Virus record (IMG/VR): IMGVR_UViG_3300047678_000276
Location: 12,323-76,322 of that record
DNA length: 64,000 nucleotides
Source: a virus
Reading direction: 5' to 3' (one strand)
The notes under the pieces: model-generated
Seen by the model: only the letters and a program-made list of their open reading frames with translations
The model's database searches: none
What the model was told of the DNA's origin: nothing
Shown: piece by piece, positions 1 through 64,000 of the stretch
Layout of the letters: every line of letters starts with the position of its first letter
Numbering within the stretch: the stretch's first letter is position 1
Program-made: the position numbers and the translations under genes

Positions 1-400
1 TTTTTTTGTTTGAGGTTGTTTCTATTCCGCACAAAAAACAACCATTGCTATTCATATGCCTATCAGGTGTTTGTTCAAATTCGCCATGTTTTGAGCATAT
101 GATTTTTACTTTATTAAAAACTCCAGCATAGTTTACTAAAGAATAATTGTATCTGTTGTTATGTATTTTATTAGCTCTGTTAATAAACTCTATTGTATTC
201 ATTTTATAACCAGAACATGCTGGGCATTTTCTTCCTTTAAAGTGTTTACAAGGAGGAATCCAAAAACTCCCATGCACAGGACAAATTATTTCTACCAATT
301 GTTGATTATCCTTATATTCAACTTTTGAGTAATCGTATGTTTCACCATGTACTATTACACTTTTATTAATAAATTCTTCTTTAGTTAATTTTTTTGGCAT
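1..400 (-). CDS. Partial (runs off window) DUF723/zinc-ribbon repeat protein, probable homing endonuclease
   Basis: Manual translation from ATG at 400: MPKKLTKEEFINKS..HGETYDYSKVEY..IICPVHGSF..CPAC, with the motif repeated; TATTTAT upstream. Confidence 0.7.
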   Translation of the reverse strand, partial: MPKKLTKEEFINKSVIVHGETYDYSKVEYKDNQQLVEIICPVHGSFWIPPCKHFKGRKCPACSGYKMNTIEFINRANKIHNNRYNYSLVNYAGVFNKVKIICSKHGEFEQTPDRHMNSNGCFLCGIETTSNKK

Positions 401-448
401 ATTATTTATTATAAATATACAAAAAATTTATTAAAATGAAGAATGGCA

Positions 449-1513
449 TTATATTATTTTATAGTAAATTGCTTTTTCTCTACCTTTTGCCTTGTCATTA
501 ATTATAGTTCTAAATAAATCAGTAAGTTCAGAATAAGATAATTTAGTTATTTGCAATATTGCATTAGGTATGAGATGGCTATCTATGTGTAATACATCTA
601 ATAAATCAACCCACAACGTCGGCGACAACAAGTAGTGATAGAATTCATGTTGGTAATTATCCGCCTTGCTATAGTAATACGCCAGCTCTTCTTTAGAATA
701 ATGCTTTGGTATACTGTGACAGATCAGATAATCAATAACTCCTTTATTCACCTCATGTAGAAGTGCAGGAAAATTTATAGCCTTACAAAGAACGGTTGCT
801 TGAGGTTTTCCAGGCTGGTCAAATTTTATTTCATTAAACCCCTGTGTTAATTGTTGCCCATTTTCAATTGCATTTTGAATTCCTTCAGGGTTCATCATCC
901 AAAATTGGAAATTGATTCCTGCTGTGAACTCATCATATAATTCCACCAGCTGTGGATTCATCTCATCCAGTTTATCTTTGACCAGGTAGTAAACTCCTTT
1001 CCAAATATGCATTGAGGATCCATGAACCAGCCCGTTTAAAATAACACGCTTTTGAATCTCATCTCTCATGGTGTTCTTTTGCTCCAGGCTGAGTTCTAAG
1101 AACGGTTCAGGATTATTATCTTGTTCTGTATCTAAATGAATCCTGGGCTCAATGAACGCCTTTAAATCGACATGTTCAGGAACATCATAAAGGTCTCTGA
1201 TTATTTCAACTGCTAGGCTCTGGAGATCTGCAACAAATGGTTTCTCTTTTCTGGAGATATATTCGAACAGGCCCATAACTTTTAAAAGAACGTCGGAGGG
1301 TTTAATCTCATCTCCGAATCGGCGCTGGAATAAATCACAAACTGATTTAAATTCTTGTCCAGCCAGGTATTCAGGTTTATAGCTGTATACATTATTTGCA
1401 TCCAAGGAAAATAGTTTAGCATCTAGTTTCTTTATTATTCCCCTGTTTGGAGTATAAGGAAGATTCTGGATTGTCTTAGAGAATTCTTTATTGCCTATGT
1501 CTATTTTTGCCAT
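449..1513 (-). CDS. Hypothetical large-phage protein (354 aa)
   Basis: Long ORF with FPALLHEVNKG motif, preceded by a host-type promoter. Confidence 0.75.
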   Translation of the reverse strand: MAKIDIGNKEFSKTIQNLPYTPNRGIIKKLDAKLFSLDANNVYSYKPEYLAGQEFKSVCDLFQRRFGDEIKPSDVLLKVMGLFEYISRKEKPFVADLQSLAVEIIRDLYDVPEHVDLKAFIEPRIHLDTEQDNNPEPFLELSLEQKNTMRDEIQKRVILNGLVHGSSMHIWKGVYYLVKDKLDEMNPQLVELYDEFTAGINFQFWMMNPEGIQNAIENGQQLTQGFNEIKFDQPGKPQATVLCKAINFPALLHEVNKGVIDYLICHSIPKHYSKEELAYYYSKADNYQHEFYHYLLSPTLWVDLLDVLHIDSHLIPNAILQITKLSYSELTDLFRTIINDKAKGREKAIYYKII

Positions 1514-1517
1514 TTCA

Positions 1518-1549
1518 GCAAAGATACGATTTTATTCCTTTAAGCCAAA
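1518..1549 (-). promoter_or_regulatory. Bacteroidota housekeeping-type promoter (-33 TTTG / -7 TAnnTTTG)
   Basis: Minus strand TTTG-N19-TATCTTTG just upstream of the 1513 ATG; similar sites at about 12305-12335 (+), 48665-48695 (-), 61561-61592 (-). Confidence 0.7.
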
Positions 1550-2137
1550 TTTCAATTCTTTATATCCTGCTGGTATTTCTTTTTCCATAGATATGATGTT
1601 GCGAGCCCAAGAGCCGATTAATCCTTTTGGATCTCTGCCTCTGAAATCTCCACCGCCTCCACCGTTTCCTTCTGCTGTTAACAGGGAGAGAGGATGAATT
1701 TGATATCCGTCTTTCTCAGGAGACTTTGATTTATCCACATATTGTTTTGTGGTATGATTCACAACAAACTTATATTTGCTTGATTGTGCTAAGGTTAAAG
1801 CTTTTGGACTTTGAATCTTGAAAGATAATTGTTCTCCTTCTGTTCTTTCTTCATCAGACATTGAATATAAATTATCTTCAGATCCTTCTTCAGGAGCTGC
1901 ATAATCACCTGCCCAAACAATTGGTTTTTTATACCAAGCACCGCCAGGGATTAATAATTTCTCAACACAGTGCATGAGTTTGTTTTTAACGTAGGAGTGT
2001 TCCATTAATTTCAGGCCCTCACCTATCATGAATGATTTACCGTCATCACGTGTGAATTTTGATTTAACATCGTGGCTATAGATCCATTCAATAGCTTTTT
2101 TGTTTTCGATTTGGCAAGGTTTATAATATTGTCCGAT
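1532..2137 (-). CDS. Conserved phage protein (GQYYKP...GLKLMEHSY type); start uncertain
   Basis: Frame is open upstream of the 2029 ATG to ATC-GGA-CAA-TAT-TAT-AAA-CCT at 2137; a duplicate MGQYYK stub lies at 2982-3005. Confidence 0.65.
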   Translation of the reverse strand: MGQYYKPCQIENKKAIEWIYSHDVKSKFTRDDGKSFMIGEGLKLMEHSYVKNKLMHCVEKLLIPGGAWYKKPIVWAGDYAAPEEGSEDNLYSMSDEERTEGEQLSFKIQSPKALTLAQSSKYKFVVNHTTKQYVDKSKSPEKDGYQIHPLSLLTAEGNGGGGGDFRGRDPKGLIGSWARNIISMEKEIPAGYKELKFGLKE

Positions 2138-2225
2138 AATTTTAACCCTCTTTTGGATGGGCCCTCATTTTAATTGTTAAACATTTATTTACTTATACTT
2201 GTATAGACACATTTAAATTAAAAAC

Positions 2226-2954
2226 TTAAAAATATTTCCACAAATAATTTCCTGCACTTTTTCTTTTGTTAACACATACTTCTCTAATATGACCACCGCT
2301 TATTTTTAATTTCCTTGAAGCTTCTTCTGTGGATTTCCAGATTTTAATTTCATTTCCTTCTCTATCCAATTGAATTACTTTTTTAGAAAGTCGATCTGAT
2401 AGTTTTTCTTTTAAATTTTTAATTGGATCGACTGTATTTGATTTATAATTTTTTACAATATATCCTTTTATTAAGTGATTTTTGTTTATACTTAAAGACA
2501 AAGAAACTCTTTTAACCTCTAAAAAATCAGCACAATCTATGTGTGCATCGAATTGTCTAAAAAACGTACCATCTTTTTTATAGAGGAAAACTGATTTTAT
2601 AGCATTCTTGTCTCTGAAGCCTACCATCCCATCTCCACCATCAGTCAAATTAACTAAAGAACCTTTTTTATTATCAATTTTTTTGCCGTAAAACTTTATT
2701 AATTCTTTTTCTTTGTTTTTTATCTGGTCATGGTCATCACTTTCAAAGATAATATTTATAGAATATTCTGTTTTAGAAGTTATATTATTCCAAAATTTAC
2801 TTCTATATCTGCCTTTTTGTTTAGATCTAGAATAATCTTTCGAATTATTATATTTAGCCCCTATGCCAATATAGAATATTTCATTAGTGTCTAACCTTAA
2901 ATGTGAGTACACATAATACTTACCATTTAAATCTGTTGTCTTAATTATAATCAT
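2226..2954 (-). CDS. Free-standing homing endonuclease, GIY-YIG-like with NUMOD1 repeats
   Basis: YVY..FYIGIG..R..E..NLTDGGDG; C-terminal KVIQLDREG..WKSTEEASR..SAGNYLWKY. Confidence 0.8.
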   Translation of the reverse strand: MIIIKTTDLNGKYYVYSHLRLDTNEIFYIGIGAKYNNSKDYSRSKQKGRYRSKFWNNITSKTEYSINIIFESDDHDQIKNKEKELIKFYGKKIDNKKGSLVNLTDGGDGMVGFRDKNAIKSVFLYKKDGTFFRQFDAHIDCADFLEVKRVSLSLSINKNHLIKGYIVKNYKSNTVDPIKNLKEKLSDRLSKKVIQLDREGNEIKIWKSTEEASRKLKISGGHIREVCVNKRKSAGNYLWKYF

Positions 2955-3086
2955 GTTTTTAATTATAAATATACAAAAAAATTATAGTTTATAATACTGT
3001 CCCATGTTGTTATTTTTTAAAGTTTATATATGAATAGAAAGGTTTATAGGGAGAACTTAAAAATTTCTCAAAAAAAAAGAGGAGAT

Positions 3087-4022
3087 TTAATTCTCCTCTT
3101 CTACATTTGATACTTCCGTTATTTTTGTGTCGATTCTACCGACAAGTTCGTACAGTTCTTTTTCGAGCAACTCTCCCTTTAATGCTTCAAGCAATGTTGT
3201 TGTGTTGTAGTAATTATCATTTGCAATAGCAACTTCAACAACTCTTTCTGGACTTAACTTACTAAGCAAGACAGCTACAATATCAGAGGCAAACTCCTCA
3301 TCTTCACAACTACCATACATATCAATCAAATCCGTAATATCATATCCTTTAACTTCTGTAGCAAGGATTAAAGCTTTAGGGCTTCCGCCTTTTGGTACAT
3401 TTTCTTCTGTTACAATACCTTTTTGAAAAGTTAATTCACCGCAGTTATGTCCAAAGTCCTCATCAGCATAGCGCACAAATAATTTAACTTTTGGAAACAT
3501 TTCAGAAAGCTTTTTGATAATAGGATATGGAGTACCCCATGCTGTATTGAAACTGAACGAATCGATGCTTTCCTCTGTTTGAGAATAAGCATTCCATTTT
3601 GTTCCCCACTTATCGTTGCACCAAGAATACCAATCCTTATGACCGTATTTCTTTATGTTGTCAAGAGCTTGTTGACCAGTAACCAGATTAGCACGATTTT
3701 CTTTCAAAAGATAATCCGTCAATGTGCTTATATCTTTTATTCCTTCAGCTTTAACCCAAGGCCAAGATAACATGTTTGTTAATTCTGCTGAATCCCCTGT
3801 TTTTCTAAAGATAAGTATCGCCATTCCGTTGTCTGTAGAAGAACCCGATTCTATACGTAACTCTTCTGGCATTGGAATAATCTTATTGAAATCGATTATG
3901 GTCCCAACGTCGTCATCTTCTTTTCCGTCCGCAGTTGCATCAGGTCGAATTGCGTTTCTTAAGGCGATGATATCTTCCTTGGCCCCTTTTAATTTTATTT
4001 GTGTTGTTACGTGATTAGGCAT
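3087..4022 (-). CDS. DUF1281/Api92-like (YubB ferredoxin-like) phage protein
   Basis: MPNHV..DFNKIIPMP..WY.W...WGTKWNA..F.TAW.P motifs. Confidence 0.7.
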   Translation of the reverse strand: MPNHVTTQIKLKGAKEDIIALRNAIRPDATADGKEDDDVGTIIDFNKIIPMPEELRIESGSSTDNGMAILIFRKTGDSAELTNMLSWPWVKAEGIKDISTLTDYLLKENRANLVTGQQALDNIKKYGHKDWYSWCNDKWGTKWNAYSQTEESIDSFSFNTAWGTPYPIIKKLSEMFPKVKLFVRYADEDFGHNCGELTFQKGIVTEENVPKGGSPKALILATEVKGYDITDLIDMYGSCEDEEFASDIVAVLLSKLSPERVVEVAIANDNYYNTTTLLEALKGELLEKELYELVGRIDTKITEVSNVEEEN

Positions 4023-4077
4023 GATGTATTGTTTTTATATTAATATATAATGATTAATAGGGAGAACTTAAAAACTT

Positions 4078-4839
4078 TTATCCTTTTAATTCAGTAATGT
4101 TTTTGCCTTGTTTAACAGAGTATGCTCTTTCCTTTTTATCAACCAACCCTTCTGTATATTGACGAACAACATTCATAAGAGTTCTCAATTGTTTGTCATC
4201 AAGATTTTCTTTTAACCCATCAATTTTGATTGTAATAGGTTTTGGCTTTGAAACTTTCTTTGCAGCAGTTTTCTTCTCAGTAGTTTTTTTATCAATCAAG
4301 AATACTACATCAGTCTGCATAAAATTGCTCTTGCTTTGTGGATAAGCATATGCCTCACAATTTTCAGGAGTAATTTCTTTTTTAGTTCCTTTATAAGGCT
4401 CAGTAAACACTTTATTGTTTTCAATATAAATTTCACCAACATCCCCTGTTTCTTCACCTTGCCAAGTTACCTGTCCGTTTAAGACATAACCATTTGGTGC
4501 AAGTATTTTATGAATGAGATAAACCAACCATTCAGTATAGTAATAGAATTTCCCACCACCATCCCACACAATTTCTGTCCCATCTTCATTTGGAACCCAT
4601 TGACACCATAATCCTGGTTGAGTTCTTGGTGGTTTGTTATGGTCAATAACATCAGGCATTGTGCCTTGACCTGAATTTCCTGTGCCTTCAATGAAGAATT
4701 CACCTTCAACACCAAACTCTTTTGATTGTTTGCGTGCCATTCTACGAGTTCCTGAGAACTTTGTGATGAAATCTTTCATCTTTTCTGATAGTGGCTTGTT
4801 TAATTCAAAACTGCCATCGAAGTCTGTTGTATATCCCAT
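4078..4839 (-). CDS. Conserved hypothetical phage protein (MGYTTDF..QPGLWCQW)
   Basis: ORF with own class-1 motif. Confidence 0.75.
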   Translation of the reverse strand: MGYTTDFDGSFELNKPLSEKMKDFITKFSGTRRMARKQSKEFGVEGEFFIEGTGNSGQGTMPDVIDHNKPPRTQPGLWCQWVPNEDGTEIVWDGGGKFYYYTEWLVYLIHKILAPNGYVLNGQVTWQGEETGDVGEIYIENNKVFTEPYKGTKKEITPENCEAYAYPQSKSNFMQTDVVFLIDKKTTEKKTAAKKVSKPKPITIKIDGLKENLDDKQLRTLMNVVRQYTEGLVDKKERAYSVKQGKNITELKG

Positions 4840-4885
4840 ATTTGTTTTTTTATTAATAGAATGATTTGTTTGTGAAACTTAAAAA

Positions 4886-5197
4886 TTAAATGTGTGGTAA
4901 ATATCTGCTTGGCCCAGTCTCCATATAGTACTTGCCATCCTTTTCTTTGCGAACCATTTTAAACCCCTCAATAATATCCTGACAAGTTTGCTTCGCACCA
5001 TCATTTCTGCCATCAGTCCGATAACCCTGGTCTGCTGCAGCTTCGATTGTTTCCAGAAATAATCTGATTGTTGATTGTTGTAAAGTTCTGTGCTGGTTAA
5101 ATAGAGCTTTAATAAAAGCCTTTCTGTTCTCATCACTGAATGTGTTCACAAAATCTGTGATTGTTTCTGCTAATTCTTCTGGTGTTAATCGTTTCAT
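4886..5197 (-). CDS. Hypothetical protein (HRTLQQ motif)
   Basis: ORF with nested class-1 and class-2 promoters. Confidence 0.7.
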   Translation of the reverse strand: MKRLTPEELAETITDFVNTFSDENRKAFIKALFNQHRTLQQSTIRLFLETIEAAADQGYRTDGRNDGAKQTCQDIIEGFKMVRKEKDGKYYMETGPSRYLPHI

Positions 5198-5253
5198 GTT
5201 TGTGTTTTTATATTATACGTAAGGATAGAATAAAGATTACAGGAACTTAAAAA

Positions 5254-5514
5254 TTAATATATCCAGGTCTCAAGGATTCTTATTTCATATTCCAACCCGT
5301 CAATGTTAACCAGGAAATCTTCATATGGAGAGCCAGCGAACAGGTCAGGAATTTCCGTAAGCTCTATATCCATAACATCGTAATGTTCACATATAGCTTT
5401 TGTAAGTCTTTCTATAAATAATTGTTTGCCGACTTTGTTGTTTGTTACATTATCAATTGTGCCGATCATTGGAGATTCATTATCTCCTAATTCTATAATT
5501 GTGAAATGTTTCAT
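5254..5514 (-). CDS. Hypothetical protein
   Basis: ORF with class-1 motif. Confidence 0.65.
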   Translation of the reverse strand: MKHFTIIELGDNESPMIGTIDNVTNNKVGKQLFIERLTKAICEHYDVMDIELTEIPDLFAGSPYEDFLVNIDGLEYEIRILETWIY

Positions 5515-5617
5515 ATTGTTTTTATTTAATAGAATGAAACTTCTGGGAAACTTAAAAATAAAAAGGGAGAGCTATTAACTCTCCCAATTTACCCGTACCA
5601 AGATCAAGTCTTGTTTG

Positions 5618-5691
5618 TGAGAAAGGCGTGGAGTTGAACCAGCGACACAAGACTGTTCAGGTCTTTGCTCTACCACCTGAGCTACTTCCTC
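5618..5691 (-). tRNA. tRNA-Phe(GAA), atypical (C37, bulged T-stem)
   Basis: Acceptor GAGGAAG/CTTTCTC; anticodon arm AAGAC-CTGAACA-GTCTT; GGTTCAACTCC. Confidence 0.7.
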
Positions 5692-5740
5692 ATTTATTAA
5701 AGTAAATATAATAAAGGGAGAGCTTAAAACAAAATATTTT

Positions 5741-6565
5741 TTAATTTTCTTCTTCGAATTCTGGTTCGTTAATTTCTTCTAAATAACCTGCTGCCTCACC
5801 GAAAGTATCCCACATTTCAGGGCGATAGCATCCAATAAGTTGTGAAGGTCTGCCTTCATTTCCAGAAGGGAATATGAATTTGCTATTGAAAAAACCTTCT
5901 TCAGTCATTTGTCCTTTGATATTCACAAGGTTATCAAAAGCTAAGGCCGCTATTGTCAAGTCATGAATTCTGTCATGGCTGTGTGCGCCGTGTCCAAAAT
6001 AATTGCCATAAGCAAGATGTTCCTGGAATAACTTATAAGCCCTGTCATATCTTTCTTGAAAGTCTTTTCTTCTATTGCCTGTGAAATTCTCCAATGGTTT
6101 GCCGATTGGATTAACATTTCTTTTTGAGAAGCTTTTTGAAGCTGCAATTATACTTTGTTGTTTTGGATCAATTTTACATAATTGGTGAATTCTTTTAACC
6201 ACTTCTGTATGGCCAACAACATCTCTGAAATAATTATTTGCTCCTCCAGAATAATCTTTCATATTCTTTATGGTGCGATATAAGAATGTGCATCCACTAT
6301 GATTAAAAGCTCCTTTTGAGATGGTGATATAAATACCCATAACATCATTAAACATCCCCATAAGATGGAGGTCACCTGAAACCGCAATTCCGCCTGCATT
6401 AAAACTAACTTCAAATTCTCGAAGCTTCAGAGCGCTTGCCAGATGTTTCATTGCTTTAAGACCTCTTTCTTTAAATTTGTCTTTTGCAGATTGATCATAA
6501 GAAAGGTCATTATACTGTACGAATCTTATAAGTCTTGCCAATTGGCTTGTGCTTGTTGTTTTCAT
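5741..6565 (-). CDS. Hypothetical protein (NAGGIAVSGD motif)
   Basis: 274-aa ORF with class-1 motif. Confidence 0.75.
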   Translation of the reverse strand: MKTTSTSQLARLIRFVQYNDLSYDQSAKDKFKERGLKAMKHLASALKLREFEVSFNAGGIAVSGDLHLMGMFNDVMGIYITISKGAFNHSGCTFLYRTIKNMKDYSGGANNYFRDVVGHTEVVKRIHQLCKIDPKQQSIIAASKSFSKRNVNPIGKPLENFTGNRRKDFQERYDRAYKLFQEHLAYGNYFGHGAHSHDRIHDLTIAALAFDNLVNIKGQMTEEGFFNSKFIFPSGNEGRPSQLIGCYRPEMWDTFGEAAGYLEEINEPEFEEEN

Positions 6566-6595
6566 GTTGCTTAATTTATATGAATAGAAATTATT

Positions 6596-7066
6596 TTAAG
6601 AAAACTTAAAAATGTATTTGTCTGAATCTGAAGTTTTTATAAACTGACCGTATTCTTTGTCTTCACCTCTAGATTTAATTTTAACATAATGCATGCCCGT
6701 GGTTGTATGTTTTTCTTCTGTTTCGAAGTTAAAGATTGAAAGTAATAGTCTCATCTCAAGTTTATCAATTGTTCTTCTGTCAGTGTGAATTCTCATTACC
6801 AATTCTTTAAAGTCTTTGCATTTTAAGAATGAGTTAATTTTTTCGCAAGCAGTTAAATAATCTTCAGTGTCGTCAATCAATTCGTTCAAGCGCTGAAAAG
6901 CATATTCTGTTTGTTCTTTGGTGCCAATATTCATTCTGCCAAAACTCAATTGTGAGTTGGCCACATCAATCCCGTATGTACCGCTGTCAACAAATACCAA
7001 TACAATAAGGCTATCCTTTTTGTATTTGTGTGTTTGTTCTTTTATTATTCTAAATCCTCCGCTCAT
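6596..7066 (-). CDS. Hypothetical protein
   Basis: ORF with class-1 motif. Confidence 0.65.
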   Translation of the reverse strand: MSGGFRIIKEQTHKYKKDSLIVLVFVDSGTYGIDVANSQLSFGRMNIGTKEQTEYAFQRLNELIDDTEDYLTACEKINSFLKCKDFKELVMRIHTDRRTIDKLEMRLLLSIFNFETEEKHTTTGMHYVKIKSRGEDKEYGQFIKTSDSDKYIFKFS

Positions 7067-7136
7067 ATTAAACCGTATTGTTAATGCGCTCTTTTCTTTG
7101 ATAGAAAGGAAACTGTGTAAAACTTAAAAAACTTTA

Positions 7137-7223
7137 TTTTTAAGTTCTGGTCAGAAACTTTCTATTGGTTGGCACTTACAGATCCAGGAAAGAAATAAAA
7201 AAAAGGAGAATGATCTCCTCTTT
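7137..7223 (+). other. Counter-oriented non-coding unit 1 (class-1 motif + GTTGGCAC..GATCCAGG + hairpin)
   Basis: 7154-7189 is 35/36 identical to 36965-37000; related copies at 17463, 23737, 29968, 33866, 36947, 40767. Confidence 0.75.
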
Positions 7224-7227
7224 TAAT

Positions 7228-7581
7228 TTATTTAAACATTTCCATTTGAGTTCCAATTCCTGTGAAGTCTGCAAGTTGCATTTCGAAAACCTCATCAATG
7301 AAACCTCCATACTGGTCTAGCATATCAGGATGATATAACCCGTCTTTATCAGCAACCCAAAAACCTTTCTCATAATCTTCCTTAATGAGCTTGGCTAGTT
7401 CTTTATGGTCTTTTTCTGTTGAGGCTAATTTTGGTTCGAACTGAATTGACTTCTCGCCGAACTTATCATACCAGTCTCTGGCCATCCAGTGTCCATCAGG
7501 GTCATTTCCGATTGATTCATTCTCTAATTGGAATAGTAATTCAGCTAGACCAATAAATTCTTTCATTGTGTATTTTTTCAT
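7228..7581 (-). CDS. Hypothetical protein
   Basis: ATGA overlap with the upstream gene suggests start at 7581. Confidence 0.6.
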   Translation of the reverse strand: MKKYTMKEFIGLAELLFQLENESIGNDPDGHWMARDWYDKFGEKSIQFEPKLASTEKDHKELAKLIKEDYEKGFWVADKDGLYHPDMLDQYGGFIDEVFEMQLADFTGIGTQMEMFK

Positions 7582-7799
7582 TTTAATTCTTTTAAGAGTT
7601 TTTGATATTTCTTTGTATTCATCCATTTAATAACTGTGGTCGCATTATGTCCGATATTTTTATCTCCGCTTACAGGATAATCAACCAGGATATAATCAGG
7701 CTTGTCAGAATTAAAAGACGCTGCCTGGATTATGCCTCTCTCTTTACGAAAGGGGTTATAAAAATCTATGCCGCTACTTATTGCAAATACTTTGTCCAT
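7578..7799 (-). CDS. Hypothetical protein
   Basis: ATG 6 nt after TCTAT. Confidence 0.65.
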   Translation of the reverse strand: MDKVFAISSGIDFYNPFRKERGIIQAASFNSDKPDYILVDYPVSGDKNIGHNATTVIKWMNTKKYQKLLKELK

Positions 7800-7815
7800 G
7801 TTTTAATAGAATGAT

Positions 7816-8055
7816 TTATTTGCGAAACTTAAAAATACGATCAACTAATTCCTGAGGATTGGTATGAAACAAGTGAACTGCATTCACCATTGGTATAGCA
7901 ACCGAAGCGTCCTCCTCAATTTCATCCAGGTGATAATAAACCACATGAATAGGATCCTTGGTCTCGCCTTTGTCGATGTAAATTCCTACACTTTCCTGGT
8001 CGATAGAAATTTCTAACTTTTCTTTTTTTCCGTTTATGATTACTTGTTTTCTCAT
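7816..8055 (-). CDS. Hypothetical protein
   Basis: ATGA-coupled to 8052-8384. Confidence 0.6.
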   Translation of the reverse strand: MRKQVIINGKKEKLEISIDQESVGIYIDKGETKDPIHVVYYHLDEIEEDASVAIPMVNAVHLFHTNPQELVDRIFKFRK

Positions 8056-8384
8056 GCTACCCAAAATATATCTTTAATTTCTTTATTTTTTATTGTGAAA
8101 TGAACCTCCACATCAATGAAGCGTGTTAGTGATTCATGTTGGTCTGTAATACTTTCAACATGAACCTTGCCGAATTTAACAGCTAGTTCAGTTTCAGGAT
8201 TTTCAACATAATCCTTTGATAGTTTCATTACTTTAAACTCCTCAATGCCAAGACTTACAAAAAACTCACTAAAGTCTTTTTGTGAAGGATGTTTAGCAAT
8301 TGAAATAATCTTGTTTTTAAGTTTATCAACCACTCCAAACAATTTAACTTCTTCTTCTTTTTTTAAAGGATAATGTCCAGCCAT
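8052..8384 (-). CDS. Hypothetical protein
   Basis: ORF with class-1 motif. Confidence 0.65.
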   Translation of the reverse strand: MAGHYPLKKEEEVKLFGVVDKLKNKIISIAKHPSQKDFSEFFVSLGIEEFKVMKLSKDYVENPETELAVKFGKVHVESITDQHESLTRFIDVEVHFTIKNKEIKDIFWVA

Positions 8385-8430
8385 GTTATTTTTATTTAAT
8401 AGAATGATTTGTTTATGAAACTTAAAAAGA

Positions 8431-8721
8431 TTATTTTGTTATAAGCAATTCAACTTCACTTGGCGCAACTTCAACGAAACCAAGTTTTTGAATATCTTTT
8501 TCAAATTCATATTCAGAAATGTTTTCAAAGAAGTCTGGATAAACTCTTAAGAACCCTCTCATTGTGTCAATGAAACAATCTACCATAACTCCCATGTAAG
8601 TATTGCTTATACTGTTATAGGTGTAAATAAATGATATAGTTGAATCTCTGTAGTGATGAACATTAAATACAATGTCCTTATTTTCTTTTACGATCTTCGA
8701 ATAATTTGGCTTAAATTCCAT
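8431..8721 (-). CDS. Hypothetical protein
   Basis: Start moved to MEFKPNY, downstream of the class-1 motif. Confidence 0.6.
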   Translation of the reverse strand: MEFKPNYSKIVKENKDIVFNVHHYRDSTISFIYTYNSISNTYMGVMVDCFIDTMRGFLRVYPDFFENISEYEFEKDIQKLGFVEVAPSEVELLITK

Positions 8722-8763
8722 GTTGTTTTTATTTAATAGAATGATTTGTTTGTGAAACTTAAA

Positions 8764-8976
8764 AACTAAACGTACTGGCACAGCGCTATCAAATGAGGGT
8801 GCAGTTCTCTAAGACAGTCCACTTACAGTATCGTGGAGATAACCTATAACTCAATGCTCTGAATTCAATCTTTGATAAGATCTCTTTCTATAGGTTGCTT
8901 CATGGAAGTGCCAAGCTTTCGAGTCAAATTATGTCTACCTATGCATTACCTCAGCACTGCACCAGTACGTTTAGTT
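8764..8976 (-). ncRNA. Candidate structured ncRNA (about 213 nt)
   Basis: 24-bp closing stem fully paired on the minus strand with three G-U pairs; nested inner stems; no convincing ORF. Confidence 0.65.
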
Positions 8977-8982
8977 ATTTAT

Positions 8983-9192
8983 TTAAAAACCTTCTCCTCT
9001 TTTTTCTTCCTCTTCATCAAATGGACATTCCAGGTCATCAACGATTTGTTCGATGTGTTCAAATGGATTATCCATTAATTTCTCAGACAACTTTGGAACA
9101 GCTGCTTCCATAATATCTTGTTCAGTGGCATTCTCATCCACAATTACCCTGGTCAATAAAGACACATATACTAACTTTGCTACTTTTTTCAT
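8983..9192 (-). CDS. Hypothetical acidic protein
   Basis: ATG 6 nt after TCTAT. Confidence 0.65.
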   Translation of the reverse strand: MKKVAKLVYVSLLTRVIVDENATEQDIMEAAVPKLSEKLMDNPFEHIEQIVDDLECPFDEEEEKRGEGF

Positions 9193-9229
9193 ATTTGAAT
9201 AGAATTAAATTAAACCAGAACTTAAAAAC

Positions 9230-10278
9230 TTATCTCTCTGCTTTATAAATGATTTGTTTCATTGTGCAATCTGTCAAATCGCTGTCAGGTCGCTTGCCTA
9301 AATATACAGGTTGAAATATAGCACCGCCTTTATAGGCATATAAATATCTTACTTCAACCAAGTCTCCAATTTCAGGTACGTCGTAGTTTGGAGAGATAGT
9401 TACCTTGCCCATAAATATCCTCTCTGAGCCTTCTATAAGCTCTAAGCCAACACTTCTTTTGGCTTTGGTAATGTTTGCCACAATGAATGTTGCAGTCTTT
9501 TGAAACTTGAATTTTAACTGGTCTCCGCCACTTGCTGGTCTACCATGTTTATAAGTAGCATTTTTCTTTTTAAATACAATCCCCTCTTTATTCTCCTTTT
9601 TGAGTTTGTCAAATAAAGCTCTTTTTTGTTCTGTGGTATAAGCTGTTTCAACAACTTGAATGTTCTCATCAAATTTTAAAGTTCCTAAAACATTTAACCT
9701 ACCAACACAAGGTTGGCTTTTCATATCATTGCCATTAAGAGATAGAATATCAAATACATATAATTTGTTTCCGATAATCTCTCCATCAAGAATGAAGTCT
9801 GCTGCGTGTGAACGCTCGCCGAGAACTGAATTGATAATTGTATCAGGTAATGGAACTTCTGTTCCTTTTTTGTTCAGACCAAAGATTTTTGGTCCAGTGA
9901 TAAGCATTCTTCTTTCGCCGTCTTGTTTTTCTTGAGCGATGTATTCGTCGTTTGTAATATATTCTTCCACGTCCTCAATAGTATTAAGGAGCTGTGGAAG
10001 AATAATAACTTCTTTAGAAACAACAGTTACATTAGAGAATTCTTTTTTTTTTCGCCTTCAGTGTAACCTTTTCTTAGCTGTTCTTTTAATTTGCTTTCAT
10101 AAACCTTGTCAGCCTCTTTTAAAGGTAAAGGAGTAGGAGTTTTTGTTCCAGCCGAAAGGTTGCTGCCTCTGCGACCATACTGAAAGTTAACCACAAAGCC
10201 ATCACCAGATTTTTCTAACTGGATATGGTATTCTTTGTCGCTGTTTCCTTCTTGAAAATAAAGTGATACGTTTTTCAT
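9230..10278 (-). CDS. WGR-domain ATP-dependent DNA ligase, interrupted by a frameshift at the A10 run (10043-10052)
   Basis: WGR-like SDKEY..QYGRRG..KGY (10027-10278); ligase motifs EKQDG, DGEII, FDIL, EGIVFK, KFK plus OB fold (9230-9970); -1 frame joins them via ..KEFSNVTVVSKEVIILPQLLN.. Confidence 0.8.
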
Positions 10279-10322
10279 ATTGTTTGTTTTTATATAAGGA
10301 TAGAATGAAAATTAGGGAGAAC

Positions 10323-10592
10323 TTAAAAATCTATTAATTTTTTATCTAATAATTTACTACCACTATTTAAAAGAGAGGCTAAATTATTAATTAATAACCC
10401 CATGTGTTTTACACCTCCAAATCCTTTTAATTCAGCTGCGCTAAAACTACTTAAAAAATACCCTAACTGTGAAATATCTGTCGTTAATGCCTCACGTAAA
10501 GTGTTGCTTTCTTCGTAATTTGAAAGGAAATCATTTATTTTGCTTTTACAACTCAAGCCTAAATTTTGTAATCTTTGTTCTTGTTCTTTCAT
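10323..10592 (-). CDS. Hypothetical protein
   Basis: ORF with class-1 motif; stop codon inside the next motif. Confidence 0.65.
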   Translation of the reverse strand: MKEQEQRLQNLGLSCKSKINDFLSNYEESNTLREALTTDISQLGYFLSSFSAAELKGFGGVKHMGLLINNLASLLNSGSKLLDKKLIDF

Positions 10593-10652
10593 ATTGTTTG
10601 TTTTTATATAAGGATAGATAGAAATTCAGGGAGAACTTAAAAACTTTTAAAT

Positions 10653-11519
10653 TTATTTTAACCCCTGAAAAAGAAATGCTATTGTATCTACATTCCAACC
10701 ATTGCCAAGAGCTTTATATCTTGCCCCGTCGCTTACCATTGCTGTATGTCCTTCAGGAACGCCTTGAAGTCTTTCGTATTCAGTTGGAGTTAATTTTCTA
10801 ACTCTACCATCCTGGATAACTTTCTTTTGTTGATTACCTCCACAAACTGCTGTTAAGGTTTGGCATTTATGTTTTGTTGAATTAACACGCTTTAAAATAT
10901 CATGTCCATTGATTGCAAGTGTGGCGCAAACAACTTTATCATCGCCGTGGAATACAAATGGCTCTTTATAGAAATACTTCTCCGCCACAGTTGGCTCTAA
11001 TATATCTCCAAGAACCAAGGAGTTTTTTTCTGTTGGTAATTCTAACAATGGAATGTTGGTCCAGTATAATCTAGGACGACTTTGTGCCGAAAAGATCTCA
11101 GAATTGATTTGTATAGGCTCCACGCCGAGAATATCTGTGATAACTTGTTCCCATTGTTTTTTCATTACAACATTCTCCAAGAAGAAATACTTTGGCTTCA
11201 GTTCTTTTAATAATCGAACATATTCGAAAAATAATTTTGATTTCCCGTCAAACCCAGTATTAGATGAGATGGCAGGTGAAAAGCTTTGGCAAGGTGAACC
11301 GCCGATTAATAGATCAATCTGAGGGAGTCCTTGAGCTGTAACCTTGGTAACATCTCCTAATTGAACTGTTCCAGGAAAGGTGTTTTGTGTAACTTTAATA
11401 GAAGCTTTCTCGATCTCAGAAGCGAAATATTGCTTCACTTGGATTCCTAATCTCTGTAGAGCCAATTGGCCACAGCTAATGCCATCGAATAATGATAATA
11501 CGTTTATTGGTTCTTTCAT
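10653..11519 (-). CDS. DNA cytosine-5 methyltransferase
   Basis: VLSLFDGISCG, GGSPCQSFS, ENV, QSRPR, LGNGW motifs. Confidence 0.92.
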   Translation of the reverse strand: MKEPINVLSLFDGISCGQLALQRLGIQVKQYFASEIEKASIKVTQNTFPGTVQLGDVTKVTAQGLPQIDLLIGGSPCQSFSPAISSNTGFDGKSKLFFEYVRLLKELKPKYFFLENVVMKKQWEQVITDILGVEPIQINSEIFSAQSRPRLYWTNIPLLELPTEKNSLVLGDILEPTVAEKYFYKEPFVFHGDDKVVCATLAINGHDILKRVNSTKHKCQTLTAVCGGNQQKKVIQDGRVRKLTPTEYERLQGVPEGHTAMVSDGARYKALGNGWNVDTIAFLFQGLK

Positions 11520-11537
11520 ATTGGAATAGAAAGAAGC

Positions 11538-11957
11538 TTAGTTAGAACTTAAAAGTAATTTTATTCTAGCTCTTTCTTCTTCTTCTATTCTTTGTGCTTC
11601 TATTCTTTTATTTGAAGCTCTGATGTACCAAATCCAACGAGAGATATTATTTTTAAAATCTACTGGTCTGGCAACTGTTTTCTCAATCTTTAACTCAGGA
11701 ATATACTCATCATTTGGATTGAATAATTTATAACGTGTGTACCCTTTATTGTCTTTGTATTTTATCAGTTTCTTACCAACAATTAATTCAATAGCTTTAT
11801 GTTTGAAAGTTTTGTTTTGGTCTAAACTTTCATTATAAAGATTTCTAATTAAATTCTTATCTCCTTCAGAGATAAATACAAGGTCATCATTTTTCTTTGA
11901 AGCCATTACTCTTCCGAGTAAATCTTCATTAATTCTGAATTTATTAAATATTGGCAT
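11538..11957 (-). CDS. Hypothetical protein
   Basis: ORF with class-2 promoter upstream. Confidence 0.65.
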   Translation of the reverse strand: MPIFNKFRINEDLLGRVMASKKNDDLVFISEGDKNLIRNLYNESLDQNKTFKHKAIELIVGKKLIKYKDNKGYTRYKLFNPNDEYIPELKIEKTVARPVDFKNNISRWIWYIRASNKRIEAQRIEEEERARIKLLLSSN

Positions 11958-12009
11958 GGTATATTATTATACGTTAAAATTAATAAATTGTTACATTAAT
12001 GCAAAATTT

Positions 12010-12249
12010 TTAGTTCTTGCATATCAACTGCAAATACATATCTCTTGCATCCTCAATGAATTGTTCAAAAGAAATATTTTCAATATACTCTTGGTCAATT
12101 CCGTTTTTTTGGTCATAGGTCTTAACAATTAAACCAATATCATCTCTACGAATGGTAATGTTTTGTTCTGTCTTAGATAGAACAGCATACAATCCAAATC
12201 CGATTAAAGGATATACGAATGTGTTTTTTGAGGCTTTGGTTGCTAACAT
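12010..12249 (-). CDS. Hypothetical protein
   Basis: ORF with class-1 motif. Confidence 0.6.
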   Translation of the reverse strand: MLATKASKNTFVYPLIGFGLYAVLSKTEQNITIRRDDIGLIVKTYDQKNGIDQEYIENISFEQFIEDARDMYLQLICKN

Positions 12250-12304
12250 AGTTCTTGATTTATAAGAGGATAGAAATATATTTTAAACAAACTTAAAAAT
12301 TTAT

Positions 12305-12344
12305 TTTGTTTTTGTTGTAACTTTTATTATCTTTGTACGTATAA
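12305..12344 (+). promoter_or_regulatory. Overlapping host-type (TTTG-N19-TATCTTTG) and class-2 ECF-like (TGTAAC-N16-CGTATAA) promoters for the tRNA cluster
   Basis: TTTG 12305-08, TATCTTTG 12328-35; TGTAAC 12316-21, CGTATAA 12338-44. Confidence 0.7.
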
Positions 12345-12384
12345 ATTGATAAGAAACAAAAATTTTAACTATTTAAAGATATAT

Positions 12385-12457
12385 TGCGGGTTGGAGAAGG
12401 GGTTATCTCGAATGGCTCATAACCATTAGGTCGGTGGTTCGAATCCATCACCCGCTA
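12385..12457 (+). tRNA. tRNA-Met(CAT), initiator-like 1:72 mismatch
   Basis: TGCGGGT/ACCCGCT acceptor; AATGG-CTCATAA-CCATT; GGTTCGAATCC. Confidence 0.88.
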
Positions 12458-12557
12458 CTAAAAGCCTGAAAGGGCGGACACCTAAAACTACCCAATTAAA
12501 GCTAGGATATACAAACGGGGACACTAGTACAAGTTTAGGTTAAAGAAATTAAAAGAA

Positions 12558-12632
12558 ATGAACAGAATAATTAACATATTAAATGAACGTGAGGAAAGCC
12601 AGATGACTGACCTCACTTCGACTATATGTTAA
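12558..12632 (+). CDS. Putative attenuator leader peptide MNRIINILNEREESQMTDLTSTIC
   Basis: A-rich start context; GAA-CGT-GAG-GAA cluster overlaps the 5' arm of a long hairpin upstream of a terminator and tRNA-Glu genes. Confidence 0.6.
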   Translation: MNRIINILNEREESQMTDLTSTIC

Positions 12633-12656
12633 TTTAAAAATATAACTTATCAAGTC

Positions 12657-12690
12657 AAAAGGGTGGTCGCTAAGCGTCTGCCCTTTTTTT
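12657..12690 (+). terminator. Intrinsic terminator between the leader ORF and tRNA-Glu genes
   Basis: AAAAGGGTGG-tcgctaagcgt-CTGCCC followed by T7. Confidence 0.7.
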
Positions 12691-12695
12691 ATTAT

Positions 12696-12768
12696 GCTCC
12701 ATTCGTCTAGAGGCCCAGGACGATGCACTTTCACTGCATAAACACGGATTCGAATTCCGTATGGAGTA
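12696..12768 (+). tRNA. tRNA-Glu(TTC)
   Basis: GCTCCAT/ATGGAGT; ATGCA-CTTTCAC-TGCAT; TTCGAAT T-loop. Confidence 0.9.
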
Positions 12769-12777
12769 CAAATTTAT

Positions 12778-12863
12778 CGTCCGTTAGACTAGCGGTTATG
12801 GTCGCTGTGCTTTCACCACAGTGTTTCGAAAGGAGCTCATGGGTTCGAATCCCATACGGACGA
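12778..12863 (+). tRNA. tRNA with Glu(TTC) anticodon and long variable arm
   Basis: CGTCCGT/ACGGACG; CTGTG-CTTTCAC-CACAG; 17-nt variable region; ATGGG-TTCGAAT-CCCAT. Confidence 0.85.
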
Positions 12864-12877
12864 CAATTTTAACATAT

Positions 12878-13060
12878 TTATTTGTATGAGTAAAAATTGC
12901 GCAAAATGTAACTTGCACTCAACATACGTCCGTGTACATTTGTTGGAATGTGTGTAGGACTGTCCTCAACAAGTGTTTTGCTTAGTGCTTTATTTTCTTT
13001 TGAGTAAGCACCTTTGCCGTCCAAGTATGTTTTGTCAAGTGGGGTTGATTTTCTTTTCAT
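12878..13060 (-). CDS. Hypothetical protein
   Basis: ATG 6 nt after TCTAT. Confidence 0.6.
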   Translation of the reverse strand: MKRKSTPLDKTYLDGKGAYSKENKALSKTLVEDSPTHIPTNVHGRMLSASYILRNFYSYK

Positions 13061-13095
13061 ATTAATATAGAATTAAAACAGGGAGAACTTAAAAA

Positions 13096-13350
13096 TTAAA
13101 GACCGATTCTACAATCTTTTTCAATGCTCTCCTCAAAATTTCCATTGATAATAGCCTGGTCCAATATCTTATCTTCAAACTTATTCCAATCACTTGGTTC
13201 ATTTGTAAATTGAGCATTGGCAAACAAATCATTCAACTCATCAGTATTAACGTCTTCGTTGCTACCGTCATAAAATCCCAAGATTTCACATAACTCATCT
13301 AAAGTGTAATGTTTCTTTAGAATTTCTTTTTTCTCTTTGTTTGATTGCAT
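13096..13350 (-). CDS. Hypothetical acidic protein
   Basis: ATG 6 nt after TCTAT. Confidence 0.65.
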   Translation of the reverse strand: MQSNKEKKEILKKHYTLDELCEILGFYDGSNEDVNTDELNDLFANAQFTNEPSDWNKFEDKILDQAIINGNFEESIEKDCRIGL

Positions 13351-13379
13351 ATTGATATAGATATTAATTCAGGGAGAAC

Positions 13380-13621
13380 TTAAATAAATTCCTTATATTC
13401 TTTTAGGCGAGTTTCTAAATGTTTTAAACTGTTTGTTGAATTGGTGATGAATTCATCAGCTTTATGGCTTGTAGAACCATTATAAAAAGTCTCCTTAAAA
13501 AGGACATATTTATAATACGTGCTTTTATAGCCTGGAGTGTTGCTAAATGAACCCTCTCTTTTTCGATCATCCTTTCTACTGAAGGTATGATAATTGTTCT
13601 CATTTCGTCTTTAAATTCCAT
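13380..13621 (-). CDS. Hypothetical protein, probably frameshifted at a T5 run near 13484-13488
   Basis: Alternative frame (..YNGSTSHKADEF..YKEFI*) ends on the TAA of the next class-1 motif. Confidence 0.5.
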
Positions 13622-13684
13622 GATTGTTTTTATATATGAATAGAAATAAAAAAGGAGAAACTTAAAAATTTCTCCTCAATTTTT

Positions 13685-14140
13685 TTACCAAGATGCTCGA
13701 TAATAATAGTCGCCTTCTTCTTTTAAGAGTTCCTCAAGTAATACAATAGTTTCTTTCACATCCTGAAAGTAATACTCATCATAATCAGTTCCGCCAAAAA
13801 AGAACCCGCTTGCAGTTGGCAATACTTTCTTTGCAGTTTTTGCATCTGCAGCAGCAATAGTTTTCAAAGCATCAAGCAACTCTTTAAGTTTTTCTTCACT
13901 TACATAAGTTTCCTGACATTCATCTCTGCCTCCTTGACAATTTTGAACGAACCAATTATGAAGTGCATTGAATTTTCTCCAATAACCAACTTGTTCAGTT
14001 ATTTCTGAAATTCGTTCAGGTTTAATATCCTTGCGAACCTTACCACCCTTCTTAACAGTGATTTGATGTTTTTCTTCTTTAGACATATGGTTCCAATTCT
14101 TCACATAAGTCTTTTTGTGCAAATACATATCTAATCCCAT
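13685..14140 (-). CDS. Conserved phage protein (MGLDMYL..YWRK.N.LH.WF..GFFFG..YDEYY)
   Basis: Recognisable widespread phage motif set; class-1 motif. Confidence 0.8.
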   Translation of the reverse strand: MGLDMYLHKKTYVKNWNHMSKEEKHQITVKKGGKVRKDIKPERISEITEQVGYWRKFNALHNWFVQNCQGGRDECQETYVSEEKLKELLDALKTIAAADAKTAKKVLPTASGFFFGGTDYDEYYFQDVKETIVLLEELLKEEGDYYYRASW

Positions 14141-14200
14141 GATTTCTTTTTTTTAATTGTTTATATGTTTATAGAATAATTTATAGGGAGAACTTAAAAA

Positions 14201-14479
14201 TTAAATTTCTCTGAAACGACAACAATCTTGTAGGTCTGCCAAAGGTATTCTGCCATATGAAGCAGAGCTATAATAACCTTGACCTTCATATCTCTTTGCC
14301 CATTCTTTAAAAGACGCAAGGGCTGTAGCCATGTTCTTATATGAGCTTTTATCAAACTCGATTGTAAACCCATCAGGGGAGATTACTTCAACTCGTTTTT
14401 CTTTTATTTTTGTCTTTGCCATAATTGTTTGTTTAAATAATAATTGATTTGTTGTTGTTGCTATTAAGACTTTTTTCAT
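14201..14479 (-). CDS. Hypothetical protein
   Basis: ATG 6 nt after TCTAT. Confidence 0.65.
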   Translation of the reverse strand: MKKVLIATTTNQLLFKQTIMAKTKIKEKRVEVISPDGFTIEFDKSSYKNMATALASFKEWAKRYEGQGYYSSASYGRIPLADLQDCCRFREI

Positions 14480-14529
14480 ATAAAGATAGAAACAAAAAAG
14501 GAGAAACTTAAAAATCTCTCCTTTTAATT

Positions 14530-15081
14530 TTATTTATCTGCTTTTTCTGCAAATGCCATAAATTCTTTTATTGTTGGCAATTTGTCTAGTGAGAACTTTT
14601 TGATAAGTCTTGGAGGAAAATATTCCCCTTTTTTGCTATCCTTATTGTATTTGGCAAAGCGATTATTTTTTGCCACAGGATGTACATTAAATCCTTTATA
14701 CACCTCAAAAGTTTTCTTGTCAAGGTCAATAACATATGCCCACTCACACATTAATCCATCACCCACGAATTCTTCGTTATTGACAAGCCCAAGCACTTTC
14801 TTTTTGTAAACCATTTCCAGTATTTGCGCACCTGCATCTCTGCTTAGGTATGGATAATTTTCTGTCCAATTTGGATCAGCATTTACTTTTTCCACTTCTT
14901 TGTCTGTAAGCCAACGAAGTCCTCTAATTTTCTCTGTGAATTTTTTTAAATTAAAACCTTTTGACCTTAAGAATTTCAATGCTGTTAAACCTTGTCCTCT
15001 TGGATACCCATCCCATTGTCCATATTGTGCAATTTTTGTTTCTGCACTTTCAATAACCATTGTTACATTTCTTGTTCCCAT
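14530..15081 (-). CDS. Conserved phage protein (MGTR..QWDGYP..EWAYVIDLD)
   Basis: Motifs shared with 25439-25855. Confidence 0.75.
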   Translation of the reverse strand: MGTRNVTMVIESAETKIAQYGQWDGYPRGQGLTALKFLRSKGFNLKKFTEKIRGLRWLTDKEVEKVNADPNWTENYPYLSRDAGAQILEMVYKKKVLGLVNNEEFVGDGLMCEWAYVIDLDKKTFEVYKGFNVHPVAKNNRFAKYNKDSKKGEYFPPRLIKKFSLDKLPTIKEFMAFAEKADK

Positions 15082-15139
15082 TTTTCTAGTTTTTGTTTGT
15101 TATATGAATAGAATGATTTATCTGTGAAACTTAAAAAGA

Positions 15140-15427
15140 TTATTTAAGTGTTGGTACGTGAACATAAGATACCCAAAAATGTTCCAGGTTAATTTGTTGT
15201 TCGTTGCAGTCCTCCATAAAATTATTCATTTCATATACAAGTATTTCTAAGTCATCGAACGCATCACCATTACCTTCATCTCTGCCAACACCATTGCTCT
15301 CAACAATTTTCTTTACATCAGCAATAGAAGGCAGTCTTTCTCCTTGAATTAAATTTGCAACCTTTCTACCATTTGAGTAGCGGTCTACTGGTATTAATAC
15401 CACCCTGACTTCATATTGTGTTTTCAT
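15140..15427 (-). CDS. Hypothetical protein
   Basis: ATG 6 nt after TCTAT. Confidence 0.65.
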   Translation of the reverse strand: MKTQYEVRVVLIPVDRYSNGRKVANLIQGERLPSIADVKKIVESNGVGRDEGNGDAFDDLEILVYEMNNFMEDCNEQQINLEHFWVSYVHVPTLK

Positions 15428-15456
15428 ATTGTTATAGAATTAAAATTAGGGAGAAC

Positions 15457-16299
15457 TTAAAACTTTAATAAAGGTATCAAGTGATTGTTGAAAGAATCAT
15501 CCGAACTATCAATGGTATGGCACATTCTTTTTAATTCCTGACAAGCCTTCAAAATCTTTCCTGAGCCACCAAAAGGGTCCAGCACCCAATCTCCAATCTT
15601 TGTCCCCTGAGCAACCAAAGTCTTAATCATTTCATAAGGCTTTGAAGTAGGATATTCTCTTAAGTCAGGAGTTAATTTAAAGTCCATTATCCATTGGTCA
15701 AGATTTTCAACCTTGCCTGACTTACTAAATACATAAATATGTTCCTCAGGCATCAAATACTTGCCCATATTCATGCGATTACCATTGCTCCATAGCTTTG
15801 TGTAGCTACCAATCTTATCGCATTGCTTAAGGCTTGTCTTATTGAATTGAGACATATATTTGTCATGTGCCGACTTGCTTGTCTTTCCTGAGGTGAACAT
15901 GAATAATAAAGGACTTACATCAGTTTTTAAAAGTCCTTCAAGTTTTTGAACAAATGTTCCAAATTCCTCAGGAGATATTGTGTCTCTAGCAAATAAATTT
16001 CTATTGCCACCTTTTTGACCTGCAGCTGAATATGGAATATCCAAGAAGATAAAATCAAATAAGTCCCCTTCTGAACTTATCCTATCAATAACTTCAAGGG
16101 AGTTTCCATGTTCGATTATTGCTTGCTCCGATACATATAAGCCTTTGCCCACACGTTGAATGCCTTTGCCTAGACTGTCATATACTCTCCCTCGAACAGT
16201 GGTTTTTGCGATTTCAGGAAACTTTGTATAGATTTCCTGCATTGTCATTTTATCATTGCTATTATTTAATAGCGCTAAGATTTTGCTTTTTAAACTCAT
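15457..16299 (-). CDS. N6-adenine/N4-cytosine DNA methyltransferase (beta order) with N-terminal HTH-like region
   Basis: FIFLDIPY (DPPY-like) before YPTSKP and VLDPFGGSG. Confidence 0.82.
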   Translation of the reverse strand: MSLKSKILALLNNSNDKMTMQEIYTKFPEIAKTTVRGRVYDSLGKGIQRVGKGLYVSEQAIIEHGNSLEVIDRISSEGDLFDFIFLDIPYSAAGQKGGNRNLFARDTISPEEFGTFVQKLEGLLKTDVSPLLFMFTSGKTSKSAHDKYMSQFNKTSLKQCDKIGSYTKLWSNGNRMNMGKYLMPEEHIYVFSKSGKVENLDQWIMDFKLTPDLREYPTSKPYEMIKTLVAQGTKIGDWVLDPFGGSGKILKACQELKRMCHTIDSSDDSFNNHLIPLLKF

Positions 16300-16373
16300 G
16301 GTTTGTTTGTTTGTTATATGAATAGAAACAAAAAAGGGAGAACTTAAAAATTCTCCATTTGTTTTTTAACTTT

Positions 16374-17123
16374 TTATTTAAGGACCTTCACCTTGGTAGG
16401 GAGCGTTCGAATTGCAAACCCTGTATCAAAAGCTTGTTGTTTGCCTTTTGTATTTTTAAACTTCAAACCAACAATAACACCTTCTTTGTCTAAGAAACGC
16501 AAGTCCGTTTCGTCTCCATCTATAACCTTAAAGCCTTCAAACTTTTTTGGTGGAGTGTCAAATACCATTGCTACCTTAATACCTTTCTTAAGCAACTCAA
16601 TTGATTTATCATGATTGTATTCTGAACGAGAAAATAAAAGTGAGTAATTTTTTGGCATTGCTTGTTCAAAGCGAAGATGATTTTTTGTATAATCATAGAA
16701 TTGAACATTTGGAAACAACTCAAAGATATTTTTGTTATCCTTAATTTTAAACTTCTCCCAACGAATATCAGAGGTTCCGTTTAAACGAATTGCCACATTA
16801 TCATTTTTGTGTCTCTTCTCAATTAAGATTAACTCTCTGTAGATCTGTTCCATAAAAGCCGTTCTGTCTGCAAGAAAATATTCTGTCTTATTTAATCTCG
16901 CACGTTCCACGCTTGTAAAGCGACCACGTCCTGCTCCAACTAAACACGAAGCAACGCAACCTGCAGATGCATGAGGACATATGTTAATGCCTTTTGAGTT
17001 TGCCGTATAAGGAGACATATACATGATATATGTTATCCAACCTTTTTTGAGACCTTTAATTGTTTTTGCGTCTCCATTGGCATTCAGTAATTTTGTTGGG
17101 ATGTAGTAATTTGTCTTTTTCAT
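16374..17123 (-). CDS. Gp88-like protein
   Basis: CPHASAGCVASCL, IRLNGTSD, FYDYTK, DGDETDLRF; start reassigned to MKKTNYY. Confidence 0.75.
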   Translation of the reverse strand: MKKTNYYIPTKLLNANGDAKTIKGLKKGWITYIMYMSPYTANSKGINICPHASAGCVASCLVGAGRGRFTSVERARLNKTEYFLADRTAFMEQIYRELILIEKRHKNDNVAIRLNGTSDIRWEKFKIKDNKNIFELFPNVQFYDYTKNHLRFEQAMPKNYSLLFSRSEYNHDKSIELLKKGIKVAMVFDTPPKKFEGFKVIDGDETDLRFLDKEGVIVGLKFKNTKGKQQAFDTGFAIRTLPTKVKVLK

Positions 17124-17650
17124 GTTTTGTTTTGGTTTATATGAGTATAGAAAGATATACGTATGAAACTTAAAAAGATTACTCTTCAACTTTATTTTCT
17201 ATCATGTAGATATACATTTCCATATCAGTCATGTGAAAATAGTCTATATCATTTTCATTAAAAAAATGAATTAACTCCTGTCTGTCAATTTCTCTATTCA
17301 CTCTTCTAAGAGCTTCTAAGTCAGGTAAAAGTTTGTATATTGCCATGATTTAAAAAAACAACCAGTTTGAGTGTGGAGAGCTATATTATCCCTTTCAATT
17401 CCCGATATTGGCTGGTTGTCTATTATATAGAAACAAACATAGGATAAACTTAAAAATAAAAGTTTTTAAGTTTTGATCAGGAAGTTTCTATATGTTGGCA
17501 CAAAATAAAAAAGGTGCCGAATTATAGGAATAAAAAAAGCCCCTGTTTCCAGGAGCTTCCTAATGATAGTCTACGCATTTGGCACTAGTTGCATAGTGGC
17601 AACCCATTTGCGGACAGTATCGACCCGCCGTTAAACCTTACATCGACTTA

Positions 17651-17935
17651 TCAATTTTCTTGTAATTCTTTGTGCTGTTCAGCCAATTCCAAAATTTCGT
17701 TTAAAACATCTGTCTTAAGGTCTTCGTATTTTATGTAATCCGAACTAGTTTCGTTCTCATGGACATAAATAACAGCTTCTATTTTATGAAGTTCAAAACG
17801 TTCAGCGAGCATACAAGTATCTTTTCCAAGAGTTTTAATGACAGGACTTGACGTTGCTTCAACATCAGCAGTTGTAAATCCACCATAGTTTTCTATGATA
17901 GTTTTAATTTTTTTGATTATGTTTGCTTTTTTCAT
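17651..17935 (-). CDS. Hypothetical protein
   Basis: ATG 6 nt after TCTAT. Confidence 0.65.
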   Translation of the reverse strand: MKKANIIKKIKTIIENYGGFTTADVEATSSPVIKTLGKDTCMLAERFELHKIEAVIYVHENETSSDYIKYEDLKTDVLNEILELAEQHKELQEN

Positions 17936-17953
17936 ATTGTTATAGAACTAAAT

Positions 17954-18163
17954 TTAAGGATAACTTAAAAAGTCAATGTCATCACAAAGGATTAATTGAT
18001 ATCTTTCGCCGTCTTTACCAACCCATCTCTCAAAGCCCACATTTGTCCCAGAAGGAACTTTTTTACCTGTAGCTTTATAGATATACTCCTGAAAATCTTC
18101 TCCATCCTCAGCCTGAACTATGTTCTCTAATGGGACGATCCTTTCTATTGTTTTGCTTGTCAT
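17954..18163 (-). CDS. Hypothetical protein
   Basis: Follows 18168-18587 closely. Confidence 0.6.
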   Translation of the reverse strand: MTSKTIERIVPLENIVQAEDGEDFQEYIYKATGKKVPSGTNVGFERWVGKDGERYQLILCDDIDFLSYP

Positions 18164-18167
18164 AAAA

Positions 18168-18587
18168 TTATCCCTCTAATTCAACGTTAATTTCATATTC
18201 CTTTTCGCCCACATAAACTGTGCAACCTATTTCAGCAGCTTCAAAATCGAAGGCATCCTCAATATCCACATCACAATCAGAGCAATAAAATTCAGCTTTT
18301 AATTTGTCGCTTTTTAAATCTTCTTCTGTCAGCTTATAATTATATTCTTTGCCTTCTTCAAAAGTATCAAGGTCAACAAATAATCTAGCTGAGAATTCAA
18401 AATTCTTTCCTTTCTTTCTAGGATTTGTAAAATCTGTGTTATCAGCGTCCAGAATGAAATTTCTGCCGCCAAGGCTTAATGTTAATGCCCCTGTGTTTAA
18501 AGAGAAACCATTATCAGGCAATGTCTTTAAAATTGGAATTGATACAGAGATTTCCGCAGTTGTTGTGTCTTTGTTTAGCTTGCTCAT
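18168..18587 (-). CDS. Hypothetical acidic protein
   Basis: Start MSKLNK downstream of the class-1 motif. Confidence 0.65.
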   Translation of the reverse strand: MSKLNKDTTTAEISVSIPILKTLPDNGFSLNTGALTLSLGGRNFILDADNTDFTNPRKKGKNFEFSARLFVDLDTFEEGKEYNYKLTEEDLKSDKLKAEFYCSDCDVDIEDAFDFEAAEIGCTVYVGEKEYEINVELEG

Positions 18588-18631
18588 GTTTATTTGTTTT
18601 ATATGTGAATAGAACAAACTTTAGGCAAAAC

Positions 18632-18883
18632 TTAAAAACCCATAATTTTCTTTTTGAGTTCAATGATTGACTCCTTCTCATTTATAATGTCCATTATTAA
18701 AGAAAGAGCATCTGCCGAGTCCAACTTCCCTTTTGAACTGTATCTTTTTTTGACAAAGGCAATAACTTCTGCTCCAGAAACATTACCGTATAAAACTTTG
18801 TGAGCATCTTCTTTGGCCATCATTTGTGAACCAACCAAGATGTGAGTTATTTGGCCGTCTTGGCCTCTTTTTACTGTTTGCAT
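18632..18883 (-). CDS. Hypothetical protein
   Basis: Class-1 motif; stop inside the next motif. Confidence 0.65.
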   Translation of the reverse strand: MQTVKRGQDGQITHILVGSQMMAKEDAHKVLYGNVSGAEVIAFVKKRYSSKGKLDSADALSLIMDIINEKESIIELKKKIMGF

Positions 18884-18911
18884 ATTGTTATAGAAATTTT
18901 ATTTGTGAAAC

Positions 18912-19196
18912 TTAAAACAAATGGTATATGATATAATCATCTTTCTTGCCTTCGTCTTTTAAAGACTTAATTTCATCTTTAAGAGTTTCTATTTCAAAAT
19001 CATCCAAGCCTAATTCATCTGCACTTTCTAATGCTTCTTCTAAAACATGAAACTGAGTTTCAATCTGTCCTCCGCCATCACTTTCAGTTGTATCATCGTG
19101 TTTCATTATGAAATCACCTAATTTACTTTGACCTAACTTAAATAGCGTTTGTTCAGTATATTCAATTACCTTAACTCTGTGCGCTCTAATTCCCAT
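18912..19196 (-). CDS. Hypothetical protein
   Basis: Class-1 motif; stop inside the next motif. Confidence 0.65.
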   Translation of the reverse strand: MGIRAHRVKVIEYTEQTLFKLGQSKLGDFIMKHDDTTESDGGGQIETQFHVLEEALESADELGLDDFEIETLKDEIKSLKDEGKKDDYIIYHLF

Positions 19197-19247
19197 GATT
19201 ATTTGTTTTTTAGTTTATATATGAATAGAATGTTATTTGATTGAAAC

Positions 19248-19712
19248 TTAAAAGTATTTTATTTTTGTCCAAGCAATAGGAGTTATTTTATATCCTTTAC
19301 CATCGCTACCAACAACGAACAACCCCTCATTATCATAAACAGGATATTCTTCTCCTTTGATAAATTTGTCGTTTACTGAAAGTTTTGCTAATTGTCCTGT
19401 GAATTTATCTCCTTTAAACTTCATTGTGCCTATGGCAAATAAAGGACGCATTGGAAAGTTTTTTGGTACAGCAGGAAAAATAACTCTTAATTGTTTTTCT
19501 GTAAGATAATTTCTTTGTGGAATAACCATTGATATTTCACTATCAATACTTAGATTATGAGTTACTGCCCAAGTAAAGATTTTATGCACTTCATTTACAG
19601 GAGTTGTAAATCCATGAGGGAGTTTTTCTCCTTTGAATATCAATTTGGCCGCATCTGTTTGAGGCTTAATTATTGCTTGCTTGCCGTTTTTTGTTATAAT
19701 GATGTCTTTCAT
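19248..19712 (-). CDS. Hypothetical protein
   Basis: Class-1 motif; stop inside the next motif. Confidence 0.7.
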   Translation of the reverse strand: MKDIIITKNGKQAIIKPQTDAAKLIFKGEKLPHGFTTPVNEVHKIFTWAVTHNLSIDSEISMVIPQRNYLTEKQLRVIFPAVPKNFPMRPLFAIGTMKFKGDKFTGQLAKLSVNDKFIKGEEYPVYDNEGLFVVGSDGKGYKITPIAWTKIKYF

Positions 19713-19766
19713 GTTTGTTTGGTTTTGTATATGAATAGAATGATTTACAGGGAGAACTTAAAAACT

Positions 19767-19982
19767 TTACATTGCTTTATTCCATTGCCGATTAACAAGG
19801 TCATAAAAATCCAGGATCTCCTTATCAGTTATCCACCCATCAGCAAAATCATCATTTGTCAAATCAGAAACATGAACGTTCCTGAACTCAACATTCTTCC
19901 ACTTCATTGTTTGCTTTGTGGATTGTCCACCATCCTTCTGAATGATGTACATTATTCTTTCAATCATTAAATGCTTAAACAT
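19767..19982 (-). CDS. Hypothetical protein
   Basis: ORF in array. Confidence 0.55.
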   Translation of the reverse strand: MFKHLMIERIMYIIQKDGGQSTKQTMKWKNVEFRNVHVSDLTNDDFADGWITDKEILDFYDLVNRQWNKAM

Positions 19983-20152
19983 TGGCTTTTATTTTAACGA
20001 GTGTATAAGGTCTGTCCCAACATTCTCTAATCCATTTCTTTGCAGATGCAATACTTTTAAATTCGCCAGTTAAGATTTCTCTTCTAGAACCATGCAGTCT
20101 TATTTTGCATTTTTGTGCTTTCATATTGGTATAGAATTAAATTAGATGAAAC

Positions 20153-20368
20153 TTAAAAATTATTATCGACAAGCCAATTAATTACTTCGTTATCGAATTT
20201 TATATTCTCCTCTTCATCCTCAATATCAGGGATTTCTAATCCAACGATTGAGCCTAAGCGCTCCCCATCTTTAAATACTTCGACTCCACTCAAATCAGGG
20301 TCTACATCAGTGAATGATTGGCATTGATATTCATCGCCAAATTGGAATACAGATTTTTGATTTTTCAT
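20153..20368 (-). CDS. Hypothetical acidic protein
   Basis: ORF in array; stop inside motif. Confidence 0.6.
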   Translation of the reverse strand: MKNQKSVFQFGDEYQCQSFTDVDPDLSGVEVFKDGERLGSIVGLEIPDIEDEEENIKFDNEVINWLVDNNF

Positions 20369-20373
20369 ATCTT

Positions 20374-20592
20374 TTATTTTTTAATTTCACGTAATCCACA
20401 AGGGACTAATTTAATTTTTGGAAATTGTTTTTCAGGAGTCCAAGTTTTAGCTTCTCTTTCTTCTAGCCAATAAGTTGCTTCGTTAATATCTTTTACAAAA
20501 GTTGTAACAAAAGTGCCTCCAGTTTTCTTTTTATTTGTACTTATTTTTAGATAAGTATTATTTATTTTATAGACGTAAAATACTGTTTTCAT
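20374..20592 (-). CDS. Hypothetical protein
   Basis: ATG 6 nt after TCTAT. Confidence 0.6.
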   Translation of the reverse strand: MKTVFYVYKINNTYLKISTNKKKTGGTFVTTFVKDINEATYWLEEREAKTWTPEKQFPKIKLVPCGLREIKK

Positions 20593-20645
20593 ATTGGTAT
20601 AGAAATAAAAAAGAGGGGAACTTAAAAATCCCCTCTTTTAATTTG

Positions 20646-21155
20646 TTATAATTTAATTCCCAATTTCTCCAAGTTCGTATTTAAAAATACTTCTCCTTTT
20701 TTAAACTCCATTTTATATTTGTTAATGTACGTTTGTAATTGAGCCAAAGGAATTTGAGATAATGGAACTTTAAACTTTACTTGTTGATAGCGAAAGCCAT
20801 TTGGAACACCCCACATAATAGACTTCTCCATTTGCTTCTCCATTTTCTTTTCGCCTTTATTTTTTAACTCAGCTTCAACCAAATCATCAACGAAGTTTAT
20901 TAAATTCATTTTGATTTCAAATGGCTTACCACTAAGTCCATCCAATACAGTTGGAGGGAGAGATTTACAGAATTCTTCTGCCTTTTTTAGCATACCATTG
21001 TTATTTGATGCAGGATGATAATAGGTCTCCCCCCCATGCCCATCATTTTTTGCATGAGCAACTAGAACTCCATTAGCATAAACGTCTGAAACAAAAGCAT
21101 TTGTTTCTTCACTCATTCTTTCAAAGAATTGGAACTTTTTTAATTCAATTTTCAT
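20646..21155 (-). CDS. Conserved hypothetical protein (SEETNAF..NDGHGG)
   Basis: ORF with class-1 motif. Confidence 0.75.
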   Translation of the reverse strand: MKIELKKFQFFERMSEETNAFVSDVYANGVLVAHAKNDGHGGETYYHPASNNNGMLKKAEEFCKSLPPTVLDGLSGKPFEIKMNLINFVDDLVEAELKNKGEKKMEKQMEKSIMWGVPNGFRYQQVKFKVPLSQIPLAQLQTYINKYKMEFKKGEVFLNTNLEKLGIKL

Positions 21156-21240
21156 ATATTGTTTTTTTAAGGTTATACATGAATAGAAACAAAAAAGGAG
21201 AAACTTAAAATTTCCCCTCTTTTAATTTGTTAAATTTTTA

Positions 21241-21792
21241 TTATTCTGCTGCCCAACCAAAGAATACAAATGTACCTTCTTTTTCGCTTGTAGATTGTTT
21301 ATAGCTTACTTCTGCAACTTTTGAACCTCCGCCATCCAAAACTTTTTCCATGTGAATAGAGCAACGTGTTTGATTTTTTTCAGCATAAGCACGTGCAACC
21401 TTAACTGCATCGCCTTTTGTACGTTTTGAGTCAATGGTTCCGTTTCTGTCTGATACAACAAACTTCAATACCCACTTCTTTGTACCTTTACTTACAATAT
21501 GTTCAACTTGGCTCTTAACCTTATTTGTATTGCCTTTTGGTTGTTCAATACAGATCGCCAGGCAAGAACCCCATTTTTCTGCTCTGTCAATATTCTTATT
21601 GATAAAGGCATTTAATTCTTGTTTACTACGTTTAAATTCATCAGTAACGTCTCTGAAACCATGTGTGGTTGAAATTGTGCCATTGTAACCATCTTGATGT
21701 CCGTATTCCTCTCTTGCATCTTCGCAAGCTCTGTTATACGCATCATTCATTGTTTTACCTCTTCTTTTTGTTGTGAAACTACAAGCTCCCAT
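21241..21792 (-). CDS. Conserved phage protein (MGA..EYGH.GYNGTIST..FFGWA)
   Basis: ORF with class-1 motif. Confidence 0.75.
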   Translation of the reverse strand: MGACSFTTKRRGKTMNDAYNRACEDAREEYGHQDGYNGTISTTHGFRDVTDEFKRSKQELNAFINKNIDRAEKWGSCLAICIEQPKGNTNKVKSQVEHIVSKGTKKWVLKFVVSDRNGTIDSKRTKGDAVKVARAYAEKNQTRCSIHMEKVLDGGGSKVAEVSYKQSTSEKEGTFVFFGWAAE

Positions 21793-21853
21793 TTTGTTTT
21801 AGTTTTTATTGGTTTATATGAGTATAGAATGAATTGTTATTGAAACTTAAAAA

Positions 21854-22264
21854 CTATTTTCCACGTGGATATAAAAATGAAATATCTTTATTTTTTTCTT
21901 TGCACCATTGTATTAAAACTTTGCTTGCATTTAAATACTCTGCATGGCTTATTTTCTCAGGTTTAAGACTACCAAATACTTTAACACCCTCATTGTCCCA
22001 AAAAGCAGTATAAAGGCTCTTAGACGTTTTAAATGGCTTTGACAAGGTAGCATCATCAACATTAGCATTGTGAAACCCAATCCAAGTAAAATCTTTTAAT
22101 TGAAAGAATGTGTGGCAATGATTTCCACCCGATTGAAAAGATGAGGTAATGCCGTTTAATTGGTCAGTGTATTTGTTTAATGTTTTATACACTTTTTTCT
22201 TTTCATCTTCGTTGAAACCAATTAGGTTATTATCAACCAATGTTTTTATATATGCTTTTTCCAT
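21854..22264 (-). CDS. Hypothetical protein
   Basis: ATG 6 nt after TCTAT. Confidence 0.65.
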   Translation of the reverse strand: MEKAYIKTLVDNNLIGFNEDEKKKVYKTLNKYTDQLNGITSSFQSGGNHCHTFFQLKDFTWIGFHNANVDDATLSKPFKTSKSLYTAFWDNEGVKVFGSLKPEKISHAEYLNASKVLIQWCKEKNKDISFLYPRGK

Positions 22265-22300
22265 ATTAGTATAGAATTAAAATTAGGGAGAACTTAAAAA

Positions 22301-22651
22301 TTATAATGCTCTTACTGAACTCTCAGAAATAATTGTATTCATTTTTGGAGTTTTTACTGTATAGGCATATCCCTTGAATTTTGAGATGTGAGTACGAGCC
22401 TTTATGATTATTTCACCCAAGTCAGATTGAGGCATTTCAATGGTTAAAGTCTCTCCATCAAACGTATAAGGCAATCTAATGCTGTTTATGGTTGACTCTA
22501 ATGTTGTCAAGCCACCAACTTTAAATTCGCCATTACGATCCAGTTCATGGAATATCTTTTCTACTTCAGTGATCTCTCCTTCGTTTTCGCCGTAAAGATT
22601 TTTGCTCGTCATCCTTACTTTATCGCCGACTTTATATTTTGGTTGCTTCAT
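22301..22651 (-). CDS. Hypothetical protein (KYKVGDKV SH3-like start)
   Basis: ATG 6 nt after TCTAT. Confidence 0.65.
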   Translation of the reverse strand: MKQPKYKVGDKVRMTSKNLYGENEGEITEVEKIFHELDRNGEFKVGGLTTLESTINSIRLPYTFDGETLTIEMPQSDLGEIIIKARTHISKFKGYAYTVKTPKMNTIISESSVRAL

Positions 22652-22679
22652 ATTGGAATAGAATGAAATTTAATAGAAC

Positions 22680-22916
22680 TTAAAAATCAGTTAAACATAA
22701 ATGAGGATTTGCCTTAAGAACGTCTTTTAACTGTTCTTGTTTTTCTGCAATCTCCTGCTCTACAGTCATTGTAGCTTCCCATATATCAACTTTTTTGAGC
22801 ATATAGTATGTCAAGTCCCAAACCTTGCGAATTAGCTTCAAGGCTTCTTTTTCAGAATTGGCATGAATGTCATATGCATTCCAACTGCCAGGTAATTGAT
22901 ATTTATAGCGTATCAT
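22680..22916 (-). CDS. Hypothetical protein
   Basis: Coupled to 22918-23148. Confidence 0.55.
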   Translation of the reverse strand: MIRYKYQLPGSWNAYDIHANSEKEALKLIRKVWDLTYYMLKKVDIWEATMTVEQEIAEKQEQLKDVLKANPHLCLTDF

Positions 22917-22917
22917 A

Positions 22918-23148
22918 TTAAGCAATTTTACAACGTTTTCTCACCAATTCATTAAATACTTGTTGAGTTACTTTAAAGTTTCCTTTTGGATGCCTACGAC
23001 CATTCTTTGTTAATTGGTAATAGCCCTTGCCGAATATACCTGTCCACTTCCATTCCCAGAAATGTTGTATGTCCCCTTTTTCTCCGACGTATTCATAAAC
23101 AACTTTTGGATGTTCTTTTAAAAAGTCTATGTATTTTGGTGTTTCCAT
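22918..23148 (-). CDS. Hypothetical protein
   Basis: ATG 6 nt after TCTAT. Confidence 0.6.
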   Translation of the reverse strand: METPKYIDFLKEHPKVVYEYVGEKGDIQHFWEWKWTGIFGKGYYQLTKNGRRHPKGNFKVTQQVFNELVRKRCKIA

Positions 23149-23183
23149 ATTAAGATAGAATGAAATTATTTGAAACTTAAAAA

Positions 23184-23393
23184 TTAAAGTTCATCTATTG
23201 TATCTAAATACAAAATAGAGTCATTTAGAGTGATGTACTCTCGTTCTTCCATCTCAGCGTCATACCAAACTTTAAACCATCCCAATTCGCCTTTAATATC
23301 GTCATGGAGGCATATAACATCTCCTTTGTGTTCAAAGAATAGATTTTCTTCTGAAGAAATATCAGCGTGTTCAATTGTTTTTATTTTTCCCAT
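23184..23393 (-). CDS. Hypothetical acidic protein
   Basis: ATG 6 nt after TCTAT. Confidence 0.6.
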   Translation of the reverse strand: MGKIKTIEHADISSEENLFFEHKGDVICLHDDIKGELGWFKVWYDAEMEEREYITLNDSILYLDTIDEL

Positions 23394-23429
23394 GATAACA
23401 TAGAAACAAATAAAAAGGAAACTTAAAAA

Positions 23430-23693
23430 CTAAAGTTCATCAATATCAACCAACTCTCCATCAACCTCAATGAATTGGAATTCACTTTCATCCTCCCATG
23501 CAGTCCAATAAGAGTCTGTCTCTCCATCTGCATACATTTCCTTCCATTCTTTTTTGGTGTAATGTTTATGGAGACATTTATCAGAACAATAATACTCCTC
23601 TCCTCCGTTTACAACAAAGCCTTCATTCATGCCTTGTTCACATTCATCGCATTTGCGTGCGTATTTCAGATTGGTTAAATTTTTCTTGCTCAT
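23430..23693 (-). CDS. Zinc-finger-like protein (CDEC..YYCSDKC)
   Basis: Start MSKKNL 6 nt after TCTAT; four Cys. Confidence 0.65.
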   Translation of the reverse strand: MSKKNLTNLKYARKCDECEQGMNEGFVVNGGEEYYCSDKCLHKHYTKKEWKEMYADGETDSYWTAWEDESEFQFIEVDGELVDIDEL

Positions 23694-23875
23694 GTATGAA
23701 TAGAACCAAAACAAGGGAGAACTTAAAAAGAAAAAGTTTTTAAGTTTGGGCCAGAAACTTTCTATTTGTTGGCGCTTAGGATCCAGATCTGAAAAAGGGA
23801 GAGAAAACAAAAAACCCCTCCTTGTGAGAGGGGCTTTTCGAACCAAACCAAAACTAAGAGAACCACCACTTAGTG

Positions 23876-24166
23876 CTATTTATAAAAGAAACATTTTCTT
23901 TCAGGAATTTCTTTGCCTTTCCAGGCGCATTTATACATTTCTAATAACTCATCCAAAGACGAACTTTTAAGACGATGACTGCGAAACTTACCTTTCTTAT
24001 CAGTGTAGTTTACACAATAAGTAACTCCGCCGACAAACTCAATAACACGTGTATCTCTATTGAACTTGCGTTCTAATCTTTCAAATTCTTTTTCAGAGAA
24101 CACAACATCAGCTGCTTGTATTTTAACAGTCTTTGAACCGTCTTTTGTATTTACTGTAGCTTTCAT
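23876..24166 (-). CDS. Hypothetical protein
   Basis: Coupled to 24170-24538. Confidence 0.6.
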   Translation of the reverse strand: MKATVNTKDGSKTVKIQAADVVFSEKEFERLERKFNRDTRVIEFVGGVTYCVNYTDKKGKFRSHRLKSSSLDELLEMYKCAWKGKEIPERKCFFYK

Positions 24167-24169
24167 ATC

Positions 24170-24538
24170 TTAAATACTCTTTGAGTTAATTTTAATCAAT
24201 TCATCTGCCTTGCCCATTTTAACGAAGTCGCAAATAATATCAACTCCTTCGTTTGTTTTTGGATTAATCCAAAAGAACATTTCAAGACTTTCAATTTGTT
24301 CCACTTGCCAACTTGTGCCATGCGTACACCATTTCTTTGTGTGAGTTACGAATGTGTCCCCAAGTTCAATAATTTCTTCTTTATATTCAACCTCAATCTC
24401 ATCCAAACACACATTGAATTGGATTGCCATTGTGCATTTTAAATCCTCGATTTCACATAGACTTTGTTCGTCTGCATTTACTGAGGTAATAATTTCATTG
24501 TTTATTCTAAAAATGGTTCTTCTGATTTTGTGTAACAT
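24170..24538 (-). CDS. Hypothetical protein
   Basis: Class-1 motif. Confidence 0.65.
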   Translation of the reverse strand: MLHKIRRTIFRINNEIITSVNADEQSLCEIEDLKCTMAIQFNVCLDEIEVEYKEEIIELGDTFVTHTKKWCTHGTSWQVEQIESLEMFFWINPKTNEGVDIICDFVKMGKADELIKINSKSI

Positions 24539-24599
24539 TTGTTTTTGGTTTATTTGGTTATATGAGTATAGAATGATTTGTTATAAGAACTTAAAAATA

Positions 24600-24800
24600 T
24601 TAAGGAAAAGTTCGCCAAGCCTTTTCTATATTCACAACCCAATCCTCAACTTTTTTTGGATCGACACCTGCGCCCAATTTCCTTAAGGCTTCTTTAAAAA
24701 GAACTTGTTTAAAACTTCCTGGCATACTAAAATTTACCTCATCAGCATACATGATGACAAGTCCGTTTCTGTGTTCTTCTTTTGTAATTGTTTTTCCCAT
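24600..24800 (-). CDS. Hypothetical protein
   Basis: ATG 6 nt after TCTAT. Confidence 0.6.
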   Translation of the reverse strand: MGKTITKEEHRNGLVIMYADEVNFSMPGSFKQVLFKEALRKLGAGVDPKKVEDWVVNIEKAWRTFP

Positions 24801-24829
24801 GTTTATATAGAATGATTTGTTGTAATAAC

Positions 24830-25042
24830 TTAAAAACGTTTTAAGTGAAATTCAGTCCCTCTATCATCAATAACTCGATAGATTATGTTTTCCACAATTA
24901 AATCCCATGTCCCCGTAGGGTCATTTTCTTCTTCTCCAGGATATTCATCTATAATGAATTGGATTTCTTCATCAGTTACTTCTTGTTTGATTGACTGTGC
25001 AACGTTCTTAACGTCCTCAGGAGTTATTTTTGGTGTTTCCAT
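24830..25042 (-). CDS. Hypothetical acidic protein
   Basis: Start METPKI 6 nt after TCTAT. Confidence 0.6.
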   Translation of the reverse strand: METPKITPEDVKNVAQSIKQEVTDEEIQFIIDEYPGEEENDPTGTWDLIVENIIYRVIDDRGTEFHLKRF

Positions 25043-25438
25043 GATAAGATAGAATATGAACTGGACCAAACTTAAAAAGAAAAACCCCTCATGGACTTTT
25101 ATCGTCTACCAAAGGGGTTTTTATTATCTAGTTATCTTTATGTGATTAATAAGTAAAGAACTTATTTAGGGATTGTCTCTTGCTCTGTTCATATCCGAGT
25201 TATTAGCGGGTAATTTAATTTTTTTAATTGTTGTCACCTTTAGGAAGTATGTTTAGTGCCGTCTCTAATTCTGTTCATATAATATCTTTTTAGGCGTTTT
25301 TAATTAATTTACTTGTCAGTGGACAGTTTGTCTTGGGTGATGGCCACACCCTTAAATGTTACTTCTTCATGATTTCCAGGTTTTCGTTTGTTTGTTGCAT
25401 TAAGATAGAACGTTATTTGGCCAAACTTAAAAACTTTT

Positions 25439-25855
25439 TTAATCTCTTTGACACATTTCTTTTGTCAGCAACTTTAACTTGCCTCCGTGGTCGCTTACAT
25501 ACCATTTCTTTTCATCTTCTTTGTATATGTAATCAAATTCCTCGCCCATATTAGAAGGAAGTTTATTTTTAAAAGACTTTGCCTCAATGCCAGTTTCTCC
25601 CCTGTCTCTACCATAAGCATTTACAACACCTTTAATAGGATTGTCGAATGTATGTCCATCTCCTTTTTTTGGAGCCACGTTTGGAGCTAAAGAACTAATA
25701 TCGCCCACTGCAATAAGTTTCTTTATTTTTGCTGCAGTCTTATAATGTTCCAATAAGATTGTGCCGTTATTTGAAGGATAGCCATCCCAGTGGCAATAAA
25801 TTCTTTTGCCATTTCCTTCTTTGTCAATTATTGATATTGTACTTCTTGTTGCCAT
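25439..25855 (-). CDS. Conserved phage protein (MATRS..IYCHWDGYP)
   Basis: Motif shared with 14530-15081. Confidence 0.75.
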   Translation of the reverse strand: MATRSTISIIDKEGNGKRIYCHWDGYPSNNGTILLEHYKTAAKIKKLIAVGDISSLAPNVAPKKGDGHTFDNPIKGVVNAYGRDRGETGIEAKSFKNKLPSNMGEEFDYIYKEDEKKWYVSDHGGKLKLLTKEMCQRD

Positions 25856-25906
25856 GTTTTGTTTATTTAAATGAATAGAAAGGTTTATAGATAGAACTTA
25901 AAAAGA

Positions 25907-26164
25907 TTATCGTCTTTTGTGAATATAATCCGAACTCTTATCATCCAAATAGCGATTAACTTCTTGGTGCAAAATTTCAGTATCATTGATTTCTTCAATT
26001 TTATAATACAACGCATGGTCATATTTGAATAGCTCGTCAATACCTATGCTATGGTCGCCTCCTTTAAATACAGAGCCACTCATAAATTCCTCATCAGGAG
26101 TTTGTTTCCTTGACTCAAAGAATTTGTCAAGCAGTTTCTTTTGTTTTGAAGTTAATTGTCTCAT
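25907..26164 (-). CDS. Hypothetical protein
   Basis: Class-1 motif. Confidence 0.6.
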   Translation of the reverse strand: MRQLTSKQKKLLDKFFESRKQTPDEEFMSGSVFKGGDHSIGIDELFKYDHALYYKIEEINDTEILHQEVNRYLDDKSSDYIHKRR

Positions 26165-26202
26165 GTTGGTATAGATTGGTTTTTGATTGAAACTTAAAAA
26201 GA

Positions 26203-26487
26203 TTATGCAGCTTTTAACATTCCTCTAATGTCTCCACAAGGAAGTTCTTTAAAGGTTGGAGTTACTGCGTAATAACGATATACAAACATTTTCTTCTTAC
26301 TAGGTATCATTACTCTAATGCGAGTGATTAATTTCTTTTCCATAGCAACCGAAAGAAGTGCATTATGACTTTTCTTTCTTTGTTGGTGCCAACATTCTCT
26401 AGCAATTTCGTATTCAGACTTGTGAGGATTTGCGATAATGAATTTAACCAAATCCTTTACACTATTTCTTTGTGGTTTGTTTCTCAT
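26203..26487 (-). CDS. Basic, winged-helix-like hypothetical protein
   Basis: Class-1 motif; basic composition. Confidence 0.55.
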   Translation of the reverse strand: MRNKPQRNSVKDLVKFIIANPHKSEYEIARECWHQQRKKSHNALLSVAMEKKLITRIRVMIPSKKKMFVYRYYAVTPTFKELPCGDIRGMLKAA

Positions 26488-26555
26488 ATTGGAATAGAAT
26501 AAGATCCAGGATAAACTTAAAAAGAAAAAAGGGGAATTTTATTTCCCCTCTTTAT

Positions 26556-27233
26556 TTAACTTTCAGCTACAAGCAACTTTTTATATTCTTTTTCAGTCAG
26601 GTGTCGTGGAGTTTCCAACATTTTTTCTTTCATATCTTTTGGCTTAACAAGTACACAGTCCCCTTGTCTTAAAATTTTCTCAATGTTCCCCTCTGCAACT
26701 GTTGTTTGAATTGTCCAAGCAATACATTGAATTGCGTTGATTGTTTTAATGTCAACGTGCCATCTTGAACCTCCATTTGTTTCAGAAACTCTTTTTATGT
26801 CAACCCAAATAAGGTATTCTCTTTTTGTTGAGGTATCTTTACATTTTACGAAGTGGCAATTTTCCATTTTTTGGTGGCTTTGTAAGCCTTGACTGAAATA
26901 TGCACCCTCAACTTCAAAAAGTTCATAAGTATCATTAAATTTACTTACAACAACCTTGCCTTCCTTATCAATATAAGTTGTTGTCTTTTTGATTGTTTGT
27001 TTATCAATCAACTTTGGCTTAACTTCTTTTATTAATCTTTCAATTCCCAAACAAAGAATACCAACTCGTCTTTGTTCCAAATTTTCCATCTTTGCGATTT
27101 CTTTGAAAGTTAATGGCTTAATGTTGTTCCACTCACCTTTCAATTCTTTAAAAGGACAAACTTCATTTTTTAATTTTAGAAGTCTGCAACCTAAGTCATA
27201 AGGAAATTCTGTATTTTCAATTACTATTTTCAT
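26556..27233 (-). CDS. DUF6745-like protein
   Basis: FVKCKDTST.REY..AI.CIAWT and N.EQRRV motifs. Confidence 0.6.
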   Translation of the reverse strand: MKIVIENTEFPYDLGCRLLKLKNEVCPFKELKGEWNNIKPLTFKEIAKMENLEQRRVGILCLGIERLIKEVKPKLIDKQTIKKTTTYIDKEGKVVVSKFNDTYELFEVEGAYFSQGLQSHQKMENCHFVKCKDTSTKREYLIWVDIKRVSETNGGSRWHVDIKTINAIQCIAWTIQTTVAEGNIEKILRQGDCVLVKPKDMKEKMLETPRHLTEKEYKKLLVAES

Positions 27234-27301
27234 TTGTTTTGGTTTATAAGTTTATAGAAATAAAAGAGAGAGAAACTTAAAACTTCTCTCCCTTAAAATG
27301 T

Positions 27302-27940
27302 TTAATCACTATCTTTAAATTCTGTATAGCTATTTCTTATTGATATTTTCAAAGAATTTCCTTTGATTGTTAAAACATCTCCTTCTTCGTTTGTTGTGTA
27401 TGTAAACCATTCTTCCATCTCCCCATCTTCATTCTCCAACTCAGGAGTGAACTCAGAAGTTTCTTTTTCTATTTTTGCTTTGATTTCTTCTAACAGAGTT
27501 TCTTGTTCATCTGTCATAATAAAATCTCTGCTAAAATTCACAACAACATCACTACCCTCACCTCCATTGATATTCAACACATTCTCCTTAATGAATTTAA
27601 CCATTTTAGGGGAGAGTTCAACTTCCATTTCGCTTGTTTGAGTTTCGCTATATTCACTTTGAGCAGTTTTAGAATACTCAAAATTTTCTTCTTCCTCGTC
27701 TAAGGTTATTTCAACCGTTCCACTTTCTCCTTGATAGTGTCCATCAGAGTTTACATAAAATTCAACGTGGTCATAGACTGCATTATCAAAGTAGGTTGTC
27801 AATTCCTCACTTTCAACTTCTTCTCCATCTTTGTCAAAGAAAGTAAAAGAGGTATTCCCCATACTATCTCCGCCACAGTCAAATTCCAATGTAGATGAAA
27901 CTATGCCGAGTTTTTTCCAAATTTTTATTGCGTTTTCCAT
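27302..27940 (-). CDS. Acidic DUF6878-like protein
   Basis: F.CGGDS..G.G.V motif; coupled to 27942-28343. Confidence 0.6.
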   Translation of the reverse strand: MENAIKIWKKLGIVSSTLEFDCGGDSMGNTSFTFFDKDGEEVESEELTTYFDNAVYDHVEFYVNSDGHYQGESGTVEITLDEEEENFEYSKTAQSEYSETQTSEMEVELSPKMVKFIKENVLNINGGEGSDVVVNFSRDFIMTDEQETLLEEIKAKIEKETSEFTPELENEDGEMEEWFTYTTNEEGDVLTIKGNSLKISIRNSYTEFKDSD

Positions 27941-27941
27941 T

Positions 27942-28343
27942 TTATTTTTTAGTGTTAAGTTTTTCAATAAGTTCTTCTGCTACTTTTGTTGCCTCAGGAT
28001 TTTCAACATCCTTTACCCCATTACACATCCAAGCCTGAACTTGCATATGTTTTAAATAATCTTGTGGTGTTGGCACAAACTTCATTCTAAAGTCCTCTGC
28101 AACGTGCAACATAGCAATATCAACCGTATCCACTGACCTGCCATCAGAGTTTGTAATGTTATATCCAAATATCTTTGGAATAATTGAATAACAGAACCAA
28201 GTGTTGTGAGTAAGTGTACGAGAAGTGTTGTTGTTCATAGATGCCTTTGGGCTATCTATTAATTCGTGGATTGCTAAATAATCTTCAACTTTGCCACCCC
28301 AGCGTTTTACGCTTGATTTTGAATGTATTAGTGGATTTGCCAT
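27942..28343 (-). CDS. DUF6915-like protein
   Basis: P..H..SS..RWGG..EDY..IH...D..K..H...HV.ED...PT..DYL. Confidence 0.7.
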   Translation of the reverse strand: MANPLIHSKSSVKRWGGKVEDYLAIHELIDSPKASMNNNTSRTLTHNTWFCYSIIPKIFGYNITNSDGRSVDTVDIAMLHVAEDFRMKFVPTPQDYLKHMQVQAWMCNGVKDVENPEATKVAEELIEKLNTKK

Positions 28344-28416
28344 TTGGTTTTAGTTTGTTGGTTTATATGAGTATAGAACAAAAAAAAGAGGAACTTAAAA
28401 AATTCCCCTTAAAATT

Positions 28417-28677
28417 TTAATCCCAAACTTGAGATATAGTTTGCTTAAATGGATTGTATTCCACTTGTCTACCCATAACCCATTCGCCCTTATCCACTTT
28501 TAAAGCGTTGTGTTCGCCAAATGAACCATCAGGTTGTTCGTGTTTTAAAACAGTTTCTTTTAGCACTATAACTTCTGCAAAGTCAGGTTGCTTATCTTCC
28601 ATCTTAAATTCTCCATACAAAGTATGTTGGTTTGCACCACTTCCTTTAAGAATGATTTTATTATTGCTTTTTTTCAT
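28417..28677 (-). CDS. Small His-containing beta protein (H..LKHE..EH..RQVEY.P)
   Basis: Motif type that I recall as a neighbour of DUF6745-like genes. Confidence 0.6.
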   Translation of the reverse strand: MKKSNNKIILKGSGANQHTLYGEFKMEDKQPDFAEVIVLKETVLKHEQPDGSFGEHNALKVDKGEWVMGRQVEYNPFKQTISQVWD

Positions 28678-28719
28678 ATGTTTATTTTTATAGAAATTTA
28701 TTTAAGGAGAACTTAAAAA

Positions 28720-28887
28720 TTAAACTTTATCGTATTTAATCGCACAGCCATTCATCCCATCAATCATCCCAGATAGCTCTACGCCATCTATAAAGGCATC
28801 AGCTTCTTGTTTTGTGGCAAATGAACGTACTTTTTTTGTCTTTAACGAATCTTCGAAGTGAAGTGTTACTTTGTGTGGCTTTTTCAT
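28720..28887 (-). CDS. Hypothetical protein
   Basis: Start MKKPHK 6 nt after TCTAT. Confidence 0.55.
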   Translation of the reverse strand: MKKPHKVTLHFEDSLKTKKVRSFATKQEADAFIDGVELSGMIDGMNGCAIKYDKV

Positions 28888-28900
28888 ATTTGAATAGAAA

Positions 28901-29158
28901 TTATTTTTCTTGTAACTTAAAAGATTTATTCTGAATTTGCAGTTTTTCTTCTTTGGTTGGTCGATAATATACCTCAAAGTCATCCTTTAAAAATGTGTTT
29001 ACACAAGGAATAGAAAGTTTTTGATGAATCTCCATAACATCCATACGATTATGATTGTCATCAGGAGTTTTATCCACCACAAGAAAGATTTGATCTTTCT
29101 CATAATCTGCCATTGGTGTATGGAATTTTACAAAATCCAGGTGTTTAAATTTGCTCAT
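28901..29158 (-). CDS. Hypothetical protein
   Basis: Start MSKFKH after class-1 motif. Confidence 0.6.
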   Translation of the reverse strand: MSKFKHLDFVKFHTPMADYEKDQIFLVVDKTPDDNHNRMDVMEIHQKLSIPCVNTFLKDDFEVYYRPTKEEKLQIQNKSFKLQEK

Positions 29159-29202
29159 GGTTGGTTGGTTTATATGAGAATAGAAAGAAAACAAGGGAGA
29201 AC

Positions 29203-29532
29203 TTAAAAATCGTCCTCCGTAAATAATTCTTTTTTGCCACCATCTTTTGTGATAGAGAAACACTCCCCGTGCAAACTGTTTTTATCAAGGTAGTTCTCAA
29301 TATATTCTTGTAATTCAGGATAAATTTTTTTCTTGTCCTTTACCTCAATAGTAAAATTTTCCTCAATTAAACCGTAATTGTGTTGGTCAGGTTCTCCTTC
29401 ATATTCCACCCCTTCAACAGTGATTATCCTATTGTTTTTAGCGTATGTTTTATAGAACTTTTCAAGAGTGCCGAACTCACTGCAAGTGATTGCTATTTTT
29501 AATTCGATTTTTGTTTTTGCTTTCGTTTTCAT
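29203..29532 (-). CDS. Hypothetical protein
   Basis: ATG 6 nt after TCTAT; stop in next motif. Confidence 0.65.
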   Translation of the reverse strand: MKTKAKTKIELKIAITCSEFGTLEKFYKTYAKNNRIITVEGVEYEGEPDQHNYGLIEENFTIEVKDKKKIYPELQEYIENYLDKNSLHGECFSITKDGGKKELFTEDDF

Positions 29533-29567
29533 GTTGATATAGAATGTTTATTTATGAAACTTAAAAA

Positions 29568-29925
29568 TTAATCAACAACGCCACCACCATAATACAAATT
29601 AAAACTCTTTGCCTTATAGTCATCTGAATTTAGCCAAGCATTATATTTGATTTCCCAATTGTGTTTTTTATCATAGACAAATTTATAATACGAGCCATTA
29701 CAATAGCGTAAAGAATTATTTAGTTTATAGAATATCTCAAACAATTCTATTTCAGTATCAGCTTGAATAAGTTCTTGTCTTACAATTTCAGAAGTTTGGT
29801 CTTGGTAATATCCACCACCCGATAAATACTTTCCGTTCGCATCATATTTTATTGGATATTGCTTTGTTTTGCGTAAGCAGTCCCAGTAATCTAAAATCGC
29901 TTTTAATGGTTTTTTTTGTTGGCAT
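29568..29925 (-). CDS. Hypothetical protein (LRYCNG..YYGGGVVD); apparent 1-nt indel in A-run near 29910
   Basis: ATG 6 nt after TCTAT is one base out of frame with the long ORF. Confidence 0.55.
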
Positions 29926-30362
29926 ACTATAATAGAAACAAACATTGAGCAAACTTAAAAGAAAAAGTTTTTAAGTTCTGATCTGAAATGTTCTATTGGT
30001 TAGCACTTAGAACGGATCTCCAGAAAAAAAGAAAGGCGATGAGAATTAACCCACCGCCATTTAAAGACGGGAACCACCCACGTCTTATTGATAAACCAAC
30101 CTAGAAAACTTTAATCTTTTTTGCGAAGTGCTAATGCCTCCGTGTATTTTTTGAGGTAATCTTCATATAATCCCTCGTTAATGCCTTTTAAACGATTTAA
30201 ATGAGGTGCAATGTCTTTTGGTTCTTTCGTTCCGTTTTTAATCCCCATTATTCCGCCTGTGATTTTTTTGATTAGTTGCTCTTGCATAGTGTTTTGGTTT
30301 ATTTGGTTTATATGGTTATAGAAATAAAAGGGAGAGAAACTTAAAAATCTCTCCCCAATTCT

Positions 30363-30692
30363 TTAATCTTCTTCTTCAACGTGAACTCCACGTTCTGTCC
30401 AAGGATTTTCAGTTACAATGTAACCAATCCGATTAACAAACCAGCACCCAGTTTGAATAACCAAGTCGCCATCGCAATCCACAACAGTCCACACAAGATT
30501 TTCTTTGCCTTCTTTACAAAGTGAACGTATGTATTCCACGTCCTCTCCATAAGTTTCGTACATCGTACCTCCATAAGATGCCACGTCCTCGTCATCAACG
30601 CTCTTTGGCTGCTTTTTTCTCTCAATGTGATTGATAACTGGCTTATACTTGTCGTAAAAGTCCTCTTCTGAAATTGGTTTATATTCGCTCAT
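30363..30692 (-). CDS. Conserved phage protein (MYETYG..VWTVVD..G..FVNRIGY.VT)
   Basis: Class-1 motif. Confidence 0.7.
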   Translation of the reverse strand: MSEYKPISEEDFYDKYKPVINHIERKKQPKSVDDEDVASYGGTMYETYGEDVEYIRSLCKEGKENLVWTVVDCDGDLVIQTGCWFVNRIGYIVTENPWTERGVHVEEED

Positions 30693-30736
30693 AAGTTGTT
30701 TGGTTTATATGAGTATAGAAAGAAAATGATTAGAAC

Positions 30737-31108
30737 TTAAAAAATATGATTGAACTTTTTTGGCTCAGGTTTAGGTTCAGACATTTGTGGCATTGCGCAA
30801 CCTTGTGGCGCAGGCTCACCTTTTATTTCTTTATTCTCTAAAGAATTTAAAAAATGAACCAAGTATTCATTGTTAAGTGTGTGTCTAACAGTTTCAATTT
30901 CACCTTGTTTATTTACAAAGTTAGCTCCCACAACATACATTGGATTTCCAGGTGTGTCAGTGATTGAAATAATGCCAATGAATTTGTTTGTTGAAAGTTC
31001 AAAAGTTAATCCTAAAAAACTTTCATAGGCACTTTCTATCATCCAATTTTTTGTTACATCCACATTTTTTTTGAACTCCTCGATTATTGATTGAATTAGT
31101 ATTTTCAT
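30737..31108 (-). CDS. Hypothetical protein
   Basis: Class-1 motif; stop in next motif. Confidence 0.65.
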   Translation of the reverse strand: MKILIQSIIEEFKKNVDVTKNWMIESAYESFLGLTFELSTNKFIGIISITDTPGNPMYVVGANFVNKQGEIETVRHTLNNEYLVHFLNSLENKEIKGEPAPQGCAMPQMSEPKPEPKKFNHIF

Positions 31109-31161
31109 GATTGGTTTGGTTTATATAAGAATAGAATAAAATCCAGATAAAACTTAAAACT

Positions 31162-31452
31162 TTAATTTAAAACTTCAGAAAATATATATGCAGCAGTGTA
31201 TAATTCTATGCAATGATTAACTTCTTCAAGTTCATTATTGAACTTTGTTTGCATAAACTTTTTGTTTTTTTGAAGTCTGTTATAAATTTCAATCAATATA
31301 TTGTCAGGTTTCAAAGTTCTTTGTAAAAGCAATTGATAACTTTCGTCAAATAAGCCTTGCATAAAATCAATGTTTGTGATCTTGCCATCTGTTTTCTCTA
31401 TTAAAACATATCTGTCATAACCTTTGATAGCCGTTATTTGTAATTCTTTCAT
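31162..31452 (-). CDS. Hypothetical protein
   Basis: Class-1 motif. Confidence 0.6.
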   Translation of the reverse strand: MKELQITAIKGYDRYVLIEKTDGKITNIDFMQGLFDESYQLLLQRTLKPDNILIEIYNRLQKNKKFMQTKFNNELEEVNHCIELYTAAYIFSEVLN

Positions 31453-31494
31453 GATTGGTTGGTTTATATGATTATAGAATAACTAATAAGAAAC

Positions 31495-31725
31495 TTAATA
31501 AATAAAATCTTTAAGATGATTTACTGATTTAAGATGATTTACCAATTCTTGTTTTTCGTTTGGTGTTAGAGGAGAACCTGATATCCAAAAGTTTGGATAC
31601 ATACCCATGGCATCTATAGGAAGTCCGTGTTTAGAGTTTTCTTTTTCGAAAAGAAGTAAGGCCGCACCATGACTCCTGTCTAACCACAATTCATATCCGC
31701 CTAAGGTAATTTTTTCTCTGATCAT
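31495..31725 (-). CDS. Hypothetical protein
   Basis: ATG 6 nt after TCTAT. Confidence 0.6.
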   Translation of the reverse strand: MIREKITLGGYELWLDRSHGAALLLFEKENSKHGLPIDAMGMYPNFWISGSPLTPNEKQELVNHLKSVNHLKDFIY

Positions 31726-31754
31726 ATTAGAATAGATAAATTTATAGGGAGAAC

Positions 31755-32117
31755 TTAAAACTTTCTCCTCTTTTTTCCTTTAGCAAATTTCTCATACCAT
31801 TGCTTATTCATATCATCCCTCTTAATATGAATCTCAGGGAGATGTTCATGGTAGTTTCTAATTGGAATTGGTGGAGGTGCAAACATCTCCTTATTCTTTT
31901 GAATGATTTTATCCTGATTAATTTTATCTTGGTCAGCTTGTGGCAAATCCCCCATGCCGATAATCATTATCTCATGTTTTTTGCTCATTCTCGCAATTAA
32001 TTCAGCGTGCTTTAAACCCGCCCCTTCATCTTCGATAATAATGAGCTTAATGCCTTTTTTGTCAGTTTCCTCTATAAGCTCGCTAAGAGATTTTCCTGAG
32101 GGGTTTGTGTTTTCCAT
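31755..32117 (-). CDS. Hypothetical protein
   Basis: ORF ending in the next motif. Confidence 0.6.
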   Translation of the reverse strand: MENTNPSGKSLSELIEETDKKGIKLIIIEDEGAGLKHAELIARMSKKHEIMIIGMGDLPQADQDKINQDKIIQKNKEMFAPPPIPIRNYHEHLPEIHIKRDDMNKQWYEKFAKGKKRRKF

Positions 32118-32551
32118 ATTTTTACGTTTTCAAATTTATAATGTTTTGTACCTTTATCTTCTAAAAAATCAATCCTATTCTTAAATCGCTTATTCATTGT
32201 ATCAACAACTTTATAAACCCCATCCTTATGCCCCGCTCCTGAAATTTGAACTATGTCCCCATAATGAAACTCTCCGCCCCACCGTGCAATCATATCTCTA
32301 CTCATTGCAATCCACTTCTGTTCACTTGCCTTTCCAGGAATGATCTTGTACATTCCAGCAGTAACCAAAGGGTCAGAATCACATTGAGATGACACAGGGT
32401 AATACATTGTGGCTGTTACCTCATAAGTGTTCACCTTTTTAACTTCAGTGTTTGTACGCTTGAATATGAATGTTTTGAAGGTGTTGTGAGTTAGCTCATT
32501 TATGAAAAGTGATAGAGCTATGATGACTAAGGTGATTTTAATTTTTCTCAT
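32072..32551 (-). CDS. Membrane-anchored 3D-domain (MltA/RlpA-like) cell-wall protein
   Basis: N-terminal hydrophobic helix; VTATMY..TAG..IAMSRD..VDTMN..RIDF. Confidence 0.75.
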   Translation of the reverse strand: MRKIKITLVIIALSLFINELTHNTFKTFIFKRTNTEVKKVNTYEVTATMYYPVSSQCDSDPLVTAGMYKIIPGKASEQKWIAMSRDMIARWGGEFHYGDIVQISGAGHKDGVYKVVDTMNKRFKNRIDFLEDKGTKHYKFENVKIWKTQTPQENLLASL

Positions 32552-32596
32552 TGGTTGGTTGGTTTATATGAGAATAGAAAGAAACGGAGGGAGAAC

Positions 32597-32929
32597 TTAA
32601 AAATCCCCCTCAGTTAAATGATTTTCTTTCATCAAGCGAATAAATGTTTTACGAGCATTTTTGATGTTTGAAGATACTATACAATACTCATTTACCTTAT
32701 AAACTTTCCACCCTTTAAACCTCTCCCCCATATCAGCATTGTGATTTACAATAGCAGTAGCAAGATTAAATAATCTATCTGCCTTTAGCTTGTCCATCTC
32801 CTCAGGGGAGAGTTTTCTTGGCTCAGGCTCGTTATAACGTCGTTTTGGTGATGAATAGCTTGGCATAGAGTTTCCTCCCATCATCATAGCCATTGCCATC
32901 ATCATATACATACTTCCTTTTAAACTCAT
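32597..32929 (-). CDS. Hypothetical protein with Met-rich N-terminus
   Basis: Class-1 motif; stop in next motif. Confidence 0.6.
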   Translation of the reverse strand: MSLKGSMYMMMAMAMMMGGNSMPSYSSPKRRYNEPEPRKLSPEEMDKLKADRLFNLATAIVNHNADMGERFKGWKVYKVNEYCIVSSNIKNARKTFIRLMKENHLTEGDF

Positions 32930-32959
32930 GTTGTTTGGTTTTTATAAATTAATAGAAAA

Positions 32960-33538
32960 TTATTTTTTAGAACTTAAAACTTCATACTTAAATTTGTTTG
33001 CCTGAAATTTTACAAGATTACCAATTTCTCTGAATTCTCCGCTTATTTCAAAAACAGGCTTCCAAACATTTGTGCGACTTGTCTTTTGAAAAGTATCATA
33101 AGAGATACCGCTTCTAAATTCTAATGGCTCACTTACTTTTATAACGTCCCCTTCTTTTACTTTTGGCTTTGAAGTTCTATTGTTGATTTTCGCCCAACAA
33201 CGCTCTCTCCAATTCTTTGCCCATGTAGTTGAACTATCGTCGTTATCAGGAAGAGGAGTTAATAATTCTAAAATTCTTTTTGGACATTCACTTTGAACAG
33301 GTCCAGCGAATTCACTCATATCCTTATACCCAAAATTATCCCATGTTCTGCTATAAGTAAGCATATAAACAAGTGCAATAACTTCTCCTGTATCTTTCAA
33401 GCGAACTGCCATGTAAGCTGTCATTCGCTTTACAATAGCAATATCAAGCAATTCGTGGTTAGGTTCGTGTTTAAAAGCATCTCTGAAATAATCAGAAGGT
33501 GAAATGTGTTTTGGTTTATTGAATGTTGTCCAGCCCAT
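32960..33538 (-). CDS. DUF6927-like protein
   Basis: MGW..FGYKDMSE..GP...CP..IL.LLT...WR.RC. Confidence 0.7.
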   Translation of the reverse strand: MGWTTFNKPKHISPSDYFRDAFKHEPNHELLDIAIVKRMTAYMAVRLKDTGEVIALVYMLTYSRTWDNFGYKDMSEFAGPVQSECPKRILELLTPLPDNDDSSTTWAKNWRERCWAKINNRTSKPKVKEGDVIKVSEPLEFRSGISYDTFQKTSRTNVWKPVFEISGEFREIGNLVKFQANKFKYEVLSSKK

Positions 33539-33593
33539 TGGTTTATTTGTTTAATTGGTTATCTATTGTAATAGAACTTATTTGAGATGAAAC

Positions 33594-33803
33594 TTAAAAA
33601 CTTTTCAGCTTTTCATCAATCATTTTAATCCTTCGTTGATAGCTTTCAATATACCCTTGCATATCGTCCATCATAGCGAATTCAAGCCCCTCAACCGCAA
33701 TCGCTCTCAATTGCTCATAAACTTCCTTATCTGTTGGAATTCTGCCAAGATCCTCAGTCATGTATCCTTTAACTTTATCGAATCTTCTTTGTAAATCTTC
33801 CAT
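33594..33803 (-). CDS. Hypothetical protein
   Basis: Class-1 motif. Confidence 0.6.
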   Translation of the reverse strand: MEDLQRRFDKVKGYMTEDLGRIPTDKEVYEQLRAIAVEGLEFAMMDDMQGYIESYQRRIKMIDEKLKSF

Positions 33804-34178
33804 ATTTTGGTTTGTTGGTTTCTATTGTAATAGAACGAAATAACACAGAACTTAAAAACAAAAACTTTTTAAGTTTGGGGCCGAAAGTTTCTATTGGTTA
33901 GCGATTTGGGATCACCAGGAAAAAAAAGATCAAAAAAAAGGGGGAAATTAATCCCCTTCAGTTTTTTAACCTTGTCTGTCAGCTTTACGACGCAATGTGC
34001 GTTTATCTCTGCCACTCATAACCAATTGTGGACAACGAACCACTGAAGGACGTAAGATTGGTAAACGTGTTGCTGATTCAATTACTGCGATAAAGATTGC
34101 TAATAAAATTACTAATGTTTTCATGGTTTTGTTTGTTTTTATTGGTTTATATATGAATAGAACTTTTTTTGATGAAAC

Positions 34179-34463
34179 TTAAAAAATTCTTATTGTTTTT
34201 ATTACTCTTTTGTCTGCACTTGCATTTATTATAAATGGTCGTTTTGAAGTCCATTCGCTAAATCCAAGTGTTGCTCTTTTAATGACCGCCCATAAAGGCA
34301 CGTCCTCAACAAAAATCGTTTGTCTGTATATTGGTATCTTACCAAATAAAAGATAATCGAGATAAACAATGTTTTCACAAAATTCTTCTTTATCCTCATA
34401 TCCACGTACATAACGAAGATGAGTAACTAATTTGCCACAAAGGCGCTTTTTTAATAATATCAT
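34179..34463 (-). CDS. Hypothetical protein
   Basis: Coupled to 34466-34708. Confidence 0.55.
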   Translation of the reverse strand: MILLKKRLCGKLVTHLRYVRGYEDKEEFCENIVYLDYLLFGKIPIYRQTIFVEDVPLWAVIKRATLGFSEWTSKRPFIINASADKRVIKTIRIF

Positions 34464-34465
34464 AA

Positions 34466-34708
34466 TTATGCTCTATAAAATCTTACATAAGTTAAATCCT
34501 TTGTGTATTCAACACGCAACTGATTTCCTGGACCACCCAAGCCCCAATACGCTCCGCCTTTATCATAAGCCGAATCTGAACTCATTGGAACTTTTCTGTC
34601 AAAGATTTTTTTGTCTGTTGGCTTTTCTGAAGGTAAGTTTGAACCTCTGCCCATTGGCGCACCGAATTTGCAGTTAACAGGGTGAACGATTTTTGAAATT
34701 GCGTACAT
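34466..34708 (-). CDS. Conserved phage protein (GAPMGR..YDKGGAYWG)
   Basis: Class-1 motif. Confidence 0.7.
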   Translation of the reverse strand: MYAISKIVHPVNCKFGAPMGRGSNLPSEKPTDKKIFDRKVPMSSDSAYDKGGAYWGLGGPGNQLRVEYTKDLTYVRFYRA

Positions 34709-34759
34709 TTGATTTTGGTTTGTTGGTTTATATGAGAATAGAAAGAAAATGTCAGAAAC

Positions 34760-34972
34760 TTAAAGAATTAAAACTTTATAGTTATCAACTTTTTCATGTT
34801 CAATACCAAGCTTTGTTAACCCCTCACAAATGCGAACAGAATCCATGCTCTCAATCATCCAGCCTCTACCAGCTTTTAACCGAGCATCATCCACATCAAG
34901 CGCATTAAACGCCTTAAGCATTCGTAGCCAATTCGATTTGCCTTTTTCCTTTGGTGCTAATAATACATCCAT
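34760..34972 (-). CDS. Hypothetical protein
   Basis: ORF ending in next motif. Confidence 0.55.
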   Translation of the reverse strand: MDVLLAPKEKGKSNWLRMLKAFNALDVDDARLKAGRGWMIESMDSVRICEGLTKLGIEHEKVDNYKVLIL

Positions 34973-35188
34973 ATCTTATTTGTTTTTCTTTTTACGTTGT
35001 TCATTTGCGTATTCCTTTAGTCTTTTCTTTTCATAGAAATCTAAAAACTCCCCTTTTCTTTCTTTTCTTAAAAGGTCTTTAATTAGGTGGAAATACATGG
35101 TCGATTCGCCACGTGTTCTGAATGATTTTAAAATACTTGCTCTCATGGTTGGTTGGTTTATATGAATAGAAACAAATGAAGGGAGAAC

Positions 35189-35509
35189 TTAAGATTTTCT
35201 TCTCCCTTTTTCAATAATTTTTGCAGTCAATTCCTTATCCTGATTAGGATTATAAGGGTCTGAAATTTCATAGATTGCAAGTCTGCACATCAAGGCATTT
35301 AATTGGTCATCATTTAATTCAGCAGCTCTCTGGCCCACCTCAAATAAAATGTCCCCAAATATCTGCAAAGGAATTCTTAATGCAAACCCCTCTTTTGAGT
35401 ATTGTGCAATTTCTTTTAAAAGTCCAGGAGTGTTAACTCTCCACTGAAGTCCACTATCTTTTTCGACTTTGTCTTTGAATTGTGCTTTTCGCTTAGGTTC
35501 TTTTGGCAT
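35189..35509 (-). CDS. Hypothetical protein
   Basis: Class-1 motif. Confidence 0.65.
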   Translation of the reverse strand: MPKEPKRKAQFKDKVEKDSGLQWRVNTPGLLKEIAQYSKEGFALRIPLQIFGDILFEVGQRAAELNDDQLNALMCRLAIYEISDPYNPNQDKELTAKIIEKGRRKS

Positions 35510-35558
35510 GGTTGGTTGGTTTATATTAATAGAAAGGATTTAAGAGGAACTTAAAAAT

Positions 35559-35852
35559 TTACATATCCAAAAAGCTAAATAAGCTTGGATGAATTTCTCT
35601 TGCTTGTTTTTCAGAAATGCGTTTGCACTTCTCTCTTAAATAATCATTATGAACCGACGTAGAACCAACGCCTGAGTTTCTTGTGTAAAATACTGCTCCA
35701 ATGGCATCGTAATGAGCGCCATCTTTATTTATGCGCAATGTATCATCTAACACCGCAACAACGTTTCCTGAGTGATTTCCTGGATTCTTACGAGTCCCTT
35801 TATTTTTTTCAGTCTTATTTTCGTATTCTAAGAAAAATTTGATTCCGTTCAT
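35559..35852 (-). CDS. Hypothetical protein
   Basis: Start MNGIKFF after class-1 motif. Confidence 0.65.
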   Translation of the reverse strand: MNGIKFFLEYENKTEKNKGTRKNPGNHSGNVVAVLDDTLRINKDGAHYDAIGAVFYTRNSGVGSTSVHNDYLREKCKRISEKQAREIHPSLFSFLDM

Positions 35853-35914
35853 GATTTCTTTGGTTGGTTGGTTATATTGGAATAGAAACAATTCAAGGGA
35901 GAACTTAAAAACTC

Positions 35915-36139
35915 CTATAAAGGAAATGCTTTAATGATTGCCTTAATTTCTTTTTTATAGCCCATCATAGCACACTTAATAAAAAACTTACCATTCTCCT
36001 CTCTACCAAAACAAGTGCCTCCTAGTTGATTCATAATGATGTCATGAGCCTTTTGAGATACCTCAACTTGTGTATCATACTTCAACTTGAATGGTTGAGG
36101 GGTTATTTCGTTCATAAAATTTTGTCTTTCAATATCCAT
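35915..36139 (-). CDS. Hypothetical protein
   Basis: Class-1 motif. Confidence 0.6.
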   Translation of the reverse strand: MDIERQNFMNEITPQPFKLKYDTQVEVSQKAHDIIMNQLGGTCFGREENGKFFIKCAMMGYKKEIKAIIKAFPL

Positions 36140-36184
36140 GATTGGTTGGTTTTATAAATTAATAGAAAGATTATTGATTGAAAC

Positions 36185-36541
36185 TTAATAACCCGTAACA
36201 ATTATTCCTTGTCCTGATACTGATTGCTCACGTCCAAACGCATCCACAAAACGAATGAAGTTTGAACTTTGACTCAAAATTGAGTCTGTTACAAATGTTT
36301 GGTGGTCGCCATAATTTATTACCTCGACTGTGTAAAACTTTTTGCCGTGCTTTTTTGAATTTGCATAAGTTACGCCATTTAATGCGAACTTCGCCACAAT
36401 AGCAATGATTGCTAATGCGAATACTACTTTAAACATTATTCCAAAATTATTCATAGTTTTTTTGTTTTTTTTAAACGCATCATCAAACTCCTTATCAAAA
36501 TTTTCGAATTCTTTATCGAATTTATCCCAGTCTGTGTGCAT
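36185..36541 (-). CDS. Single-TM membrane protein
   Basis: Hydrophobic FGIMFKVVFALAIIAIVA; class-1 motif. Confidence 0.65.
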   Translation of the reverse strand: MHTDWDKFDKEFENFDKEFDDAFKKNKKTMNNFGIMFKVVFALAIIAIVAKFALNGVTYANSKKHGKKFYTVEVINYGDHQTFVTDSILSQSSNFIRFVDAFGREQSVSGQGIIVTGY

Positions 36542-36596
36542 TTGGTTTAGTTTTGTTGGTTATATGAATAGAAACAAATTGATTAAAACTTAAAAA

Positions 36597-36890
36597 TTAT
36601 TCAGCCATTACATGAGCAAATAAAAACCCCTCTCTTTTCATTGTTCCATACAACTCACTCAATTCTTTTTTTTGCTCTAAACACTCCTTAATGATATTGT
36701 TATTGCTTGTTGCATAACTACGCTCCTCTAATTTTTTCATCATATTCTCAACATTCCATTCCAAGCAAATAAAAACCTCTCCCATCATAATAGACTTAAC
36801 ATCCATAAATGGTGCATTGTGTTTTACAAATTCAAATGTTGATTTTGAAACACGTACATTTATAAGTTTATATTCGCTGATTACTTTCAT
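36597..36890 (-). CDS. Hypothetical protein
   Basis: Class-1 motif. Confidence 0.6.
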   Translation of the reverse strand: MKVISEYKLINVRVSKSTFEFVKHNAPFMDVKSIMMGEVFICLEWNVENMMKKLEERSYATSNNNIIKECLEQKKELSELYGTMKREGFLFAHVMAE

Positions 36891-37064
36891 GGTTGGTTGG
36901 TTTATTGTAATAGAATCAAATCCAGTTAGAACTTAAAAAGTATTTGTTTTTAAGTTTGGCCCCCGAAACTTTCTATTGGTTAGCACTTACAGATCCAGGA
37001 TAAACAAAAGCGAGTCGGAACCACCCGACTCGCTACCTTTAGAAACCAAGAAACCAACTACACT

Positions 37065-37241
37065 TTATTTCCCCTTGCTCACCACTTTGTCAAGAATTTT
37101 GACGTGGTGAAAAATATGATGTTCTGACTTGCCATGCTCCGCCATGTGTTCTTCATAGTGAGTGCTTTCAGAGTCATTCATATACTCCAATACTTTTTTT
37201 AATGCTTTTATTTCTTTTGGTGTTAATGTGATTGTTTTCAT
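37065..37241 (-). CDS. Small His-rich protein (58 aa, not in the ORF track)
   Basis: ATG 6 nt after TCTAT; ..HYEEHMAEHGKSEHHIFHH.. Confidence 0.55.
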   Translation of the reverse strand: MKTITLTPKEIKALKKVLEYMNDSESTHYEEHMAEHGKSEHHIFHHVKILDKVVSKGK

Positions 37242-37270
37242 ATTGGTATAGAAAGATTATTGATTGAAAC

Positions 37271-37708
37271 TTAAAACTCATCTAACACATTTGTCATTTT
37301 AATGATATAATCAGAATGACACTCTGACACTTCAGTTATTGCCTTAATCAGAATACAATAGAACTTTTCATTATAAAATTCCATTATGTTTTTTGGAAAC
37401 TTTGAAGGCATGACATTATTAAGCATATCAGTTAATAACTTATGAGGTTTTCTATATTCGTTCAAATAATCTACTGGACCCCAATGATAATTAATAGATA
37501 TATTATATGGTTGAGTTTCATCAAAAATTATAAATACCCTTGCATCTATTGAAGAATTTTTTGGTACATAAGAAAATACTCCATCTCCCTCTCCATACTC
37601 CATTGGATAGCCTGGATGAATGTGAGTACCCTCAAGTATATTAAGAGCATTTGAAATGTTCTTAAATAACTCTTTTGTTCTTGACTTTTCTAGTGTGGTT
37701 GTTTTCAT
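37271..37708 (-). CDS. Hypothetical protein
   Basis: ATG 6 nt after TCTAT; stop in next motif. Confidence 0.65.
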   Translation of the reverse strand: MKTTTLEKSRTKELFKNISNALNILEGTHIHPGYPMEYGEGDGVFSYVPKNSSIDARVFIIFDETQPYNISINYHWGPVDYLNEYRKPHKLLTDMLNNVMPSKFPKNIMEFYNEKFYCILIKAITEVSECHSDYIIKMTNVLDEF

Positions 37709-37736
37709 GTTTGAATAGAAAGGAAATGATCGAAAC

Positions 37737-37997
37737 TTAAAAATCTTTTGCAGTTACCAATTCCAATGCCATGTACAATCCCAATGGCACATTGATTTGC
37801 ATAACATCAACCGAGTTCATCATTTGGTCTGCAATCTTAACGCTATTGAAAAACTCAAACTTCATCTCCTTAATGTATTTCAAACCTGTTTCAGTTACAC
37901 CTGTTGCTTTTTCTCCTTCATCACCAACAAGCTGACGAATTGTTAAGAAATGGCTTAACTGTTCTTTTTTATGAATGAATATCGAAACTGTGATCAT
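37737..37997 (-). CDS. Hypothetical protein
   Basis: ATG 6 nt after TCTAT. Confidence 0.6.
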   Translation of the reverse strand: MITVSIFIHKKEQLSHFLTIRQLVGDEGEKATGVTETGLKYIKEMKFEFFNSVKIADQMMNSVDVMQINVPLGLYMALELVTAKDF

Positions 37998-38012
37998 ATG
38001 GTTATAGATAAT

Positions 38013-38291
38013 TTATTTGTTCAAACTTAAAAACTTCTCCTCATTCAATAAGTCAAACTTTCCTGTCCACCCTTTTATCTTTGTCTCTCCCTCAGGATTA
38101 CCAATGGCAATAATATCTTCGTTCTTAATGAACTCCCCAAGCGAATGATGCCCATAAAGAAAATGAACCAAAACTCTGTCCTCGTATACCTTTGTGATAT
38201 TGGTAACTTGTATTTCAGTTGGCTCACCTCCGTGGTAATTAAATCCAAATGCGATAAAATCCCCTTCTTTTAAATCTGAAACTTTTTTCAT
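38013..38291 (-). CDS. Hypothetical protein
   Basis: Start MKKVSD after class-1 motif. Confidence 0.6.
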   Translation of the reverse strand: MKKVSDLKEGDFIAFGFNYHGGEPTEIQVTNITKVYEDRVLVHFLYGHHSLGEFIKNEDIIAIGNPEGETKIKGWTGKFDLLNEEKFLSLNK

Positions 38292-38325
38292 TGTTGGTTG
38301 GTTTAAATGAATAGAAACAAAATGA

Positions 38326-38550
38326 TTAGAACTTAAAACTTTCAAAGTCAATTATTGTCCAATTAATTTCCCCGTTCTCCCAAGCCTCATTACCATCATT
38401 CTCAGCGTTCAGTATCTCTCTTGCTGAATCCATTAAGGCAGTCATCAAATCATCCTCAGAGGTGCTATCAGGCACTTCCACGTGATAAGGGTCAGTCCCT
38501 ATGTATTCGCCGTTATGAACGAAACGTATATCTACTTTATAAACAATCAT
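38326..38550 (-). CDS. Hypothetical acidic protein
   Basis: ORF ending in next motif. Confidence 0.55.
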   Translation of the reverse strand: MIVYKVDIRFVHNGEYIGTDPYHVEVPDSTSEDDLMTALMDSAREILNAENDGNEAWENGEINWTIIDFESFKF

Positions 38551-38786
38551 TTTATTTTTGTTTAATTGAGAATGGAAACGCACCTTTGCCTTTTAAGCAA
38601 CACACACGAATGAAAGACTTTGCTTTCTTGTCATCTCCACCGATGAACATTGTGTTTGTTCCGCCTGAATAGTTTGCTAAAACTCCGTAGTTGTTTGCTT
38701 GTTGAATGAATGCTAATTTTGACATGGTTTATTTTTTTATGGTTTATAATTTAATAGAATGATTTTTGAGGGGAACTTAAAAAGAA

Positions 38787-39128
38787 TTATAATGAAGTTA
38801 GTTGACATTTTTCCCAATAAGTAGGTATAGACCTTTCTAATGTTTTCAAAAGTTCTTTACAAAATTTATCTCCCTTTTTTGCTTTAGACAACATAATAAA
38901 ATGAGAATAGATAGCATTTCTAATAAGAGGGTTTAACTCTTTCATTTGCTCATCAGTTAAATGTTTAACATGAAAGTTCTCTATATTGTTTCTAACTGAC
39001 AAAGCCAAACATTTTGCTACAAATTCTAATACGACTAATTCATCATCAGACAAAAGAGATAAATCGCTAAGCTTCTTTTTTGTTTTTGCTATATCTTTTT
39101 TAAGATTTTTTATGAAGTCTTTTGACAT
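38787..39128 (-). CDS. Hypothetical protein (RN.IENFH...L.D.QMKELN)
   Basis: Class-1 motif. Confidence 0.65.
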   Translation of the reverse strand: MSKDFIKNLKKDIAKTKKKLSDLSLLSDDELVVLEFVAKCLALSVRNNIENFHVKHLTDEQMKELNPLIRNAIYSHFIMLSKAKKGDKFCKELLKTLERSIPTYWEKCQLTSL

Positions 39129-39181
39129 GGTTGGTTGGTTGGTTTAAATGAATAGAAAGAAAAATCCAGGAACTTAAAAAA

Positions 39182-39382
39182 TTATTTCTTAACCTCAACT
39201 CCCATAGATTTATAATACTCCTCACTCGTTAATGGCTTGGCATATGCTCTATGTTTGCAGTCAGGACACTCATAAGAACCATGAAGTCCAATTCCAGCTT
39301 GCCACTCTCCAATGGTTGCATATCTTCCGCATCTGCATCGAGCGTGTGAGCTTGGCATTAAATTGTTGTTGTGTTTACTCAT
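39182..39382 (-). CDS. Small zinc-ribbon protein (CRCG..CPDC)
   Basis: Class-1 motif; two Cys pairs. Confidence 0.6.
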   Translation of the reverse strand: MSKHNNNLMPSSHARCRCGRYATIGEWQAGIGLHGSYECPDCKHRAYAKPLTSEEYYKSMGVEVKK

Positions 39383-39480
39383 GGTTGGTTTGGTTTATCT
39401 ATTGTAATAGAATAAAAAAAAGGGAAACTTAAAAAAATTTCCCTCTCCCAGATAAACAAAAATTTATAAACCCCTCTCCC

Positions 39481-39717
39481 TCAATTCTCAAACATTGGAA
39501 CCGCCACATCAATAATAACAATATCACAATGATGGTCAACCAAATCATCTTGACGATAATTCACAATATCTCCCTCCACAAGCCCATTATCATCCAAAAC
39601 ACTCCCTCCAATAGCAAACTTCTCCCCAGTCATAATATCCTTTAAAATGTGAGTTAAATCACTCCAGAGAAAATTAATCTCTCCCTTTTTGGCTCTTAAT
39701 AGAATTGCTTTTTTCAT
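39481..39717 (-). CDS. Hypothetical protein
   Basis: Class-1 motif. Confidence 0.6.
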   Translation of the reverse strand: MKKAILLRAKKGEINFLWSDLTHILKDIMTGEKFAIGGSVLDDNGLVEGDIVNYRQDDLVDHHCDIVIIDVAVPMFEN

Positions 39718-39971
39718 ATTGGTTGGTTTCTATTGTTATAGATAAATAACCCACCAAAACTTAAAAACTCTCCCTTTGCCATTTGCCCACCTTTTTGGAT
39801 CTACACAAACTCCCACCAAAAGCGCTAACATATAGAAACAATAAGCCATAAACTTAAAAACTCTCCCCAATATAAAGTTATAAACATTCTGTCAACAAAA
39901 AAACCCCAAGCGATCTGCAAGGGGTTTTTAAAACTTAAAAAGAAAGGGGAATTTTAACTCCCCTCACTTTA

Positions 39972-40550
39972 TTAATCTTCGATGATGTAATTTGTACCTT
40001 TGAAAGTAAGTGCGATAATGTTTGTAAGTGTGATTGTTAAGCGAAAGAAATTATTTGCCTCGTCAACCAAACCACGACCCGCTGTCTTTTTTTCAGCGAA
40101 GTAAGCAGGTGCAAACAAATTCTTTGCGATTGCATCCTCCTTAGAGATTTTTTTGCCTTCATTGTATAACCATACATTTACTTTTGCCTTTTTTTCTTGG
40201 TCGCATACCAAATACTCAACATTTGCATTTTTGTTCATAAAGGCTAAACAATTTGAGCCTTCAACAAAAGTCTTTCCACTCATTTCCTGACTTTCAAAAC
40301 CTACTTCATCCCCTTGCTTCTCTAAACGTGTATTAACACGATTTTCGTAATTAGAGCCGATTGTGATGTTTCTGAAAGTTAATTTTTGAAGTAAGCGTTT
40401 ACCCTTTACTACACGACTGCCATATTCATCAGTGAACGCTACAATGTGAGCAAATGTTGTACCCTTGTGCTTTAATAACATTTCACGTAATTCAGCAAGT
40501 GTAATTGTTTTTTGATTTTTTCTTTTACTTGTACGATTGATTTTAGCCAT
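39972..40550 (-). CDS. Hypothetical protein, first gene of the leftward array
   Basis: Preceded by two class-1 and one class-2 promoter motifs. Confidence 0.75.
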   Translation of the reverse strand: MAKINRTSKRKNQKTITLAELREMLLKHKGTTFAHIVAFTDEYGSRVVKGKRLLQKLTFRNITIGSNYENRVNTRLEKQGDEVGFESQEMSGKTFVEGSNCLAFMNKNANVEYLVCDQEKKAKVNVWLYNEGKKISKEDAIAKNLFAPAYFAEKKTAGRGLVDEANNFFRLTITLTNIIALTFKGTNYIIED

Positions 40551-40933
40551 TTTTTCTTTTTTTTAAAGGTTTATATTGTTTGTTTATCTATTGTAATAGA
40601 ACGTTATTTGTTTGAAACTTAAAAACTTTTTTGTTAACCTTATTGCAATAATTATACGAATTAGATACAAATAAGTTACAAAGTAAATTGTTAAAATTTC
40701 AGATTGTCAATTAACGTGTTATCTATTGTAATAGATATAAACCCACCCAAAACTTAAAAACTTTTCTTTTTAAGTTTCACCCAAAAACTATCTATATGTT
40801 AGCACAAAAAAATAACCACATAATGATCAGCGCCAACATATAGAAACAAAAAACAATAAACTTAAAAACTCCTTTTTTTTAAGTTCATATAAAGATTATA
40901 TCTATAACAATAGAAACCAATCAAAACCAAAAT

Positions 40934-41230
40934 ATGAAAAAAATAACCACATTAGAACAATTACAAAAGGCAGTTGAGGGAACAAAATTCGCTCAGGACA
41001 TGACAACCAGCATGAGCGTAAATGGTAACCCAATGCCACACGGATATTGGAATTTAATATGCTCTATTAGAGATTGTAAGCTCTACTCAAAAGGAATTAA
41101 ACCAACTCGCAGTTGGAAGATTTCAGATGTGAAATGGTATTTCAGTGTGAGTGGTAGTGCTGAGAAAATTGCTGAAACTTTGGAGATGTATAAAAATATC
41201 TTAGTGCCAGAGAAAAAAGAAGCTGCTTAA
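40934..41230 (+). CDS. Hypothetical protein
   Basis: Class-1 motif in + orientation at about 40876-40905. Confidence 0.7.
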   Translation: MKKITTLEQLQKAVEGTKFAQDMTTSMSVNGNPMPHGYWNLICSIRDCKLYSKGIKPTRSWKISDVKWYFSVSGSAEKIAETLEMYKNILVPEKKEAA

Positions 41231-41290
41231 TTGCAGTTTCTTTTTAAGTTTCAGTTAGTTTTCTATCTATAACAATAGAAACCAACCAAC

Positions 41291-41479
41291 ATGGCAAAGA
41301 ATAAAAATAAAAAACTAAAAATTACAGCAGAACAAATCTATAACATAGAACGTACTGCTCGCAGACAAGCTGATATTGAAATGGGTGTCCCTTTCTTTAA
41401 ACATAAAGCTCATAAGACTGCAAAAGACTACACACGAAAGCCAAAACATAAAAAATACATTGACAGAGGGGACGAATAA
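41291..41479 (+). CDS. Small basic protein ending K.YTRK.KHK (ArfA-like tail)
   Basis: Class-1 motif in + orientation; 10-bp hairpin 41462-41489 overlaps the stop. Confidence 0.6.
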   Translation: MAKNKNKKLKITAEQIYNIERTARRQADIEMGVPFFKHKAHKTAKDYTRKPKHKKYIDRGDE

Positions 41480-41497
41480 CCCCTCTGTCCTTAGTTA

Positions 41498-41773
41498 AGG
41501 GGTCTATATAAGGCTTTGACTTGACTAGGGGTCTAAAGATAGCCATAAGCCTATTAAGGGTCTTAATATAGGCAATTAGGGGTCTAATTTAGGGGTCTAT
41601 CCTAATGGTGCTAATTTTGCGCCCTAGTTTAAGGTTCTGCCCTGGGGGCCACCCAGGCCTTCACACATTTTTTTCCCAATTTTTTGTCCTAAATTCTCAA
41701 CCAACGAAATAGCCAATATATTAGCTATTTAGACAATATATCGGTTATTTAGACAATATATTAGCTATTTAGA
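41498..41773. repeat. Iteron-like repeats: AGGGGTCTA x4 (plus one variant) and 3 x 20-bp CAATATATTAGCTATTTAGA
   Basis: 41498, 41527, 41556 (variant), 41578, 41591; tandem 41714-41773. Confidence 0.8.
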
Positions 41774-41905
41774 CACCCACCCCCTTTTCCTTTTGACCTC
41801 TAAATAAAGTGATCTGAAAAAAATTTTTCCAAAAAAAATCAGACATAAAAATCCAAAAAAATTATATGTAATTTTTTTTAATGTATTTATATAAAACAAT
41901 ATAAT

Positions 41906-42382
41906 ATGTTTAAGTGTAAAATATGCGGATGCGATGATATAGACATGTTCTATAAAACAAACAAATCTAACTGTAAAGTTTGTATTTCTAAACAAATGAA
42001 AACAAAATATACAACAATGTCTGCTTCAGACAAAAATGCATATAAAAATAAGCAAACAGTCTGGCAAGAAAACAATATGTTAAAATATAGAATGTTAGTA
42101 GCAAAAGATAGGGCCAAAAAGAAAAAGATAGCATTCGATATTACAGAAGATTTTCTTTATGAATTATGGGATTTACAAAAAGGCAAGTGTTATTATTCTA
42201 AAATAGATTTAAGTCAAAAAATAAAAGACTTACATTCTGTGTCAATAGATAGAAAAGATAGCAATATTGGGTACACCACGCAAAATACAGTCCTGTGTTC
42301 TAGTATAGTTAATAGCATGAAAAATGATTTAGATATTAATAAATTTAAAGAAGTAGTTAATATTCTACATAACAATCTTTAA
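41906..42382 (+). CDS. HNH-like endonuclease
   Basis: CKIC..CKVC; Q.GKCYYS..SIDR.DS..GYT..N.VLC...VN.MK; TATTTAT upstream. Confidence 0.75.
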   Translation: MFKCKICGCDDIDMFYKTNKSNCKVCISKQMKTKYTTMSASDKNAYKNKQTVWQENNMLKYRMLVAKDRAKKKKIAFDITEDFLYELWDLQKGKCYYSKIDLSQKIKDLHSVSIDRKDSNIGYTTQNTVLCSSIVNSMKNDLDINKFKEVVNILHNNL

Positions 42383-42386
42383 TTAA

Positions 42387-42544
42387 GCGATTATTTTCTA
42401 CTAAGACGACAAGTAATGTCGGAAATGGCGATTATTTTCCACTAAGAGGCTCTTTTAGGCGAATATTTTCTATTATACCGAATCTGTATAGTTTATATGC
42501 AATGGCGTATAATTATACCAAATCTGTATAGTTTATATGCATGG
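42387..42544. repeat. Direct repeats GCGATTATTTTCYACTAAGA (x2 plus partial) and TTATACCRAATCTGTATAGTTTATATGCA (x2)
   Basis: 42387, 42428, 42459; 42473, 42513. Confidence 0.8.
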
Positions 42545-42613
42545 ACATATAATCTTGTCACGGTTCAGCGTCTTATAAGATGTCACGCTTAGGTATATAT
42601 ATAAAAAGACCAT

Positions 42614-42799
42614 ATGAAAAAAGAAAAAGAACAATTTGCCCAAGCCTTATTAAAGGCCATGAGGAGTTATGGGTATCTCTTCCCACAAACAGAGGACGAA
42701 GTAGAATTATTTTACAAGACATTCGGCCATGAAAAGGCAGAATTGCCAGAGTCTCTAAAAGACGCAAGCTTCTTATTTAAGGAGAAGATTCGAAAATAG
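42614..42799 (+). CDS. Hypothetical protein
   Basis: Short ORF with A-rich start. Confidence 0.5.
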   Translation: MKKEKEQFAQALLKAMRSYGYLFPQTEDEVELFYKTFGHEKAELPESLKDASFLFKEKIRK

Positions 42800-42930
42800 G
42801 CCACCCCTTTTTCTTTTCACTTATTTTAAAAGGTGTCCCAAAAAAATTTTTTTCCAAAATTTTGAGGTTAAAAATCTAGGATAGGGGTTTTTCTTATTAT
42901 TTATCTGTAAACAAATTAACCCAAATAAAC

Positions 42931-44487
42931 ATGACAACACAACCAATCCAATTTAACATTGTAAATCTTAGAAATCTTGTAGAAGATAACTTAGATTTAA
43001 ACTTTGCCATTACTTCAAATAATGGTCCTAGTGACCCTGCCACAACTATCGTATCTAATTCTTCTGTGGCTATTCAAATGAATACTTCTTATCCTTTATC
43101 TGTCTTTACAGGCGATACAATGGAACTTGGAATGAATTTCATAAATTCAGGAAGAATGTATTTTGGTTATGGTGAATTGCCAACTAATGTATCGGGTTCA
43201 ACTGCTCCAATTCCTGAAGGTCAACAATATTATGGTTGGATTGAATTTTCTAGAAAGGCAACTGATATGTGCTTGTGGATAAACTTATCTAATGTGGATA
43301 TTGTAGGTCTTCCAATTTCTTTATCTTCTTCAACTTGGTCTTTAGGCTATAAAAATCCAGTTACTGCCATTACAAATACTCTAGCAACTGCTTACCCTGG
43401 ATGTTCTGTGGTGTGTAGTGGAGGAACCAAGACAAAGATTGTGGCGCCAGGGATAAACAATGCACCATATCCAAGTTTTAGTGATTATCTTTCAAATTTA
43501 TATAATTCAGGTGTTGACCTATGTATTAATTCAGATACATTATCTGATGGAACTCAAAAGCAGTTCGTTGGTTATTTTATGGGATGGGATCCAGAGCCTT
43601 GTATTTTCCTTGAAAGTAATTCAGGGGACACTTTTATATTATCTTTCAATCAATTTACAAATGATATTGTTTATAGGGGTGATGGCGGAACTATTACATA
43701 TAACGGAGTGGTTATAGACCAAAACAGGGCAGGCGGAAGTGATGATGTTATTTCATCAAACTCTGTATTTAGAAATTTGGTTATTGGGATGAATGAGGGG
43801 TATTTTGAATCTAATCCTACTTATTCTGATGGGATTAACTATAGCATGAATTATTCTTATCTTAAGCCTTTTGGTGATAATGGAGATAAAGGAAGTATGT
43901 ATGCAAAGATTATACATGAGAATTCAAATTCTTATGGTTTTGCTTATTCTGATTCAAATTTAAAAACATTAATACAATCTCCTTTGAACCAAGTTGTGAC
44001 TCTATACATTGTAAAGGATGATGATGCTAGTGGATTATGTTATAAGGATGATGAGAGTTCTACAACAAATTGTCCAGGACTTGGATCTACATATATTAGT
44101 TTTGGTCAGAATTCAGATTCTCTTGGTAATATTAGAATTGGTAATTGTAATTATCCTGCTACACAACCTTTAGTTGGAACTTCAGGTGTATTACCTTGGG
44201 TTGACGGTTATGTTCACGTTCGCTTTATGGGAACTATTGGAGCTGATGGCAAGCCGAATTACATATTGGTTAACACAAAGACTCTTGACTTTATCGTAAC
44301 AGATGAAAATGGTAATGCATGCTTGACAGGAGGCAATCCAACGATTACCAATGTTCAGAATTCTCAGGGGCAAGTTATTGGTCAGGAATTAAGTTGGGGA
44401 GCTAATATAACTTGGAATCTAGGAGCGGGTAATGCTTATTTAGCGCCACCAGCACCAAGTCCAAGTCCAAGCGGAATGCCTAATTAA
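42931..44487 (+). CDS. GH64-like beta-1,3-glucanase
   Basis: SGRMYF, WIEFS..LWINLSNVDIVGLP (Glu/Asp pair), IVAPG, YAKIIH..YGFAYSD. Confidence 0.65.
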   Translation: MTTQPIQFNIVNLRNLVEDNLDLNFAITSNNGPSDPATTIVSNSSVAIQMNTSYPLSVFTGDTMELGMNFINSGRMYFGYGELPTNVSGSTAPIPEGQQYYGWIEFSRKATDMCLWINLSNVDIVGLPISLSSSTWSLGYKNPVTAITNTLATAYPGCSVVCSGGTKTKIVAPGINNAPYPSFSDYLSNLYNSGVDLCINSDTLSDGTQKQFVGYFMGWDPEPCIFLESNSGDTFILSFNQFTNDIVYRGDGGTITYNGVVIDQNRAGGSDDVISSNSVFRNLVIGMNEGYFESNPTYSDGINYSMNYSYLKPFGDNGDKGSMYAKIIHENSNSYGFAYSDSNLKTLIQSPLNQVVTLYIVKDDDASGLCYKDDESSTTNCPGLGSTYISFGQNSDSLGNIRIGNCNYPATQPLVGTSGVLPWVDGYVHVRFMGTIGADGKPNYILVNTKTLDFIVTDENGNACLTGGNPTITNVQNSQGQVIGQELSWGANITWNLGAGNAYLAPPAPSPSPSGMPN

Positions 44488-44491
44488 AATT

Positions 44492-45112
44492 ATGAATCTT
44501 AGGAAAATCATAAGGGGTATATTAAACGAGAGCAAGTTTGGGATGTCGTGGGCTTCGCCCATTGATGAGGCTATGGTTGCTCATGGTAATGTTGGTTCTG
44601 ATGTGGCATTATTTATTAAGGGCAATGGCACAGTGCGAGATATGACTTTATATGATCCTAAGGAAAATAAGGTATATGGTCATATTGGCATTCATAAATT
44701 GTCCAGCGGTAATTGGGCTGTTGGAGGAGTTGCAGCTGAGCGTGGATATGGGCCATTATTATATGAGCTTGCTATGACTTATGTTTACCCTACTGGACTT
44801 ATGCCGACAAGAGATGGTGATGTTCGTGGTGTGGCTGAAGGTGTGTGGAAAAAATTCTTGGGTAGGGATGATGTTAGAAAGGAATTTATTGAAGAAGGGG
44901 ATTCTGATTTTCCTATTAGATATTATGAAGACATGGGAGGGCTTGAGGAGAATCCTGGTTCTGAGTTTATGTATAATAGATTTTATTATGATGGCGCAGG
45001 GGATTTATTGAAGAGGTTAAAAAGGAAGATGTTTGAGTATTTGAGAGCAGGGGTTTCTATAAAGGATGTAGATAGGAAGGGTAATGAGTATTGGTTAGAG
45101 AAATACGATTGA
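44492..45112 (+). CDS. Tagged GNAT-like protein
   Basis: MNLRKIIRGILNE tag; VAAERGYGPLLYE; paralog of 56161-56853. Confidence 0.6.
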   Translation: MNLRKIIRGILNESKFGMSWASPIDEAMVAHGNVGSDVALFIKGNGTVRDMTLYDPKENKVYGHIGIHKLSSGNWAVGGVAAERGYGPLLYELAMTYVYPTGLMPTRDGDVRGVAEGVWKKFLGRDDVRKEFIEEGDSDFPIRYYEDMGGLEENPGSEFMYNRFYYDGAGDLLKRLKRKMFEYLRAGVSIKDVDRKGNEYWLEKYD

Positions 45113-45277
45113 TGAAGTGAAATTAGGATGGGACTCTGGGAAAAAAATATGCGGGTGCCGCCTTCGGCGAAAAAAATGAATATTTATAAAAAAGGAAAAA
45201 TAAAGATAATGGCGACCTAAATAAAAAACAAACTCTTTTAACCCTCTGAAAAAACAGGGGGTTTTTAATTTACAAAA

Positions 45278-45592
45278 ATGAAATATTGGGTGACCATATT
45301 ATTTATCTTATTTTCATTCCTTGCTTATTCTCAGAGTGGCGGAAGGATGAAAGAGAGAAAGAATCAAAAGAGACTTGTGCATCACATTGCAAAGAGTGGA
45401 TGGCATTACAATCCGACAAGACCTGGCAAGACTCAAAACTACAGAAGAGAGGGGAGAAAATTATTTCATCGAAGCATGACAAGAGGGGAAGTATTTAGGT
45501 CCAAGTATCAAACTAGGATAAACAGGGATAGGGCGAGAAAAAGAGTGAGGGGTAATTTGGTATTTGCTAAAAAGAAATATAAGAGAGTTTAG
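45278..45592 (+). CDS. Signal-peptide basic protein
   Basis: MKYWVTILFILFSFLAYS then Arg/Lys-rich. Confidence 0.6.
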   Translation: MKYWVTILFILFSFLAYSQSGGRMKERKNQKRLVHHIAKSGWHYNPTRPGKTQNYRREGRKLFHRSMTRGEVFRSKYQTRINRDRARKRVRGNLVFAKKKYKRV

Positions 45593-46341
45593 GATTCTTT
45601 TCTCTCTTGATTCATATTTATGTTTTGCATTTTGGGTGATAAGTTTTGATCACCATAGCCAAGGTCAAACATGGCGAGGTTTCCGCTTTTTTTAATTCCA
45701 AGATTTGAAACTCCCCAATCTGTTGATTTTATTTTCCATCCTTTTAATTCTTCTATAATACCGAACATTCCTGTCATGAACCATATAGTTTTCTCAGCGT
45801 CCATATTATTGGAATATTCTGATCTTGCAAAATTACGAATTTCTTTTTTGTATTCTTTTATTTGGTTTTGATCTACGTGACCATCTATTGCATCTTGAAA
45901 TATCCACCAAAGAGAATGCCCAAATGTACCTTCAACAAAATCAGATAACCAATCACGACCATTATCAATATCTTCGCTCTTATCTAGAAGCTCAGAGATG
46001 ATGACATAGGTTCCTTCGTATTTTCCATGGAGTGCATATACATCATATACATTTGCAAGATGTTTTAAATTCTTGCCCTTGATCTTAAACGCTTCTACAG
46101 CTTCAGATTTATCCTTGGTGATTTTTAGAACTTTGTTGTTTGGAATATAATAGGCAAATCCGCCTGTTCCTTGACCTAATGGAGCGACTTTTGATATACC
46201 TAGGTGTTTGGTTAGCTTATTTAAGATCTCTGTCTCTTGACCCTTAAATTGATCAACGGGAGACCCTTCTTCAATCTTCTTCCAAGTTGTGTAATAACTT
46301 TCTTTGATGGTGGTTCTAACTATCTTTCTTATGGATTGCAT
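45589..46341 (-). CDS. Tagged protein-kinase-like protein
   Basis: GQGTGG, VLKIT, E, DWGVSN (DxxxxN), FDLG (DFG-like). Confidence 0.7.
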   Translation of the reverse strand: MQSIRKIVRTTIKESYYTTWKKIEEGSPVDQFKGQETEILNKLTKHLGISKVAPLGQGTGGFAYYIPNNKVLKITKDKSEAVEAFKIKGKNLKHLANVYDVYALHGKYEGTYVIISELLDKSEDIDNGRDWLSDFVEGTFGHSLWWIFQDAIDGHVDQNQIKEYKKEIRNFARSEYSNNMDAEKTIWFMTGMFGIIEELKGWKIKSTDWGVSNLGIKKSGNLAMFDLGYGDQNLSPKMQNINMNQERKES

Positions 46342-46486
46342 CTTAAGAATAAATAGCTGAAAATTTAAGAAGATTTAAAGGCTTTTAGTAAGCTATATGT
46401 CGGGATTTGTCTTATAATAATATATTTTATTAACAATTTGTTAATATGATTATTTTGTTGTATATTTATAAATAAAGGAGGTTAAA

Positions 46487-46756
46487 ATGAAAACTATGAA
46501 AACAGTTTTGTTCTGCCTTATGTTAACGCTATTATTTTCTGGATTTAGATTTAAAGAAAAAAGCACATCAAGAGTTCTTCTTGTTTTGGAGAATGTCAAT
46601 AAAAAAGAAAGTTTCTCAATGTTCTCAATACAAGAAGTGAATGGTATTTTTGTTGGGACCAATATTGATGAGTACAAAGTTGCGGATGGTATTTATTATA
46701 TCACAGGCACATCAAATGATAAATTCTATCACAAGAAGATTATCGTTGTTTCTTAA
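46487..46756 (+). CDS. Signal peptide plus T9SS C-terminal-domain-like mini-protein
   Basis: Hydrophobic N-terminus; ends DGIYYI..YHKKIIVVS. Confidence 0.55.
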   Translation: MKTMKTVLFCLMLTLLFSGFRFKEKSTSRVLLVLENVNKKESFSMFSIQEVNGIFVGTNIDEYKVADGIYYITGTSNDKFYHKKIIVVS

Positions 46757-46979
46757 ATAGGGCTATCACAGCTAGTACAGACCAAATGAAGTTTACGATT
46801 GCAGGGGGATAAGACTCTTTGTAAAGGGAAAATATTGTGAGCGTAATCCCTCCGATCAGGTTGGCCACTTTGTATTTTAATGATAGGGGACTTATTTTAT
46901 TTAGAGCAACAAAAGAATAGGCCCACATAACGAGTGCTGATCCAATCCAACCTGTTGCTTCTAGAATATAATTAATCAT
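46740..46979 (-). CDS. CBU_0592-like small membrane protein
   Basis: GWIGS.LV..AY..Y...NL.G...YP...VN..W; 3 TM segments. Confidence 0.65.
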   Translation of the reverse strand: MINYILEATGWIGSALVMWAYSFVALNKISPLSLKYKVANLIGGITLTIFSLYKESYPPAIVNFIWSVLAVIALFKKQR

Positions 46980-47135
46980 TTTAAGAGAAAGTAAAATATA
47001 GCAAAGACAACAATTGTGGTCACAACTGTAAGAATTGCGCCTGGGAAACTTTCTTCCAGCTCTTCATTGGTTGCATAAATTCCAAATCTAATCAGATTCC
47101 AATTTCTTTCTTCGTCTTTGTTTTTGAATTCCATG

Positions 47136-47345
47136 TTAATAAATATGCGTTATTTCTCTTCCGTCAGGATAACCTATTCTTATCCAAGCTGCTTGTCTAA
47201 ACTCTTTGATAATCATTCCTTTAAAATGTTTATTAAGGAGTTTGTTTGCTTCTTCCCAACTGTATGCGGTAAAGTCTTTTTTTTGGGTTATTCCTGGTGA
47301 GTCTGGATGTGAATATTCGACTCTATACATTTTTAAATCATTCAT
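47136..47345 (-). CDS. Hypothetical protein
   Basis: Overlaps the stop of 47338-47790. Confidence 0.5.
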   Translation of the reverse strand: MNDLKMYRVEYSHPDSPGITQKKDFTAYSWEEANKLLNKHFKGMIIKEFRQAAWIRIGYPDGREITHIY

Positions 47346-47790
47346 CGTCATCGTCATCAACCATCCAACTAGCTTTTTCCATTCCAAGTTCTTCGAGTGT
47401 GTATTTTCCTTCAGAAAGTAATCTCTCGGCGGTCCTAATTCTACACCAGCGGAATAGTTGGTCAAAGCATGGTCTGTCGAATCCTGCCTCCTTGGCTTGT
47501 TTAATAACATCTTCCATGTCCACATCATTTTCATCAAAAATATATGGTGATCCAAATAGGAAGTCGTGTATTTCAATTTTCCATTTCTTAGCAAATTCAT
47601 TCTCGCCAACTCCGCAACCTCCGCATGGATCTAGGGAGTTATATTCTAGGGTATATTCAGTCCCAAGGCCTTCTGGAAATTCTTCAGACTTTCCTGTGAA
47701 ATCGCAAATGACTCCGCATTGTTCCATTTGTGGTTTTAATTTCTTTCCTGTCTTGGGGTCGAATCTATCGACCATTTTATATAATCTCAT
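47338..47790 (-). CDS. Hypothetical protein (Cys motifs)
   Basis: Operon with 47787-48643. Confidence 0.65.
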   Translation of the reverse strand: MRLYKMVDRFDPKTGKKLKPQMEQCGVICDFTGKSEEFPEGLGTEYTLEYNSLDPCGGCGVGENEFAKKWKIEIHDFLFGSPYIFDENDVDMEDVIKQAKEAGFDRPCFDQLFRWCRIRTAERLLSEGKYTLEELGMEKASWMVDDDDDE

Positions 47791-47999
47791 ATTTTATTTG
47801 GCTTTGGTATGTTCATCATTTTGTTTTCTGGGATGGGCATGGCCTGTGGATGTATTCTTCTATCAACTATATTTCCATTTGGAAGAATGCCTGCATAACC
47901 TTCTCTGTTTGCTTTCATGATGTCGGCTAGATCTGTTCGGCCCATTTGGCGAAGTTGGTCTTCTCTTTCTGAGGAGTTATTAAAAAATTCGTCTTTCAT
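47787..47999 (-). CDS. Hypothetical protein (GYAG.LPNG.IVDRR)
   Basis: Translationally coupled. Confidence 0.6.
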   Translation of the reverse strand: MKDEFFNNSSEREDQLRQMGRTDLADIMKANREGYAGILPNGNIVDRRIHPQAMPIPENKMMNIPKPNKI

Positions 48000-48643
48000 T
48001 ATTTGTTTTTATATTCAATGATTGGACAAAATTTGTTTTTTACAGCCATGATGTATTCAAATACAAACCATGTTTTTTTCTCTTTATCGGTTACTTCTTT
48101 AGGAATGTGATACCAATCTTTGGCTTCAGGGTGTTTGGCTATATAATCTGCCTTTCTCTTTTCTTCTTTGATTTCTTTACGGCGTTCTAACATGTTGCCT
48201 ATTAAAATTACAATGCCAATTATAGCGCCTAGAGCTGCGACTAAAAGAACAATAAATACAAATGAGTAATAATAAAGTGATAAGGCATCTATTATTAAAT
48301 CATGCCAATTCTTAGATCCTGGGTTTGTTGGTAGGTGTAAAAACGTAAGTGTTGTGCAACATAGTTTCCACCCGAATGCGCCACCTGCAGCAAGCATGGC
48401 AAATCCAACACCAAGAGCATTACAAAGACCTGTTTTATATTGGTGACTGGGGTCACGCTCGTCTTTTCCATATAATTCTCTTATATTCCAAAGATGGCCC
48501 CAAAGGGATATTGGGAATAAAATAATTGAGGATAGGAATACCCAAAAGAACGAGCAAAGACTTTTTGGCAAGCTATCTGAGTCTTTTATGGCATAGGTTG
48601 ATCTGATTAATTGTACTTTCCAATTTCTGATATTTAATTGCAT
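47999..48643 (-). CDS. Membrane protein
   Basis: Three hydrophobic segments; host-type promoter upstream. Confidence 0.7.
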   Translation of the reverse strand: MQLNIRNWKVQLIRSTYAIKDSDSLPKSLCSFFWVFLSSIILFPISLWGHLWNIRELYGKDERDPSHQYKTGLCNALGVGFAMLAAGGAFGWKLCCTTLTFLHLPTNPGSKNWHDLIIDALSLYYYSFVFIVLLVAALGAIIGIVILIGNMLERRKEIKEEKRKADYIAKHPEAKDWYHIPKEVTDKEKKTWFVFEYIMAVKNKFCPIIEYKNK

Positions 48644-48748
48644 AATTTTTTAATTTAATTTAGGTCAAATATAATAAAAACAAAGGAGATGACAAAATTT
48701 TGCATGAAGGGTTTTTTGGACTATTTATTGGAAACCTTTTCTGTCATA

Positions 48749-49936
48749 ATGTCAATTAGAAAACTAATAAGAGAAACCTTAGAGAACCATCTTAATGAGA
48801 TTGATTGGAATAGGGCATTTTCTGACGTTAAAGGCACTTGTTTAAGTCCTGTGGCGGTTGTTAAGTGGTTAAATGATGAGCTCGCTAGAATCGATTATAA
48901 TAAGGAAAATCCCCAAGGAGATAGAATTAAGAGAGGCAAGAAGGATATTATTGTAACAAGAGGGACAATTGAGGATGTAATGGATGAGAAGGGGACAATT
49001 AATATTGACCAATTCATTAAGAACATAACTGCAGAACCTGATTCTATTTTTGAACATAACCCTAAAATGGAGAAGAGTGATGTGGGTAGGCCACAAGTTA
49101 CAATGAATACAGGGCTTCCTGCAATTGTTGGTATTGTATATGATCTAGAAAATAAGAAATTTTATTCTGTATCAACATGTCCTGGAGCTGGCGCTTGTCA
49201 GCTTGGTTGTTATGCGAGAAAGGCGTTTTATGGGATGGACAATTCAAAGACCATGAAACTTACAAGGAGATTAAATTTATTATTTAACAATCCTGAGGGG
49301 TATAAGGCTAGAATTTTAAGTGAGATTGAGCCAATGGCCAAAAATCTAAAAGTAAGTTCAATTGGAATGCCTCAACAAATGCAATTGGTATTAAGATGGA
49401 ATGATGCTGGAGATTTCTTTGGAGATGCGTATTTTAATATCGCTGTGGAAGTTACAAAGGAGTTGATTGATAAGGGGTATAATGTGAAGTCTTATGCTTA
49501 TACGAAGAATAGCAAGTATTTAATTGCGATGGATAAGAATAAGAATTTCGTTGTAACATTTTCTAGTGATGCTAAACCTGGAGAATTAAAAAAAGCTCAG
49601 GATTATGATGTTAAGGGTAAAATGAAGATGGCTGAGAACGTTCCAAAAGATTTATTTTCAGATATCTTTATTAAAGAACATTCTAGCTATAAAAAAGGAT
49701 ATAATGGACTTCCATTATTTTCAAACGAGCAAGCTCCTGAAATATTGAAGAAGAGAATTTATGAAGCTTATAAAGACAAATATAAGTTTAGTAAGAACAG
49801 TTTAAAATATACATTTGAAATGCCTCCGCAAGAAGGTGGAAAAAATGAATATAATTTAATTGTATTGCCGACTGGAGATAGTGATATAGGGGCTCAAAGA
49901 AAAGACGTTCAGATATCATTCTTATTACAACATTAA
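48749..49936 (+). CDS. Tagged Gp88-like protein
   Basis: Start MSIRKLIRETLE after TATTTAT; TCPGAGAC..GCYA, RWNDAGDF, YAYTK. Confidence 0.75.
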   Translation: MSIRKLIRETLENHLNEIDWNRAFSDVKGTCLSPVAVVKWLNDELARIDYNKENPQGDRIKRGKKDIIVTRGTIEDVMDEKGTINIDQFIKNITAEPDSIFEHNPKMEKSDVGRPQVTMNTGLPAIVGIVYDLENKKFYSVSTCPGAGACQLGCYARKAFYGMDNSKTMKLTRRLNLLFNNPEGYKARILSEIEPMAKNLKVSSIGMPQQMQLVLRWNDAGDFFGDAYFNIAVEVTKELIDKGYNVKSYAYTKNSKYLIAMDKNKNFVVTFSSDAKPGELKKAQDYDVKGKMKMAENVPKDLFSDIFIKEHSSYKKGYNGLPLFSNEQAPEILKKRIYEAYKDKYKFSKNSLKYTFEMPPQEGGKNEYNLIVLPTGDSDIGAQRKDVQISFLLQH

Positions 49937-49946
49937 AAATAAAAAT

Positions 49947-50855
49947 ATGAAAAACAAAAAAACGCTTAACGAAGAAATGAATAGAATGAAAAAACTTTCT
50001 GGACTTCTTAAAGAATCAGAAGGAGATTTTATGGAAGAAAAATCTATTCAAGAGTTTCACAATACAACTTCAAACATTGAGATCAATGGAAAAAAAGTTG
50101 ATGTTGGTTCTATTAAAATTGACGGTATTGACAGAGGAGATTATCCTGATTTTTCTGATGCATATGTAACGAGTGCTCAATTTGAAGATGGTTCTGAGTT
50201 AGATGAAGATGAATTAATGGAATTAGACTCTAGTCATGGAGATAAAATTCATGAATTGATTTTTGACAGACAACTTTATCTTGAAGAGAGTGAGAAAAAC
50301 GAATGTATGAATGAAGGCGTTGATGGTGGTGTTCTTACTTATGATGGTCTACCAAATAAAGTTAAAGAATATTTTCAAAGAAACATTACTATAAGCGTGG
50401 CCTTTGTAAAGAAAGATGGATCTGTTAGACATATGGCATTTAGAAGAAGTTTAAAAGCATATGAAAAAAGCGATAAGGAAAAAACTGACGCTCAGATGAA
50501 TGTTCTTAAAAACAATAATTTAATGAATGTTTATGACACAAACGTATACATCAAAACCAAAAAAGAAACTGGAGACCCCGCATTGGCAGCAAAGAGTAGT
50601 TTTAGAAACTTCAAACTAGAGAATGTTTTGGCGTTTCTTTGTGGTGGAGAGGTTTTTGACATGAGAGAAAACAACAAGATCAAAGAGAGATTTGGAGAAG
50701 TGGTTTATGATTCATTAACAAGAAATATGGTTTCGGCCCTAGAAAAGGATGAGGCTGAGGGTGAGATGGGAATGAAGACAGATGAGACTATGAATGAATC
50801 TATGATTAGGAGAGTTGTAAGGGGTATTATGTTAGATTTTATACCTAAAAAATAA
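49947..50855 (+). CDS. Tagged protein with WYL_2/Sm-like SH3 domain
   Basis: LNEEMNRMKKLSGLLKE; F.KKDGSVR.M..VYD..FRNF. Confidence 0.65.
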   Translation: MKNKKTLNEEMNRMKKLSGLLKESEGDFMEEKSIQEFHNTTSNIEINGKKVDVGSIKIDGIDRGDYPDFSDAYVTSAQFEDGSELDEDELMELDSSHGDKIHELIFDRQLYLEESEKNECMNEGVDGGVLTYDGLPNKVKEYFQRNITISVAFVKKDGSVRHMAFRRSLKAYEKSDKEKTDAQMNVLKNNNLMNVYDTNVYIKTKKETGDPALAAKSSFRNFKLENVLAFLCGGEVFDMRENNKIKERFGEVVYDSLTRNMVSALEKDEAEGEMGMKTDETMNESMIRRVVRGIMLDFIPKK

Positions 50856-50917
50856 ACGGCTTTTGGTCTAAAATTACTTTTTTTGATATATTTATAAACA
50901 AACAAATCTATTATACT

Positions 50918-51502
50918 ATGAAAAAACAAATTATATCTGAGTCTAAACTTAGAGAAATAATCAAAGAAGAAGCTCTTAGAATGAAAAAGAGAATCACTCT
51001 TGAGAACGAAAAGAAGACTCTTTTAAAGAAGCTTAATGAAATGTATATGGAAGATAGCGCTTCTGACGACAACACTGACGATGGTGAGTGTGACGGTTCA
51101 ATGGCAGGTGCAATGGGAGAAGGACAAGTAGAAGAAGGCGTTTTTAGTAAGCCTGATTATGCTGCTGACGCTGATCAAAAACTTGCGCTTCCAGCGTATA
51201 AAAAAGCTGCACAAGGACTTATATCTGCTCTTGTTAGAAAAGGCGCAGAAGCTGTTGGTGATTGGGCTAAACACTTCTTTGAAGGTAAAGACATAACTGA
51301 TCAAGCTCAAGCTAATGAAGTATTCAGAAACATGCTTGGAACTTATAAAAACCTTTGGAAATCAGCTTATATTGCAAACGAAGGAAACATGGCAAATATG
51401 TCATTTAATCCTTTAACTGGAGCATTTGAAAAAGGTGCTGGTCCTAGCTCAGGAACTTGGTTTACAGGTTTAACTGGAGAAGGAAAAGAAGTTAAAAAAT
51501 AA
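50918..51502 (+). CDS. Tagged hypothetical protein
   Basis: ISESKLREIIKEE; TATTTAT upstream; hairpin terminator 51520-51545. Confidence 0.7.
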   Translation: MKKQIISESKLREIIKEEALRMKKRITLENEKKTLLKKLNEMYMEDSASDDNTDDGECDGSMAGAMGEGQVEEGVFSKPDYAADADQKLALPAYKKAAQGLISALVRKGAEAVGDWAKHFFEGKDITDQAQANEVFRNMLGTYKNLWKSAYIANEGNMANMSFNPLTGAFEKGAGPSSGTWFTGLTGEGKEVKK

Positions 51503-51548
51503 TATTAAAACATATAAAAAAAGCCCTCAACTTGAGGGCTTTTTTGTT

Positions 51549-51962
51549 TTAAATCGTTTTGTTTATTCTGTCTAGATCATCTTGACTTAGGAACAGAAAA
51601 CTAATGAATGAGTGTTTCGTTTCAGCTGAAACTTTTCTGTCTTCATATAGCTTATATATGATAAAAGACATGGCAAAAATAGGTATACAAATTAAGGATT
51701 TTGAAAACAATAATGCAAATCCAAGAATTTCAACAAACATAAACAATCCAAGAAATAACCATTGTGTGAACACATTCACATTATAGTCCGTTCTTAATTC
51801 CAATAAATTTTCTTGCCTCTTAGCTTCATACTGACTCTCTGTCATTGTGAACACATCCATGTCAATACTATCTTCTTCTGTTTCTTTGTGAGGCGTTGGC
51901 TTTCCGAATAATGATTTGCAAGCTTCGATGATTCCTGATATAAACAATTTTACTGCTTTCAT
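51549..51962 (-). CDS. Two-TM membrane protein
   Basis: Class-2 promoter upstream. Confidence 0.65.
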   Translation of the reverse strand: MKAVKLFISGIIEACKSLFGKPTPHKETEEDSIDMDVFTMTESQYEAKRQENLLELRTDYNVNVFTQWLFLGLFMFVEILGFALLFSKSLICIPIFAMSFIIYKLYEDRKVSAETKHSFISFLFLSQDDLDRINKTI

Positions 51963-52100
51963 ATGTTTGTTTTTATTATTATACGATTAAGGCTTGTAAA
52001 AGTTACAACTTTCTTATAAATATGTTGATTTTTGGTTTGCCATTGCCTATATTTATTATAGTTCTTTGCGATTCCTTAAAAAAAAGAAAGGAAAAAAATT

Positions 52101-52448
52101 ATGGAAACAGTTATTATAGTATCAGTTTTATCGACACTGTGTGCAGTTGCATTGGTAGGATCCATTGTGGTTTTGTATAGAAAGTCGAAAAGTAAGGTTG
52201 ATGTTGGTGAACTAAATGAATATCGAAGAGAGGTGGATGAAAGGTTAAAAAACATTTCAGACAGAATCGACGAAGATGTTCGAAATATCTACAATCATGT
52301 AGATGAAAGAGAAAGAGAGCTTCGAAGTGAAAACGACGGAATAAGAAGTTCAATTGATTCGAGGTGTGATAAACTACATTCTCTTATTACAAATACTTCG
52401 GCTCATGATCAAGTATCTACAAAGCATAAACAAATTTTAAAATCGTAA
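52101..52448 (+). CDS. TM-anchored coiled-coil protein
   Basis: N-terminal TM; terminator 52478-52505. Confidence 0.7.
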   Translation: METVIIVSVLSTLCAVALVGSIVVLYRKSKSKVDVGELNEYRREVDERLKNISDRIDEDVRNIYNHVDERERELRSENDGIRSSIDSRCDKLHSLITNTSAHDQVSTKHKQILKS

Positions 52449-52542
52449 ATTAACAAATCAGAATTGCAAAGAATCAGAACCTGTCAGAAATGGCAGGTTT
52501 TTTTATTTATAACTTTTTTGATTGTTTTTCGTATAATATGGT

Positions 52543-52842
52543 ATGTTCATAAACAAGACTATATTAATCCATAAAAACAAAAAAACTTTAGAAGATATTA
52601 TTAGTCAATTGTCTAAATTCTGTGTGTCTATGGAATTTGTCTCAAACACAATATTAATGATTGAATCTTATCTAACAACAGAAGAAGTGGGTGAGGTGTG
52701 TAAAAGCTCAAATATCAAGGTTTTTGATGTAGAGAAAGATGTCTTAAATATAGATGTAATTTTAGATAAAATAAGCAAAACTGGTATTGATTCTTTGAGA
52801 ACTGAAGAATACTATTTTCTTACATTAAATTCGCAAGAATAG
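52543..52842 (+). CDS. Hypothetical protein (ILDKI...G..SL..EE)
   Basis: Class-2-like promoter upstream. Confidence 0.6.
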   Translation: MFINKTILIHKNKKTLEDIISQLSKFCVSMEFVSNTILMIESYLTTEEVGEVCKSSNIKVFDVEKDVLNIDVILDKISKTGIDSLRTEEYYFLTLNSQE

Positions 52843-53491
52843 CGTCTTTAGTTTCTTCGTAGATTTCAACTCCTTCTATTTTATTATCGAGAACATCCCA
52901 TACACTAACGATTTCTGAAGGTTTATTTTTCTTATAAAAAGTTTCATTAGCAGGATCTAAAACCCATTTTGTTCCTAGCATATTTATAATAATACCTTTT
53001 TCGGCCTCTGGCTTTGCAGTTGGTGCAAGCATGCTTCTAATATCTTTTGCGGTAATTGTCATATCACCACCTTTTTTATTATAAACATAATCTCTTACCT
53101 GATCAACAACTAAATGTATTTGAGTATTCTTAGGTACGTATGATGCATCTCCAAAAACAATTGTTTCTAATTCATCAAACCTAGCAACGGCCCATATAAA
53201 TTTACCTTCTGAGTGTTCTATTTTACCTTCTGGGGTAACTCTGTGGTAAACATATTTATTAGGACTTTTCATTACTAAAAATCCTACATTTGCGTTTGAT
53301 TTTAGATTTAACTTTCTTAAAAATTCTATGTTTTTATAGACTGCATCTTTAATAGGTTGTTTTTCATCTTTAAAAGTTGTGTCATCACTATCTAGTCTGT
53401 CGTAAACCCTGTCTCCAAAATGGTCTTTTTCATCCATTTCTTTAAACAGTCTTTCCAGGGCTTCTCTTATTATTTTTCTGATTGGATTCAT
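52820..53491 (-). CDS. Tagged hypothetical protein
   Basis: MNPIRKIIREALE; TATTTAT upstream. Confidence 0.7.
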   Translation of the reverse strand: MNPIRKIIREALERLFKEMDEKDHFGDRVYDRLDSDDTTFKDEKQPIKDAVYKNIEFLRKLNLKSNANVGFLVMKSPNKYVYHRVTPEGKIEHSEGKFIWAVARFDELETIVFGDASYVPKNTQIHLVVDQVRDYVYNKKGGDMTITAKDIRSMLAPTAKPEAEKGIIINMLGTKWVLDPANETFYKKNKPSEIVSVWDVLDNKIEGVEIYEETKDAILANLM

Positions 53492-53546
53492 TTCTGTATA
53501 TAAATAGATAAAAAAGAGAATTTATCAATATTTATATATAAATTAA

Positions 53547-54641
53547 ATGGACAATAAGTTAAGAAAGATAATTAGAGAAATGATCATGGCGGAAGCTTAT
53601 GAGCATACTGATGATGAAATTGTTACATTTGAGAATATTGACCTAGAGCATGAGTTTAATAAAATGAATAAACTTGTGTTTAACAATGAACTAACAATGG
53701 TTCCTCTTGATTGGAGTACAAGTAAAGCCAGACATGGTCATGTAAGTTTTCGTAGATGGTTTGATGGTACAGTTGAAAGGATACATGGGTTATTTTTATC
53801 CAAATTTTTTAAAATACCTTATTCAAAATTTAAAGATACATTGGCTCATGAAATGATCCATGTAAAGACTTTACAGGATGACATGAAATTAAAAAGAAGA
53901 ACCGAGAAGGGTCATGGATATAATTTCATAAGAGAGATGAATAGAATAAACGCTATGAATCTAGGATTTACAATTGATGTTACGGAAACTGCAAAATTTG
54001 ATGTGGCTGATGATGTTAAAGGTAAAAATGTGTATTTTGTGATTATAAAACTAAGTGGAATTAAGAATGGTGATTTTCTTGCTGTTATGACTCCTAGCGC
54101 TTTTGGAGAAAGAAAAGAATCGTTAGAGAGAATTTTCAATAACTTAATAAAATCAGGAAAATATAGAAGTGTAACGCTTGAATATTATCAATCAAATAGC
54201 CCTAAATTATTGGCCCATAAAGTTCAAAGAAGTTTTGCAAGATCAATATCTTATGCTCCTATTAAACCAGAAGAAATTCCAGGATTTAAGAGTCTTGGTA
54301 CTTTTGTTGAAAAGATTGAATTGGGTGAAGACACAGCTAGCGCTCAGTCAAATAAGGAAAAAGAAAAAAGAGAATTAAGCGGTTTTTATTCACAACCAAC
54401 TGCAAAAAATACTTTAACTCAAGTTGATCCTCCTAAAAAAACTGAAGTACCAAAAGAATTGGCCCCAACTTCAGAAAAAACAAAAGAGTTGAATAAAAAG
54501 ATATTGGCTATGTTCAAGGCATCGAATGATAAATGGCAAAAAGAAGCTTTATTCAACATTCTTAAATCTTATAATGACAAGACAAGAGAGGGTTTAATTG
54601 ACGCTTACAATCAAAGATTTGGCAAATTAGGATTTATTTAA
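53547..54641 (+). CDS. Tagged SprT-like zinc metalloprotease
   Basis: N..VF...L; LAHEMIH..HG..F; LRKIIREMIMAE tag. Confidence 0.75.
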   Translation: MDNKLRKIIREMIMAEAYEHTDDEIVTFENIDLEHEFNKMNKLVFNNELTMVPLDWSTSKARHGHVSFRRWFDGTVERIHGLFLSKFFKIPYSKFKDTLAHEMIHVKTLQDDMKLKRRTEKGHGYNFIREMNRINAMNLGFTIDVTETAKFDVADDVKGKNVYFVIIKLSGIKNGDFLAVMTPSAFGERKESLERIFNNLIKSGKYRSVTLEYYQSNSPKLLAHKVQRSFARSISYAPIKPEEIPGFKSLGTFVEKIELGEDTASAQSNKEKEKRELSGFYSQPTAKNTLTQVDPPKKTEVPKELAPTSEKTKELNKKILAMFKASNDKWQKEALFNILKSYNDKTREGLIDAYNQRFGKLGFI

Positions 54642-54665
54642 ACTATTTATAATAAAACACGCAAA

Positions 54666-54896
54666 ATGAGACAAAAAAAGGAATTTCTATCAGAAGGTCT
54701 AAAAAAAATGCAAAGACTAGCTGGTATTATAGTTGAGAGTATTGAAGTAGGAAAAGAACCTATTGCAGAAGGAAAAACTCCTGTTAAAATCGACGATAAT
54801 CAACCTGAAACTAAATTTGAAAAGAGAAGTACTAAATTATTTGAAAGTGTTGAAAGAATGAAGCAACTTGCAGGTCTTTCAAAAAACGAAGAGTAA
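54666..54896 (+). CDS. Small protein with two RM.xLAG tags
   Basis: KMQRLAGI and RMKQLAGL. Confidence 0.65.
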   Translation: MRQKKEFLSEGLKKMQRLAGIIVESIEVGKEPIAEGKTPVKIDDNQPETKFEKRSTKLFESVERMKQLAGLSKNEE

Positions 54897-55619
54897 TTAA
54901 AGTATTTTTATTTCGTTTAAAACTTTTCTAACAAATCTTCTTATTTCATTTAATTGGCTTGCTATCTTCCTTAATTGAGGAAGAGTATTAACATTTTTAA
55001 TAGCATCAAATCCTTCAGATTCTTCTGGTGGTTCATAAGAAGATATTATTTTAGCAAAAACCTCAGGAGTTATTGTTTTTTTAAGTCCTTTTTTCAAGTC
55101 TTCAATTCTCCTTTTTTCTGCTACTTTTTTCAATATATCCATCGTGTCAGGATCTTGAAAATTAAATACGACGGCTACCACTTTAATGTTTTCATTTTGT
55201 GATTTAGCTCTATCTATAAAATCTTTTCTTCCTTCTTTTTTTACGTTTGTCATATCTATTACAAGATCTTTGCCTGACGATATGGCTGAGTTAAATTGGT
55301 TATATAGTTTTTCTTCAGCAACTTTATTTATATCTAAAATATTTGAATAGCTTACTGGGTAAGAAGATTTAAATCTACCTTCGGTTTCAACTGTCTTCCC
55401 GAATTTTTCATATCCTGGAACAACCACTCCTATTGGAGTATCTGTTGGCGGAAAAGTAAATAAATCATCATACGTTAAGCCATATGATAAAGCAACGTCT
55501 TGTACAATATCATCTCTAGATATGATGATTGTTGTAGATGTGTCAAACGCACTTTTGATATACGTTGACTTGCCTATTGATGGTGGTCCTATTAGTAAGT
55601 ATATTGTTTGATCATTCAT
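54897..55619 (-). CDS. P-loop (AAA_33/PNK-like) kinase with C-terminal tag
   Basis: LIGPPSIGKST, ISRDDI, VIDMTN..R; ends LNEIRRFVRKVLNE. Confidence 0.75.
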   Translation of the reverse strand: MNDQTIYLLIGPPSIGKSTYIKSAFDTSTTIIISRDDIVQDVALSYGLTYDDLFTFPPTDTPIGVVVPGYEKFGKTVETEGRFKSSYPVSYSNILDINKVAEEKLYNQFNSAISSGKDLVIDMTNVKKEGRKDFIDRAKSQNENIKVVAVVFNFQDPDTMDILKKVAEKRRIEDLKKGLKKTITPEVFAKIISSYEPPEESEGFDAIKNVNTLPQLRKIASQLNEIRRFVRKVLNEIKIL

Positions 55620-56110
55620 TATGCCATTGCGTAATATGTAAGCTCATACACATCATCAACCATTGTTCCTGTTTGTCCAACGAAAGCACAAGTGACTTTG
55701 TATGGTATTGTTATGGTGGTTCCTTTTTTATTTCTAACTGTTACATTAAAAATATAAATTTTTTTGGTTGGCATAGACTCATAGTCTTTTACTGTTCCAT
55801 GCCCTTCGTATACACTTTTTTCTAAACTTACTTCTGCGCCAATTTCGGTCAATACCTTAGTAAATTTATTTACACCTTGCCAGTTATCATCATGATACCT
55901 GCCTTCAACTTTTTCAATTTGAAGTATCTTATAAAGAGCTTTTTTTATGCCATCTTTTGTTGATAACTTTGTGTTTATAGATTTTTTGTTTTGAGGCAAT
56001 TCGAAAGTTTGATCGTGTGGTGGTTCATCTATATAATGTTCTTCCTTAATTAGACCTGCCAATTTTTTCATTCTATCTAATTCTTCGTTAAGAGGTTTTT
56101 TACTTTCCAT
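55619..56110 (-). CDS. Tagged hypothetical protein
   Basis: LNEELDRMKKLAGLIKE; TATTTAT upstream. Confidence 0.7.
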   Translation of the reverse strand: MESKKPLNEELDRMKKLAGLIKEEHYIDEPPHDQTFELPQNKKSINTKLSTKDGIKKALYKILQIEKVEGRYHDDNWQGVNKFTKVLTEIGAEVSLEKSVYEGHGTVKDYESMPTKKIYIFNVTVRNKKGTTITIPYKVTCAFVGQTGTMVDDVYELTYYAMA

Positions 56111-56160
56111 TATAATTTGTTTATAGATAAATAGTTGTCTTTTTTTGGATATTTATATAC

Positions 56161-56853
56161 ATGAGTTCCAAACTACGCACAAAGATACGAAAAATACTTG
56201 AGGAGAATTATGACTATTACCCTGACTTCTTTGATCCGCTGTCCAATCCTGCTATTCATGGATTTAAGGGTTTTACAGACAGATTAGGCAAGCAACAATT
56301 GGGTGAAGAAATTATAGAAGAGAAAGCTGCAACCTTTATAGATATACCGCCAAGCGTTGGGCTCGTAAAATATAAAACAACACTTGGGGTATCGCTTCAT
56401 TTGTTTGATTTTAAGGCTAAGAAATGTTTTGGTCATATATCTTTGCAAGAATTGTCAAAACGCTCTTATATGGTCACTACAATAGCCACAGAGAAGGGTT
56501 TTGGACCTCTAATGTTAGAAATTGGAATGATGGGTGTTCACCCTGCTGGAATTTGCATAGACCGAGTTGGTCCGACAAAAGCATCTGTATGGAATATATT
56601 TAAAATATTTTTCAACGAAAGATCTGACATTAAAAAGATACCCATAAAAAAAGGCGATGAGGAATATGATAACAGATATGAAGAAGATGAAAGTCGTCAT
56701 TATTTATACAATACCATCTTTTTAAGATCTCCTTCGAGCTGGTATAACAAAATACTAGAAAGAAGTGCGAGACTATCTCAAGATAGCGGAATTGGGCAAA
56801 AAGAAATAGTAGATATTTGTAGGGGTTATTTTACAGATAAATACGGAAATTAA
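56161..56853 (+). CDS. Tagged GNAT-like protein
   Basis: LRTKIRKILEE; IATEKGFGPLMLE; paralog of 44492-45112. Confidence 0.6.
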   Translation: MSSKLRTKIRKILEENYDYYPDFFDPLSNPAIHGFKGFTDRLGKQQLGEEIIEEKAATFIDIPPSVGLVKYKTTLGVSLHLFDFKAKKCFGHISLQELSKRSYMVTTIATEKGFGPLMLEIGMMGVHPAGICIDRVGPTKASVWNIFKIFFNERSDIKKIPIKKGDEEYDNRYEEDESRHYLYNTIFLRSPSSWYNKILERSARLSQDSGIGQKEIVDICRGYFTDKYGN

Positions 56854-56861
56854 AATGCTTT

Positions 56862-57116
56862 TTATTTTTTTCCGAATGCATTATTAAAATCGTCTTTTAA
56901 CGACTTTCCTGTTTTTCCAATTACATCTGACGCTTTGTTTAAGAGTGAATCAAGCTTTCCTGGAATTGCATCTGCTAACTTCTGAGTGTTGGATGCCATG
57001 TCTTTTCTGATCTGACCATCAAGCCATTCTTGTAAGTTGATTTTTTCTTCATAAGACAATACATTTACATGTATCTTTGCTGTCTCAAAATTTTGAGAAG
57101 GTGTTTTGTTTTCCAT
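56862..57116 (-). CDS. Hypothetical protein
   Basis: Operon with 57118-57342. Confidence 0.55.
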   Translation of the reverse strand: MENKTPSQNFETAKIHVNVLSYEEKINLQEWLDGQIRKDMASNTQKLADAIPGKLDSLLNKASDVIGKTGKSLKDDFNNAFGKK

Positions 57117-57117
57117 A

Positions 57118-57342
57118 TTATTCATGTTTTTGTTGTTCTTCTAGGTTAATTATTTCATCATACATCTCTGAAAATTTATGTCTTTCTTGATCTATTCTTT
57201 CTAGATCATTTTTGAACATTTCATAAGTCGCCTTTGCTTGTTCGTATTCTTTCTTTTTATCTTCTACACGACCAAACATTTTATGATATTCATTATCATA
57301 ATATTCAAATTGATGTTTGATATACTCTATTGTGTTTTTCAT
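57118..57342 (-). CDS. Coiled-coil protein
   Basis: Class-2 promoter upstream. Confidence 0.6.
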   Translation of the reverse strand: MKNTIEYIKHQFEYYDNEYHKMFGRVEDKKKEYEQAKATYEMFKNDLERIDQERHKFSEMYDEIINLEEQQKHE

Positions 57343-57382
57343 TTAGGGGTTATTATACGTTTAGACTTAATAAAAGTTACAA

Positions 57383-57586
57383 TCAATATCCAGGCTCTAT
57401 AAATGGTTTTAAATCAGTATCATACACGTAAATATATTTAGCGCAAGACTTTACAACAACGCAAGGATATGACTTAGGCTTGTCTATCATATCCCAGGCT
57501 GATTTAGCATTTTCAATTGTTTTAAATTGCTCTGCGAATATTTCACAATATTGTTCTTCTGACGTGACAAATGTTTTATCTTCCAT
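57383..57586 (-). CDS. Hypothetical protein
   Basis: Coupled to the IMPDH/GMPR gene. Confidence 0.55.
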   Translation of the reverse strand: MEDKTFVTSEEQYCEIFAEQFKTIENAKSAWDMIDKPKSYPCVVVKSCAKYIYVYDTDLKPFIEPGY

Positions 57587-58722
57587 TATTTATTAAATCT
57601 TTTATATGAGTTCTCAGAAATTAAATTCATATCAACTTCTCCTCTAAACTCTTTAAGCGTTTTTTTGTTTGTGTAAGACATTGCTGATCTCAAATATGAT
57701 TCAAAATTTTCAGTCCATTGAGGCAGAGTGTATTCAACAGGCCTATATCTTATAACGCCTTCAGAAGTTTTTATATTATCTTTTCCCCAATCTTTTTGAA
57801 CTTCCTTTGTTGACATTCCTCTAAACTTTTTTGTCAAAGTAAAACCTTTTTTTAGGAGCCATTTTGCAAATTTTCCATTTGGATTTACTTTAATTTTTTT
57901 AAACAAATATGTTGGGCCTGCAGATTCTAGGGCTTTATTTAAAATAGATCCAACCATTACAAAATCAGCACCTAATGCAATAGCTTTTATGATATCAGAG
58001 TAAGATTTCATTCCTCCGTCAGCAATAATTAAGGCTGGGTTATGCATCGTTAGAGACTTATAATAACACTCTCTGATTAAAGATGCTATAGGATAACCAA
58101 CACCTGTTTGTTCTGATGTTAGACATCCATTTCCATTACCTATTCCAATTCTAATAGCGTCAGCACCTGCATTTGAAAGGTTCTCATATGCGCCTGGGTG
58201 TGCTACGTTTCCTGCCATGATAAATATCCTAGATCCGTATATTTTCTTAGCATCAATAATAGCATTCTCCATTTTTTTCATATGGCCATTCGCAACATCG
58301 ATAAGAATATATAAAGTATTTAAATCTGACCACCCATTAACAAAAGCATTATAAACAAGACCTCCTTTTGTATTATATTCTTTTATGAAATCATCTAATG
58401 AAACAGAAGCTATTACACAATGTGTGTTTGACCATAATTTTTCTCCCCTTGGTAAACATACATTTATTTTGTTTTTAATAAAGTCATGACTATTATATAA
58501 ACTAACAACCGTATCCATAGGAGCTGCAAACAAAGGTAGTCTTCCGTATTGCTTTCCATTAAATATTCCGCTAACATACAAATTATTTGTTACATACGGA
58601 TTTATTTCTTGTCTTGAAACCACGTCTGTTGTTACAGCTGGTTGTATTAACAAGTCATTAAAATCCATTTTTGTTTCTGTTGAAATACCTGCCATGTGAT
58701 TAAACATTTTATCAAATTTCAT
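57586..58722 (-). CDS. IMP dehydrogenase / GMP reductase family protein
   Basis: APMDTV, IDVANGH, AGNV, GIGNGNGCLT, IIADGG, FRGMST, LRSAMSY. Confidence 0.9.
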   Translation of the reverse strand: MKFDKMFNHMAGISTETKMDFNDLLIQPAVTTDVVSRQEINPYVTNNLYVSGIFNGKQYGRLPLFAAPMDTVVSLYNSHDFIKNKINVCLPRGEKLWSNTHCVIASVSLDDFIKEYNTKGGLVYNAFVNGWSDLNTLYILIDVANGHMKKMENAIIDAKKIYGSRIFIMAGNVAHPGAYENLSNAGADAIRIGIGNGNGCLTSEQTGVGYPIASLIRECYYKSLTMHNPALIIADGGMKSYSDIIKAIALGADFVMVGSILNKALESAGPTYLFKKIKVNPNGKFAKWLLKKGFTLTKKFRGMSTKEVQKDWGKDNIKTSEGVIRYRPVEYTLPQWTENFESYLRSAMSYTNKKTLKEFRGEVDMNLISENSYKRFNK

Positions 58723-58723
58723 A

Positions 58724-59092
58724 TTATTTTTTTATAGGTCCATGTTTCTTTTCGTGTGCTTTCCAGTGTTCAATAAAAACATCTATCTGTTTATTTAAAT
58801 CTAATTCTTTATTATTTAAAAGCCTGTGGAAAGATCTTAATATAAAAGTGGACATATCGTCTGGATGCCACAAGCCTAACTTATTAAGGTATATATACAA
58901 TTTATCTTTTTTAGTCCACAATCCCCAATTGGTCCTAATATATTCTCCAAGTCCATGATGAGTAGCGATTATTACTTCATCTTCATTAGATTTTTTAAAC
59001 CATTCTTCGTCTGTAGAATTGCTCATTATTAACCTAAGCTCTTTAAAGCATTCGGTTAAATCGGTTGGTATGTTATTGCTTGTAAAATCCAT
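58724..59092 (-). CDS. DUF6794-like protein
   Basis: HHGLG..IR.NWGLW..HPDDMS..IL. Confidence 0.65.
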   Translation of the reverse strand: MDFTSNNIPTDLTECFKELRLIMSNSTDEEWFKKSNEDEVIIATHHGLGEYIRTNWGLWTKKDKLYIYLNKLGLWHPDDMSTFILRSFHRLLNNKELDLNKQIDVFIEHWKAHEKKHGPIKK

Positions 59093-59175
59093 TTGTCTAA
59101 TAAAAATGACAAACAAATCTAATAATATTATTTTACTTTAACAAGAAAAAGTATTATATTCGTAAAAATTTAAAA

Positions 59176-59763
59176 ATGGAAAATACAGCAGAAATAAACA
59201 ACTTATCAACAGATGATTTAAAAATAAAAATTGTTGAAATGCAGGGTAAAATAGATGCTCAACAAGCTCAGTTGGATGCTCAAAAAACTCAATTAGATGA
59301 GGCAAAAAAAGCCTTACAAGAAGGAAGTGAATATAACAATAAATTAGCCTATTGTGCTAGATTATTTGCTGAAATCCATTTAACAGCAGAAGAAAAAATA
59401 GCAATAGCCCAAGAGTTTGAAAGAGCTTTATCTATAGAGCAGGTTGAGAGAATTTATAAAAAATACTACACACAAGTTAGACCAGACGGTGTTGATTTAC
59501 CTGATGATTTTATTTGGTCTCCAGGGTTCATTAGAGATCTTGAAAAATATTATTTCCACTACAGAGGGTATAATCCATTCACAATAATCGACGAAAGCAT
59601 ACAAAACATCAGAAATCAGTTTATGATTGAAGATGATATCAGCGTAGCCGAGAGCGATGAGAGAGTTGCTGAGCTTAGAGTTAGATGGGAAAACAATAGA
59701 ATGTTAGCCTTAAAAGGGGTTGACGATATTGTTAGTACAACCAACGATTTTATGAGGAAATAA
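59176..59763 (+). CDS. Coiled-coil protein resembling a large-phage prohead scaffold segment
   Basis: NKLAY..RLF.E..LT..EK..I...F.RA. Confidence 0.55.
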   Translation: MENTAEINNLSTDDLKIKIVEMQGKIDAQQAQLDAQKTQLDEAKKALQEGSEYNNKLAYCARLFAEIHLTAEEKIAIAQEFERALSIEQVERIYKKYYTQVRPDGVDLPDDFIWSPGFIRDLEKYYFHYRGYNPFTIIDESIQNIRNQFMIEDDISVAESDERVAELRVRWENNRMLALKGVDDIVSTTNDFMRK

Positions 59764-59811
59764 TACTTACCTGAGCTTTCTTTTTTTTGAATATTTATAA
59801 TAAAGAAAGCT

Positions 59812-60282
59812 GTGGAATTCCTAAAGAAAATAGTCCAAGAAGAGATACAAAAGGCTCTTACGATCATATCTGAAAATGAATATCGTAACAGTCCTAGTTT
59901 TGATGTTTTTGAGAAGTCTCAAAACGCAAATGATGCTATCATATATAATTATGAATTAGGCAGAGAGTTCGCAAGCAACACTTTACAAGTAGACATAGAC
60001 AATCTTAATAGATACAGCTTATCTGAATATTTACCAAAGAGTATAAACCAAGAAAAATGGAGTTTTGAGTTTGTTACAACCACAGCTTCAACATTGATTA
60101 TTGATATTTCTAAAGAAATAAGGGGCGGTAAAACATACTGGACATTAATGTTTGGAATTCTCTATAAAGGAGAAGTTGTACCTGACATGAAAGATATGAT
60201 AGAAGATGTTTTGGGGTATGATAATTTTGTGAAAGCTGTAAATTCAAATATAGCAAAGAAATTTGATCCTTCTAAGCTTTAA
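59812..60282 (+). CDS. Tagged hypothetical protein
   Basis: LKKIVQEEI..IISE; TATTTAT upstream. Confidence 0.65.
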   Translation: MEFLKKIVQEEIQKALTIISENEYRNSPSFDVFEKSQNANDAIIYNYELGREFASNTLQVDIDNLNRYSLSEYLPKSINQEKWSFEFVTTTASTLIIDISKEIRGGKTYWTLMFGILYKGEVVPDMKDMIEDVLGYDNFVKAVNSNIAKKFDPSKL

Positions 60283-60842
60283 GCCATACTTTTTTCTATA
60301 TCAGTATAGACTTCTTCTAAATTTTTATCACCATTAACTTCGACAATGTTTCTTCTGTTTTGGAAATAACCCAACACAAGAGCTGTTTTGTTTTTATAAT
60401 TATGAAGCCTTGTTGGAATAAGTTCTAATTTATCATCTGCTCTATTTTCTATTGCAGCTCTTTTCAATATTCTTTCTGTAATAACAGGATCAGAAACAAC
60501 AATGTTTATAACAGCACTAAGAGGAATGTGTCTATTGAAAAGAAATTCATCCAATGATTTAGCTTGATTAATGGTTCTTGGGAAACCATCAAATATAAAC
60601 CCAGCATCATTTTTTGAATCTATTATTCTCTGTTTAACAAGTGATGTAACAATATCATCTGGTAAGAAATTACCATTGTCAATAAGTTTAGTTGCAAGCT
60701 TGCCAATTGCAGTACCATTCTTTTGTTCTTCTCTAATCAAATCTCCTGTAGAGATGTGTTCAAATCCTAATCTTTGAGATAATAATTTTGATTGTGTTCC
60801 TTTGCCACAACCAGGAGGCCCAATTAAGATAATGTTTTTCAT
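60279..60842 (-). CDS. adk: Adenylate kinase
   Basis: GPPGCGKGTQ, HISTGDLIR, FDGFPRT..QA, R.DD. Confidence 0.93.
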   Translation of the reverse strand: MKNIILIGPPGCGKGTQSKLLSQRLGFEHISTGDLIREEQKNGTAIGKLATKLIDNGNFLPDDIVTSLVKQRIIDSKNDAGFIFDGFPRTINQAKSLDEFLFNRHIPLSAVINIVVSDPVITERILKRAAIENRADDKLELIPTRLHNYKNKTALVLGYFQNRRNIVEVNGDKNLEEVYTDIEKSMA

Positions 60843-61001
60843 GTTTATTTATTTAAGCTTTCTTTACTCTTCTATTGCTTCTTCTTTTGATAATTTTTTC
60901 TATGCTCAAAATAACAGGCTTAATGTCTTTATTTTGAAGTCCACCTTTTGATTTTAAAATTCTTACAGAATCTTCTAATGCTTTTTTAATTTCTTCTTTC
61001 A

Positions 61002-61556
61002 TTATACAAGTCTTTTTACTTTATAATTAGTTGAAAAATTTTGTTTTGAGATAATTTTTAATTTTCCTTCCAACATCATCTTTTGAACATTACCAATCTG
61101 TTTAATAAACGTTATTCCTTGTGTGTGATCATGTTCGTGCATTACACATCTAGCCGCAATGCCTTCAAACCACTCTTCTTTTTCTTCAAAGTTTTCATTC
61201 ATGTATTTTAGTTTAACTCTTTCAGGTCTTGTTACATTTATATGCATTCCTGGAAAACTTAAACAACCTTCTTCAAACTCTCTTCTTTCATCACTTGTTT
61301 CTGTAATATCTGAATTAATAAAAACTTTTTTAAAATCTTTAAGCGATTCATCTACTTTACCATATTCAGTAAGATCTATGACAAATAGTTTTATAGGCAA
61401 TCCAATTTGTTGAGCTGCTAGGCCAATGCCAAAAGCTTGCTTCATTGTTTGGAACATGTCTTCAATTAAAACATTAAGGTTTGGATAATCTTTTGTTATC
61501 TGTTCACCTTTTGTGTTTAATACATTTTGTCCATATGTGTATATAGGTAAAATCAC
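61002..61556 (-). CDS. def: Peptide deformylase
   Basis: GIGLAAQQIG, EGCLS, HEHDH. Confidence 0.95.
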   Translation of the reverse strand: MILPIYTYGQNVLNTKGEQITKDYPNLNVLIEDMFQTMKQAFGIGLAAQQIGLPIKLFVIDLTEYGKVDESLKDFKKVFINSDITETSDERREFEEGCLSFPGMHINVTRPERVKLKYMNENFEEKEEWFEGIAARCVMHEHDHTQGITFIKQIGNVQKMMLEGKLKIISKQNFSTNYKVKRLV

Positions 61557-61595
61557 ACTACAAATATAGTGAAAACAAATTAATAAAGCAAAAAA

Positions 61596-61850
61596 TTATT
61601 GGAGAGATACTTTAACTACAAAACAAGCCTCTTTTTCTTTATAAGACGCTGTTAGTTTTTTTATAGGGAATATTGTTGGCCATTCATATAAAGCAGACAG
61701 ATCAGTGTTTGACCCGAATATGGAATCTCCCATGTGGTCCTCGATAGTAATTTCAGTGTCTGTTTTTGACACTATGTATTTTTTTATTTGTGGGTGTTGT
61801 GTTTCTACAATCCACATAAAACTTTCTAAACTACTTATTTTGTTTTCCAT
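61596..61850 (-). CDS. Hypothetical protein
   Basis: Start MENKIS overlapping the end of the upstream small gene. Confidence 0.5.
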   Translation of the reverse strand: MENKISSLESFMWIVETQHPQIKKYIVSKTDTEITIEDHMGDSIFGSNTDLSALYEWPTIFPIKKLTASYKEKEACFVVKVSLQ

Positions 61851-62001
61851 TTTCGTTTTTTTTATAAGGACAGTGTCTGCAGTTGTTCCCACAACAATAA
61901 CCACGTTTTGAGAGATAGACTTCGGTAAAAACCTTAAATCTCAAACCGCTTGTTTCTTTCCAATAAAAGTCAATTCCTTCTATTAATTCACGGTTTCTCA
62001 C
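61831..62001 (-). CDS. DUF5522-like Cys-rich small protein (not in the ORF track)
   Basis: ..FTEVYLSKRGYCCGNNCRHCPY.. Confidence 0.7.
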   Translation of the reverse strand: MRNRELIEGIDFYWKETSGLRFKVFTEVYLSKRGYCCGNNCRHCPYKKNENGKQNK

Positions 62002-62097
62002 TACTTGTTAAATAAATTATTGTGACTGCTTACTCATAAATATATCAAAAAAAGAAATATAAAAAATTGAAAACTAATTATTAATAAAGGAGGTATT

Positions 62098-62367
62098 ATG
62101 GACAAAGATGGGATAGAAAAGGCGGCGGCAATAATCAACAAATTCAGAAGAGAGTCTAAACAATTTGATTTTAAGAAAAAAATAATGTTGACTAGGATTT
62201 GGATTGATATTCTTATAAAAGCAGAGGAGTATGAAATGGCCTGGGCTTTAGATAATGAAAGAGTTCATTTGGTAAGAATACGAGTAAAAGAAAAAAGAGA
62301 GTCTAGGACTTTTAAACAAAAAACAAAGTTTTACTGGATCAAATTAAAGAGAAAGTTTATAAAATAA
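62098..62367 (+). CDS. Hypothetical basic protein
   Basis: AGGAGG before ATG; bidirectional terminator 62367-62393. Confidence 0.6.
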   Translation: MDKDGIEKAAAIINKFRRESKQFDFKKKIMLTRIWIDILIKAEEYEMAWALDNERVHLVRIRVKEKRESRTFKQKTKFYWIKLKRKFIK

Positions 62368-62394
62368 AAAAGGCCCTAAATTAGGGCCTTTTTG

Positions 62395-63264
62395 TTATCT
62401 TAAATTTGACAAGTCGCATATTGGCGGCATTATCATTTTATGAGCATTTGCAACGTGACGTTTCCAATATACTTTAAGCACATTCTTTTGTCTTTCTGAA
62501 TACGGAGCAAGTAAGGAGTTCTCATGACCAATTGCAAGGCCTATAAGAGTTTCTAGGTGTAAATGCTCACAAGCATTCATCGCCCATTCAAGCTCGTCAT
62601 ATGTAGCTCCAATTTGATCCTCGTCCGTTCTTCCATCATCCCATAGACCATCTGTTGGACGGGCATTTAATATTTCTTCAATAACTCCTAGTTCTTTTCC
62701 AAGAGCATATGTTTCTGATTTAAGAAGTTCACCTATTGGAGAAACATCTATTCCGCCATCACCATATTTTGTAAAGAATCCAATTCCAAAATCTTCAACT
62801 TTATTTCCTGTTCCACAAACAAGAAGTTTGTGAGCGCCTGCAACACCATAAAGAGTCACCATGCGAAGACGTGATCGTGTATTTGCTGACGTTAAGAAAA
62901 TATCATCTGCACTAACACCATCAAAAGCGCCTGCTTTTCCAAGTAATTCAATCTCTTTATCATATGCTTCTGTAAGATCAATGTCTAAAGATTTTACATT
63001 TGGATAATTTGTTTTCAACCATTCAATGTGTTTTGCTCCACGATCAGCTTGGTCAGAGGCTTGATGGATTGACATTTTTACAACAGTAAGTGGCAATCCT
63101 GTCATAGCACAAAGAGTTGAGCATACTGCAGAATCAATTCCCCCAGACACACCAATAATGTATCCTTTTAAGTTTGATTTTGTTGCATAATTCTTAAGCC
63201 AAGCTGCAATGTGAAGTTTTACAATGGCATAGTTTAATGTTTTGTTTTCAGTTGTTGTTTCCAT
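62395..63264 (-). CDS. nadE: NH3-dependent NAD+ synthetase
   Basis: GVSGGIDSA, N..SRLRM..LY, GTGNKVE..GFFTKYGDGG, PTDGLW..TDEDQIG..Y. Confidence 0.95.
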   Translation of the reverse strand: METTTENKTLNYAIVKLHIAAWLKNYATKSNLKGYIIGVSGGIDSAVCSTLCAMTGLPLTVVKMSIHQASDQADRGAKHIEWLKTNYPNVKSLDIDLTEAYDKEIELLGKAGAFDGVSADDIFLTSANTRSRLRMVTLYGVAGAHKLLVCGTGNKVEDFGIGFFTKYGDGGIDVSPIGELLKSETYALGKELGVIEEILNARPTDGLWDDGRTDEDQIGATYDELEWAMNACEHLHLETLIGLAIGHENSLLAPYSERQKNVLKVYWKRHVANAHKMIMPPICDLSNLR

Positions 63265-63266
63265 AG

Positions 63267-63614
63267 TTATTTTAATTTAAGTTGTTCTTTTTTTAAGTTG
63301 TCGTAAGCCTCTTGGTTCCAACGTGTATCTTCATAAAAATTACAAAGATCTATTTGCGTCATTGGAACAATTTCCCATTTAAAGGTAGTCTTTTGATTGC
63401 TTTTGCCCTTAGCATCTTTTTCAATTCTTTTTATTAAATCCTTACATGCAGTTTTGGTTGTAGGTATCATAGCATACTTTCCATAATCAGACATATGCAT
63501 TTGAAATCTCCTGCCTGTTCCGCTGTGACCAGAATAAACCTGATTTCCTCTAGCGAAGCTTTTATCTACTACAAAATAAAGCTTTGTGTTTTTTCTAATT
63601 TTTCTATCTTTCAT
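63267..63614 (-). CDS. Hypothetical basic protein
   Basis: Between nadD and nadE. Confidence 0.65.
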   Translation of the reverse strand: MKDRKIRKNTKLYFVVDKSFARGNQVYSGHSGTGRRFQMHMSDYGKYAMIPTTKTACKDLIKRIEKDAKGKSNQKTTFKWEIVPMTQIDLCNFYEDTRWNQEAYDNLKKEQLKLK

Positions 63615-63618
63615 GATG

Positions 63619-64000
63619 TTATTTGTATAGGTTATTTTCTTTTATAAATTGATGTACAGAATCTGGTAATAAATGTTTTGTTGTTTTTCCATTCTTTATT
63701 TGTTCTCTTAAAAAAGTTGCTGATATTTCTAGGTTAGGTACACCATTTAAAAAATTGGTCTTACTCGCCATTTCTTCAGGAGTGTAATTGGTTGCTGTAT
63801 TTCTTGGATATACAAGAAAATTACAAGCTTCAATAACTTCTTTACCGCCATGCCAATTAGGAATGTCAACATAAACATCAGTGCCACAAATCAAATGAAA
63901 TTCAAATTCTGGGTGTTTTTCTTTTAATTTTCCAAGTGTGATATAAGTATAAGATGGCCCTTCTAAATAAAGTTCTGTAGTGTCAACAGCAAATTTTTTA
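63619..64000 (-). CDS. nadD: Nicotinate-nucleotide adenylyltransferase (5' part outside the window)
   Basis: Frame open to the window edge: PSYTYITL..L..KHP..F.LICGTD..W..VYPR..ISAT.LR..LLP.SV..FI...LY. Confidence 0.85.
   Translation of the reverse strand, partial: KKFAVDTTELYLEGPSYTYITLGKLKEKHPEFEFHLICGTDVYVDIPNWHGGKEVIEACNFLVYPRNTATNYTPEEMASKTNFLNGVPNLEISATFLREQIKNGKTTKHLLPDSVHQFIKENNLYK

What the first reader, a model, noticed from the sequence alone, without database searches (positions are those of the whole stretch)
2200..41479. About 40-kb one-gene-one-promoter cassette array built on TTTTAAGTT-N14/15-TCTAT
Seen: roughly 90 copies (by-eye estimate) of a bipartite motif with fixed 14-15 nt spacer, nearly one per small ORF. 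It faces into its gene, flips orientation with the genes at about 40.8 kb, and I saw none after 41.3 kb. It does not match the Bacteroidota -33/-7 consensus that occurs elsewhere in the window. Established: the shape resembles ECF-sigma promoters (GAACTT-N16/17-TCT); promoter-dense host-takeover modules (SPO1) and repeated PeSL regulatory cassettes (T4-type phages) are known. Inference: a dedicated phage sigma factor or RNAP, possibly virion-delivered, drives a modular early arsenal, and the repeats may also let genes be gained, lost and shuffled.
Basis: partly seen in the sequence, partly recalled or inferred. Interest (0 to 1): 0.8.

Follow-up and report, generated by a model that had tools for sequence, protein, structure and literature searches.

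The report
Phage one-promoter-per-gene cassette array
An uncultured phage, probably of Bacteroidota, puts an almost invariant private promoter (TTTTAAGTT-N14/15-TCTAT) before nearly every gene of a 50-kb block; genes are gained and lost at these promoter copies, and the factor that reads them is not identified.

Summary
The window holds 86 exact copies (0.02 expected) and the 76-kb viral contig holds 94. About 81% of ORFs in the span have their own copy, facing into the gene.

The motif (P1) is very probably a sigma-70-family promoter. It has two blocks and a 14/15-nt spacer of free sequence. Start codons pile up at exactly +7 after TCTAT (26 here, 86 in relatives, none at neighbouring positions). 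This places the transcription start there and predicts leaderless mRNAs.

P1 is near-invariant in more than 1,200 copies across three divergent lineages and at least 120 metagenome contigs. It is absent from 15 other phage records and not enriched in 20 Bacteroidota genomes. Cassette indels between relatives begin and end at P1 copies.

An ECF-type sigma gene lies inside the array, just left of the window. It most likely reads a second motif I found, P2 (TGTAAC-N16-CGTAT), not P1. P2 has the SigW promoter shape, and P2 occurs in other phages that carry homologous sigmas but no P1. The sigma keeps the two guanine-contacting residues that fit GTAAC.

The scan's other first-stage notes on this contig describe the same array.

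The parts
2203..41270 (.). P1 promoter array. 86 exact copies of TTTTAAGTT-N14/15-TCTAT, mostly one per small minus-strand ORF. It continues to about window -10,900 on the contig.
40596..40624 (-). Representative P1 copy, upstream of ORF 39972-40550. It lies in a tandem P1 (40731-40759), P2 (40655-40680), P1 arrangement at the head of the array.
40877..40905 (+). Plus-strand P1 driving ORF 40934-41230, where the array flips orientation.
41242..41270 (+). Last P1 copy, driving ORF 41291-41479. A hairpin follows at 41462-41489.
7138..7165 (+). Gene-less P1 copy, back to back with minus-strand P1 7101-7129 (AACTTAAAA-N8/9-TTTTAAGTT). It is followed by the conserved box tGGTTGGCAC and a terminator hairpin. 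The same kind of unit occurs at 17464-17491, 23738-23765, 29969-29996, 33867-33894 and 36948-36976.
40768..40867 (.). Convergent pair of gene-less P1 copies (40768-40795 + and 40840-40867 -), 44 nt apart. Each is followed by (A)TGTT(A/G)GC(A/G)C. They would give fully complementary short RNAs.
39832..39859 (-). Gene-less minus-strand P1 copy followed by ATGTTAGCGC.
30318..30346 (-). P1 copy whose TTTTAAGTT lies in the loop of a terminator-like hairpin (GGGGAGAGA..TCTCTCC plus a T-run). It is one of about 7 such terminator-promoter overlaps. It is also a hotspot where relatives carry 2-4 extra cassettes.
37276..39406 (-). Six-cassette block absent from relative L230. Both breakpoints lie at the upstream edge of P1 copies (37248-37276 and 39407-39434).
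11970..11995 (-). P2 promoter (TGTAAC-N16-CGTATAAT) before ORF 11538-11957.
12316..12341 (+). P2 promoter before the plus-strand tRNA-Met, tRNA-Glu, tRNA-Glu cluster (12385-12864).
51982..52007 (-). P2 promoter before ORF 51549-51962. Another is at 57356-57381(-), before ORF 57118-57342.
48666..48695 (-). Bacteroidota sigma-A-type promoter (TTG-N19-TATATTTG) before ORF 47999-48643. A similar one is at 61561-61591(-).
50889..50896 (+). Example of the third, late-like motif TATTTATA (P3) after a T-run. It lies 3-25 nt before at least 12 gene starts between 41.9 and 60 kb and is three times denser there than in the array.
2..400 (-). 3' part of a conserved 307-aa gene. The phage ECF-type sigma gene (219 aa) lies just left of it, outside the window at contig 10768-11427(-), behind a composite P1/P2 promoter at contig 11453-11488.

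Best explanation
P1 (T-TTTTAAGTT-N14/15-TTCTAT) is a phage-private promoter of sigma-70-family, ECF-like geometry. TTTTAA(GTT) acts as the -35 block and TTCTAT as the -12..-7 block. Transcription starts at the conserved A, 7 nt after TCTAT. About a quarter of the genes in this lineage are therefore leaderless. The rest carry short A/C-rich leaders without a Shine-Dalgarno sequence, as in Bacteroidota. Host core RNA polymerase is directed to about 100 such promoters per genome by a dedicated sigma-like factor. That factor is not the host primary sigma. It is probably also not the ECF sigma encoded in the array, which reads the sister motif P2 (TGTAAC-N16-CGTAT). The P1 factor is most likely a second phage sigma encoded in the unsampled 59% of the genome. 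Each small gene is thus an autonomous promoter-gene cassette, sometimes with a terminator. Recombination between the near-identical promoter copies adds, deletes and swaps whole cassettes. Shown here: the repeat, its placement, the +7 start-codon spike, family-wide invariance, absence elsewhere, and breakpoints at P1. Inferred: promoter function, the start site, the sigma-type reader and its identity, early timing, and the recombination mechanism.
For: Promoter placement:
- 86 and 94 exact copies against 0.02 expected.
- 72 of 89 ORFs have their own copy facing in.

Start site:
- First ORF-opening ATGs sit at exactly +7 in 26 of 99 copies here and 86 of 955 in metagenome relatives. There are none at +6 or +8 and almost none between +1 and +12. 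A position-exact spike is what leaderless mRNAs starting at +7 require.
- A at +7 is conserved in 79 of 94 copies even where no ATG follows.
- This start puts TTCTAT at -12..-7 and TTTTAA 16-17 bp upstream, which is canonical sigma-70-family geometry.

Two-domain reader:
- The spacer varies in length (14/15) and is free in sequence. This fits two-domain sigma recognition, not a single-subunit polymerase.
- P1 and P2 share one frame: xTAAx-N16/17-xxTAT.
- Among about 1,260 promoters there is 1 GTAAC+TCTAT hybrid and 0 TTAAG+CGTAT hybrids. This implies two separate bipartite specificities.

Phage-private:
- 777 exact copies in 456 kb of at least 120 metagenome contigs.
- 53 exact copies in G001 and 17 of a relaxed pattern in part of G002, whose sigma is only 35-36% identical.
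- Zero P1 in 14 other phage records and one chance-level match in a fifteenth.
- 31 matches against 92 control matches in 20 Bacteroidota genomes.

Host type:
- Bacteroidota sigma-A-type promoters are conserved before two other genes in 2-3 lineages.
- Leaders are 63% A and 4% G; SD-like 4-mers occur in 2 of 55.
- The nearest cellular sigma homologs are nearly all Bacteroidota.

The array sigma reads P2 rather than P1:
- It is ECF-type, and its best solved relative is SigW (E 2e-20).
- P2 matches the SigW-type shape TGAAACnTTT..CGTA (-35 consensus from PMC6713349; the -10 CGTA from my own knowledge).
- The sigma keeps the Lys and Arg that contact G'-31 and G-35 in the SigW/-35 crystal. The Thr that reads A-34 is replaced by Ala or Val, which fits GTAAC.
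- P2 is abundant in other phages: 44, 28, 27, 21, 15 and 13 copies, with controls of 0-1. Many of these encode homologous sigmas with the same recognition-helix pattern. They have no P1.

Cassette turnover:
- Half of 127 homology breakpoints against about 85%-identical relatives lie within 20 nt of a P1 copy, against 11% for random positions.
- Multi-cassette indels are bounded exactly by P1 copies.
Against: There is no transcript data at all; the start site and promoter function are inferred. No factor for P1 has been seen. Profile searches found only one sigma in the 76-kb contig and in about 600 kb of family DNA, so the second phage sigma is hypothetical. The array sigma gene carries a P1 copy as well as P2 in all three lineages. 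This would also fit autoregulation through P1. The assignment of that sigma to P2 rests on homology to SigW contacts and on co-occurrence, not on an assay. One complete P2-using phage (G032, 5 copies) showed no sigma region-4 match. P1 sits in every intergenic gap, so breakpoints at P1 cannot be told apart from breakpoints at gene boundaries. Early timing rests only on gene content and layout.
Confidence: 0.55

Rival explanations
1. The ECF sigma encoded in the array (contig 10768-11427) is itself the reader of P1. P2 serves as an ignition promoter read by a host ECF sigma or another sigma. The composite P1/P2 promoter before the sigma gene gives ignition plus positive feedback, and the array is then a delayed-early or middle class.
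For: It is the only sigma found in the contig and in about 600 kb of family DNA. It is conserved next to the array in all three lineages, and a P1 copy directly precedes it in each. It needs no unseen factor. The -10 of E. coli sigma-E type promoters also starts with TCT (own knowledge), so an ECF sigma reading TCTAT is conceivable.
Against: Its sigma-4 helix keeps both guanine-contacting residues that fit GTAAC, not TTAAG. Homologous sigmas with the same helix pattern occur in phages that use P2 at 6-44 sites and have no P1. P2 is not enriched in 20 Bacteroidota genomes (20 matches against 38 control matches), so a host reader for P2 lacks support. These sigmas are only 35% identical between lineages, yet P1 is invariant.
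Confidence: 0.25
2. P1 is read by a phage RNA polymerase that is not sigma-dependent and is perhaps virion-delivered (single-subunit, N4-like, crAss gp66-like or phiKZ-like). It would be encoded in the missing part of the genome and would make the array rifampicin-resistant immediate-early genes.
For: The 14 specified bases are near-invariant in more than 1,200 copies, a stringency typical of phage polymerases. 59% of the genome is unseen. Another first-stage note reports shared terminal peptide tags on late proteins, which could mean packaged proteins (not tested here).
Against: A bipartite motif with a spacer of variable length and free sequence, in the same frame as the ECF-type P2, is a sigma-like signature. 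Early transcripts of the crAss-like phage phi14:2 have no common upstream motif. By my own knowledge, T7-like promoters are contiguous and N4 early promoters are hairpins. No ORF above 518 aa exists in the 76 kb.
Confidence: 0.1
3. P1 is read by a host alternative sigma factor that the phage hijacks, for example an envelope-stress ECF sigma switched on by infection.
For: Bacteroidota carry about 22 ECF sigmas per genome (PMC7826278). P1 has ECF-like geometry. Invariance of P1 across divergent phage lineages would follow from a conserved host reader.
Against: P1 is not enriched in 20 Bacteroidota genomes (31 matches against 92 control matches). The true host is unknown, so this is weak evidence. 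No other phage record out of 15 tested uses P1, which is odd if a common host sigma read it.
Confidence: 0.07
4. The repeat is not a promoter. It would be a recombination or packaging site, an RNA-processing site, or a selfish intergenic repeat.
For: Breakpoints of homology sit on it. Nine copies in the window face no gene.
Against: It has a strict orientation towards genes. Its distance to start codons is fixed, with the exclusive +7 class. It flips strand with the genes. Its two-block structure shares a frame with an ECF-type promoter.
Confidence: 0.03

Closest known systems
T4-type early promoters and PeSL (promoter-early stem-loop) cassettes in hyperplastic regions (named from my own knowledge; not re-read here)
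   Same: There are many small genes of unknown function, each with its own promoter. The promoter repeat, sometimes with a stem-loop, flanks the units. Gene content differs between relatives, with breakpoints at the repeats.
   Different: PeSL promoters are host sigma-70 early promoters. P1 does not match the host (Bacteroidota) consensus and is phage-private. Only about 7 of 94 copies carry the hairpin. Circular excised forms could not be looked for. Density and invariance are much higher here.
Phage sigma cascades: SPO1 gp28 and gp33/34, phiEco32 and 7-11 gp36 (phiEco32 and 7-11 from PMC4331800; SPO1 from my own knowledge)
   Same: The phage encodes its own sigma-70-family factor, and temporal classes have private promoters. 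Three phage-specific motifs (P1, P2, P3) occur here beside a few host-type promoters.
   Different: phiEco32-type promoters are single-element (tAATGTAtA) and few, about 6. Here two bipartite ECF-like codes coexist, one of them at about 100 sites, and the sigma for the main one is not found.
Bacillus subtilis SigW-type ECF promoters (TGAAACnTTT, -35 consensus from PMC6713349; the -10 CGTA from my own knowledge) and E. coli sigma-E (-35 GGAACTT from PMC6713349; spacing and a -10 beginning TCT from my own knowledge)
   Same: P2 (TGTAACTTTT-N12-CGTATAAT) is nearly the SigW shape. P1 has the same frame and a sigma-E-like TCT in the -10 block.
   Different: P1 has TTAAG in place of the near-universal AAC and a spacer 1-2 nt shorter than sigma-E. 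No cellular genome tested uses either motif above background.
crAss-like phages of Bacteroidota (phi14:2; bioRxiv 10.1101/2020.03.07.982082)
   Same: Probable host phylum. Some crAss-like phage records carry weak homologs of the sigma (25-31% identity), most of them annotated as sigma-W-like factors.
   Different: Early transcripts of phi14:2 made by the virion polymerase show no shared motif, and its middle promoters are of host TTG/TAnnTTTG type. Neither P1 nor P2 occurs in phi14:2 (for P2).

Membership tests
sigma-70-family (ECF-like) bipartite promoter | Two conserved blocks separated by a spacer of nearly fixed length and free sequence | tested here: met
   TTTTAAGTT and TCTAT are invariant. 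The spacer is 14 nt (36 copies) or 15 nt (58 copies) with low information content.
sigma-70-family (ECF-like) bipartite promoter | The downstream block ends about 6-7 nt before the transcription start | tested here: inconclusive
   There is no RNA data. The indirect evidence is an exclusive class of start codons at +7, 112 cases in all, with none at +6 or +8. This implies a start at +7.
sigma-70-family (ECF-like) bipartite promoter | A cognate sigma factor is identified | tested here: not met
   One ECF sigma is present, but the evidence assigns it to P2. No second sigma was found.
sigma-70-family (ECF-like) bipartite promoter | Canonical ECF -35 AAC and -10 CGT | tested here: not met
   P1 has AAG and TCT. 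P2 has AAC and CGT.
Bacteroidota primary-sigma promoter (-33 TTTG / -7 TAnnTTTG) | TAnnTTTG about 7 nt before the start, and TTTG 19-21 nt upstream of it | tested here: not met
   P1 contains neither element. The type occurs at other sites and is conserved before two genes in relatives.
T4-type PeSL mobile regulatory cassette | A promoter plus stem-loop repeat flanks small ORFs | tested here: inconclusive
   The promoter repeat flanks 72 of 89 ORFs. A hairpin encloses the -35 block in only about 7 of 94 copies. Terminator-like sites number 30 against 9.7 expected in 20 kb.
T4-type PeSL mobile regulatory cassette | Gene gain, loss and replacement between relatives have breakpoints at the repeat | tested here: met
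   50% of 127 breakpoints lie within 20 nt of P1, against 11% for random positions. Examples are given.
T4-type PeSL mobile regulatory cassette | Excised circular single-cassette forms exist | not testable with these tools
   Only assembled contigs were available. The joints listed have sides of 20-36 nt and are repeat cross-matches.
T4-type PeSL mobile regulatory cassette | The promoter is of host primary-sigma early type | tested here: not met
   P1 differs from the host-type promoters present on the same contig.
single-subunit (T7-like) phage RNA polymerase promoter | A contiguous conserved block of about 20 bp across the start, with no variable spacer, and a polymerase gene in the phage | tested here: not met
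   The spacer varies in length and sequence. The largest ORF in the 76 kb is 518 aa. The rest of the genome is unseen.

The most novel reading that the evidence does not exclude
This uncultured phage family runs its genes on two orthogonal, near-invariant ECF-like promoter codes: P1 (TTAAG/TCTAT) and P2 (GTAAC/CGTAT). Two different phage sigmas read them. The P1 sigma would be delivered with the DNA or made first, and would fire about 100 autonomous, partly leaderless single-gene cassettes. The same promoter copies act as the recombination substrate that shuffles the accessory gene set. Gene-less P1 copies, single or as convergent pairs with the conserved GGTTGGC start box, punctuate the array as insulators or as sources of short complementary RNAs.
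Probability: 0.3. Interest if true: 0.75.

Novelty: new variant of a known kind. Interest (0 to 1): 0.62.

Why it matters
The array shows how a phage can wire a large, fast-turning accessory gene set. Each gene carries an identical private promoter. Any cassette is therefore expressed wherever it lands, and the promoter copies themselves provide the homology for gain, loss and exchange.

The motif is also useful in practice. A 14-base pattern retrieves the whole phage family from metagenomes. The exclusive +7 class of start codons gives a sequence-only estimate of the transcription start and predicts abundant leaderless mRNAs in a phage that probably infects Bacteroidota.

The strict pairing of P1 and P2, with almost no hybrids among about 1,260 promoters, is a natural example of orthogonal sigma-promoter pairs of the kind sought for synthetic circuits.

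P2 turns out to be a widespread promoter of diverse large phages that carry ECF-type sigmas. I found no phage-related description of the P1 string among the 20 top-ranked of 498 papers that hold it. The P2 string was not searched in the literature.

Tried and rejected
RNA evidence: no RNA holder was listed for window 31001-41000; the full holders are two moss-metagenome DNA runs.

Read laying: four DNA runs, held only as contigs, gave joints whose sides are 20-36 nt. These are cross-matches of the promoter repeat, not rearrangements or circles.

The 92-kb and 100-kb contigs that carry the sigma and the 122-aa protein could not be fetched.

Searches that gave nothing useful:
- The first IMG/VR scan with the bare motif saturated on single chance matches. 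A back-to-back pattern and a CTCCC-spacer pattern were needed instead.
- No nucleotide match to isolated phages. No tblastn match for the conserved 354-aa core protein. A GP88-like protein gave no IMG/VR relative and only a weak Streptomyces phage hit.
- The huge phages that share the IMPDH-like gene carry no P1.
- Literature search for the motif strings: none of the 20 top-ranked of 498 papers concerns phages.
- ESM Atlas gave no usable hit for the 354-aa protein.

Ideas tested and dropped:
- Host autoregulation: no AAC..CGT or AAG..TCTA motif is conserved upstream of 80 Bacteroidota homologs of the sigma, and none of those loci carries P1.
- Host use of the motifs: neither P2 nor P1 is enriched in 20 Bacteroidota genomes.
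- A second sigma: hhalign of all ORFs of 80 aa or more against the sigma profile, and hmmsearch over family ORFs, found only the one sigma. The 193-aa and 250-aa HTH-like ORFs are not sigma-like.
- The most conserved core protein (122 aa, under a sigma-A-type promoter) looked like a candidate regulator. Its invariant GHSH and HEEH motifs suggest a metal-binding enzyme, so it was dropped.
- A sigma-70 TTGACA/TATAAT scan of the array found 62 sites against 76.6 expected, so no enrichment.
- In P2-using phages the sigma genes are not preceded by P2, so autoregulation is not general.

Full report
**1. The observation**

The pattern TTTTAAGTT-N14/15-TCTAT (called P1 below) occurs 86 times in the window. 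Dinucleotide-preserving shuffles give 0.02. The window is bases 12323-76322 of a 76,322-base IMG/VR viral contig that CheckV rates 41% complete. The contig holds 94 copies, 82 on the minus strand, and the array continues about 11 kb left of the window.

Aligning the copies extends the consensus to T-TTTTAAGTT-YY..(T-rich)..T-TCTAT-nnnaATAtAAA. The spacer is 15 nt in 58 copies and 14 nt in 36, with almost no sequence information.

The median ORF is 94 aa and the median promoter spacing is 402 nt.
- In 23 of 94 copies the TAA inside TTTTAAGTT is the stop codon of the upstream ORF, so the packing is very tight.
- The last two copies (40877-40905 and 41242-41270) lie on the plus strand before plus-strand ORFs. 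There are none further right.

**2. Is it a promoter, and where does transcription start?**

No RNA data could be had. The sequence itself gives a proxy. I took the first ATG after each copy that opens an ORF of at least 30 codons.

- The ATG lies at exactly +7 after TCTAT in 26 of 99 copies on this contig and in 86 of 955 copies in metagenome relatives.
- None lies at +6 or +8, and almost none between +1 and +12.
- All other starts spread over +11 to +40.

A class this exact is what leaderless mRNAs need, because the AUG must be the 5' end. So +7 is the likely start. The A at +7 is conserved in 79 of 94 copies even where no ATG follows.

With the start at +7, TTCTAT occupies -12..-7 and TTTTAA lies 16-17 bp upstream. 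That is the geometry of sigma-70-family promoters. The variable spacer length argues for a two-domain reader and against a single-subunit polymerase.

The leaders that do exist have a median length of 16 nt, are 63% A, 21% C and 4% G, and carry a Shine-Dalgarno-like 4-mer in 2 of 55 cases. This is the Bacteroidota style of translation start.

**3. Host and phage family**

- Megablast of the right-hand 21 kb of the window matched no isolated phage, and the conserved 354-aa core protein gave no tblastn hit.
- Promoters of Bacteroidota primary-sigma type (TTG-N19-TAnnTTTG) are conserved before two genes in two or three lineages.
- The closest cellular homologs of the phage sigma are nearly all Bacteroidota.
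- An IMPDH-like gene matches huge and crAss-like phages, among them Prevotella and Bacteroides phages.

P1 defines a family.

- A second IMG/VR contig (G001, 33.6 kb) has 53 exact copies, all with a 15-nt spacer.
- A third (G002, 30.8 kb) has the same motif: 17 copies of a relaxed pattern in the 17-kb part examined.
- Single-mismatch variants are rare, 2-8 each against 1,021 for the core pattern in those contigs.
- P1 is absent from 14 other phage records, with one chance-level match in a fifteenth.
- It is not enriched in 20 Bacteroidota genomes: 31 matches against 92 for the reversed control.

**4. A sigma gene, and a second promoter code**

Six-frame Pfam searches found one sigma-70-family gene on the contig, at 10768-11427(-), just left of the window and inside the array. 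It has Sigma70_r2 plus r4_2 and scores over the cut-off of TIGR02937 (sigma70-ECF). G001 and G002 have orthologs at only 35-36% identity within a conserved syntenic core.

In all three lineages the gene is preceded by a composite sequence: TTTTAAGTT-TTGTAAC...TCTAT-(t/a)AA-CGTATAA. The second element is a separate motif, P2 (TGTAAC(TTTT)-N12-CGTATAAT).

- P2 occurs 13 times on this contig, 5 times in G001, 7 in G002 and 29 in the metagenome loci.
- In the window it precedes the tRNA-Met/Glu/Glu cluster and four ORFs.
- In the left part of the contig P2 heads multi-gene operons, whereas P1 heads single genes.

P1 and P2 share one frame: xTAAx-N16/17-xxTAT. They never mix. GTAAC with TCTAT occurs once and TTAAG with CGTAT never, among about 1,260 promoters. 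This indicates two separate holoenzymes, each matched in both blocks.

A third motif, TATTTATA after a T-run (P3), lies 3-25 nt before at least 12 gene starts right of 41.9 kb. It is three times denser there than in the array, and it looks like a late, -10-only promoter.

**5. Which motif does the sigma read?**

Four lines of evidence point to P2.

- P2 has the canonical ECF shape and is nearly the SigW promoter. SigW is the best solved relative of the sigma (E 2e-20) and the top NCBIfam match for the contig's own sigma.
- In the SigW sigma-4/-35 crystal, K170 contacts the G paired to C-31, R175 contacts G-35 and T171 contacts A-34 (PMC6713349). The phage sigma family keeps the Lys and the Arg, which are invariant or nearly so across 32-92% identity. 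It has Ala or Val in place of the Thr. This fits G-T-A-A-C and not T-T-A-A-G.
- P2 is widespread in other IMG/VR phages. Copy numbers reach 44 in 102 kb, 28 in 62 kb, 27 in a complete 325-kb genome, then 21, 15 and 13, with controls of 0-1. All six P2-rich records that are at least half complete and have a sigma region-4 match encode homologs of this sigma (profile E 1e-12 to 1e-42), and most show the same recognition-helix pattern VK[AGV]x[VI]NRx[KR]. None of them has P1.
- P2 is not enriched in 20 Bacteroidota genomes (20 matches against 38 control matches), so a host reader is not indicated.

There are counterpoints. G032, a complete 101-kb phage with 5 P2 copies, showed no sigma region-4 match, and neither did G019 (7 copies, 57% complete). 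In the other phages the sigma genes are not themselves preceded by P2.

My estimate is about 70% that the array sigma reads P2 and about 25% that it reads P1.

**6. Who reads P1?**

Profile-profile comparison of every ORF of 80 aa or more against the sigma profile found no second sigma. An HMM search over ORFs from about 600 kb of family DNA found none either.

The common frame of P1 and P2 suggests a paralogous ECF-like sigma. A distant 246-kb relative has two to three sigma genes, so multi-sigma phages exist in this neighbourhood. With 59% of the genome unseen, a second phage sigma is the most economical proposal. It would be made first from a host-type promoter, or delivered with the DNA. 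It remains hypothetical.

**7. Cassette turnover**

Relatives about 85% identical in DNA are collinear with the window but differ by many indels.

- Of 127 distinct internal homology ends, 50% lie within 20 nt of a P1 copy, against 11% for random positions. The median distance is 20 nt against 150 nt.
- The ends peak just upstream of TTTTAAGTT and just after the leader.
- Relative L230 lacks window 37276-39406, six cassettes, with both ends at P1 copies.
- Relative L212 has four extra cassettes exactly at the P1 copy 30318-30346. It also carries, between window positions 29570 and 29957, a cassette 70% identical to the gene at 39.8-40.5 kb.

The caveat is that P1 sits in every intergenic gap, so the test cannot separate "at P1" from "at gene boundaries". 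Circular forms could not be examined.

**8. Gene-less copies**

Nine copies in the window face no ORF.

- Seven are plus-strand copies set back to back with a minus-strand copy (AACTTAAAA-N8/9-TTTTAAGTT), at intervals of 3-10 kb.
- Two are minus-strand copies. The one at 40840-40867 converges on the plus-strand copy at 40768-40795.
- All are followed by the box (A/T)(G/T)GTT(G/A)GC(A/G)C in place of the usual nnnaATA. The six non-convergent plus-strand copies mostly run about 35-60 nt to a hairpin.
- Convergent pairs recur elsewhere on this contig and in G001 and G002.

The box is conserved in all three lineages. Its role is unknown. Possibilities are a short RNA, complementary RNA pairs, an insulator, or a parked polymerase.

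**9. Comparison and verdict**

The array works like T4-type early-promoter/PeSL regions and like sigma-cascade phages (SPO1, phiEco32). It differs in four ways. It has a private, nearly invariant, ECF-like bipartite code at about 100 sites per genome. It has a sister code (P2) shared with many other large phages. It has a leaderless gene class.

It is a new variant of a known kind.

Noticed in passing
IMG/VR records G004 (102 kb), G005, G028 (325 kb, complete), G031, G018, G023, G011 (loci L366, L460, L466 and others): P2 (TGTAAC-N16-CGTAT) is a widespread promoter-like motif in many other low-GC, often jumbo phage contigs. Copy numbers are 44, 28, 27, 21, 15 and 13, with reversed-pattern controls of 0-1. 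In places it forms dense arrays of its own, for example 14 copies in 7.3 kb of L466. Several of these phages encode ECF-type sigmas homologous to the one here.
   Followed up: partly
contig 10428-10685(-) and 9721-10374(-) (window -1894..-1637 and -2601..-1948): An 85-aa helical ORF follows directly after the sigma gene and is more conserved (54%) than the sigma (35%). After it comes a 217-aa protein whose only hits are far-below-threshold matches to membrane-protein families and a UVR motif; it sits behind a Bacteroidota sigma-A-type promoter that is conserved in three lineages. The layout recalls sigma/anti-sigma modules. Binding was not tested.
   Followed up: no
contig 4333-4701(-) (window -7989..-7621): A 122-aa protein is the most conserved gene of the family (75-98% identity in 47 clusters). 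It has invariant RHGDM, GLGEVTGHSHE, HEEH and NPF motifs, which suggest a small metal-binding enzyme. It lies behind a conserved host-type promoter and heads a five-gene operon.
   Followed up: partly
window 41884-60000: A third promoter-like motif, TATTTATA after a T-run, lies 3-25 nt before at least 12 gene starts on both strands. It resembles T4 late promoters (TATAAATA).
   Followed up: partly
window 5617-5691(-), 12385-12864(+): There are four tRNA genes: Phe, Met and two Glu, one of which is 87 nt long. The Met/Glu/Glu cluster lies on the plus strand inside the minus-strand array, behind a P2 promoter.
   Followed up: partly
window 40768-40867; contig 1431-1527; G001 17035-17110; G002 15321-15373: Convergent pairs of gene-less P1 copies lie about 45-50 nt apart. 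They would yield fully complementary short RNAs or cause head-on polymerase collisions. The arrangement is conserved in three lineages.
   Followed up: partly
window 9230-9970, 10653-11519, 15457-16299, 16374-17189, 2226-2954: The array cargo includes a ligase or capping-enzyme-like nucleotidyltransferase, a C5 and an N6/N4 DNA methylase, a GP88-family protein (with a second copy at 48689-49936) and a NUMOD1 homing-endonuclease-like ORF.
   Followed up: no
window 57586-58722(-), 62395-63264(-): There are IMPDH/GMP-reductase-like and NAD-synthase genes. The former is 40-48% identical to genes of 460-640-kb huge phages and of Lak phages.
   Followed up: no

Follow-up and report, generated by a model that had tools for sequence, protein, structure and literature searches.

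The ~ 76-kb contig IMGVR_UViG_3300047678_000276 of an uncultured phage carries a family of promoter copies that lead into no gene, and these are best read as real promoters belonging to the phage's own transcription system, within which they would make up a non-coding subclass of their own. We suggest, with slightly less than even confidence, that they are boundary promoters, which would fire or park polymerase head-on against the preceding gene block; control by polymerase traffic, rather than by a functional small RNA, appears to be the most likely mode of action. The window, i.e., the whole stretch of DNA analyzed, comprises 64,000 nt (positions 12,323-76,322 of the record).

Gene-less promoter units in the window

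Nearly all early genes of the phage are preceded by a bipartite motif whose two boxes keep a fixed distance. Written as TTTTAAGTT-N10-18-TCTAT, it was found in the window as 87 exact matches, versus 0.04 expected from shuffled sequences. A pattern search confirmed the seven + strand and two - strand gene-less copies listed in the earlier note, and all of them match the complete phage promoter, TTTTTAAGTT-N13/14-TTCTAT. The + strand matches start at 7138, 17464, 23738, 29969, 33867, 36948 and 40768, and all seven lie, as described before, back-to-back with a leftward copy, 12-13 bp behind it. The - strand copies are located at 39832-39859 and 40840-40867, the latter facing the 40768 copy with 44 nt between the TCTAT boxes. 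Three further gene-less copies, at contig positions 1433+, 1527- and 8447+, lie outside the window in the left part of the contig, and the family thus has at least 12 members in 76 kb. The units, with the predicted promoters and terminators around them, are as follows.

7138..7189, +: candidate boundary promoter 1; TTTTAAGTT..TCTAT 7138-7165; tail TGGTTGGCAC..GATC(7181)..CCAGGA
7101..7129, -: back-to-back gene promoter, first of leftward block (gene 6596-7066)
7199..7224, -: intrinsic terminator of oncoming block (gene 7228-7626); also terminator-like on + strand
17464..17533, +: candidate boundary promoter 2; promoter 17464-17491; GATC in spacer 17475; tail ATGTTGGCAC..
17427..17455, -: back-to-back gene promoter
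17534..17561, -: terminator of oncoming block; A-run on + strand side only
23738..23807, +: candidate boundary promoter 3; promoter 23738-23765; tail TTGTTGGCGC; GATC 23780, 23786
23700..23728, -: back-to-back gene promoter
23808..23840, -: terminator of oncoming block
29969..30034, +: candidate boundary promoter 4; promoter 29969-29996; spacer GATC 29980; tail TGGTTAGCAC; GATC 30015
29932..29960, -: back-to-back gene promoter
30035..30058, -: terminator of oncoming block
33867..33937, +: candidate boundary promoter 5; promoter 33867-33894; tail TGGTTAGCGA; GATC 33910, 33928
33830..33857, -: back-to-back gene promoter
33938..33958, -: terminator of oncoming block; also terminator-like on + strand
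36948..37008, +: candidate boundary promoter 6; promoter 36948-36976; tail TGGTTAGCAC..GATC(36992)..CCAGGA; 35/36 bases identical to boundary promoter 1
36910..36938, -: back-to-back gene promoter
37009..37034, -: terminator of oncoming block
39767..39859, -: candidate co-oriented (tandem) boundary promoter; promoter 39832-39859; 67-nt tail ATGTTAGCGC..GATC(39798); runs straight into gene promoter 39738-39766
40768..40867: candidate convergent boundary promoter pair (40768-40795 + and 40840-40867 -); one GATC (40825) between; located at the divergence point of leftward and rightward gene arrays
40731..40759, -: gene promoter that opens the leftward array; back-to-back partner of 40768+
40877..40905, +: gene promoter that opens the rightward array (gene 40934-41230); back-to-back partner of 40840-40867 -

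The conserved tail reported in the earlier note was found in every + strand copy as TCTAT-(T/A)(G/T)GTTRGC(R)C, the 33867 copy having GCGA, and the octamer GTTRGCRC is nearly restricted to the units in the 76-kb contig (8 of its 9 + strand and 2 of its 3 - strand occurrences). GATC is present in the tail or spacer of every window unit, the hairpin begins 30-60 nt past TCTAT, and the near-identical stretches 7154-7189 and 36965-37000 differ at a single position (G versus A). The lack of a gene also held: the longest ATG ORF starting within 200 nt measured 0-23 aa in five of the six terminator-facing + strand units, the 7138 unit being dropped as a duplicate of the 36948 unit.

The proposed periodicity did not hold. 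Instead of ~ 3-6 kb, the intervals in the window are 10.3, 6.3, 6.2, 3.9, 3.1, 2.9 and 0.9 kb, and those in the related locus L113 are 0.4-1.5 kb. Moreover, the + strand tRNA promoter at 12.3 kb, which had been taken to fill the largest gap, belongs to a second, different motif class, GTAAC-N17/18-CGTATAAT, which leads into tRNA genes and has 14 pattern matches on the contig, 13 of them convincing.

An ECF-type sigma factor gene (TIGR02937, 66.5 bits) is located in the early region of the contig and has orthologues in the relatives. Its nearest database relatives are 'sigma-W' genes of crAss-like phages, with an identity of only 23-31%. Phage-encoded sigma factors with a uniform promoter class of their own are a known parallel, the ECF-type gene here occurring together with the fixed-spacing motif. 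The units are probably read by the host core polymerase with the phage ECF-type sigma factor, a link drawn from the co-occurrence of sigma gene and motif.

A separate start region in related loci

Are the gene-less copies merely ordinary promoters that happen to lack a gene? For comparison, ~ 70 related metagenome loci provided 131 non-redundant gene-less and 510 gene-leading promoters. The loci were picked by a pattern requiring GTTRGC, so that the invariance of these six bases across the pooled promoters follows in part from the selection, which does not apply to the flanking A/G preference, GATC and architecture. Box spacing is the same in both classes (26/27 nt overall), and the upstream T-run and TTTCTAT are likewise common to both. 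The start regions differ: gene promoters are AT-rich, TCTAT-AACAATATAAAC, whereas the gene-less subclass is G-rich, TCTAT-(A/T)GGTTRGC, with a discriminator-region G/C of 0.44 versus 0.18. Units of the gene-less subclass also have one to three GATC sites within the expected polymerase footprint. Position 7 after TCTAT is a purine in 99% of gene promoters, and in 27 of the 88 promoters on this contig it provides the A of a leaderless ATG, whereas it is G in the gene-less class; from this pattern, the invariant block would span the predicted discriminator and start site and end at ~ +2. Over the first ~ 24 nt of the units the non-template strand is G-rich (G 0.23-0.45, C 0.12-0.19), and the median longest ORF is 24 aa behind gene-less and 88.5 aa behind gene promoters.

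Even relatives with sigma factors of only 31-36% identity conserve the GGTTRGC start region, and orthologous units keep both promoters and GGTTRGC while their flanking cassettes are swapped. As for a possible RNA product, an Rfam search of the units gave no match, and no fold signal was detected either from the start site to the A-run (z = -0.1) or in the 26-nt stretch before the hairpin, which folds no better than shuffles.

Arrangement, one-way terminators and helical phasing

Each early-gene block is headed by one gene-less unit, which lies directly upstream of the block's first gene promoter and, in approximately two-thirds of cases, back-to-back with it, and back-to-back units usually aim at the one-way terminator ending the previous block. 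Co-oriented units make up 16%, and 22% stand in convergent pairs without a terminator between them. There are exceptions in which terminators are followed by a gene promoter without a unit, e.g., 3075-3102, 26526-26553 and 39944-39965.

For 75 of 80 divergent units, the hairpin ahead serves just the oncoming strand. Across 75 units there are 84 non-Watson-Crick stem pairs, of which 79 form G.U in the oncoming mRNA alone (main versus counter strand, 79 vs 5); an A-run (at least 6 of 9) precedes the hairpin in 62 units, and a downstream T-run, the U-run for the counter strand, follows it in only 5. Judged by sequence, these hairpins would thus be one-way terminators for the oncoming genes and would let a counter RNA pass.

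Among non-redundant back-to-back promoter pairs, 80 of 82 contain a gene-less promoter. The gaps between the partners are A/T tracts, and the distances between the -35 boxes cluster at 11-13, 20-23, 32-33 and 41-44 bp (~ 12, 22, 32 and 42), with a Rayleigh test for gaps > 16 bp giving p ~ 5e-11 at a period of 10.3-10.5 bp. The anatomy of the units, its conservation, the one-way terminators and the phasing are direct observations.

Three readings had been offered for the units in the earlier note: tiny RNAs, stalled or decoy promoter complexes, and elements with a topological or insulator role. Insulators and stalled complexes fit this anatomy, because the promoter architecture is complete and conserved, with no product-like conservation beyond ~ +2, and because the units always stand at the head of a transcription block, helically phased with the neighboring gene promoter. 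Tiny RNAs ending at the hairpin are disfavored by the G.U bias of the stem toward the oncoming mRNA, the rare counter-strand U-run and the missing fold signal.

Proposed boundary promoters against oncoming traffic

Under the preferred reading, every transcription block would have one unit placed immediately before its first gene promoter, and a back-to-back unit would point from a fixed helix face at the one-way terminator that closes the block before. A polymerase that binds or fires at the unit would meet the oncoming traffic head-on, which would stop read-through into the next block and/or damp the faced block; where blocks diverge, two boundary promoters would face each other. We infer the firing of the units, the identity of the polymerase and sigma factor, and the effect on neighboring genes.

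The units would then be a natural equivalent of the synthetic "unidirectional terminator plus antisense promoter" part of Brophy and Voigt 2016 (PMC4731013). There, a gene block is followed by a one-direction terminator and a promoter firing back, and the upstream gene is repressed in proportion to promoter strength via polymerase collisions and antisense RNA. The phage units have the same part order as this design and as natural antisense promoters at gene 3' ends. They differ in that the candidate phage promoter belongs to a dedicated subclass recognizable by its sequence (GGTTRGC start region and GATC), is helically phased back-to-back with the gene promoter that follows, and is found in tandem and convergent arrangements as well. 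Head-on collisions at a hairpin have also been found to prevent read-through, namely programmed collisions between convergent genes that end in bidirectional terminators (Wang et al., bioRxiv 10.1101/2022.10.23.513370). Converging and trailing polymerases and an RNA hairpin at the boundary are the common elements, the phage blocks supplying heavy co-directional traffic and the hairpin; in the phage, however, a gene-less promoter at a distance of 30-45 nt would supply the opposing polymerase in place of a real convergent gene, and the hairpin is one-way. With these two systems described, the earlier statement that no known feature class explains the units went too far.

Polymerase parking invites comparison with lambda PR, whose discriminator GGTTGC contributes strongly to the long lifetime of the open complex in E. 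coli (bioRxiv 10.1101/2022.04.18.488589); discriminators rich in G/C also render promoters sensitive to supercoiling (PMC8422995). GGTTRG after the phage -10-like box matches it at 5 of 6 positions, a resemblance only: the E. coli effect works partly via sigma-70 region 1.2, on which the analogy rests and which ECF-type sigma factors lack, and a lambda PR-like role of the GGTTRG start region is unproven. Other points also count against the boundary-promoter reading. A pure backstop for the preceding terminator does not explain the co-oriented and convergent units, some array terminators directly precede a gene promoter without a unit, and the GATC enrichment described below is not predicted by a traffic model.

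Alternative explanations

Another important question is whether the RNA product could be the effector, as dispersed antisense or small RNAs whose pairing targets would be phage leaders, host RNA or, in the mRNA of the preceding block, its 3' part. We regard this as unlikely. With one-way terminators, RNAs started at the units would continue, in antisense, into the gene that ends the preceding block, and two of the six window units (7138 and 33867) face bidirectional-looking hairpins, making RNAs of 65-90 nt possible. However, the genes downstream of orthologous units differ, so that there is no conserved antisense target; beyond ~ +2 only a GATC is conserved, and its position shifts between orthologues; a fold signal is missing, and 70 of 75 units are without a terminator of their own. 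GGTTGG in this phage is complementary to the common leader AAACCAACC, but relatives with other leaders (AAACGAAAC) still keep GGTTGGC, and the predicted start lies at or after most of this motif.

The GATC sites could point to elements acting at the DNA level, with the promoter only opening or marking the DNA: a methylation-gated (epigenetic) switch, R-loop/primer replication sites, or sites for a GATC nickase or binding protein. GATC occurs in 105 of the 131 gene-less units versus 23 expected from shuffles, with GGATC(C) as the most enriched word, and is concentrated in the spacer (-20 to -11) and at +10 to +30. In orthologues it is retained but moved to the tail, spacer or hairpin loop, which would fit a position-tolerant DNA reader. 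The G-rich non-template strand favors R-loops, units occur in both orientations relative to genes, and pairs with up to three GATC cluster at gene-array divergence (L151, L113). The phage also encodes N6/N4 and C5 DNA methyltransferases, which may or may not recognize GATC. Such elements nevertheless seem rather improbable: GATC is missing from ~ 15-20% of units, a genome with dozens of origins would be unusual, primers aimed at the divergence point would push forks head-on into transcription, and the conserved full promoter and partner phasing are left unexplained. That GATC serves methylation-sensitive control is a guess.

A helper or architectural role, in which a long-lived parked polymerase would activate or shield the back-to-back partner through cooperative binding, shared A/T-tract upstream elements or divergent-transcription supercoiling, with no action on the preceding block, is improbable to a like degree. 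It would account for the position of the gene-less promoter upstream of the block-first gene promoter in all three arrangements, for the helically quantized, A/T-tract gaps and for the scarcity of directly back-to-back gene promoters (2 of 82 pairs). The likeness to the lambda PR discriminator, linked to long-lived complexes, points the same way, as does the high discriminator G/C, G/C-rich discriminators making promoters depend on negative supercoiling (PMC8422995). On the other hand, no such partner is needed by internal gene promoters, some promoters at the head of a block have none, and the phasing may only reflect in-phase upstream T-tracts needed by both promoters. This role largely overlaps with the boundary-promoter reading, and sequence alone cannot separate the two.

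Non-functional inverted promoter-cassette remnants at recombination joints (PeSL-type shuffling), homogenized by gene conversion, are very improbable and already disfavored: units do lie at joints where relatives have different neighboring cassettes, and two copies 30 kb apart are nearly identical, but (A/T)GGTTRGC, GATC enrichment, arrangements and phasing recur in lineages with sigma identity of only 31-36%, and remnants would not swap their start region for one invariant sequence in every copy.

Comparison with other phage promoters

Phage promoters without a protein product, some directed against an operon, include T7 phiOL/phiOR, lambda oop and P22 sar, which occur in one or two copies per genome and have defined products or replication/packaging roles. 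Unlike these, the present family is multicopy, lies at block boundaries and has no terminators of its own. The PeSL (promoter-early stem-loop) cassettes of T4-type phages (Arbiol et al. 2010, PMC2839356) are densely arrayed, with one gene and one early promoter per cassette, as in this phage, whose gene-leading promoters share with them an upstream stop codon in the AT-rich part, stem-loops over the -35 box and modular-shuffling joints. PeSLs differ in carrying host sigma-70 consensus promoters that lead into genes, and their description (PMC2839356) includes no gene-less, counter-oriented subclass marked by GATC and a distinct start region.

The main promoter motif and its predicted sigma factor

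The 76,322-bp IMG/VR virus contig from which the window was taken (bases 12323-76322) originates from a moss metagenome, has a G+C content of 33% and is 41% complete according to the CheckV estimate. Between ~ 2 and 41 kb, the motif TTTTTAAGTT-N13/14-TTCTAT lies ahead of almost all small genes on the minus strand, with 87 exact matches in the window against 0.04 expected and ~ 100 on the contig. Sigma-70-like sites are not enriched (91 vs 82 expected and 65 vs 78 expected). In the gene-leading copies, TCTAT is followed by AACAATAT(A/G). Position 7 after TCTAT is a purine in 99% of the 510 gene-leading promoters pooled from relatives, and in 27 of the 88 such promoters on the contig an ATG without a leader begins with this base; for these two reasons, position 7 is the most likely start site. 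The remaining genes carry the leader AAACCAACCAACCATG, which lacks a Shine-Dalgarno sequence.

Many gene promoters are enclosed by a hairpin that presents the -35 box TTTTTAAGTT as its loop and is followed by a T-run, so that terminator and promoter are fused. The TAA within this box frequently terminates the upstream reading frame (e.g., 4879-4881).

Gene promoters wrapped in a hairpin (window positions)
14496-14525, minus strand
13652-13677, minus strand
16337-16356, minus strand
21190-21224, minus strand
27264-27294, minus strand
30331-30356, minus strand
39416-39449, minus strand

A literature search for TTTTTAAGTT returned unrelated papers only; the paper on the crAss-like phage phi14:2 describes early transcripts without a common upstream motif.

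The contig also encodes a candidate factor for reading the motif, located to the left of the window:

Contig 10768-11427 (equivalent to 1156-1815 of locus L154), minus strand: ECF-type sigma factor, 219 aa

The gene matches TIGR02937 with 66.5 bits (cut-off 42.9) as well as the Pfam domains Sigma70_r2 and r4_2. Its orthologues (31-88% identity) accompany the motif in related loci; in the locus of a distant sigma relative (L157, 27% identity, 44% GC), the motif is absent altogether. In the databases, the sigma factor comes closest to 'sigma-W' genes of crAss-like phages (23-31% identity); among the proteins compared, it alone has such matches. The bipartite -35/-10 structure, the fixed spacing and a start ~ 6-7 nt past the -10 element agree with an ECF-sigma-dependent promoter. 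A search for a T7-type polymerase gene was blank, as was the control search for that family, and thus carries no weight.

A second promoter-like class, GTAAC(T/A)TTT-N-CGTATAAT, has 13 convincing copies among 14 pattern matches on the contig. It stands ahead of both the tRNA-Met/Glu cluster and the sigma gene and is present in the right-hand part, where the main motif is missing; upstream of the sigma gene lies a hybrid of both motif classes.

Copies of the second class in the window (the others lie to its left)
12317, plus strand
11994, minus strand
40679, minus strand
52006, minus strand
57380, minus strand

The second class is possibly read first, by the host polymerase, and we infer that the phage sigma factor would subsequently read the TTAAGTT/TCTAT class. 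The sequence TGTGGATTTATCC occurs in two copies (contig ~ 8420-8440 and ~ 9700-9720) directly upstream of second-class promoters and could be a regulator binding site. The leaders without Shine-Dalgarno sequences, together with the crAss-like relatives of the sigma factor, hint at a Bacteroidota host. A scan of genome contigs yielded 67 single chance matches and one true 1.5-kb relative and permitted no host assignment.

Gene-less copies in the window and in related genomes

The seven plus-strand and two minus-strand gene-less copies proposed in the earlier note were all located in place, and all are full promoter copies that continue as (T/A)(G/T)GTTRGC(R)C. GATC is present in the tail or spacer of every unit in the window, and the segments 7154-7189 and 36965-37000 are indeed identical at 35 of 36 positions. 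The divergent copies, which stand back-to-back with a gene promoter, lead into no ORF, as had been claimed; behind gene-less units, the longest ORF measures 24 aa in the median, compared with 88.5 aa behind gene promoters. On the contig, the octamer GTTRGCRC falls within units in eight of nine cases on the plus strand and in two of three on the minus strand, and three additional copies of the unit lie to the left of the window.

Two other proposals did not hold. The units are not periodic, since their intervals in the window range from 0.9 to 10.3 kb. The promoter at 12.3 kb that leads into tRNA genes, which had been taken to fill the largest gap, belongs to the second motif class (GTAAC-N17/18-CGTATAAT). 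In the relative Ga0114918_10006743 (L113:4700-8830), nearly every gene of the rightward arm forms its own insulated cassette in the order counter promoter, gene promoter, gene and one-way terminator, with units 0.4-1.5 kb apart; the density of units therefore varies widely among lineages.

Are these units a peculiarity of one contig? Pattern scans recovered two IMG/VR contigs with the same architecture and 65 metagenome loci, each with at least three promoter copies, from lake, sediment and subsurface samples. After de-duplication, the pooled set comprised 131 gene-less and 510 gene-leading promoters, counts that remain phylogenetically non-independent given that the loci are related. Because the metagenome scan demanded GTTRGC, the invariance of these six bases in that set is in part a product of the selection; the gene-promoter pattern recovered the IMG/VR relatives as well, and their tails are the same. 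The expectation that related genomes keep the tail was borne out, as TCTAT-A(G/A)GTTGGC is retained in relatives whose leaders differ greatly and whose sigma factors are just 31-36% identical to that of the phage. Comparison with four DNA contig runs detected diverged relatives in two other samples and only repeat-type joints with short sides; for 29500-39400 of the window, a search for RNA runs gave none. Among 50,697 phage records, neither megablast nor tblastn with several proteins revealed a close cultured relative.

A total motif length of 26 or 27 nt is shared by 130 of 131 promoters in the gene-less class, which keeps the upstream T-run and TTTCTAT, and by 508 of 510 gene promoters. The discriminator region differs, with G/C amounting to 44% in gene-less promoters versus 18% in gene promoters. 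The conserved block of the gene-less class stops at ~ +2 and gives way to variable sequence, in which G exceeds C over ~ 24 nt.

Arrangement of the units and their helical register

The units occur in three arrangements: divergent and facing a hairpin (86 units), convergent (30 units) and tandem (22 units). Convergent pairs consist of two gene-less promoters 40-76 nt apart at the divergence points of gene arrays, and tandem units lie 36-72 nt upstream of a co-oriented gene promoter. A gene-less promoter participates in 80 of the 82 non-redundant back-to-back pairs, and back-to-back pairs of two gene promoters are almost absent. A/T tracts separate the two -35 boxes, over distances quantised at 11-13, 20-23, 32-33 and 41-44 bp; a Rayleigh test restricted to gaps > 16 bp gave p ~ 5e-11 at a period of 10.3-10.5 bp.

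An additional motif, CTCTCCCC-(T)GG-N-GATC, is common to the tails of tandem units in several relatives (L113:3641, 4025 and 8143; L127:2150; L085; L090; L118). The tandem unit of the window (39767-39831) carries this motif inverted, as GGTGGGAGTTTGTG.

Hairpins facing the units

To which transcript do the facing hairpins belong? A strong hairpin is present in 75 of 80 divergent units, mostly starting 30-50 nt after TCTAT (59/75). Non-Watson-Crick stem pairs would be G.U in the oncoming mRNA in 79 cases and in the counter RNA in five; an A-run (at least six of nine positions) lies ahead of the hairpin in 62 of 75 units and a T-run behind it in five of 75. On these grounds, we read the facing hairpins as one-way terminators of the oncoming gene block, which therefore would not halt transcription starting at the gene-less promoter. 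Of the six terminators in the window, four are one-way, and those at 7199-7224 and 33938-33958 appear bidirectional. Stand-alone terminators adjoin gene-less units; terminators without a unit are located at 3075-3102, 26526-26553 and 39944-39965.

The 3' untranslated ends of block-final genes contain tracts complementary to the phage's own 5' leaders. At ~ 37040-37070 on the minus strand, and past other block-end hairpins, the tract GTTGGTTTCTTGGTTTC is opposed to the leader AAACCAACC; in the relatives L150, L012 and L019, the tract CATAGTTTCGTTTAT is complementary to the leader plus ATG.

GATC sites and methyltransferases

GATC is present in 105 of 131 gene-less units, compared with 23 expected from shuffles and 13% for gene promoters, and GGATC(C) is the most enriched word in these units. 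The sites accumulate at two places within the expected polymerase footprint, namely the spacer of the promoter (28% of divergent units) and the stretch from +10 to +30. Orthologous units keep GATC but relocate it among the tail, the spacer and the hairpin loop. Two methyltransferase genes lie in the window:

15457-16299: N6/N4 methyltransferase (PF01555), with only weak matches to DpnA and N4 enzymes
10653-11519, minus strand: C5 cytosine methyltransferase

Comparison of the phage methyltransferase with solved structures gave weak, uninformative matches. CCGG is missing from the 76-kb contig, although ~ 58 sites are expected from base composition; GGCC, GCGC and CCWGG are undepleted.

Possible functions of the units

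We class the units as predicted antisense or boundary promoters in cassette arrays, with a well-defined, widely conserved and undescribed combination of features; no paper describing the motif or the module was found in the literature. Our preferred reading, which we hold tentatively, is that they may be non-coding boundary promoters from which a polymerase, either bound or fired, affects what lies next to it. Such a polymerase would face the preceding block head-on and be coupled through the helix to the first promoter of the next block, and the promoter before every gene would supply heavy trailing traffic. This reading does not account for the tandem and convergent arrangements, the GATC sites or the terminators without units.

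Two known situations bear on it. In the composite part of Brophy and Voigt (PMC4731013), an upstream gene is repressed in proportion to the strength of an antisense promoter, and the part performs best with unidirectional terminators; the phage layout of block, one-way terminator and counter-firing promoter is exactly this composite, with the phage promoter predicted from sequence. In single-molecule work (bioRxiv 10.1101/2022.10.23.513370), head-on collisions were required against read-through at a hairpin-defined boundary, where trailing polymerases finish termination. Two further parallels concern the discriminator. In E. coli, the lambda PR discriminator GGTTGC is one of the main factors setting how long open complexes persist (bioRxiv 10.1101/2022.04.18.488589), and promoters with G/C-rich discriminators depend on negative supercoiling (PMC8422995). 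The phage GGTTRG equals GGTTGC at five of six positions; both parallels are resemblances only, and ECF sigma factors lack region 1.2.

A more elaborate possibility, which we consider unlikely, is that the units would form a dedicated class of boundary element derived from promoters, in which a polymerase parked at the unit, its complex long-lived owing to the lambda PR-like GGTTRG, and gated by GATC methylation would serve as a switchable insulator or shut-off at every early block. The complex would sit in helical register behind the first promoter of the block and could, for example, be released or activated once replication leaves GATC sites unmethylated; in a variant, the G-rich start would form R-loops that prime or mark DNA.

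The proposal that the RNA product is the effector appears rather doubtful. The tiny RNAs that the earlier note envisaged, if taken to end at the hairpin, are disfavoured by the one-way orientation of most of these hairpins, and a discrete cis-antisense RNA has against it the scarcity of U-runs on its own strand and the lack of a conserved sequence or fold: the stretch before the A-run (median 26 nt) folds like shuffles (mean z -0.1), and the Rfam families matched were tRNAs only, none corresponding to the units. It is improbable, too, that the function is centred on GATC in the DNA, through methylation gating, R-loop priming or nicking; the enrichment would fit such a role. We regard it as no more probable that the units help the partner promoter or serve it architecturally, a role that overlaps with our preferred reading and would involve the same helical register. 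That the units are inert recombination remnants is hardly credible.

Several further sequence-based interpretations were considered. Pairing of GGTTGG with AAACCAACC leaders fails because relatives with other leaders keep GGTTGGC and, further, because the predicted start falls after most of the GGTTGG motif. TTGGCAC in some copies recalls a sigma-54 promoter (TGGCAC-N5-TTGC), but TTGC never comes next, and the variants TTAGC and TTGGCT are common. A Bacteroidota -33/-7 reading of the tail misfits in both spacing and bases. A Chi-like or T5-type nick site was entertained as well; the promoter would be superfluous in it. The 3' end of 16S rRNA is GGTTGGATCACCTCC; mimicry of it by the units was entertained and is unsupported.

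Relation to PeSL cassettes and implications

The gene-leading promoters resemble the PeSL cassettes of T4-type phages (PMC2839356) in the upstream stop codon inside the AT-rich part of the motif, in the hairpins wrapping the -35 box and in the swapping of cassettes at joints. Orthologue alignments around two single units (u19462 and u46191) lose similarity at or just past the terminator, at joints of differing gene content. In contrast to PeSL cassettes, the phage motif is not the host sigma-70 consensus TTGACA-17-TATAAT, and the gene-less units do not lead into a start codon; a gene-less, counter-oriented subclass is absent from the parts of the PeSL description considered here.

If the sites fire, this phage family would have evolved a standard, reusable transcription-unit "bookend" of one-way terminator, gene-less counter promoter and gene promoter in fixed helical register. 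Synthetic biologists independently built a similar part, whose conserved natural counterpart is not known to have been described. Dense arrays of one-gene cassettes with such bookends would offer a clean natural system for studying programmed polymerase collisions and the insulation of transcription, as well as the way in which the discriminator can divide a single promoter class into a productive and a non-coding subclass. A tie of GATC methylation to promoter control is also possible in this uncultured phage lineage, which is widespread in lake, sediment and moss metagenomes. For annotation, gene-less promoter motifs in phage genomes need be neither errors nor small-RNA genes.

Early-region proteins at 9230-9970 (-), 2226-2954 (-), 16374-17189 (-) and 48689-49936 (+) have weak annotations, namely a 246-aa ATP-dependent ligase or capping-enzyme-like nucleotidyltransferase, a NUMOD1-domain protein and two GP88-family proteins.

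Follow-up and report, generated by a model that had tools for sequence, protein, structure and literature searches.

What is the role, if any, of a 213-nt non-coding element that stands between two small genes in the early region of an uncultured large phage and whose ends are complementary to each other? An earlier reading made from the letters alone (hereafter the sequence-only reading) took it for a highly structured RNA recalling 6S RNA in size and rod shape, and offered a new non-coding RNA or an RNase III substrate as alternatives. The whole stretch of DNA analysed here, referred to as the window, is 64 kb long and corresponds to bases 12323-76322 of the 76,322-base IMG/VR virus record IMGVR_UViG_3300047678_000276, whose completeness is estimated at 41% by CheckV. 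Coordinates are those of the window unless otherwise indicated.

From 1 to ~41 kb of the window, nearly all genes are carried by the minus strand, and a copy of the motif TTTTAAGTT-N14/15-TCTAT precedes most of the small ones, at about one copy per small gene. The whole record holds 94 exact copies, 82 on the minus strand and 12 on the plus strand. This motif is a phage-specific promoter type that matches neither the sigma-70 nor the Bacteroidota consensus; a search of IMG/VR with the promoter pattern gave no match, and the motif was found neither in a 518-kb phage nor in 20 records sharing the 69-aa gene that lies next to the element. On the minus strand the gene order is C5 methyltransferase, WGR ORF, ligase, 69-aa gene, element and 96-aa orphan gene, with the following features.

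10653-11519, minus strand: C5 methyltransferase, in the same gene run as the element
10027-10278, minus strand: WGR-domain ORF, same gene run
9230-9970, minus strand: ATP-dependent DNA ligase, same gene run
9199..9227, minus strand: early promoter of the 69-aa gene, TTTTAAGTT-N15-TCTAT (positions 21521-21549 of the whole record, G000)
8983..9192, minus strand: 69-aa gene, upstream of the element, from a conserved small-protein family of large phages
8953..8976, minus strand: 5' arm of the closing stem, AACUAAACGUACUGGUGCAGUGCU, starting 7 nt past the stop codon (TAA) of the 69-aa gene
8788..8952, minus strand: interior of the element, 165 nt, non-coding, with folding not beyond chance
8887..8897, plus strand: TCTATAGGTTG, a match to TCTATWKGTTR inside the interior
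8764..8787, minus strand: 3' arm of the closing stem, AGCGCUGUGCCAGUACGUUUAGUU, its last 1-2 bases overlapping the T-run of the next promoter
8736..8765, minus strand: early promoter repeat TTTTTAAGTTTCACAAACAAATCATTCTAT of the 96-aa gene, abutting the 3' arm
8431..8721, minus strand: 96-aa orphan gene, downstream of the element, with its ATG at 8721

The element as a whole (8764-8976) exactly occupies the space that separates the 69-aa gene's stop codon from the following early promoter, and its 3' arm ends inside the T-run of the promoter repeat TTTTTAAGTTTCACAAACAAATCATTCTA. At other junctions of the array the next promoter begins within a few bases of the stop codon, so the element constitutes extra DNA at a cassette junction. 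Its G+C content is ~41% as against ~33% in the surroundings. A GTG-extended form of the 96-aa ORF, reaching 8781 and overlapping the arm, is probably not real, and tblastn of all ORFs of the record against the interior returned no credible match that would identify it as a decayed gene.

Which transcripts would contain the element? No motif of the array was found upstream of the 5' arm, and the nearest promoter able to transcribe the element is the one at 9199..9227 on the minus strand. Since the element carries no promoter motif of its own, minus-strand RNA could include it only as the tail of transcripts starting at 9227 or upstream, and it would form the 3' untranslated tail of the 69-aa gene. 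We detected no canonical terminator at its end. Over the 14 kb scanned (5-19 kb), canonical GC-rich hairpin terminators occur mainly at the ends of gene blocks, and read-through is therefore expected.

The pairing of the two ends described by the sequence-only reading is borne out: on the minus strand, 8976-8953 pairs with 8787-8764 at 24/24 positions. At the DNA level the arms are repeats lying 165 bp apart, with Watson-Crick matches at 21 of 24 positions; the outer 15 bp are perfect and the mismatches cluster toward the inner end. All three mismatches are indeed G-U on the minus strand (element positions 16-198, 17-197 and 21-193). They are transitions, which read as G-U in the coding strand and as A-C in its complement. 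The whole 213 nt fold at -70.8 kcal/mol on the minus strand (z -5.24) and at -63.4 kcal/mol on the plus strand (z -4.46), a difference of 7.4 kcal/mol in favor of the minus strand, and the stem is kept in both the minimum-energy and the centroid folds of a 561-nt transcript context.

Counting partners within 400 nt, the closing stem amounts to 25 contiguous Watson-Crick and G-U pairs. The best stem in 100 dinucleotide shuffles of the window had 23 pairs (mean 17.4), and natural DNA of related phages, 153 kb in all, reached 21 contiguous pairs at most. When Watson-Crick pairs alone are considered, 21/24 was reached in 2 of 60 window shuffles, so that the excess is real but depends in part on the wobble pairs. 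A further 25-pair 'stem', 10280-10304/10597-10621, proved to be spurious, produced by a direct repeat with abundant T, G and TATA. A shuffle-based stem scan combined with a repeat scan detected no second structure of this kind in the 64-kb window, and the search for inverted repeats in the other 12 kb of the record found none either. The other 80-odd cassettes of the array are without such stems, and the sole clamped unit holds no gene.

The exclusive occurrence of G-U at the mismatched positions had been put forward as a sign of selection on RNA. The observation stands, and these transitions on the coding strand are the only evidence that discriminates between an RNA and a DNA reading of the element. 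As an argument the strand bias is weak, because two of the three G-U pairs are adjacent and perhaps arose in one mutational event: given transitions, the chance of all three being G-U is 1/8, or 1/4 if the adjacent pair counts as one event.

The interior tells a different story from that of the arms. Relative to its own shuffles, 8788-8952 has a folding z of -0.15 for the minus strand and of -0.50 for the plus strand. The UCCAC/GUGGA side hairpin predicted by the sequence-only reading is found in the minimum-energy fold, and so are the nested stems GAGG/CCUC, UGCA/UGCA and AGAC/GUCU; since the interior folds no better than its shuffles, the nested stems are at the level expected by chance. The longer AACCUAUA/UAUAGGUU helix is missing from the minus-strand fold, and the change U87>G breaks it in both related strains. 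The description of the element as highly structured thus has to be given up for the interior and applies to the closing stem alone. The real content of the element is a 24-bp inverted repeat clamping an otherwise unremarkable 165-nt spacer.

Those related strains are near-identical to the present phage, come from two other metagenomes and are the only other places where the interior was found. A contig from a sediment run covers 8808-8958 with one difference (1/151), and a contig from a wastewater run covers 8802-8945 with four (4/144), corresponding to identities of 97-99% over the 151 and 144 nt covered. Flanking genes of the same strains differ at 5/256 and 3/150 positions, a rate about equal to that of the interior. 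Of the three interior changes listed, U87>G and G111>A fall at positions that are unpaired in the minimum-energy fold, and A126>G, opposite U55, is one-sided: it turns an A-U into a G-U pair and leaves the predicted pairing in place.

Beyond these strains the element appears to be confined to its own lineage. It is present in a single copy in the 76-kb record. Blastn with 8600-9200 as query found nothing among 50,697 records of cultured phages, exact patterns of the arms (20-22-mers) and of the interior had no match in IMG/VR, and a 22-mer of the arm had none in 185,579 GTDB species genomes. An interior 22-mer gave one 25-nt match in GTDB, in a Clostridia MAG, and an arm 18-mer gave more than 120 matches in metagenome contigs, mostly in high-GC coding DNA; all of these were attributed to chance. 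The upstream neighbor is much more widely distributed. The 69-aa protein (KVAKLVYVSLxTRVIVDENA...DDLECPF) belongs to a conserved family found throughout IMG/VR phage records; it comprises 31 clusters, 59-94% identical, and matches nothing in Pfam or PHROG. The 69-aa gene has its nearest relatives in clusters P0001-P0004, at 84-94% identity, and the 96-aa gene in cluster P0033, at 81%. Through the alignment of the 69-aa family, 20 loci were collected from IMG/VR records, most of them fragments and three of them complete genomes of 288-363 kb. In these loci (L129-L148) the 69-aa gene always lies in a different gene neighborhood. They share neither neighboring genes nor promoter motif with the record studied here, and the element is found in none of them downstream of the 69-aa gene nor elsewhere in the 20 records. 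The 518-kb phage, the sole match of the ligase search, was considered as close kin and rejected, as it contains neither the element nor the promoter motif. We conclude that the element is real and lineage-specific. Many of the 20 loci show TAnnTTTG motifs beside the relative of the 69-aa gene; TAnnTTTG is the -7 promoter consensus of Bacteroides (PMC4747536), and to judge from these motifs the host may belong to the Bacteroidota.

The interior also holds a promoter-like motif on the plus strand. TCTATWKGTTR has ten matches in the window where 0.5 would be expected by chance, and TCTATAGGTTG is the sole copy outside nine promoter-bearing units, seven of which are gene-less and counter-oriented. 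Upstream of TCTATAGGTTG the TTTTAAGTT box, which nearly every active promoter here possesses, is missing. The site is probably not an active promoter and is possibly a relic. Local alignment of the interior with the counter-oriented units revealed a weak similarity, with p ~0.09 for the best score and p ~0.01 for the summed score. The gene-less units themselves lie on the plus strand at 7161, 17487, 23761, 29992, 33890, 36972 and 40791, continue as TCTAT-WKGTTR-GC(A/G)C, often followed by GATC, and lead into the hairpin that terminates the gene block coming from the other side; short conserved antisense RNAs may be their product. The same TCTAT-WKGTTR tail is found at two minus-strand sites, 39826 and 40834.

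What, then, could such a clamped spacer do? Known sites of RNase III cleavage include the long-range stalks flanking 16S and 23S rRNA, the early intercistronic hairpins of T7 and lambda sib, and the standard substrate of the bacterial enzyme is a perfect duplex extending over more than two helical turns. The reading that we prefer, tentatively and with a probability of about 0.35, is that the element acts as a long-range RNA duplex in read-through early transcripts and is cut by the RNase III of the host. Transcription would start at the promoter of the 69-aa gene and at promoters further upstream, those of the ligase, WGR and methyltransferase genes. Once the 3' arm of this lineage-specific non-coding insert had been made, the ends would pair into a 24-bp RNA duplex and close off the 165-nt interior. 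Cutting would part the messages for DNA metabolism, which lie upstream, from those of the orphan genes downstream, and it would also free a stem-closed RNA of roughly 170-190 nt.

Among the proposals of the sequence-only reading, the RNase III substrate remains the best. Uninterrupted double-stranded RNA of at least ~20 bp on the transcribed strand is what the enzyme calls for, and the stem offers 24-25 contiguous pairs; the element moreover sits among 82 co-directional promoters. As in the rRNA stalks, the T7 early sites and lambda sib, a long duplex lies within a longer transcript. Like the T7 sites it exceeds 20 bp and is placed between cistrons of a phage early transcript, and like lambda sib it would be complete only in read-through RNA. 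The element differs from these systems in being a single site where they form a set, and in bracketing 165 nt of non-coding sequence instead of rRNA or a short loop. With only one such structure found, it is not a general processing system. Against the RNase III reading are the absence of the element from the 20 related records, an interior that is not structured beyond chance and a G-U bias that amounts to 2-3 events. The 76-kb fragment encodes no detectable RNase III, and the enzyme is assumed to be supplied by the host. We infer minus-strand transcription, cleavage and benefit to the phage alike.

If the element is an RNase III site, it would represent a deliberate interruption of an array that elsewhere continues unbroken, each cassette with one gene and one promoter, and would illustrate how this phage separates its DNA-metabolism messages from its orphan early genes. 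It is improbable that it is a working, empty stem-clamped cassette of read-through early transcripts from which RNase III excises a stable phage small RNA of ~190 nt, or that its 24-bp repeats serve a phage-borne inverton as recombination sites for flipping an antisense promoter against the ligase-methylase block; if either the excised-RNA or the inverton version were true, the early region of a large lytic phage would contain an unusual regulatory device. Should the element be only the relic of an insertion, it would be ordinary. Being single and lineage-specific, it is chiefly useful for directing RNA studies to this phage group.

The strongest competitor of the RNase III reading is doubtful but to be taken seriously: a foldback or MITE-like DNA insertion, or a neutral relic of a local rearrangement or inverted duplication, in which the RNA pairing would be a by-product. 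The 24-bp terminal inverted repeats would then be transposon-type ends or the remains of a decaying duplication. The perfection of the outer 15 bp and the inner position of the mismatches are as in transposon ends, and the raised G+C content, the absence of the element in 20/20 related loci downstream of the 69-aa gene and from the whole records, and the resemblance of interior pieces to the counter-oriented promoter units of the array are all consistent with an insertion. Relatives seem to be mosaic at the level of cassettes: a 500-nt contig of a related strain from another metagenome (run X5, aligned to 9156-9347) carries ~302 additional bases close to the 69-aa gene's promoter, between the end of the ligase and the start of the 69-aa gene, a sign that whole cassettes are gained or lost at promoter-motif junctions. 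GTTTTTAA is present on both sides of the element, whose flanks read ...ATAAAT and TTTAAG..., but on one side this common sequence is displaced by 6 nt; the arms are not flanked by an adjoining direct repeat, and hence there is no clean target-site duplication. The sequence-only reading had set a MITE with target-site duplications against its own proposal, and neither a clean duplication nor a second copy came to light. The single copy in 76 kb, the lack of any exact match of arm 20-22-mers in IMG/VR or in 185,579 species genomes and the failure to find a transposase or recombinase nearby also argue against an insertion, and neutral decay would not favor G-U on the coding strand.

The closest parallels on the insertion side are the Correia elements of Neisseria and the MITEs of bacteria. 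Like the element, they are short, non-coding, bounded by terminal inverted repeats of ~25 bp and located in transcribed intergenic DNA. Unlike them, the element is present in one copy, lacks a target duplication and has no related copies in the collections searched; it also resides in a phage, whereas Correia elements reside in a bacterial chromosome. RNase III can bind and cleave Correia elements, so that inserts of this type may turn into RNase III sites (PMC2649163); the insertion and RNase III readings are accordingly not exclusive.

An invertible DNA switch is unlikely. A site-specific recombinase would in this case flip the 165-bp interior between the 24-bp repeats and reorient the weak internal promoter-like motif. 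The arms contain AAACGTAC, which presumably resembles the repeat consensus of the Bacteroides fragilis invertase; this likeness was left out of the reasoning. The geometry is typical, as more than 75% of invertons in one dataset are shorter than 300 bases (PMC11602134), and from the coordinates the centers of the arms are 189 bp, or ~18 helical turns, apart. Known invertons, for example those of Bacteroides fragilis (PMC4747536, PMC11602134), have repeats of ~20-30 bp around a segment of less than 300 bp with a promoter-like motif, and the element likewise carries a promoter-tail motif on the opposite strand; a Bacteroidota host, suggested by the TAnnTTTG motifs (PMC4747536), would belong to a group rich in invertons. 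In contrast to the Bacteroides fragilis systems, neither a recombinase nor, among the contigs, a second orientation was detected for the element, and its promoter-like motif is incomplete, lacking the TTTTAAGTT box. Neither a serine (PF00239) nor a tyrosine (PF00589) recombinase was found in the 76-kb record, itself an estimated 41% of the genome; one from the host might do the flipping. The downstream gene already has its own promoter, and no strand-changing joints are listed in the run tables, which consist of contigs and not of reads.

Least probable among the ranked readings, and very unlikely in our estimate, is a trans-acting structured RNA with its function in the interior, be it a 6S-like RNA polymerase decoy, a Y-RNA-like molecule or another non-coding RNA. 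A length of ~200 nt, a long closing stem and a raised G+C content fit this proposal, and the interior is kept in strains from two other habitats. It nevertheless changes at about the rate of the flanking genes (1/151 and 4/144 against 5/256 and 3/150), folds at z -0.15 and has no homologue in the 20 related records. Neither 6S RNA nor any other Rfam family was assigned to the element, whether the whole window was scanned at the gathering score or the region 8500-9250 at a relaxed cutoff of E up to 10; four tRNAs are all that Rfam detected in the window. With 6S RNA (Rfam RF00013 and relatives) the element shares a similar length and paired ends. It departs from 6S in model match, in architecture, its fold being multibranched with small loops and without the large central bubble resembling an open promoter, and in having no transcription unit of its own, as it carries no promoter motif and its end shows no detectable canonical terminator. 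The comparison with 6S RNA should be abandoned. The element is most likely an RNase III site or a leftover insertion and not a 6S-like regulatory RNA, the approximate order of probability descending from the RNase III duplex through the insertion or relic and the inverton to the trans-acting RNA. An integron attC-like site was rejected, as the ends match the RYYYAAC / GTTRRRY cores at only 6/7 positions by eye, the length is 213 bp compared with 57-141 bp and no tyrosine recombinase was found.

Several minor observations concern the surrounding array. A 242-aa ORF at 2226-2954 on the minus strand has a NUMOD1 domain, typical of homing endonucleases, and the early array therefore includes at least one selfish mobile gene. 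On the plus strand, a normal 74-nt tRNA-Glu(UUC) is followed directly by a second tRNA-Glu(UUC) at 12778-12864, whose 87 nt are unusually long for a tRNA-Glu. The WGR and ligase ORFs (9970-10278) belong to a single gene, which a frameshift at a stretch of ten A (10043-10052, minus strand) divides in two: the ligase continues directly from WGR when read one frame over past the A-run, and in the distant 518-kb phage the two are fused in one protein of 353 aa (L005:3680-4741). The split may reflect a mistake of assembly, a genuine frameshift or slippage. Finally, terminator-like hairpins at 14496-14525, 13652-13677 and 16337-16356 on the minus strand carry the promoter box TTTTTAAG in their loop, so that a single stem-loop both closes one cassette and supplies the promoter of its successor. 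They are reminiscent of the promoter-stem-loop cassettes of T4-type phages.
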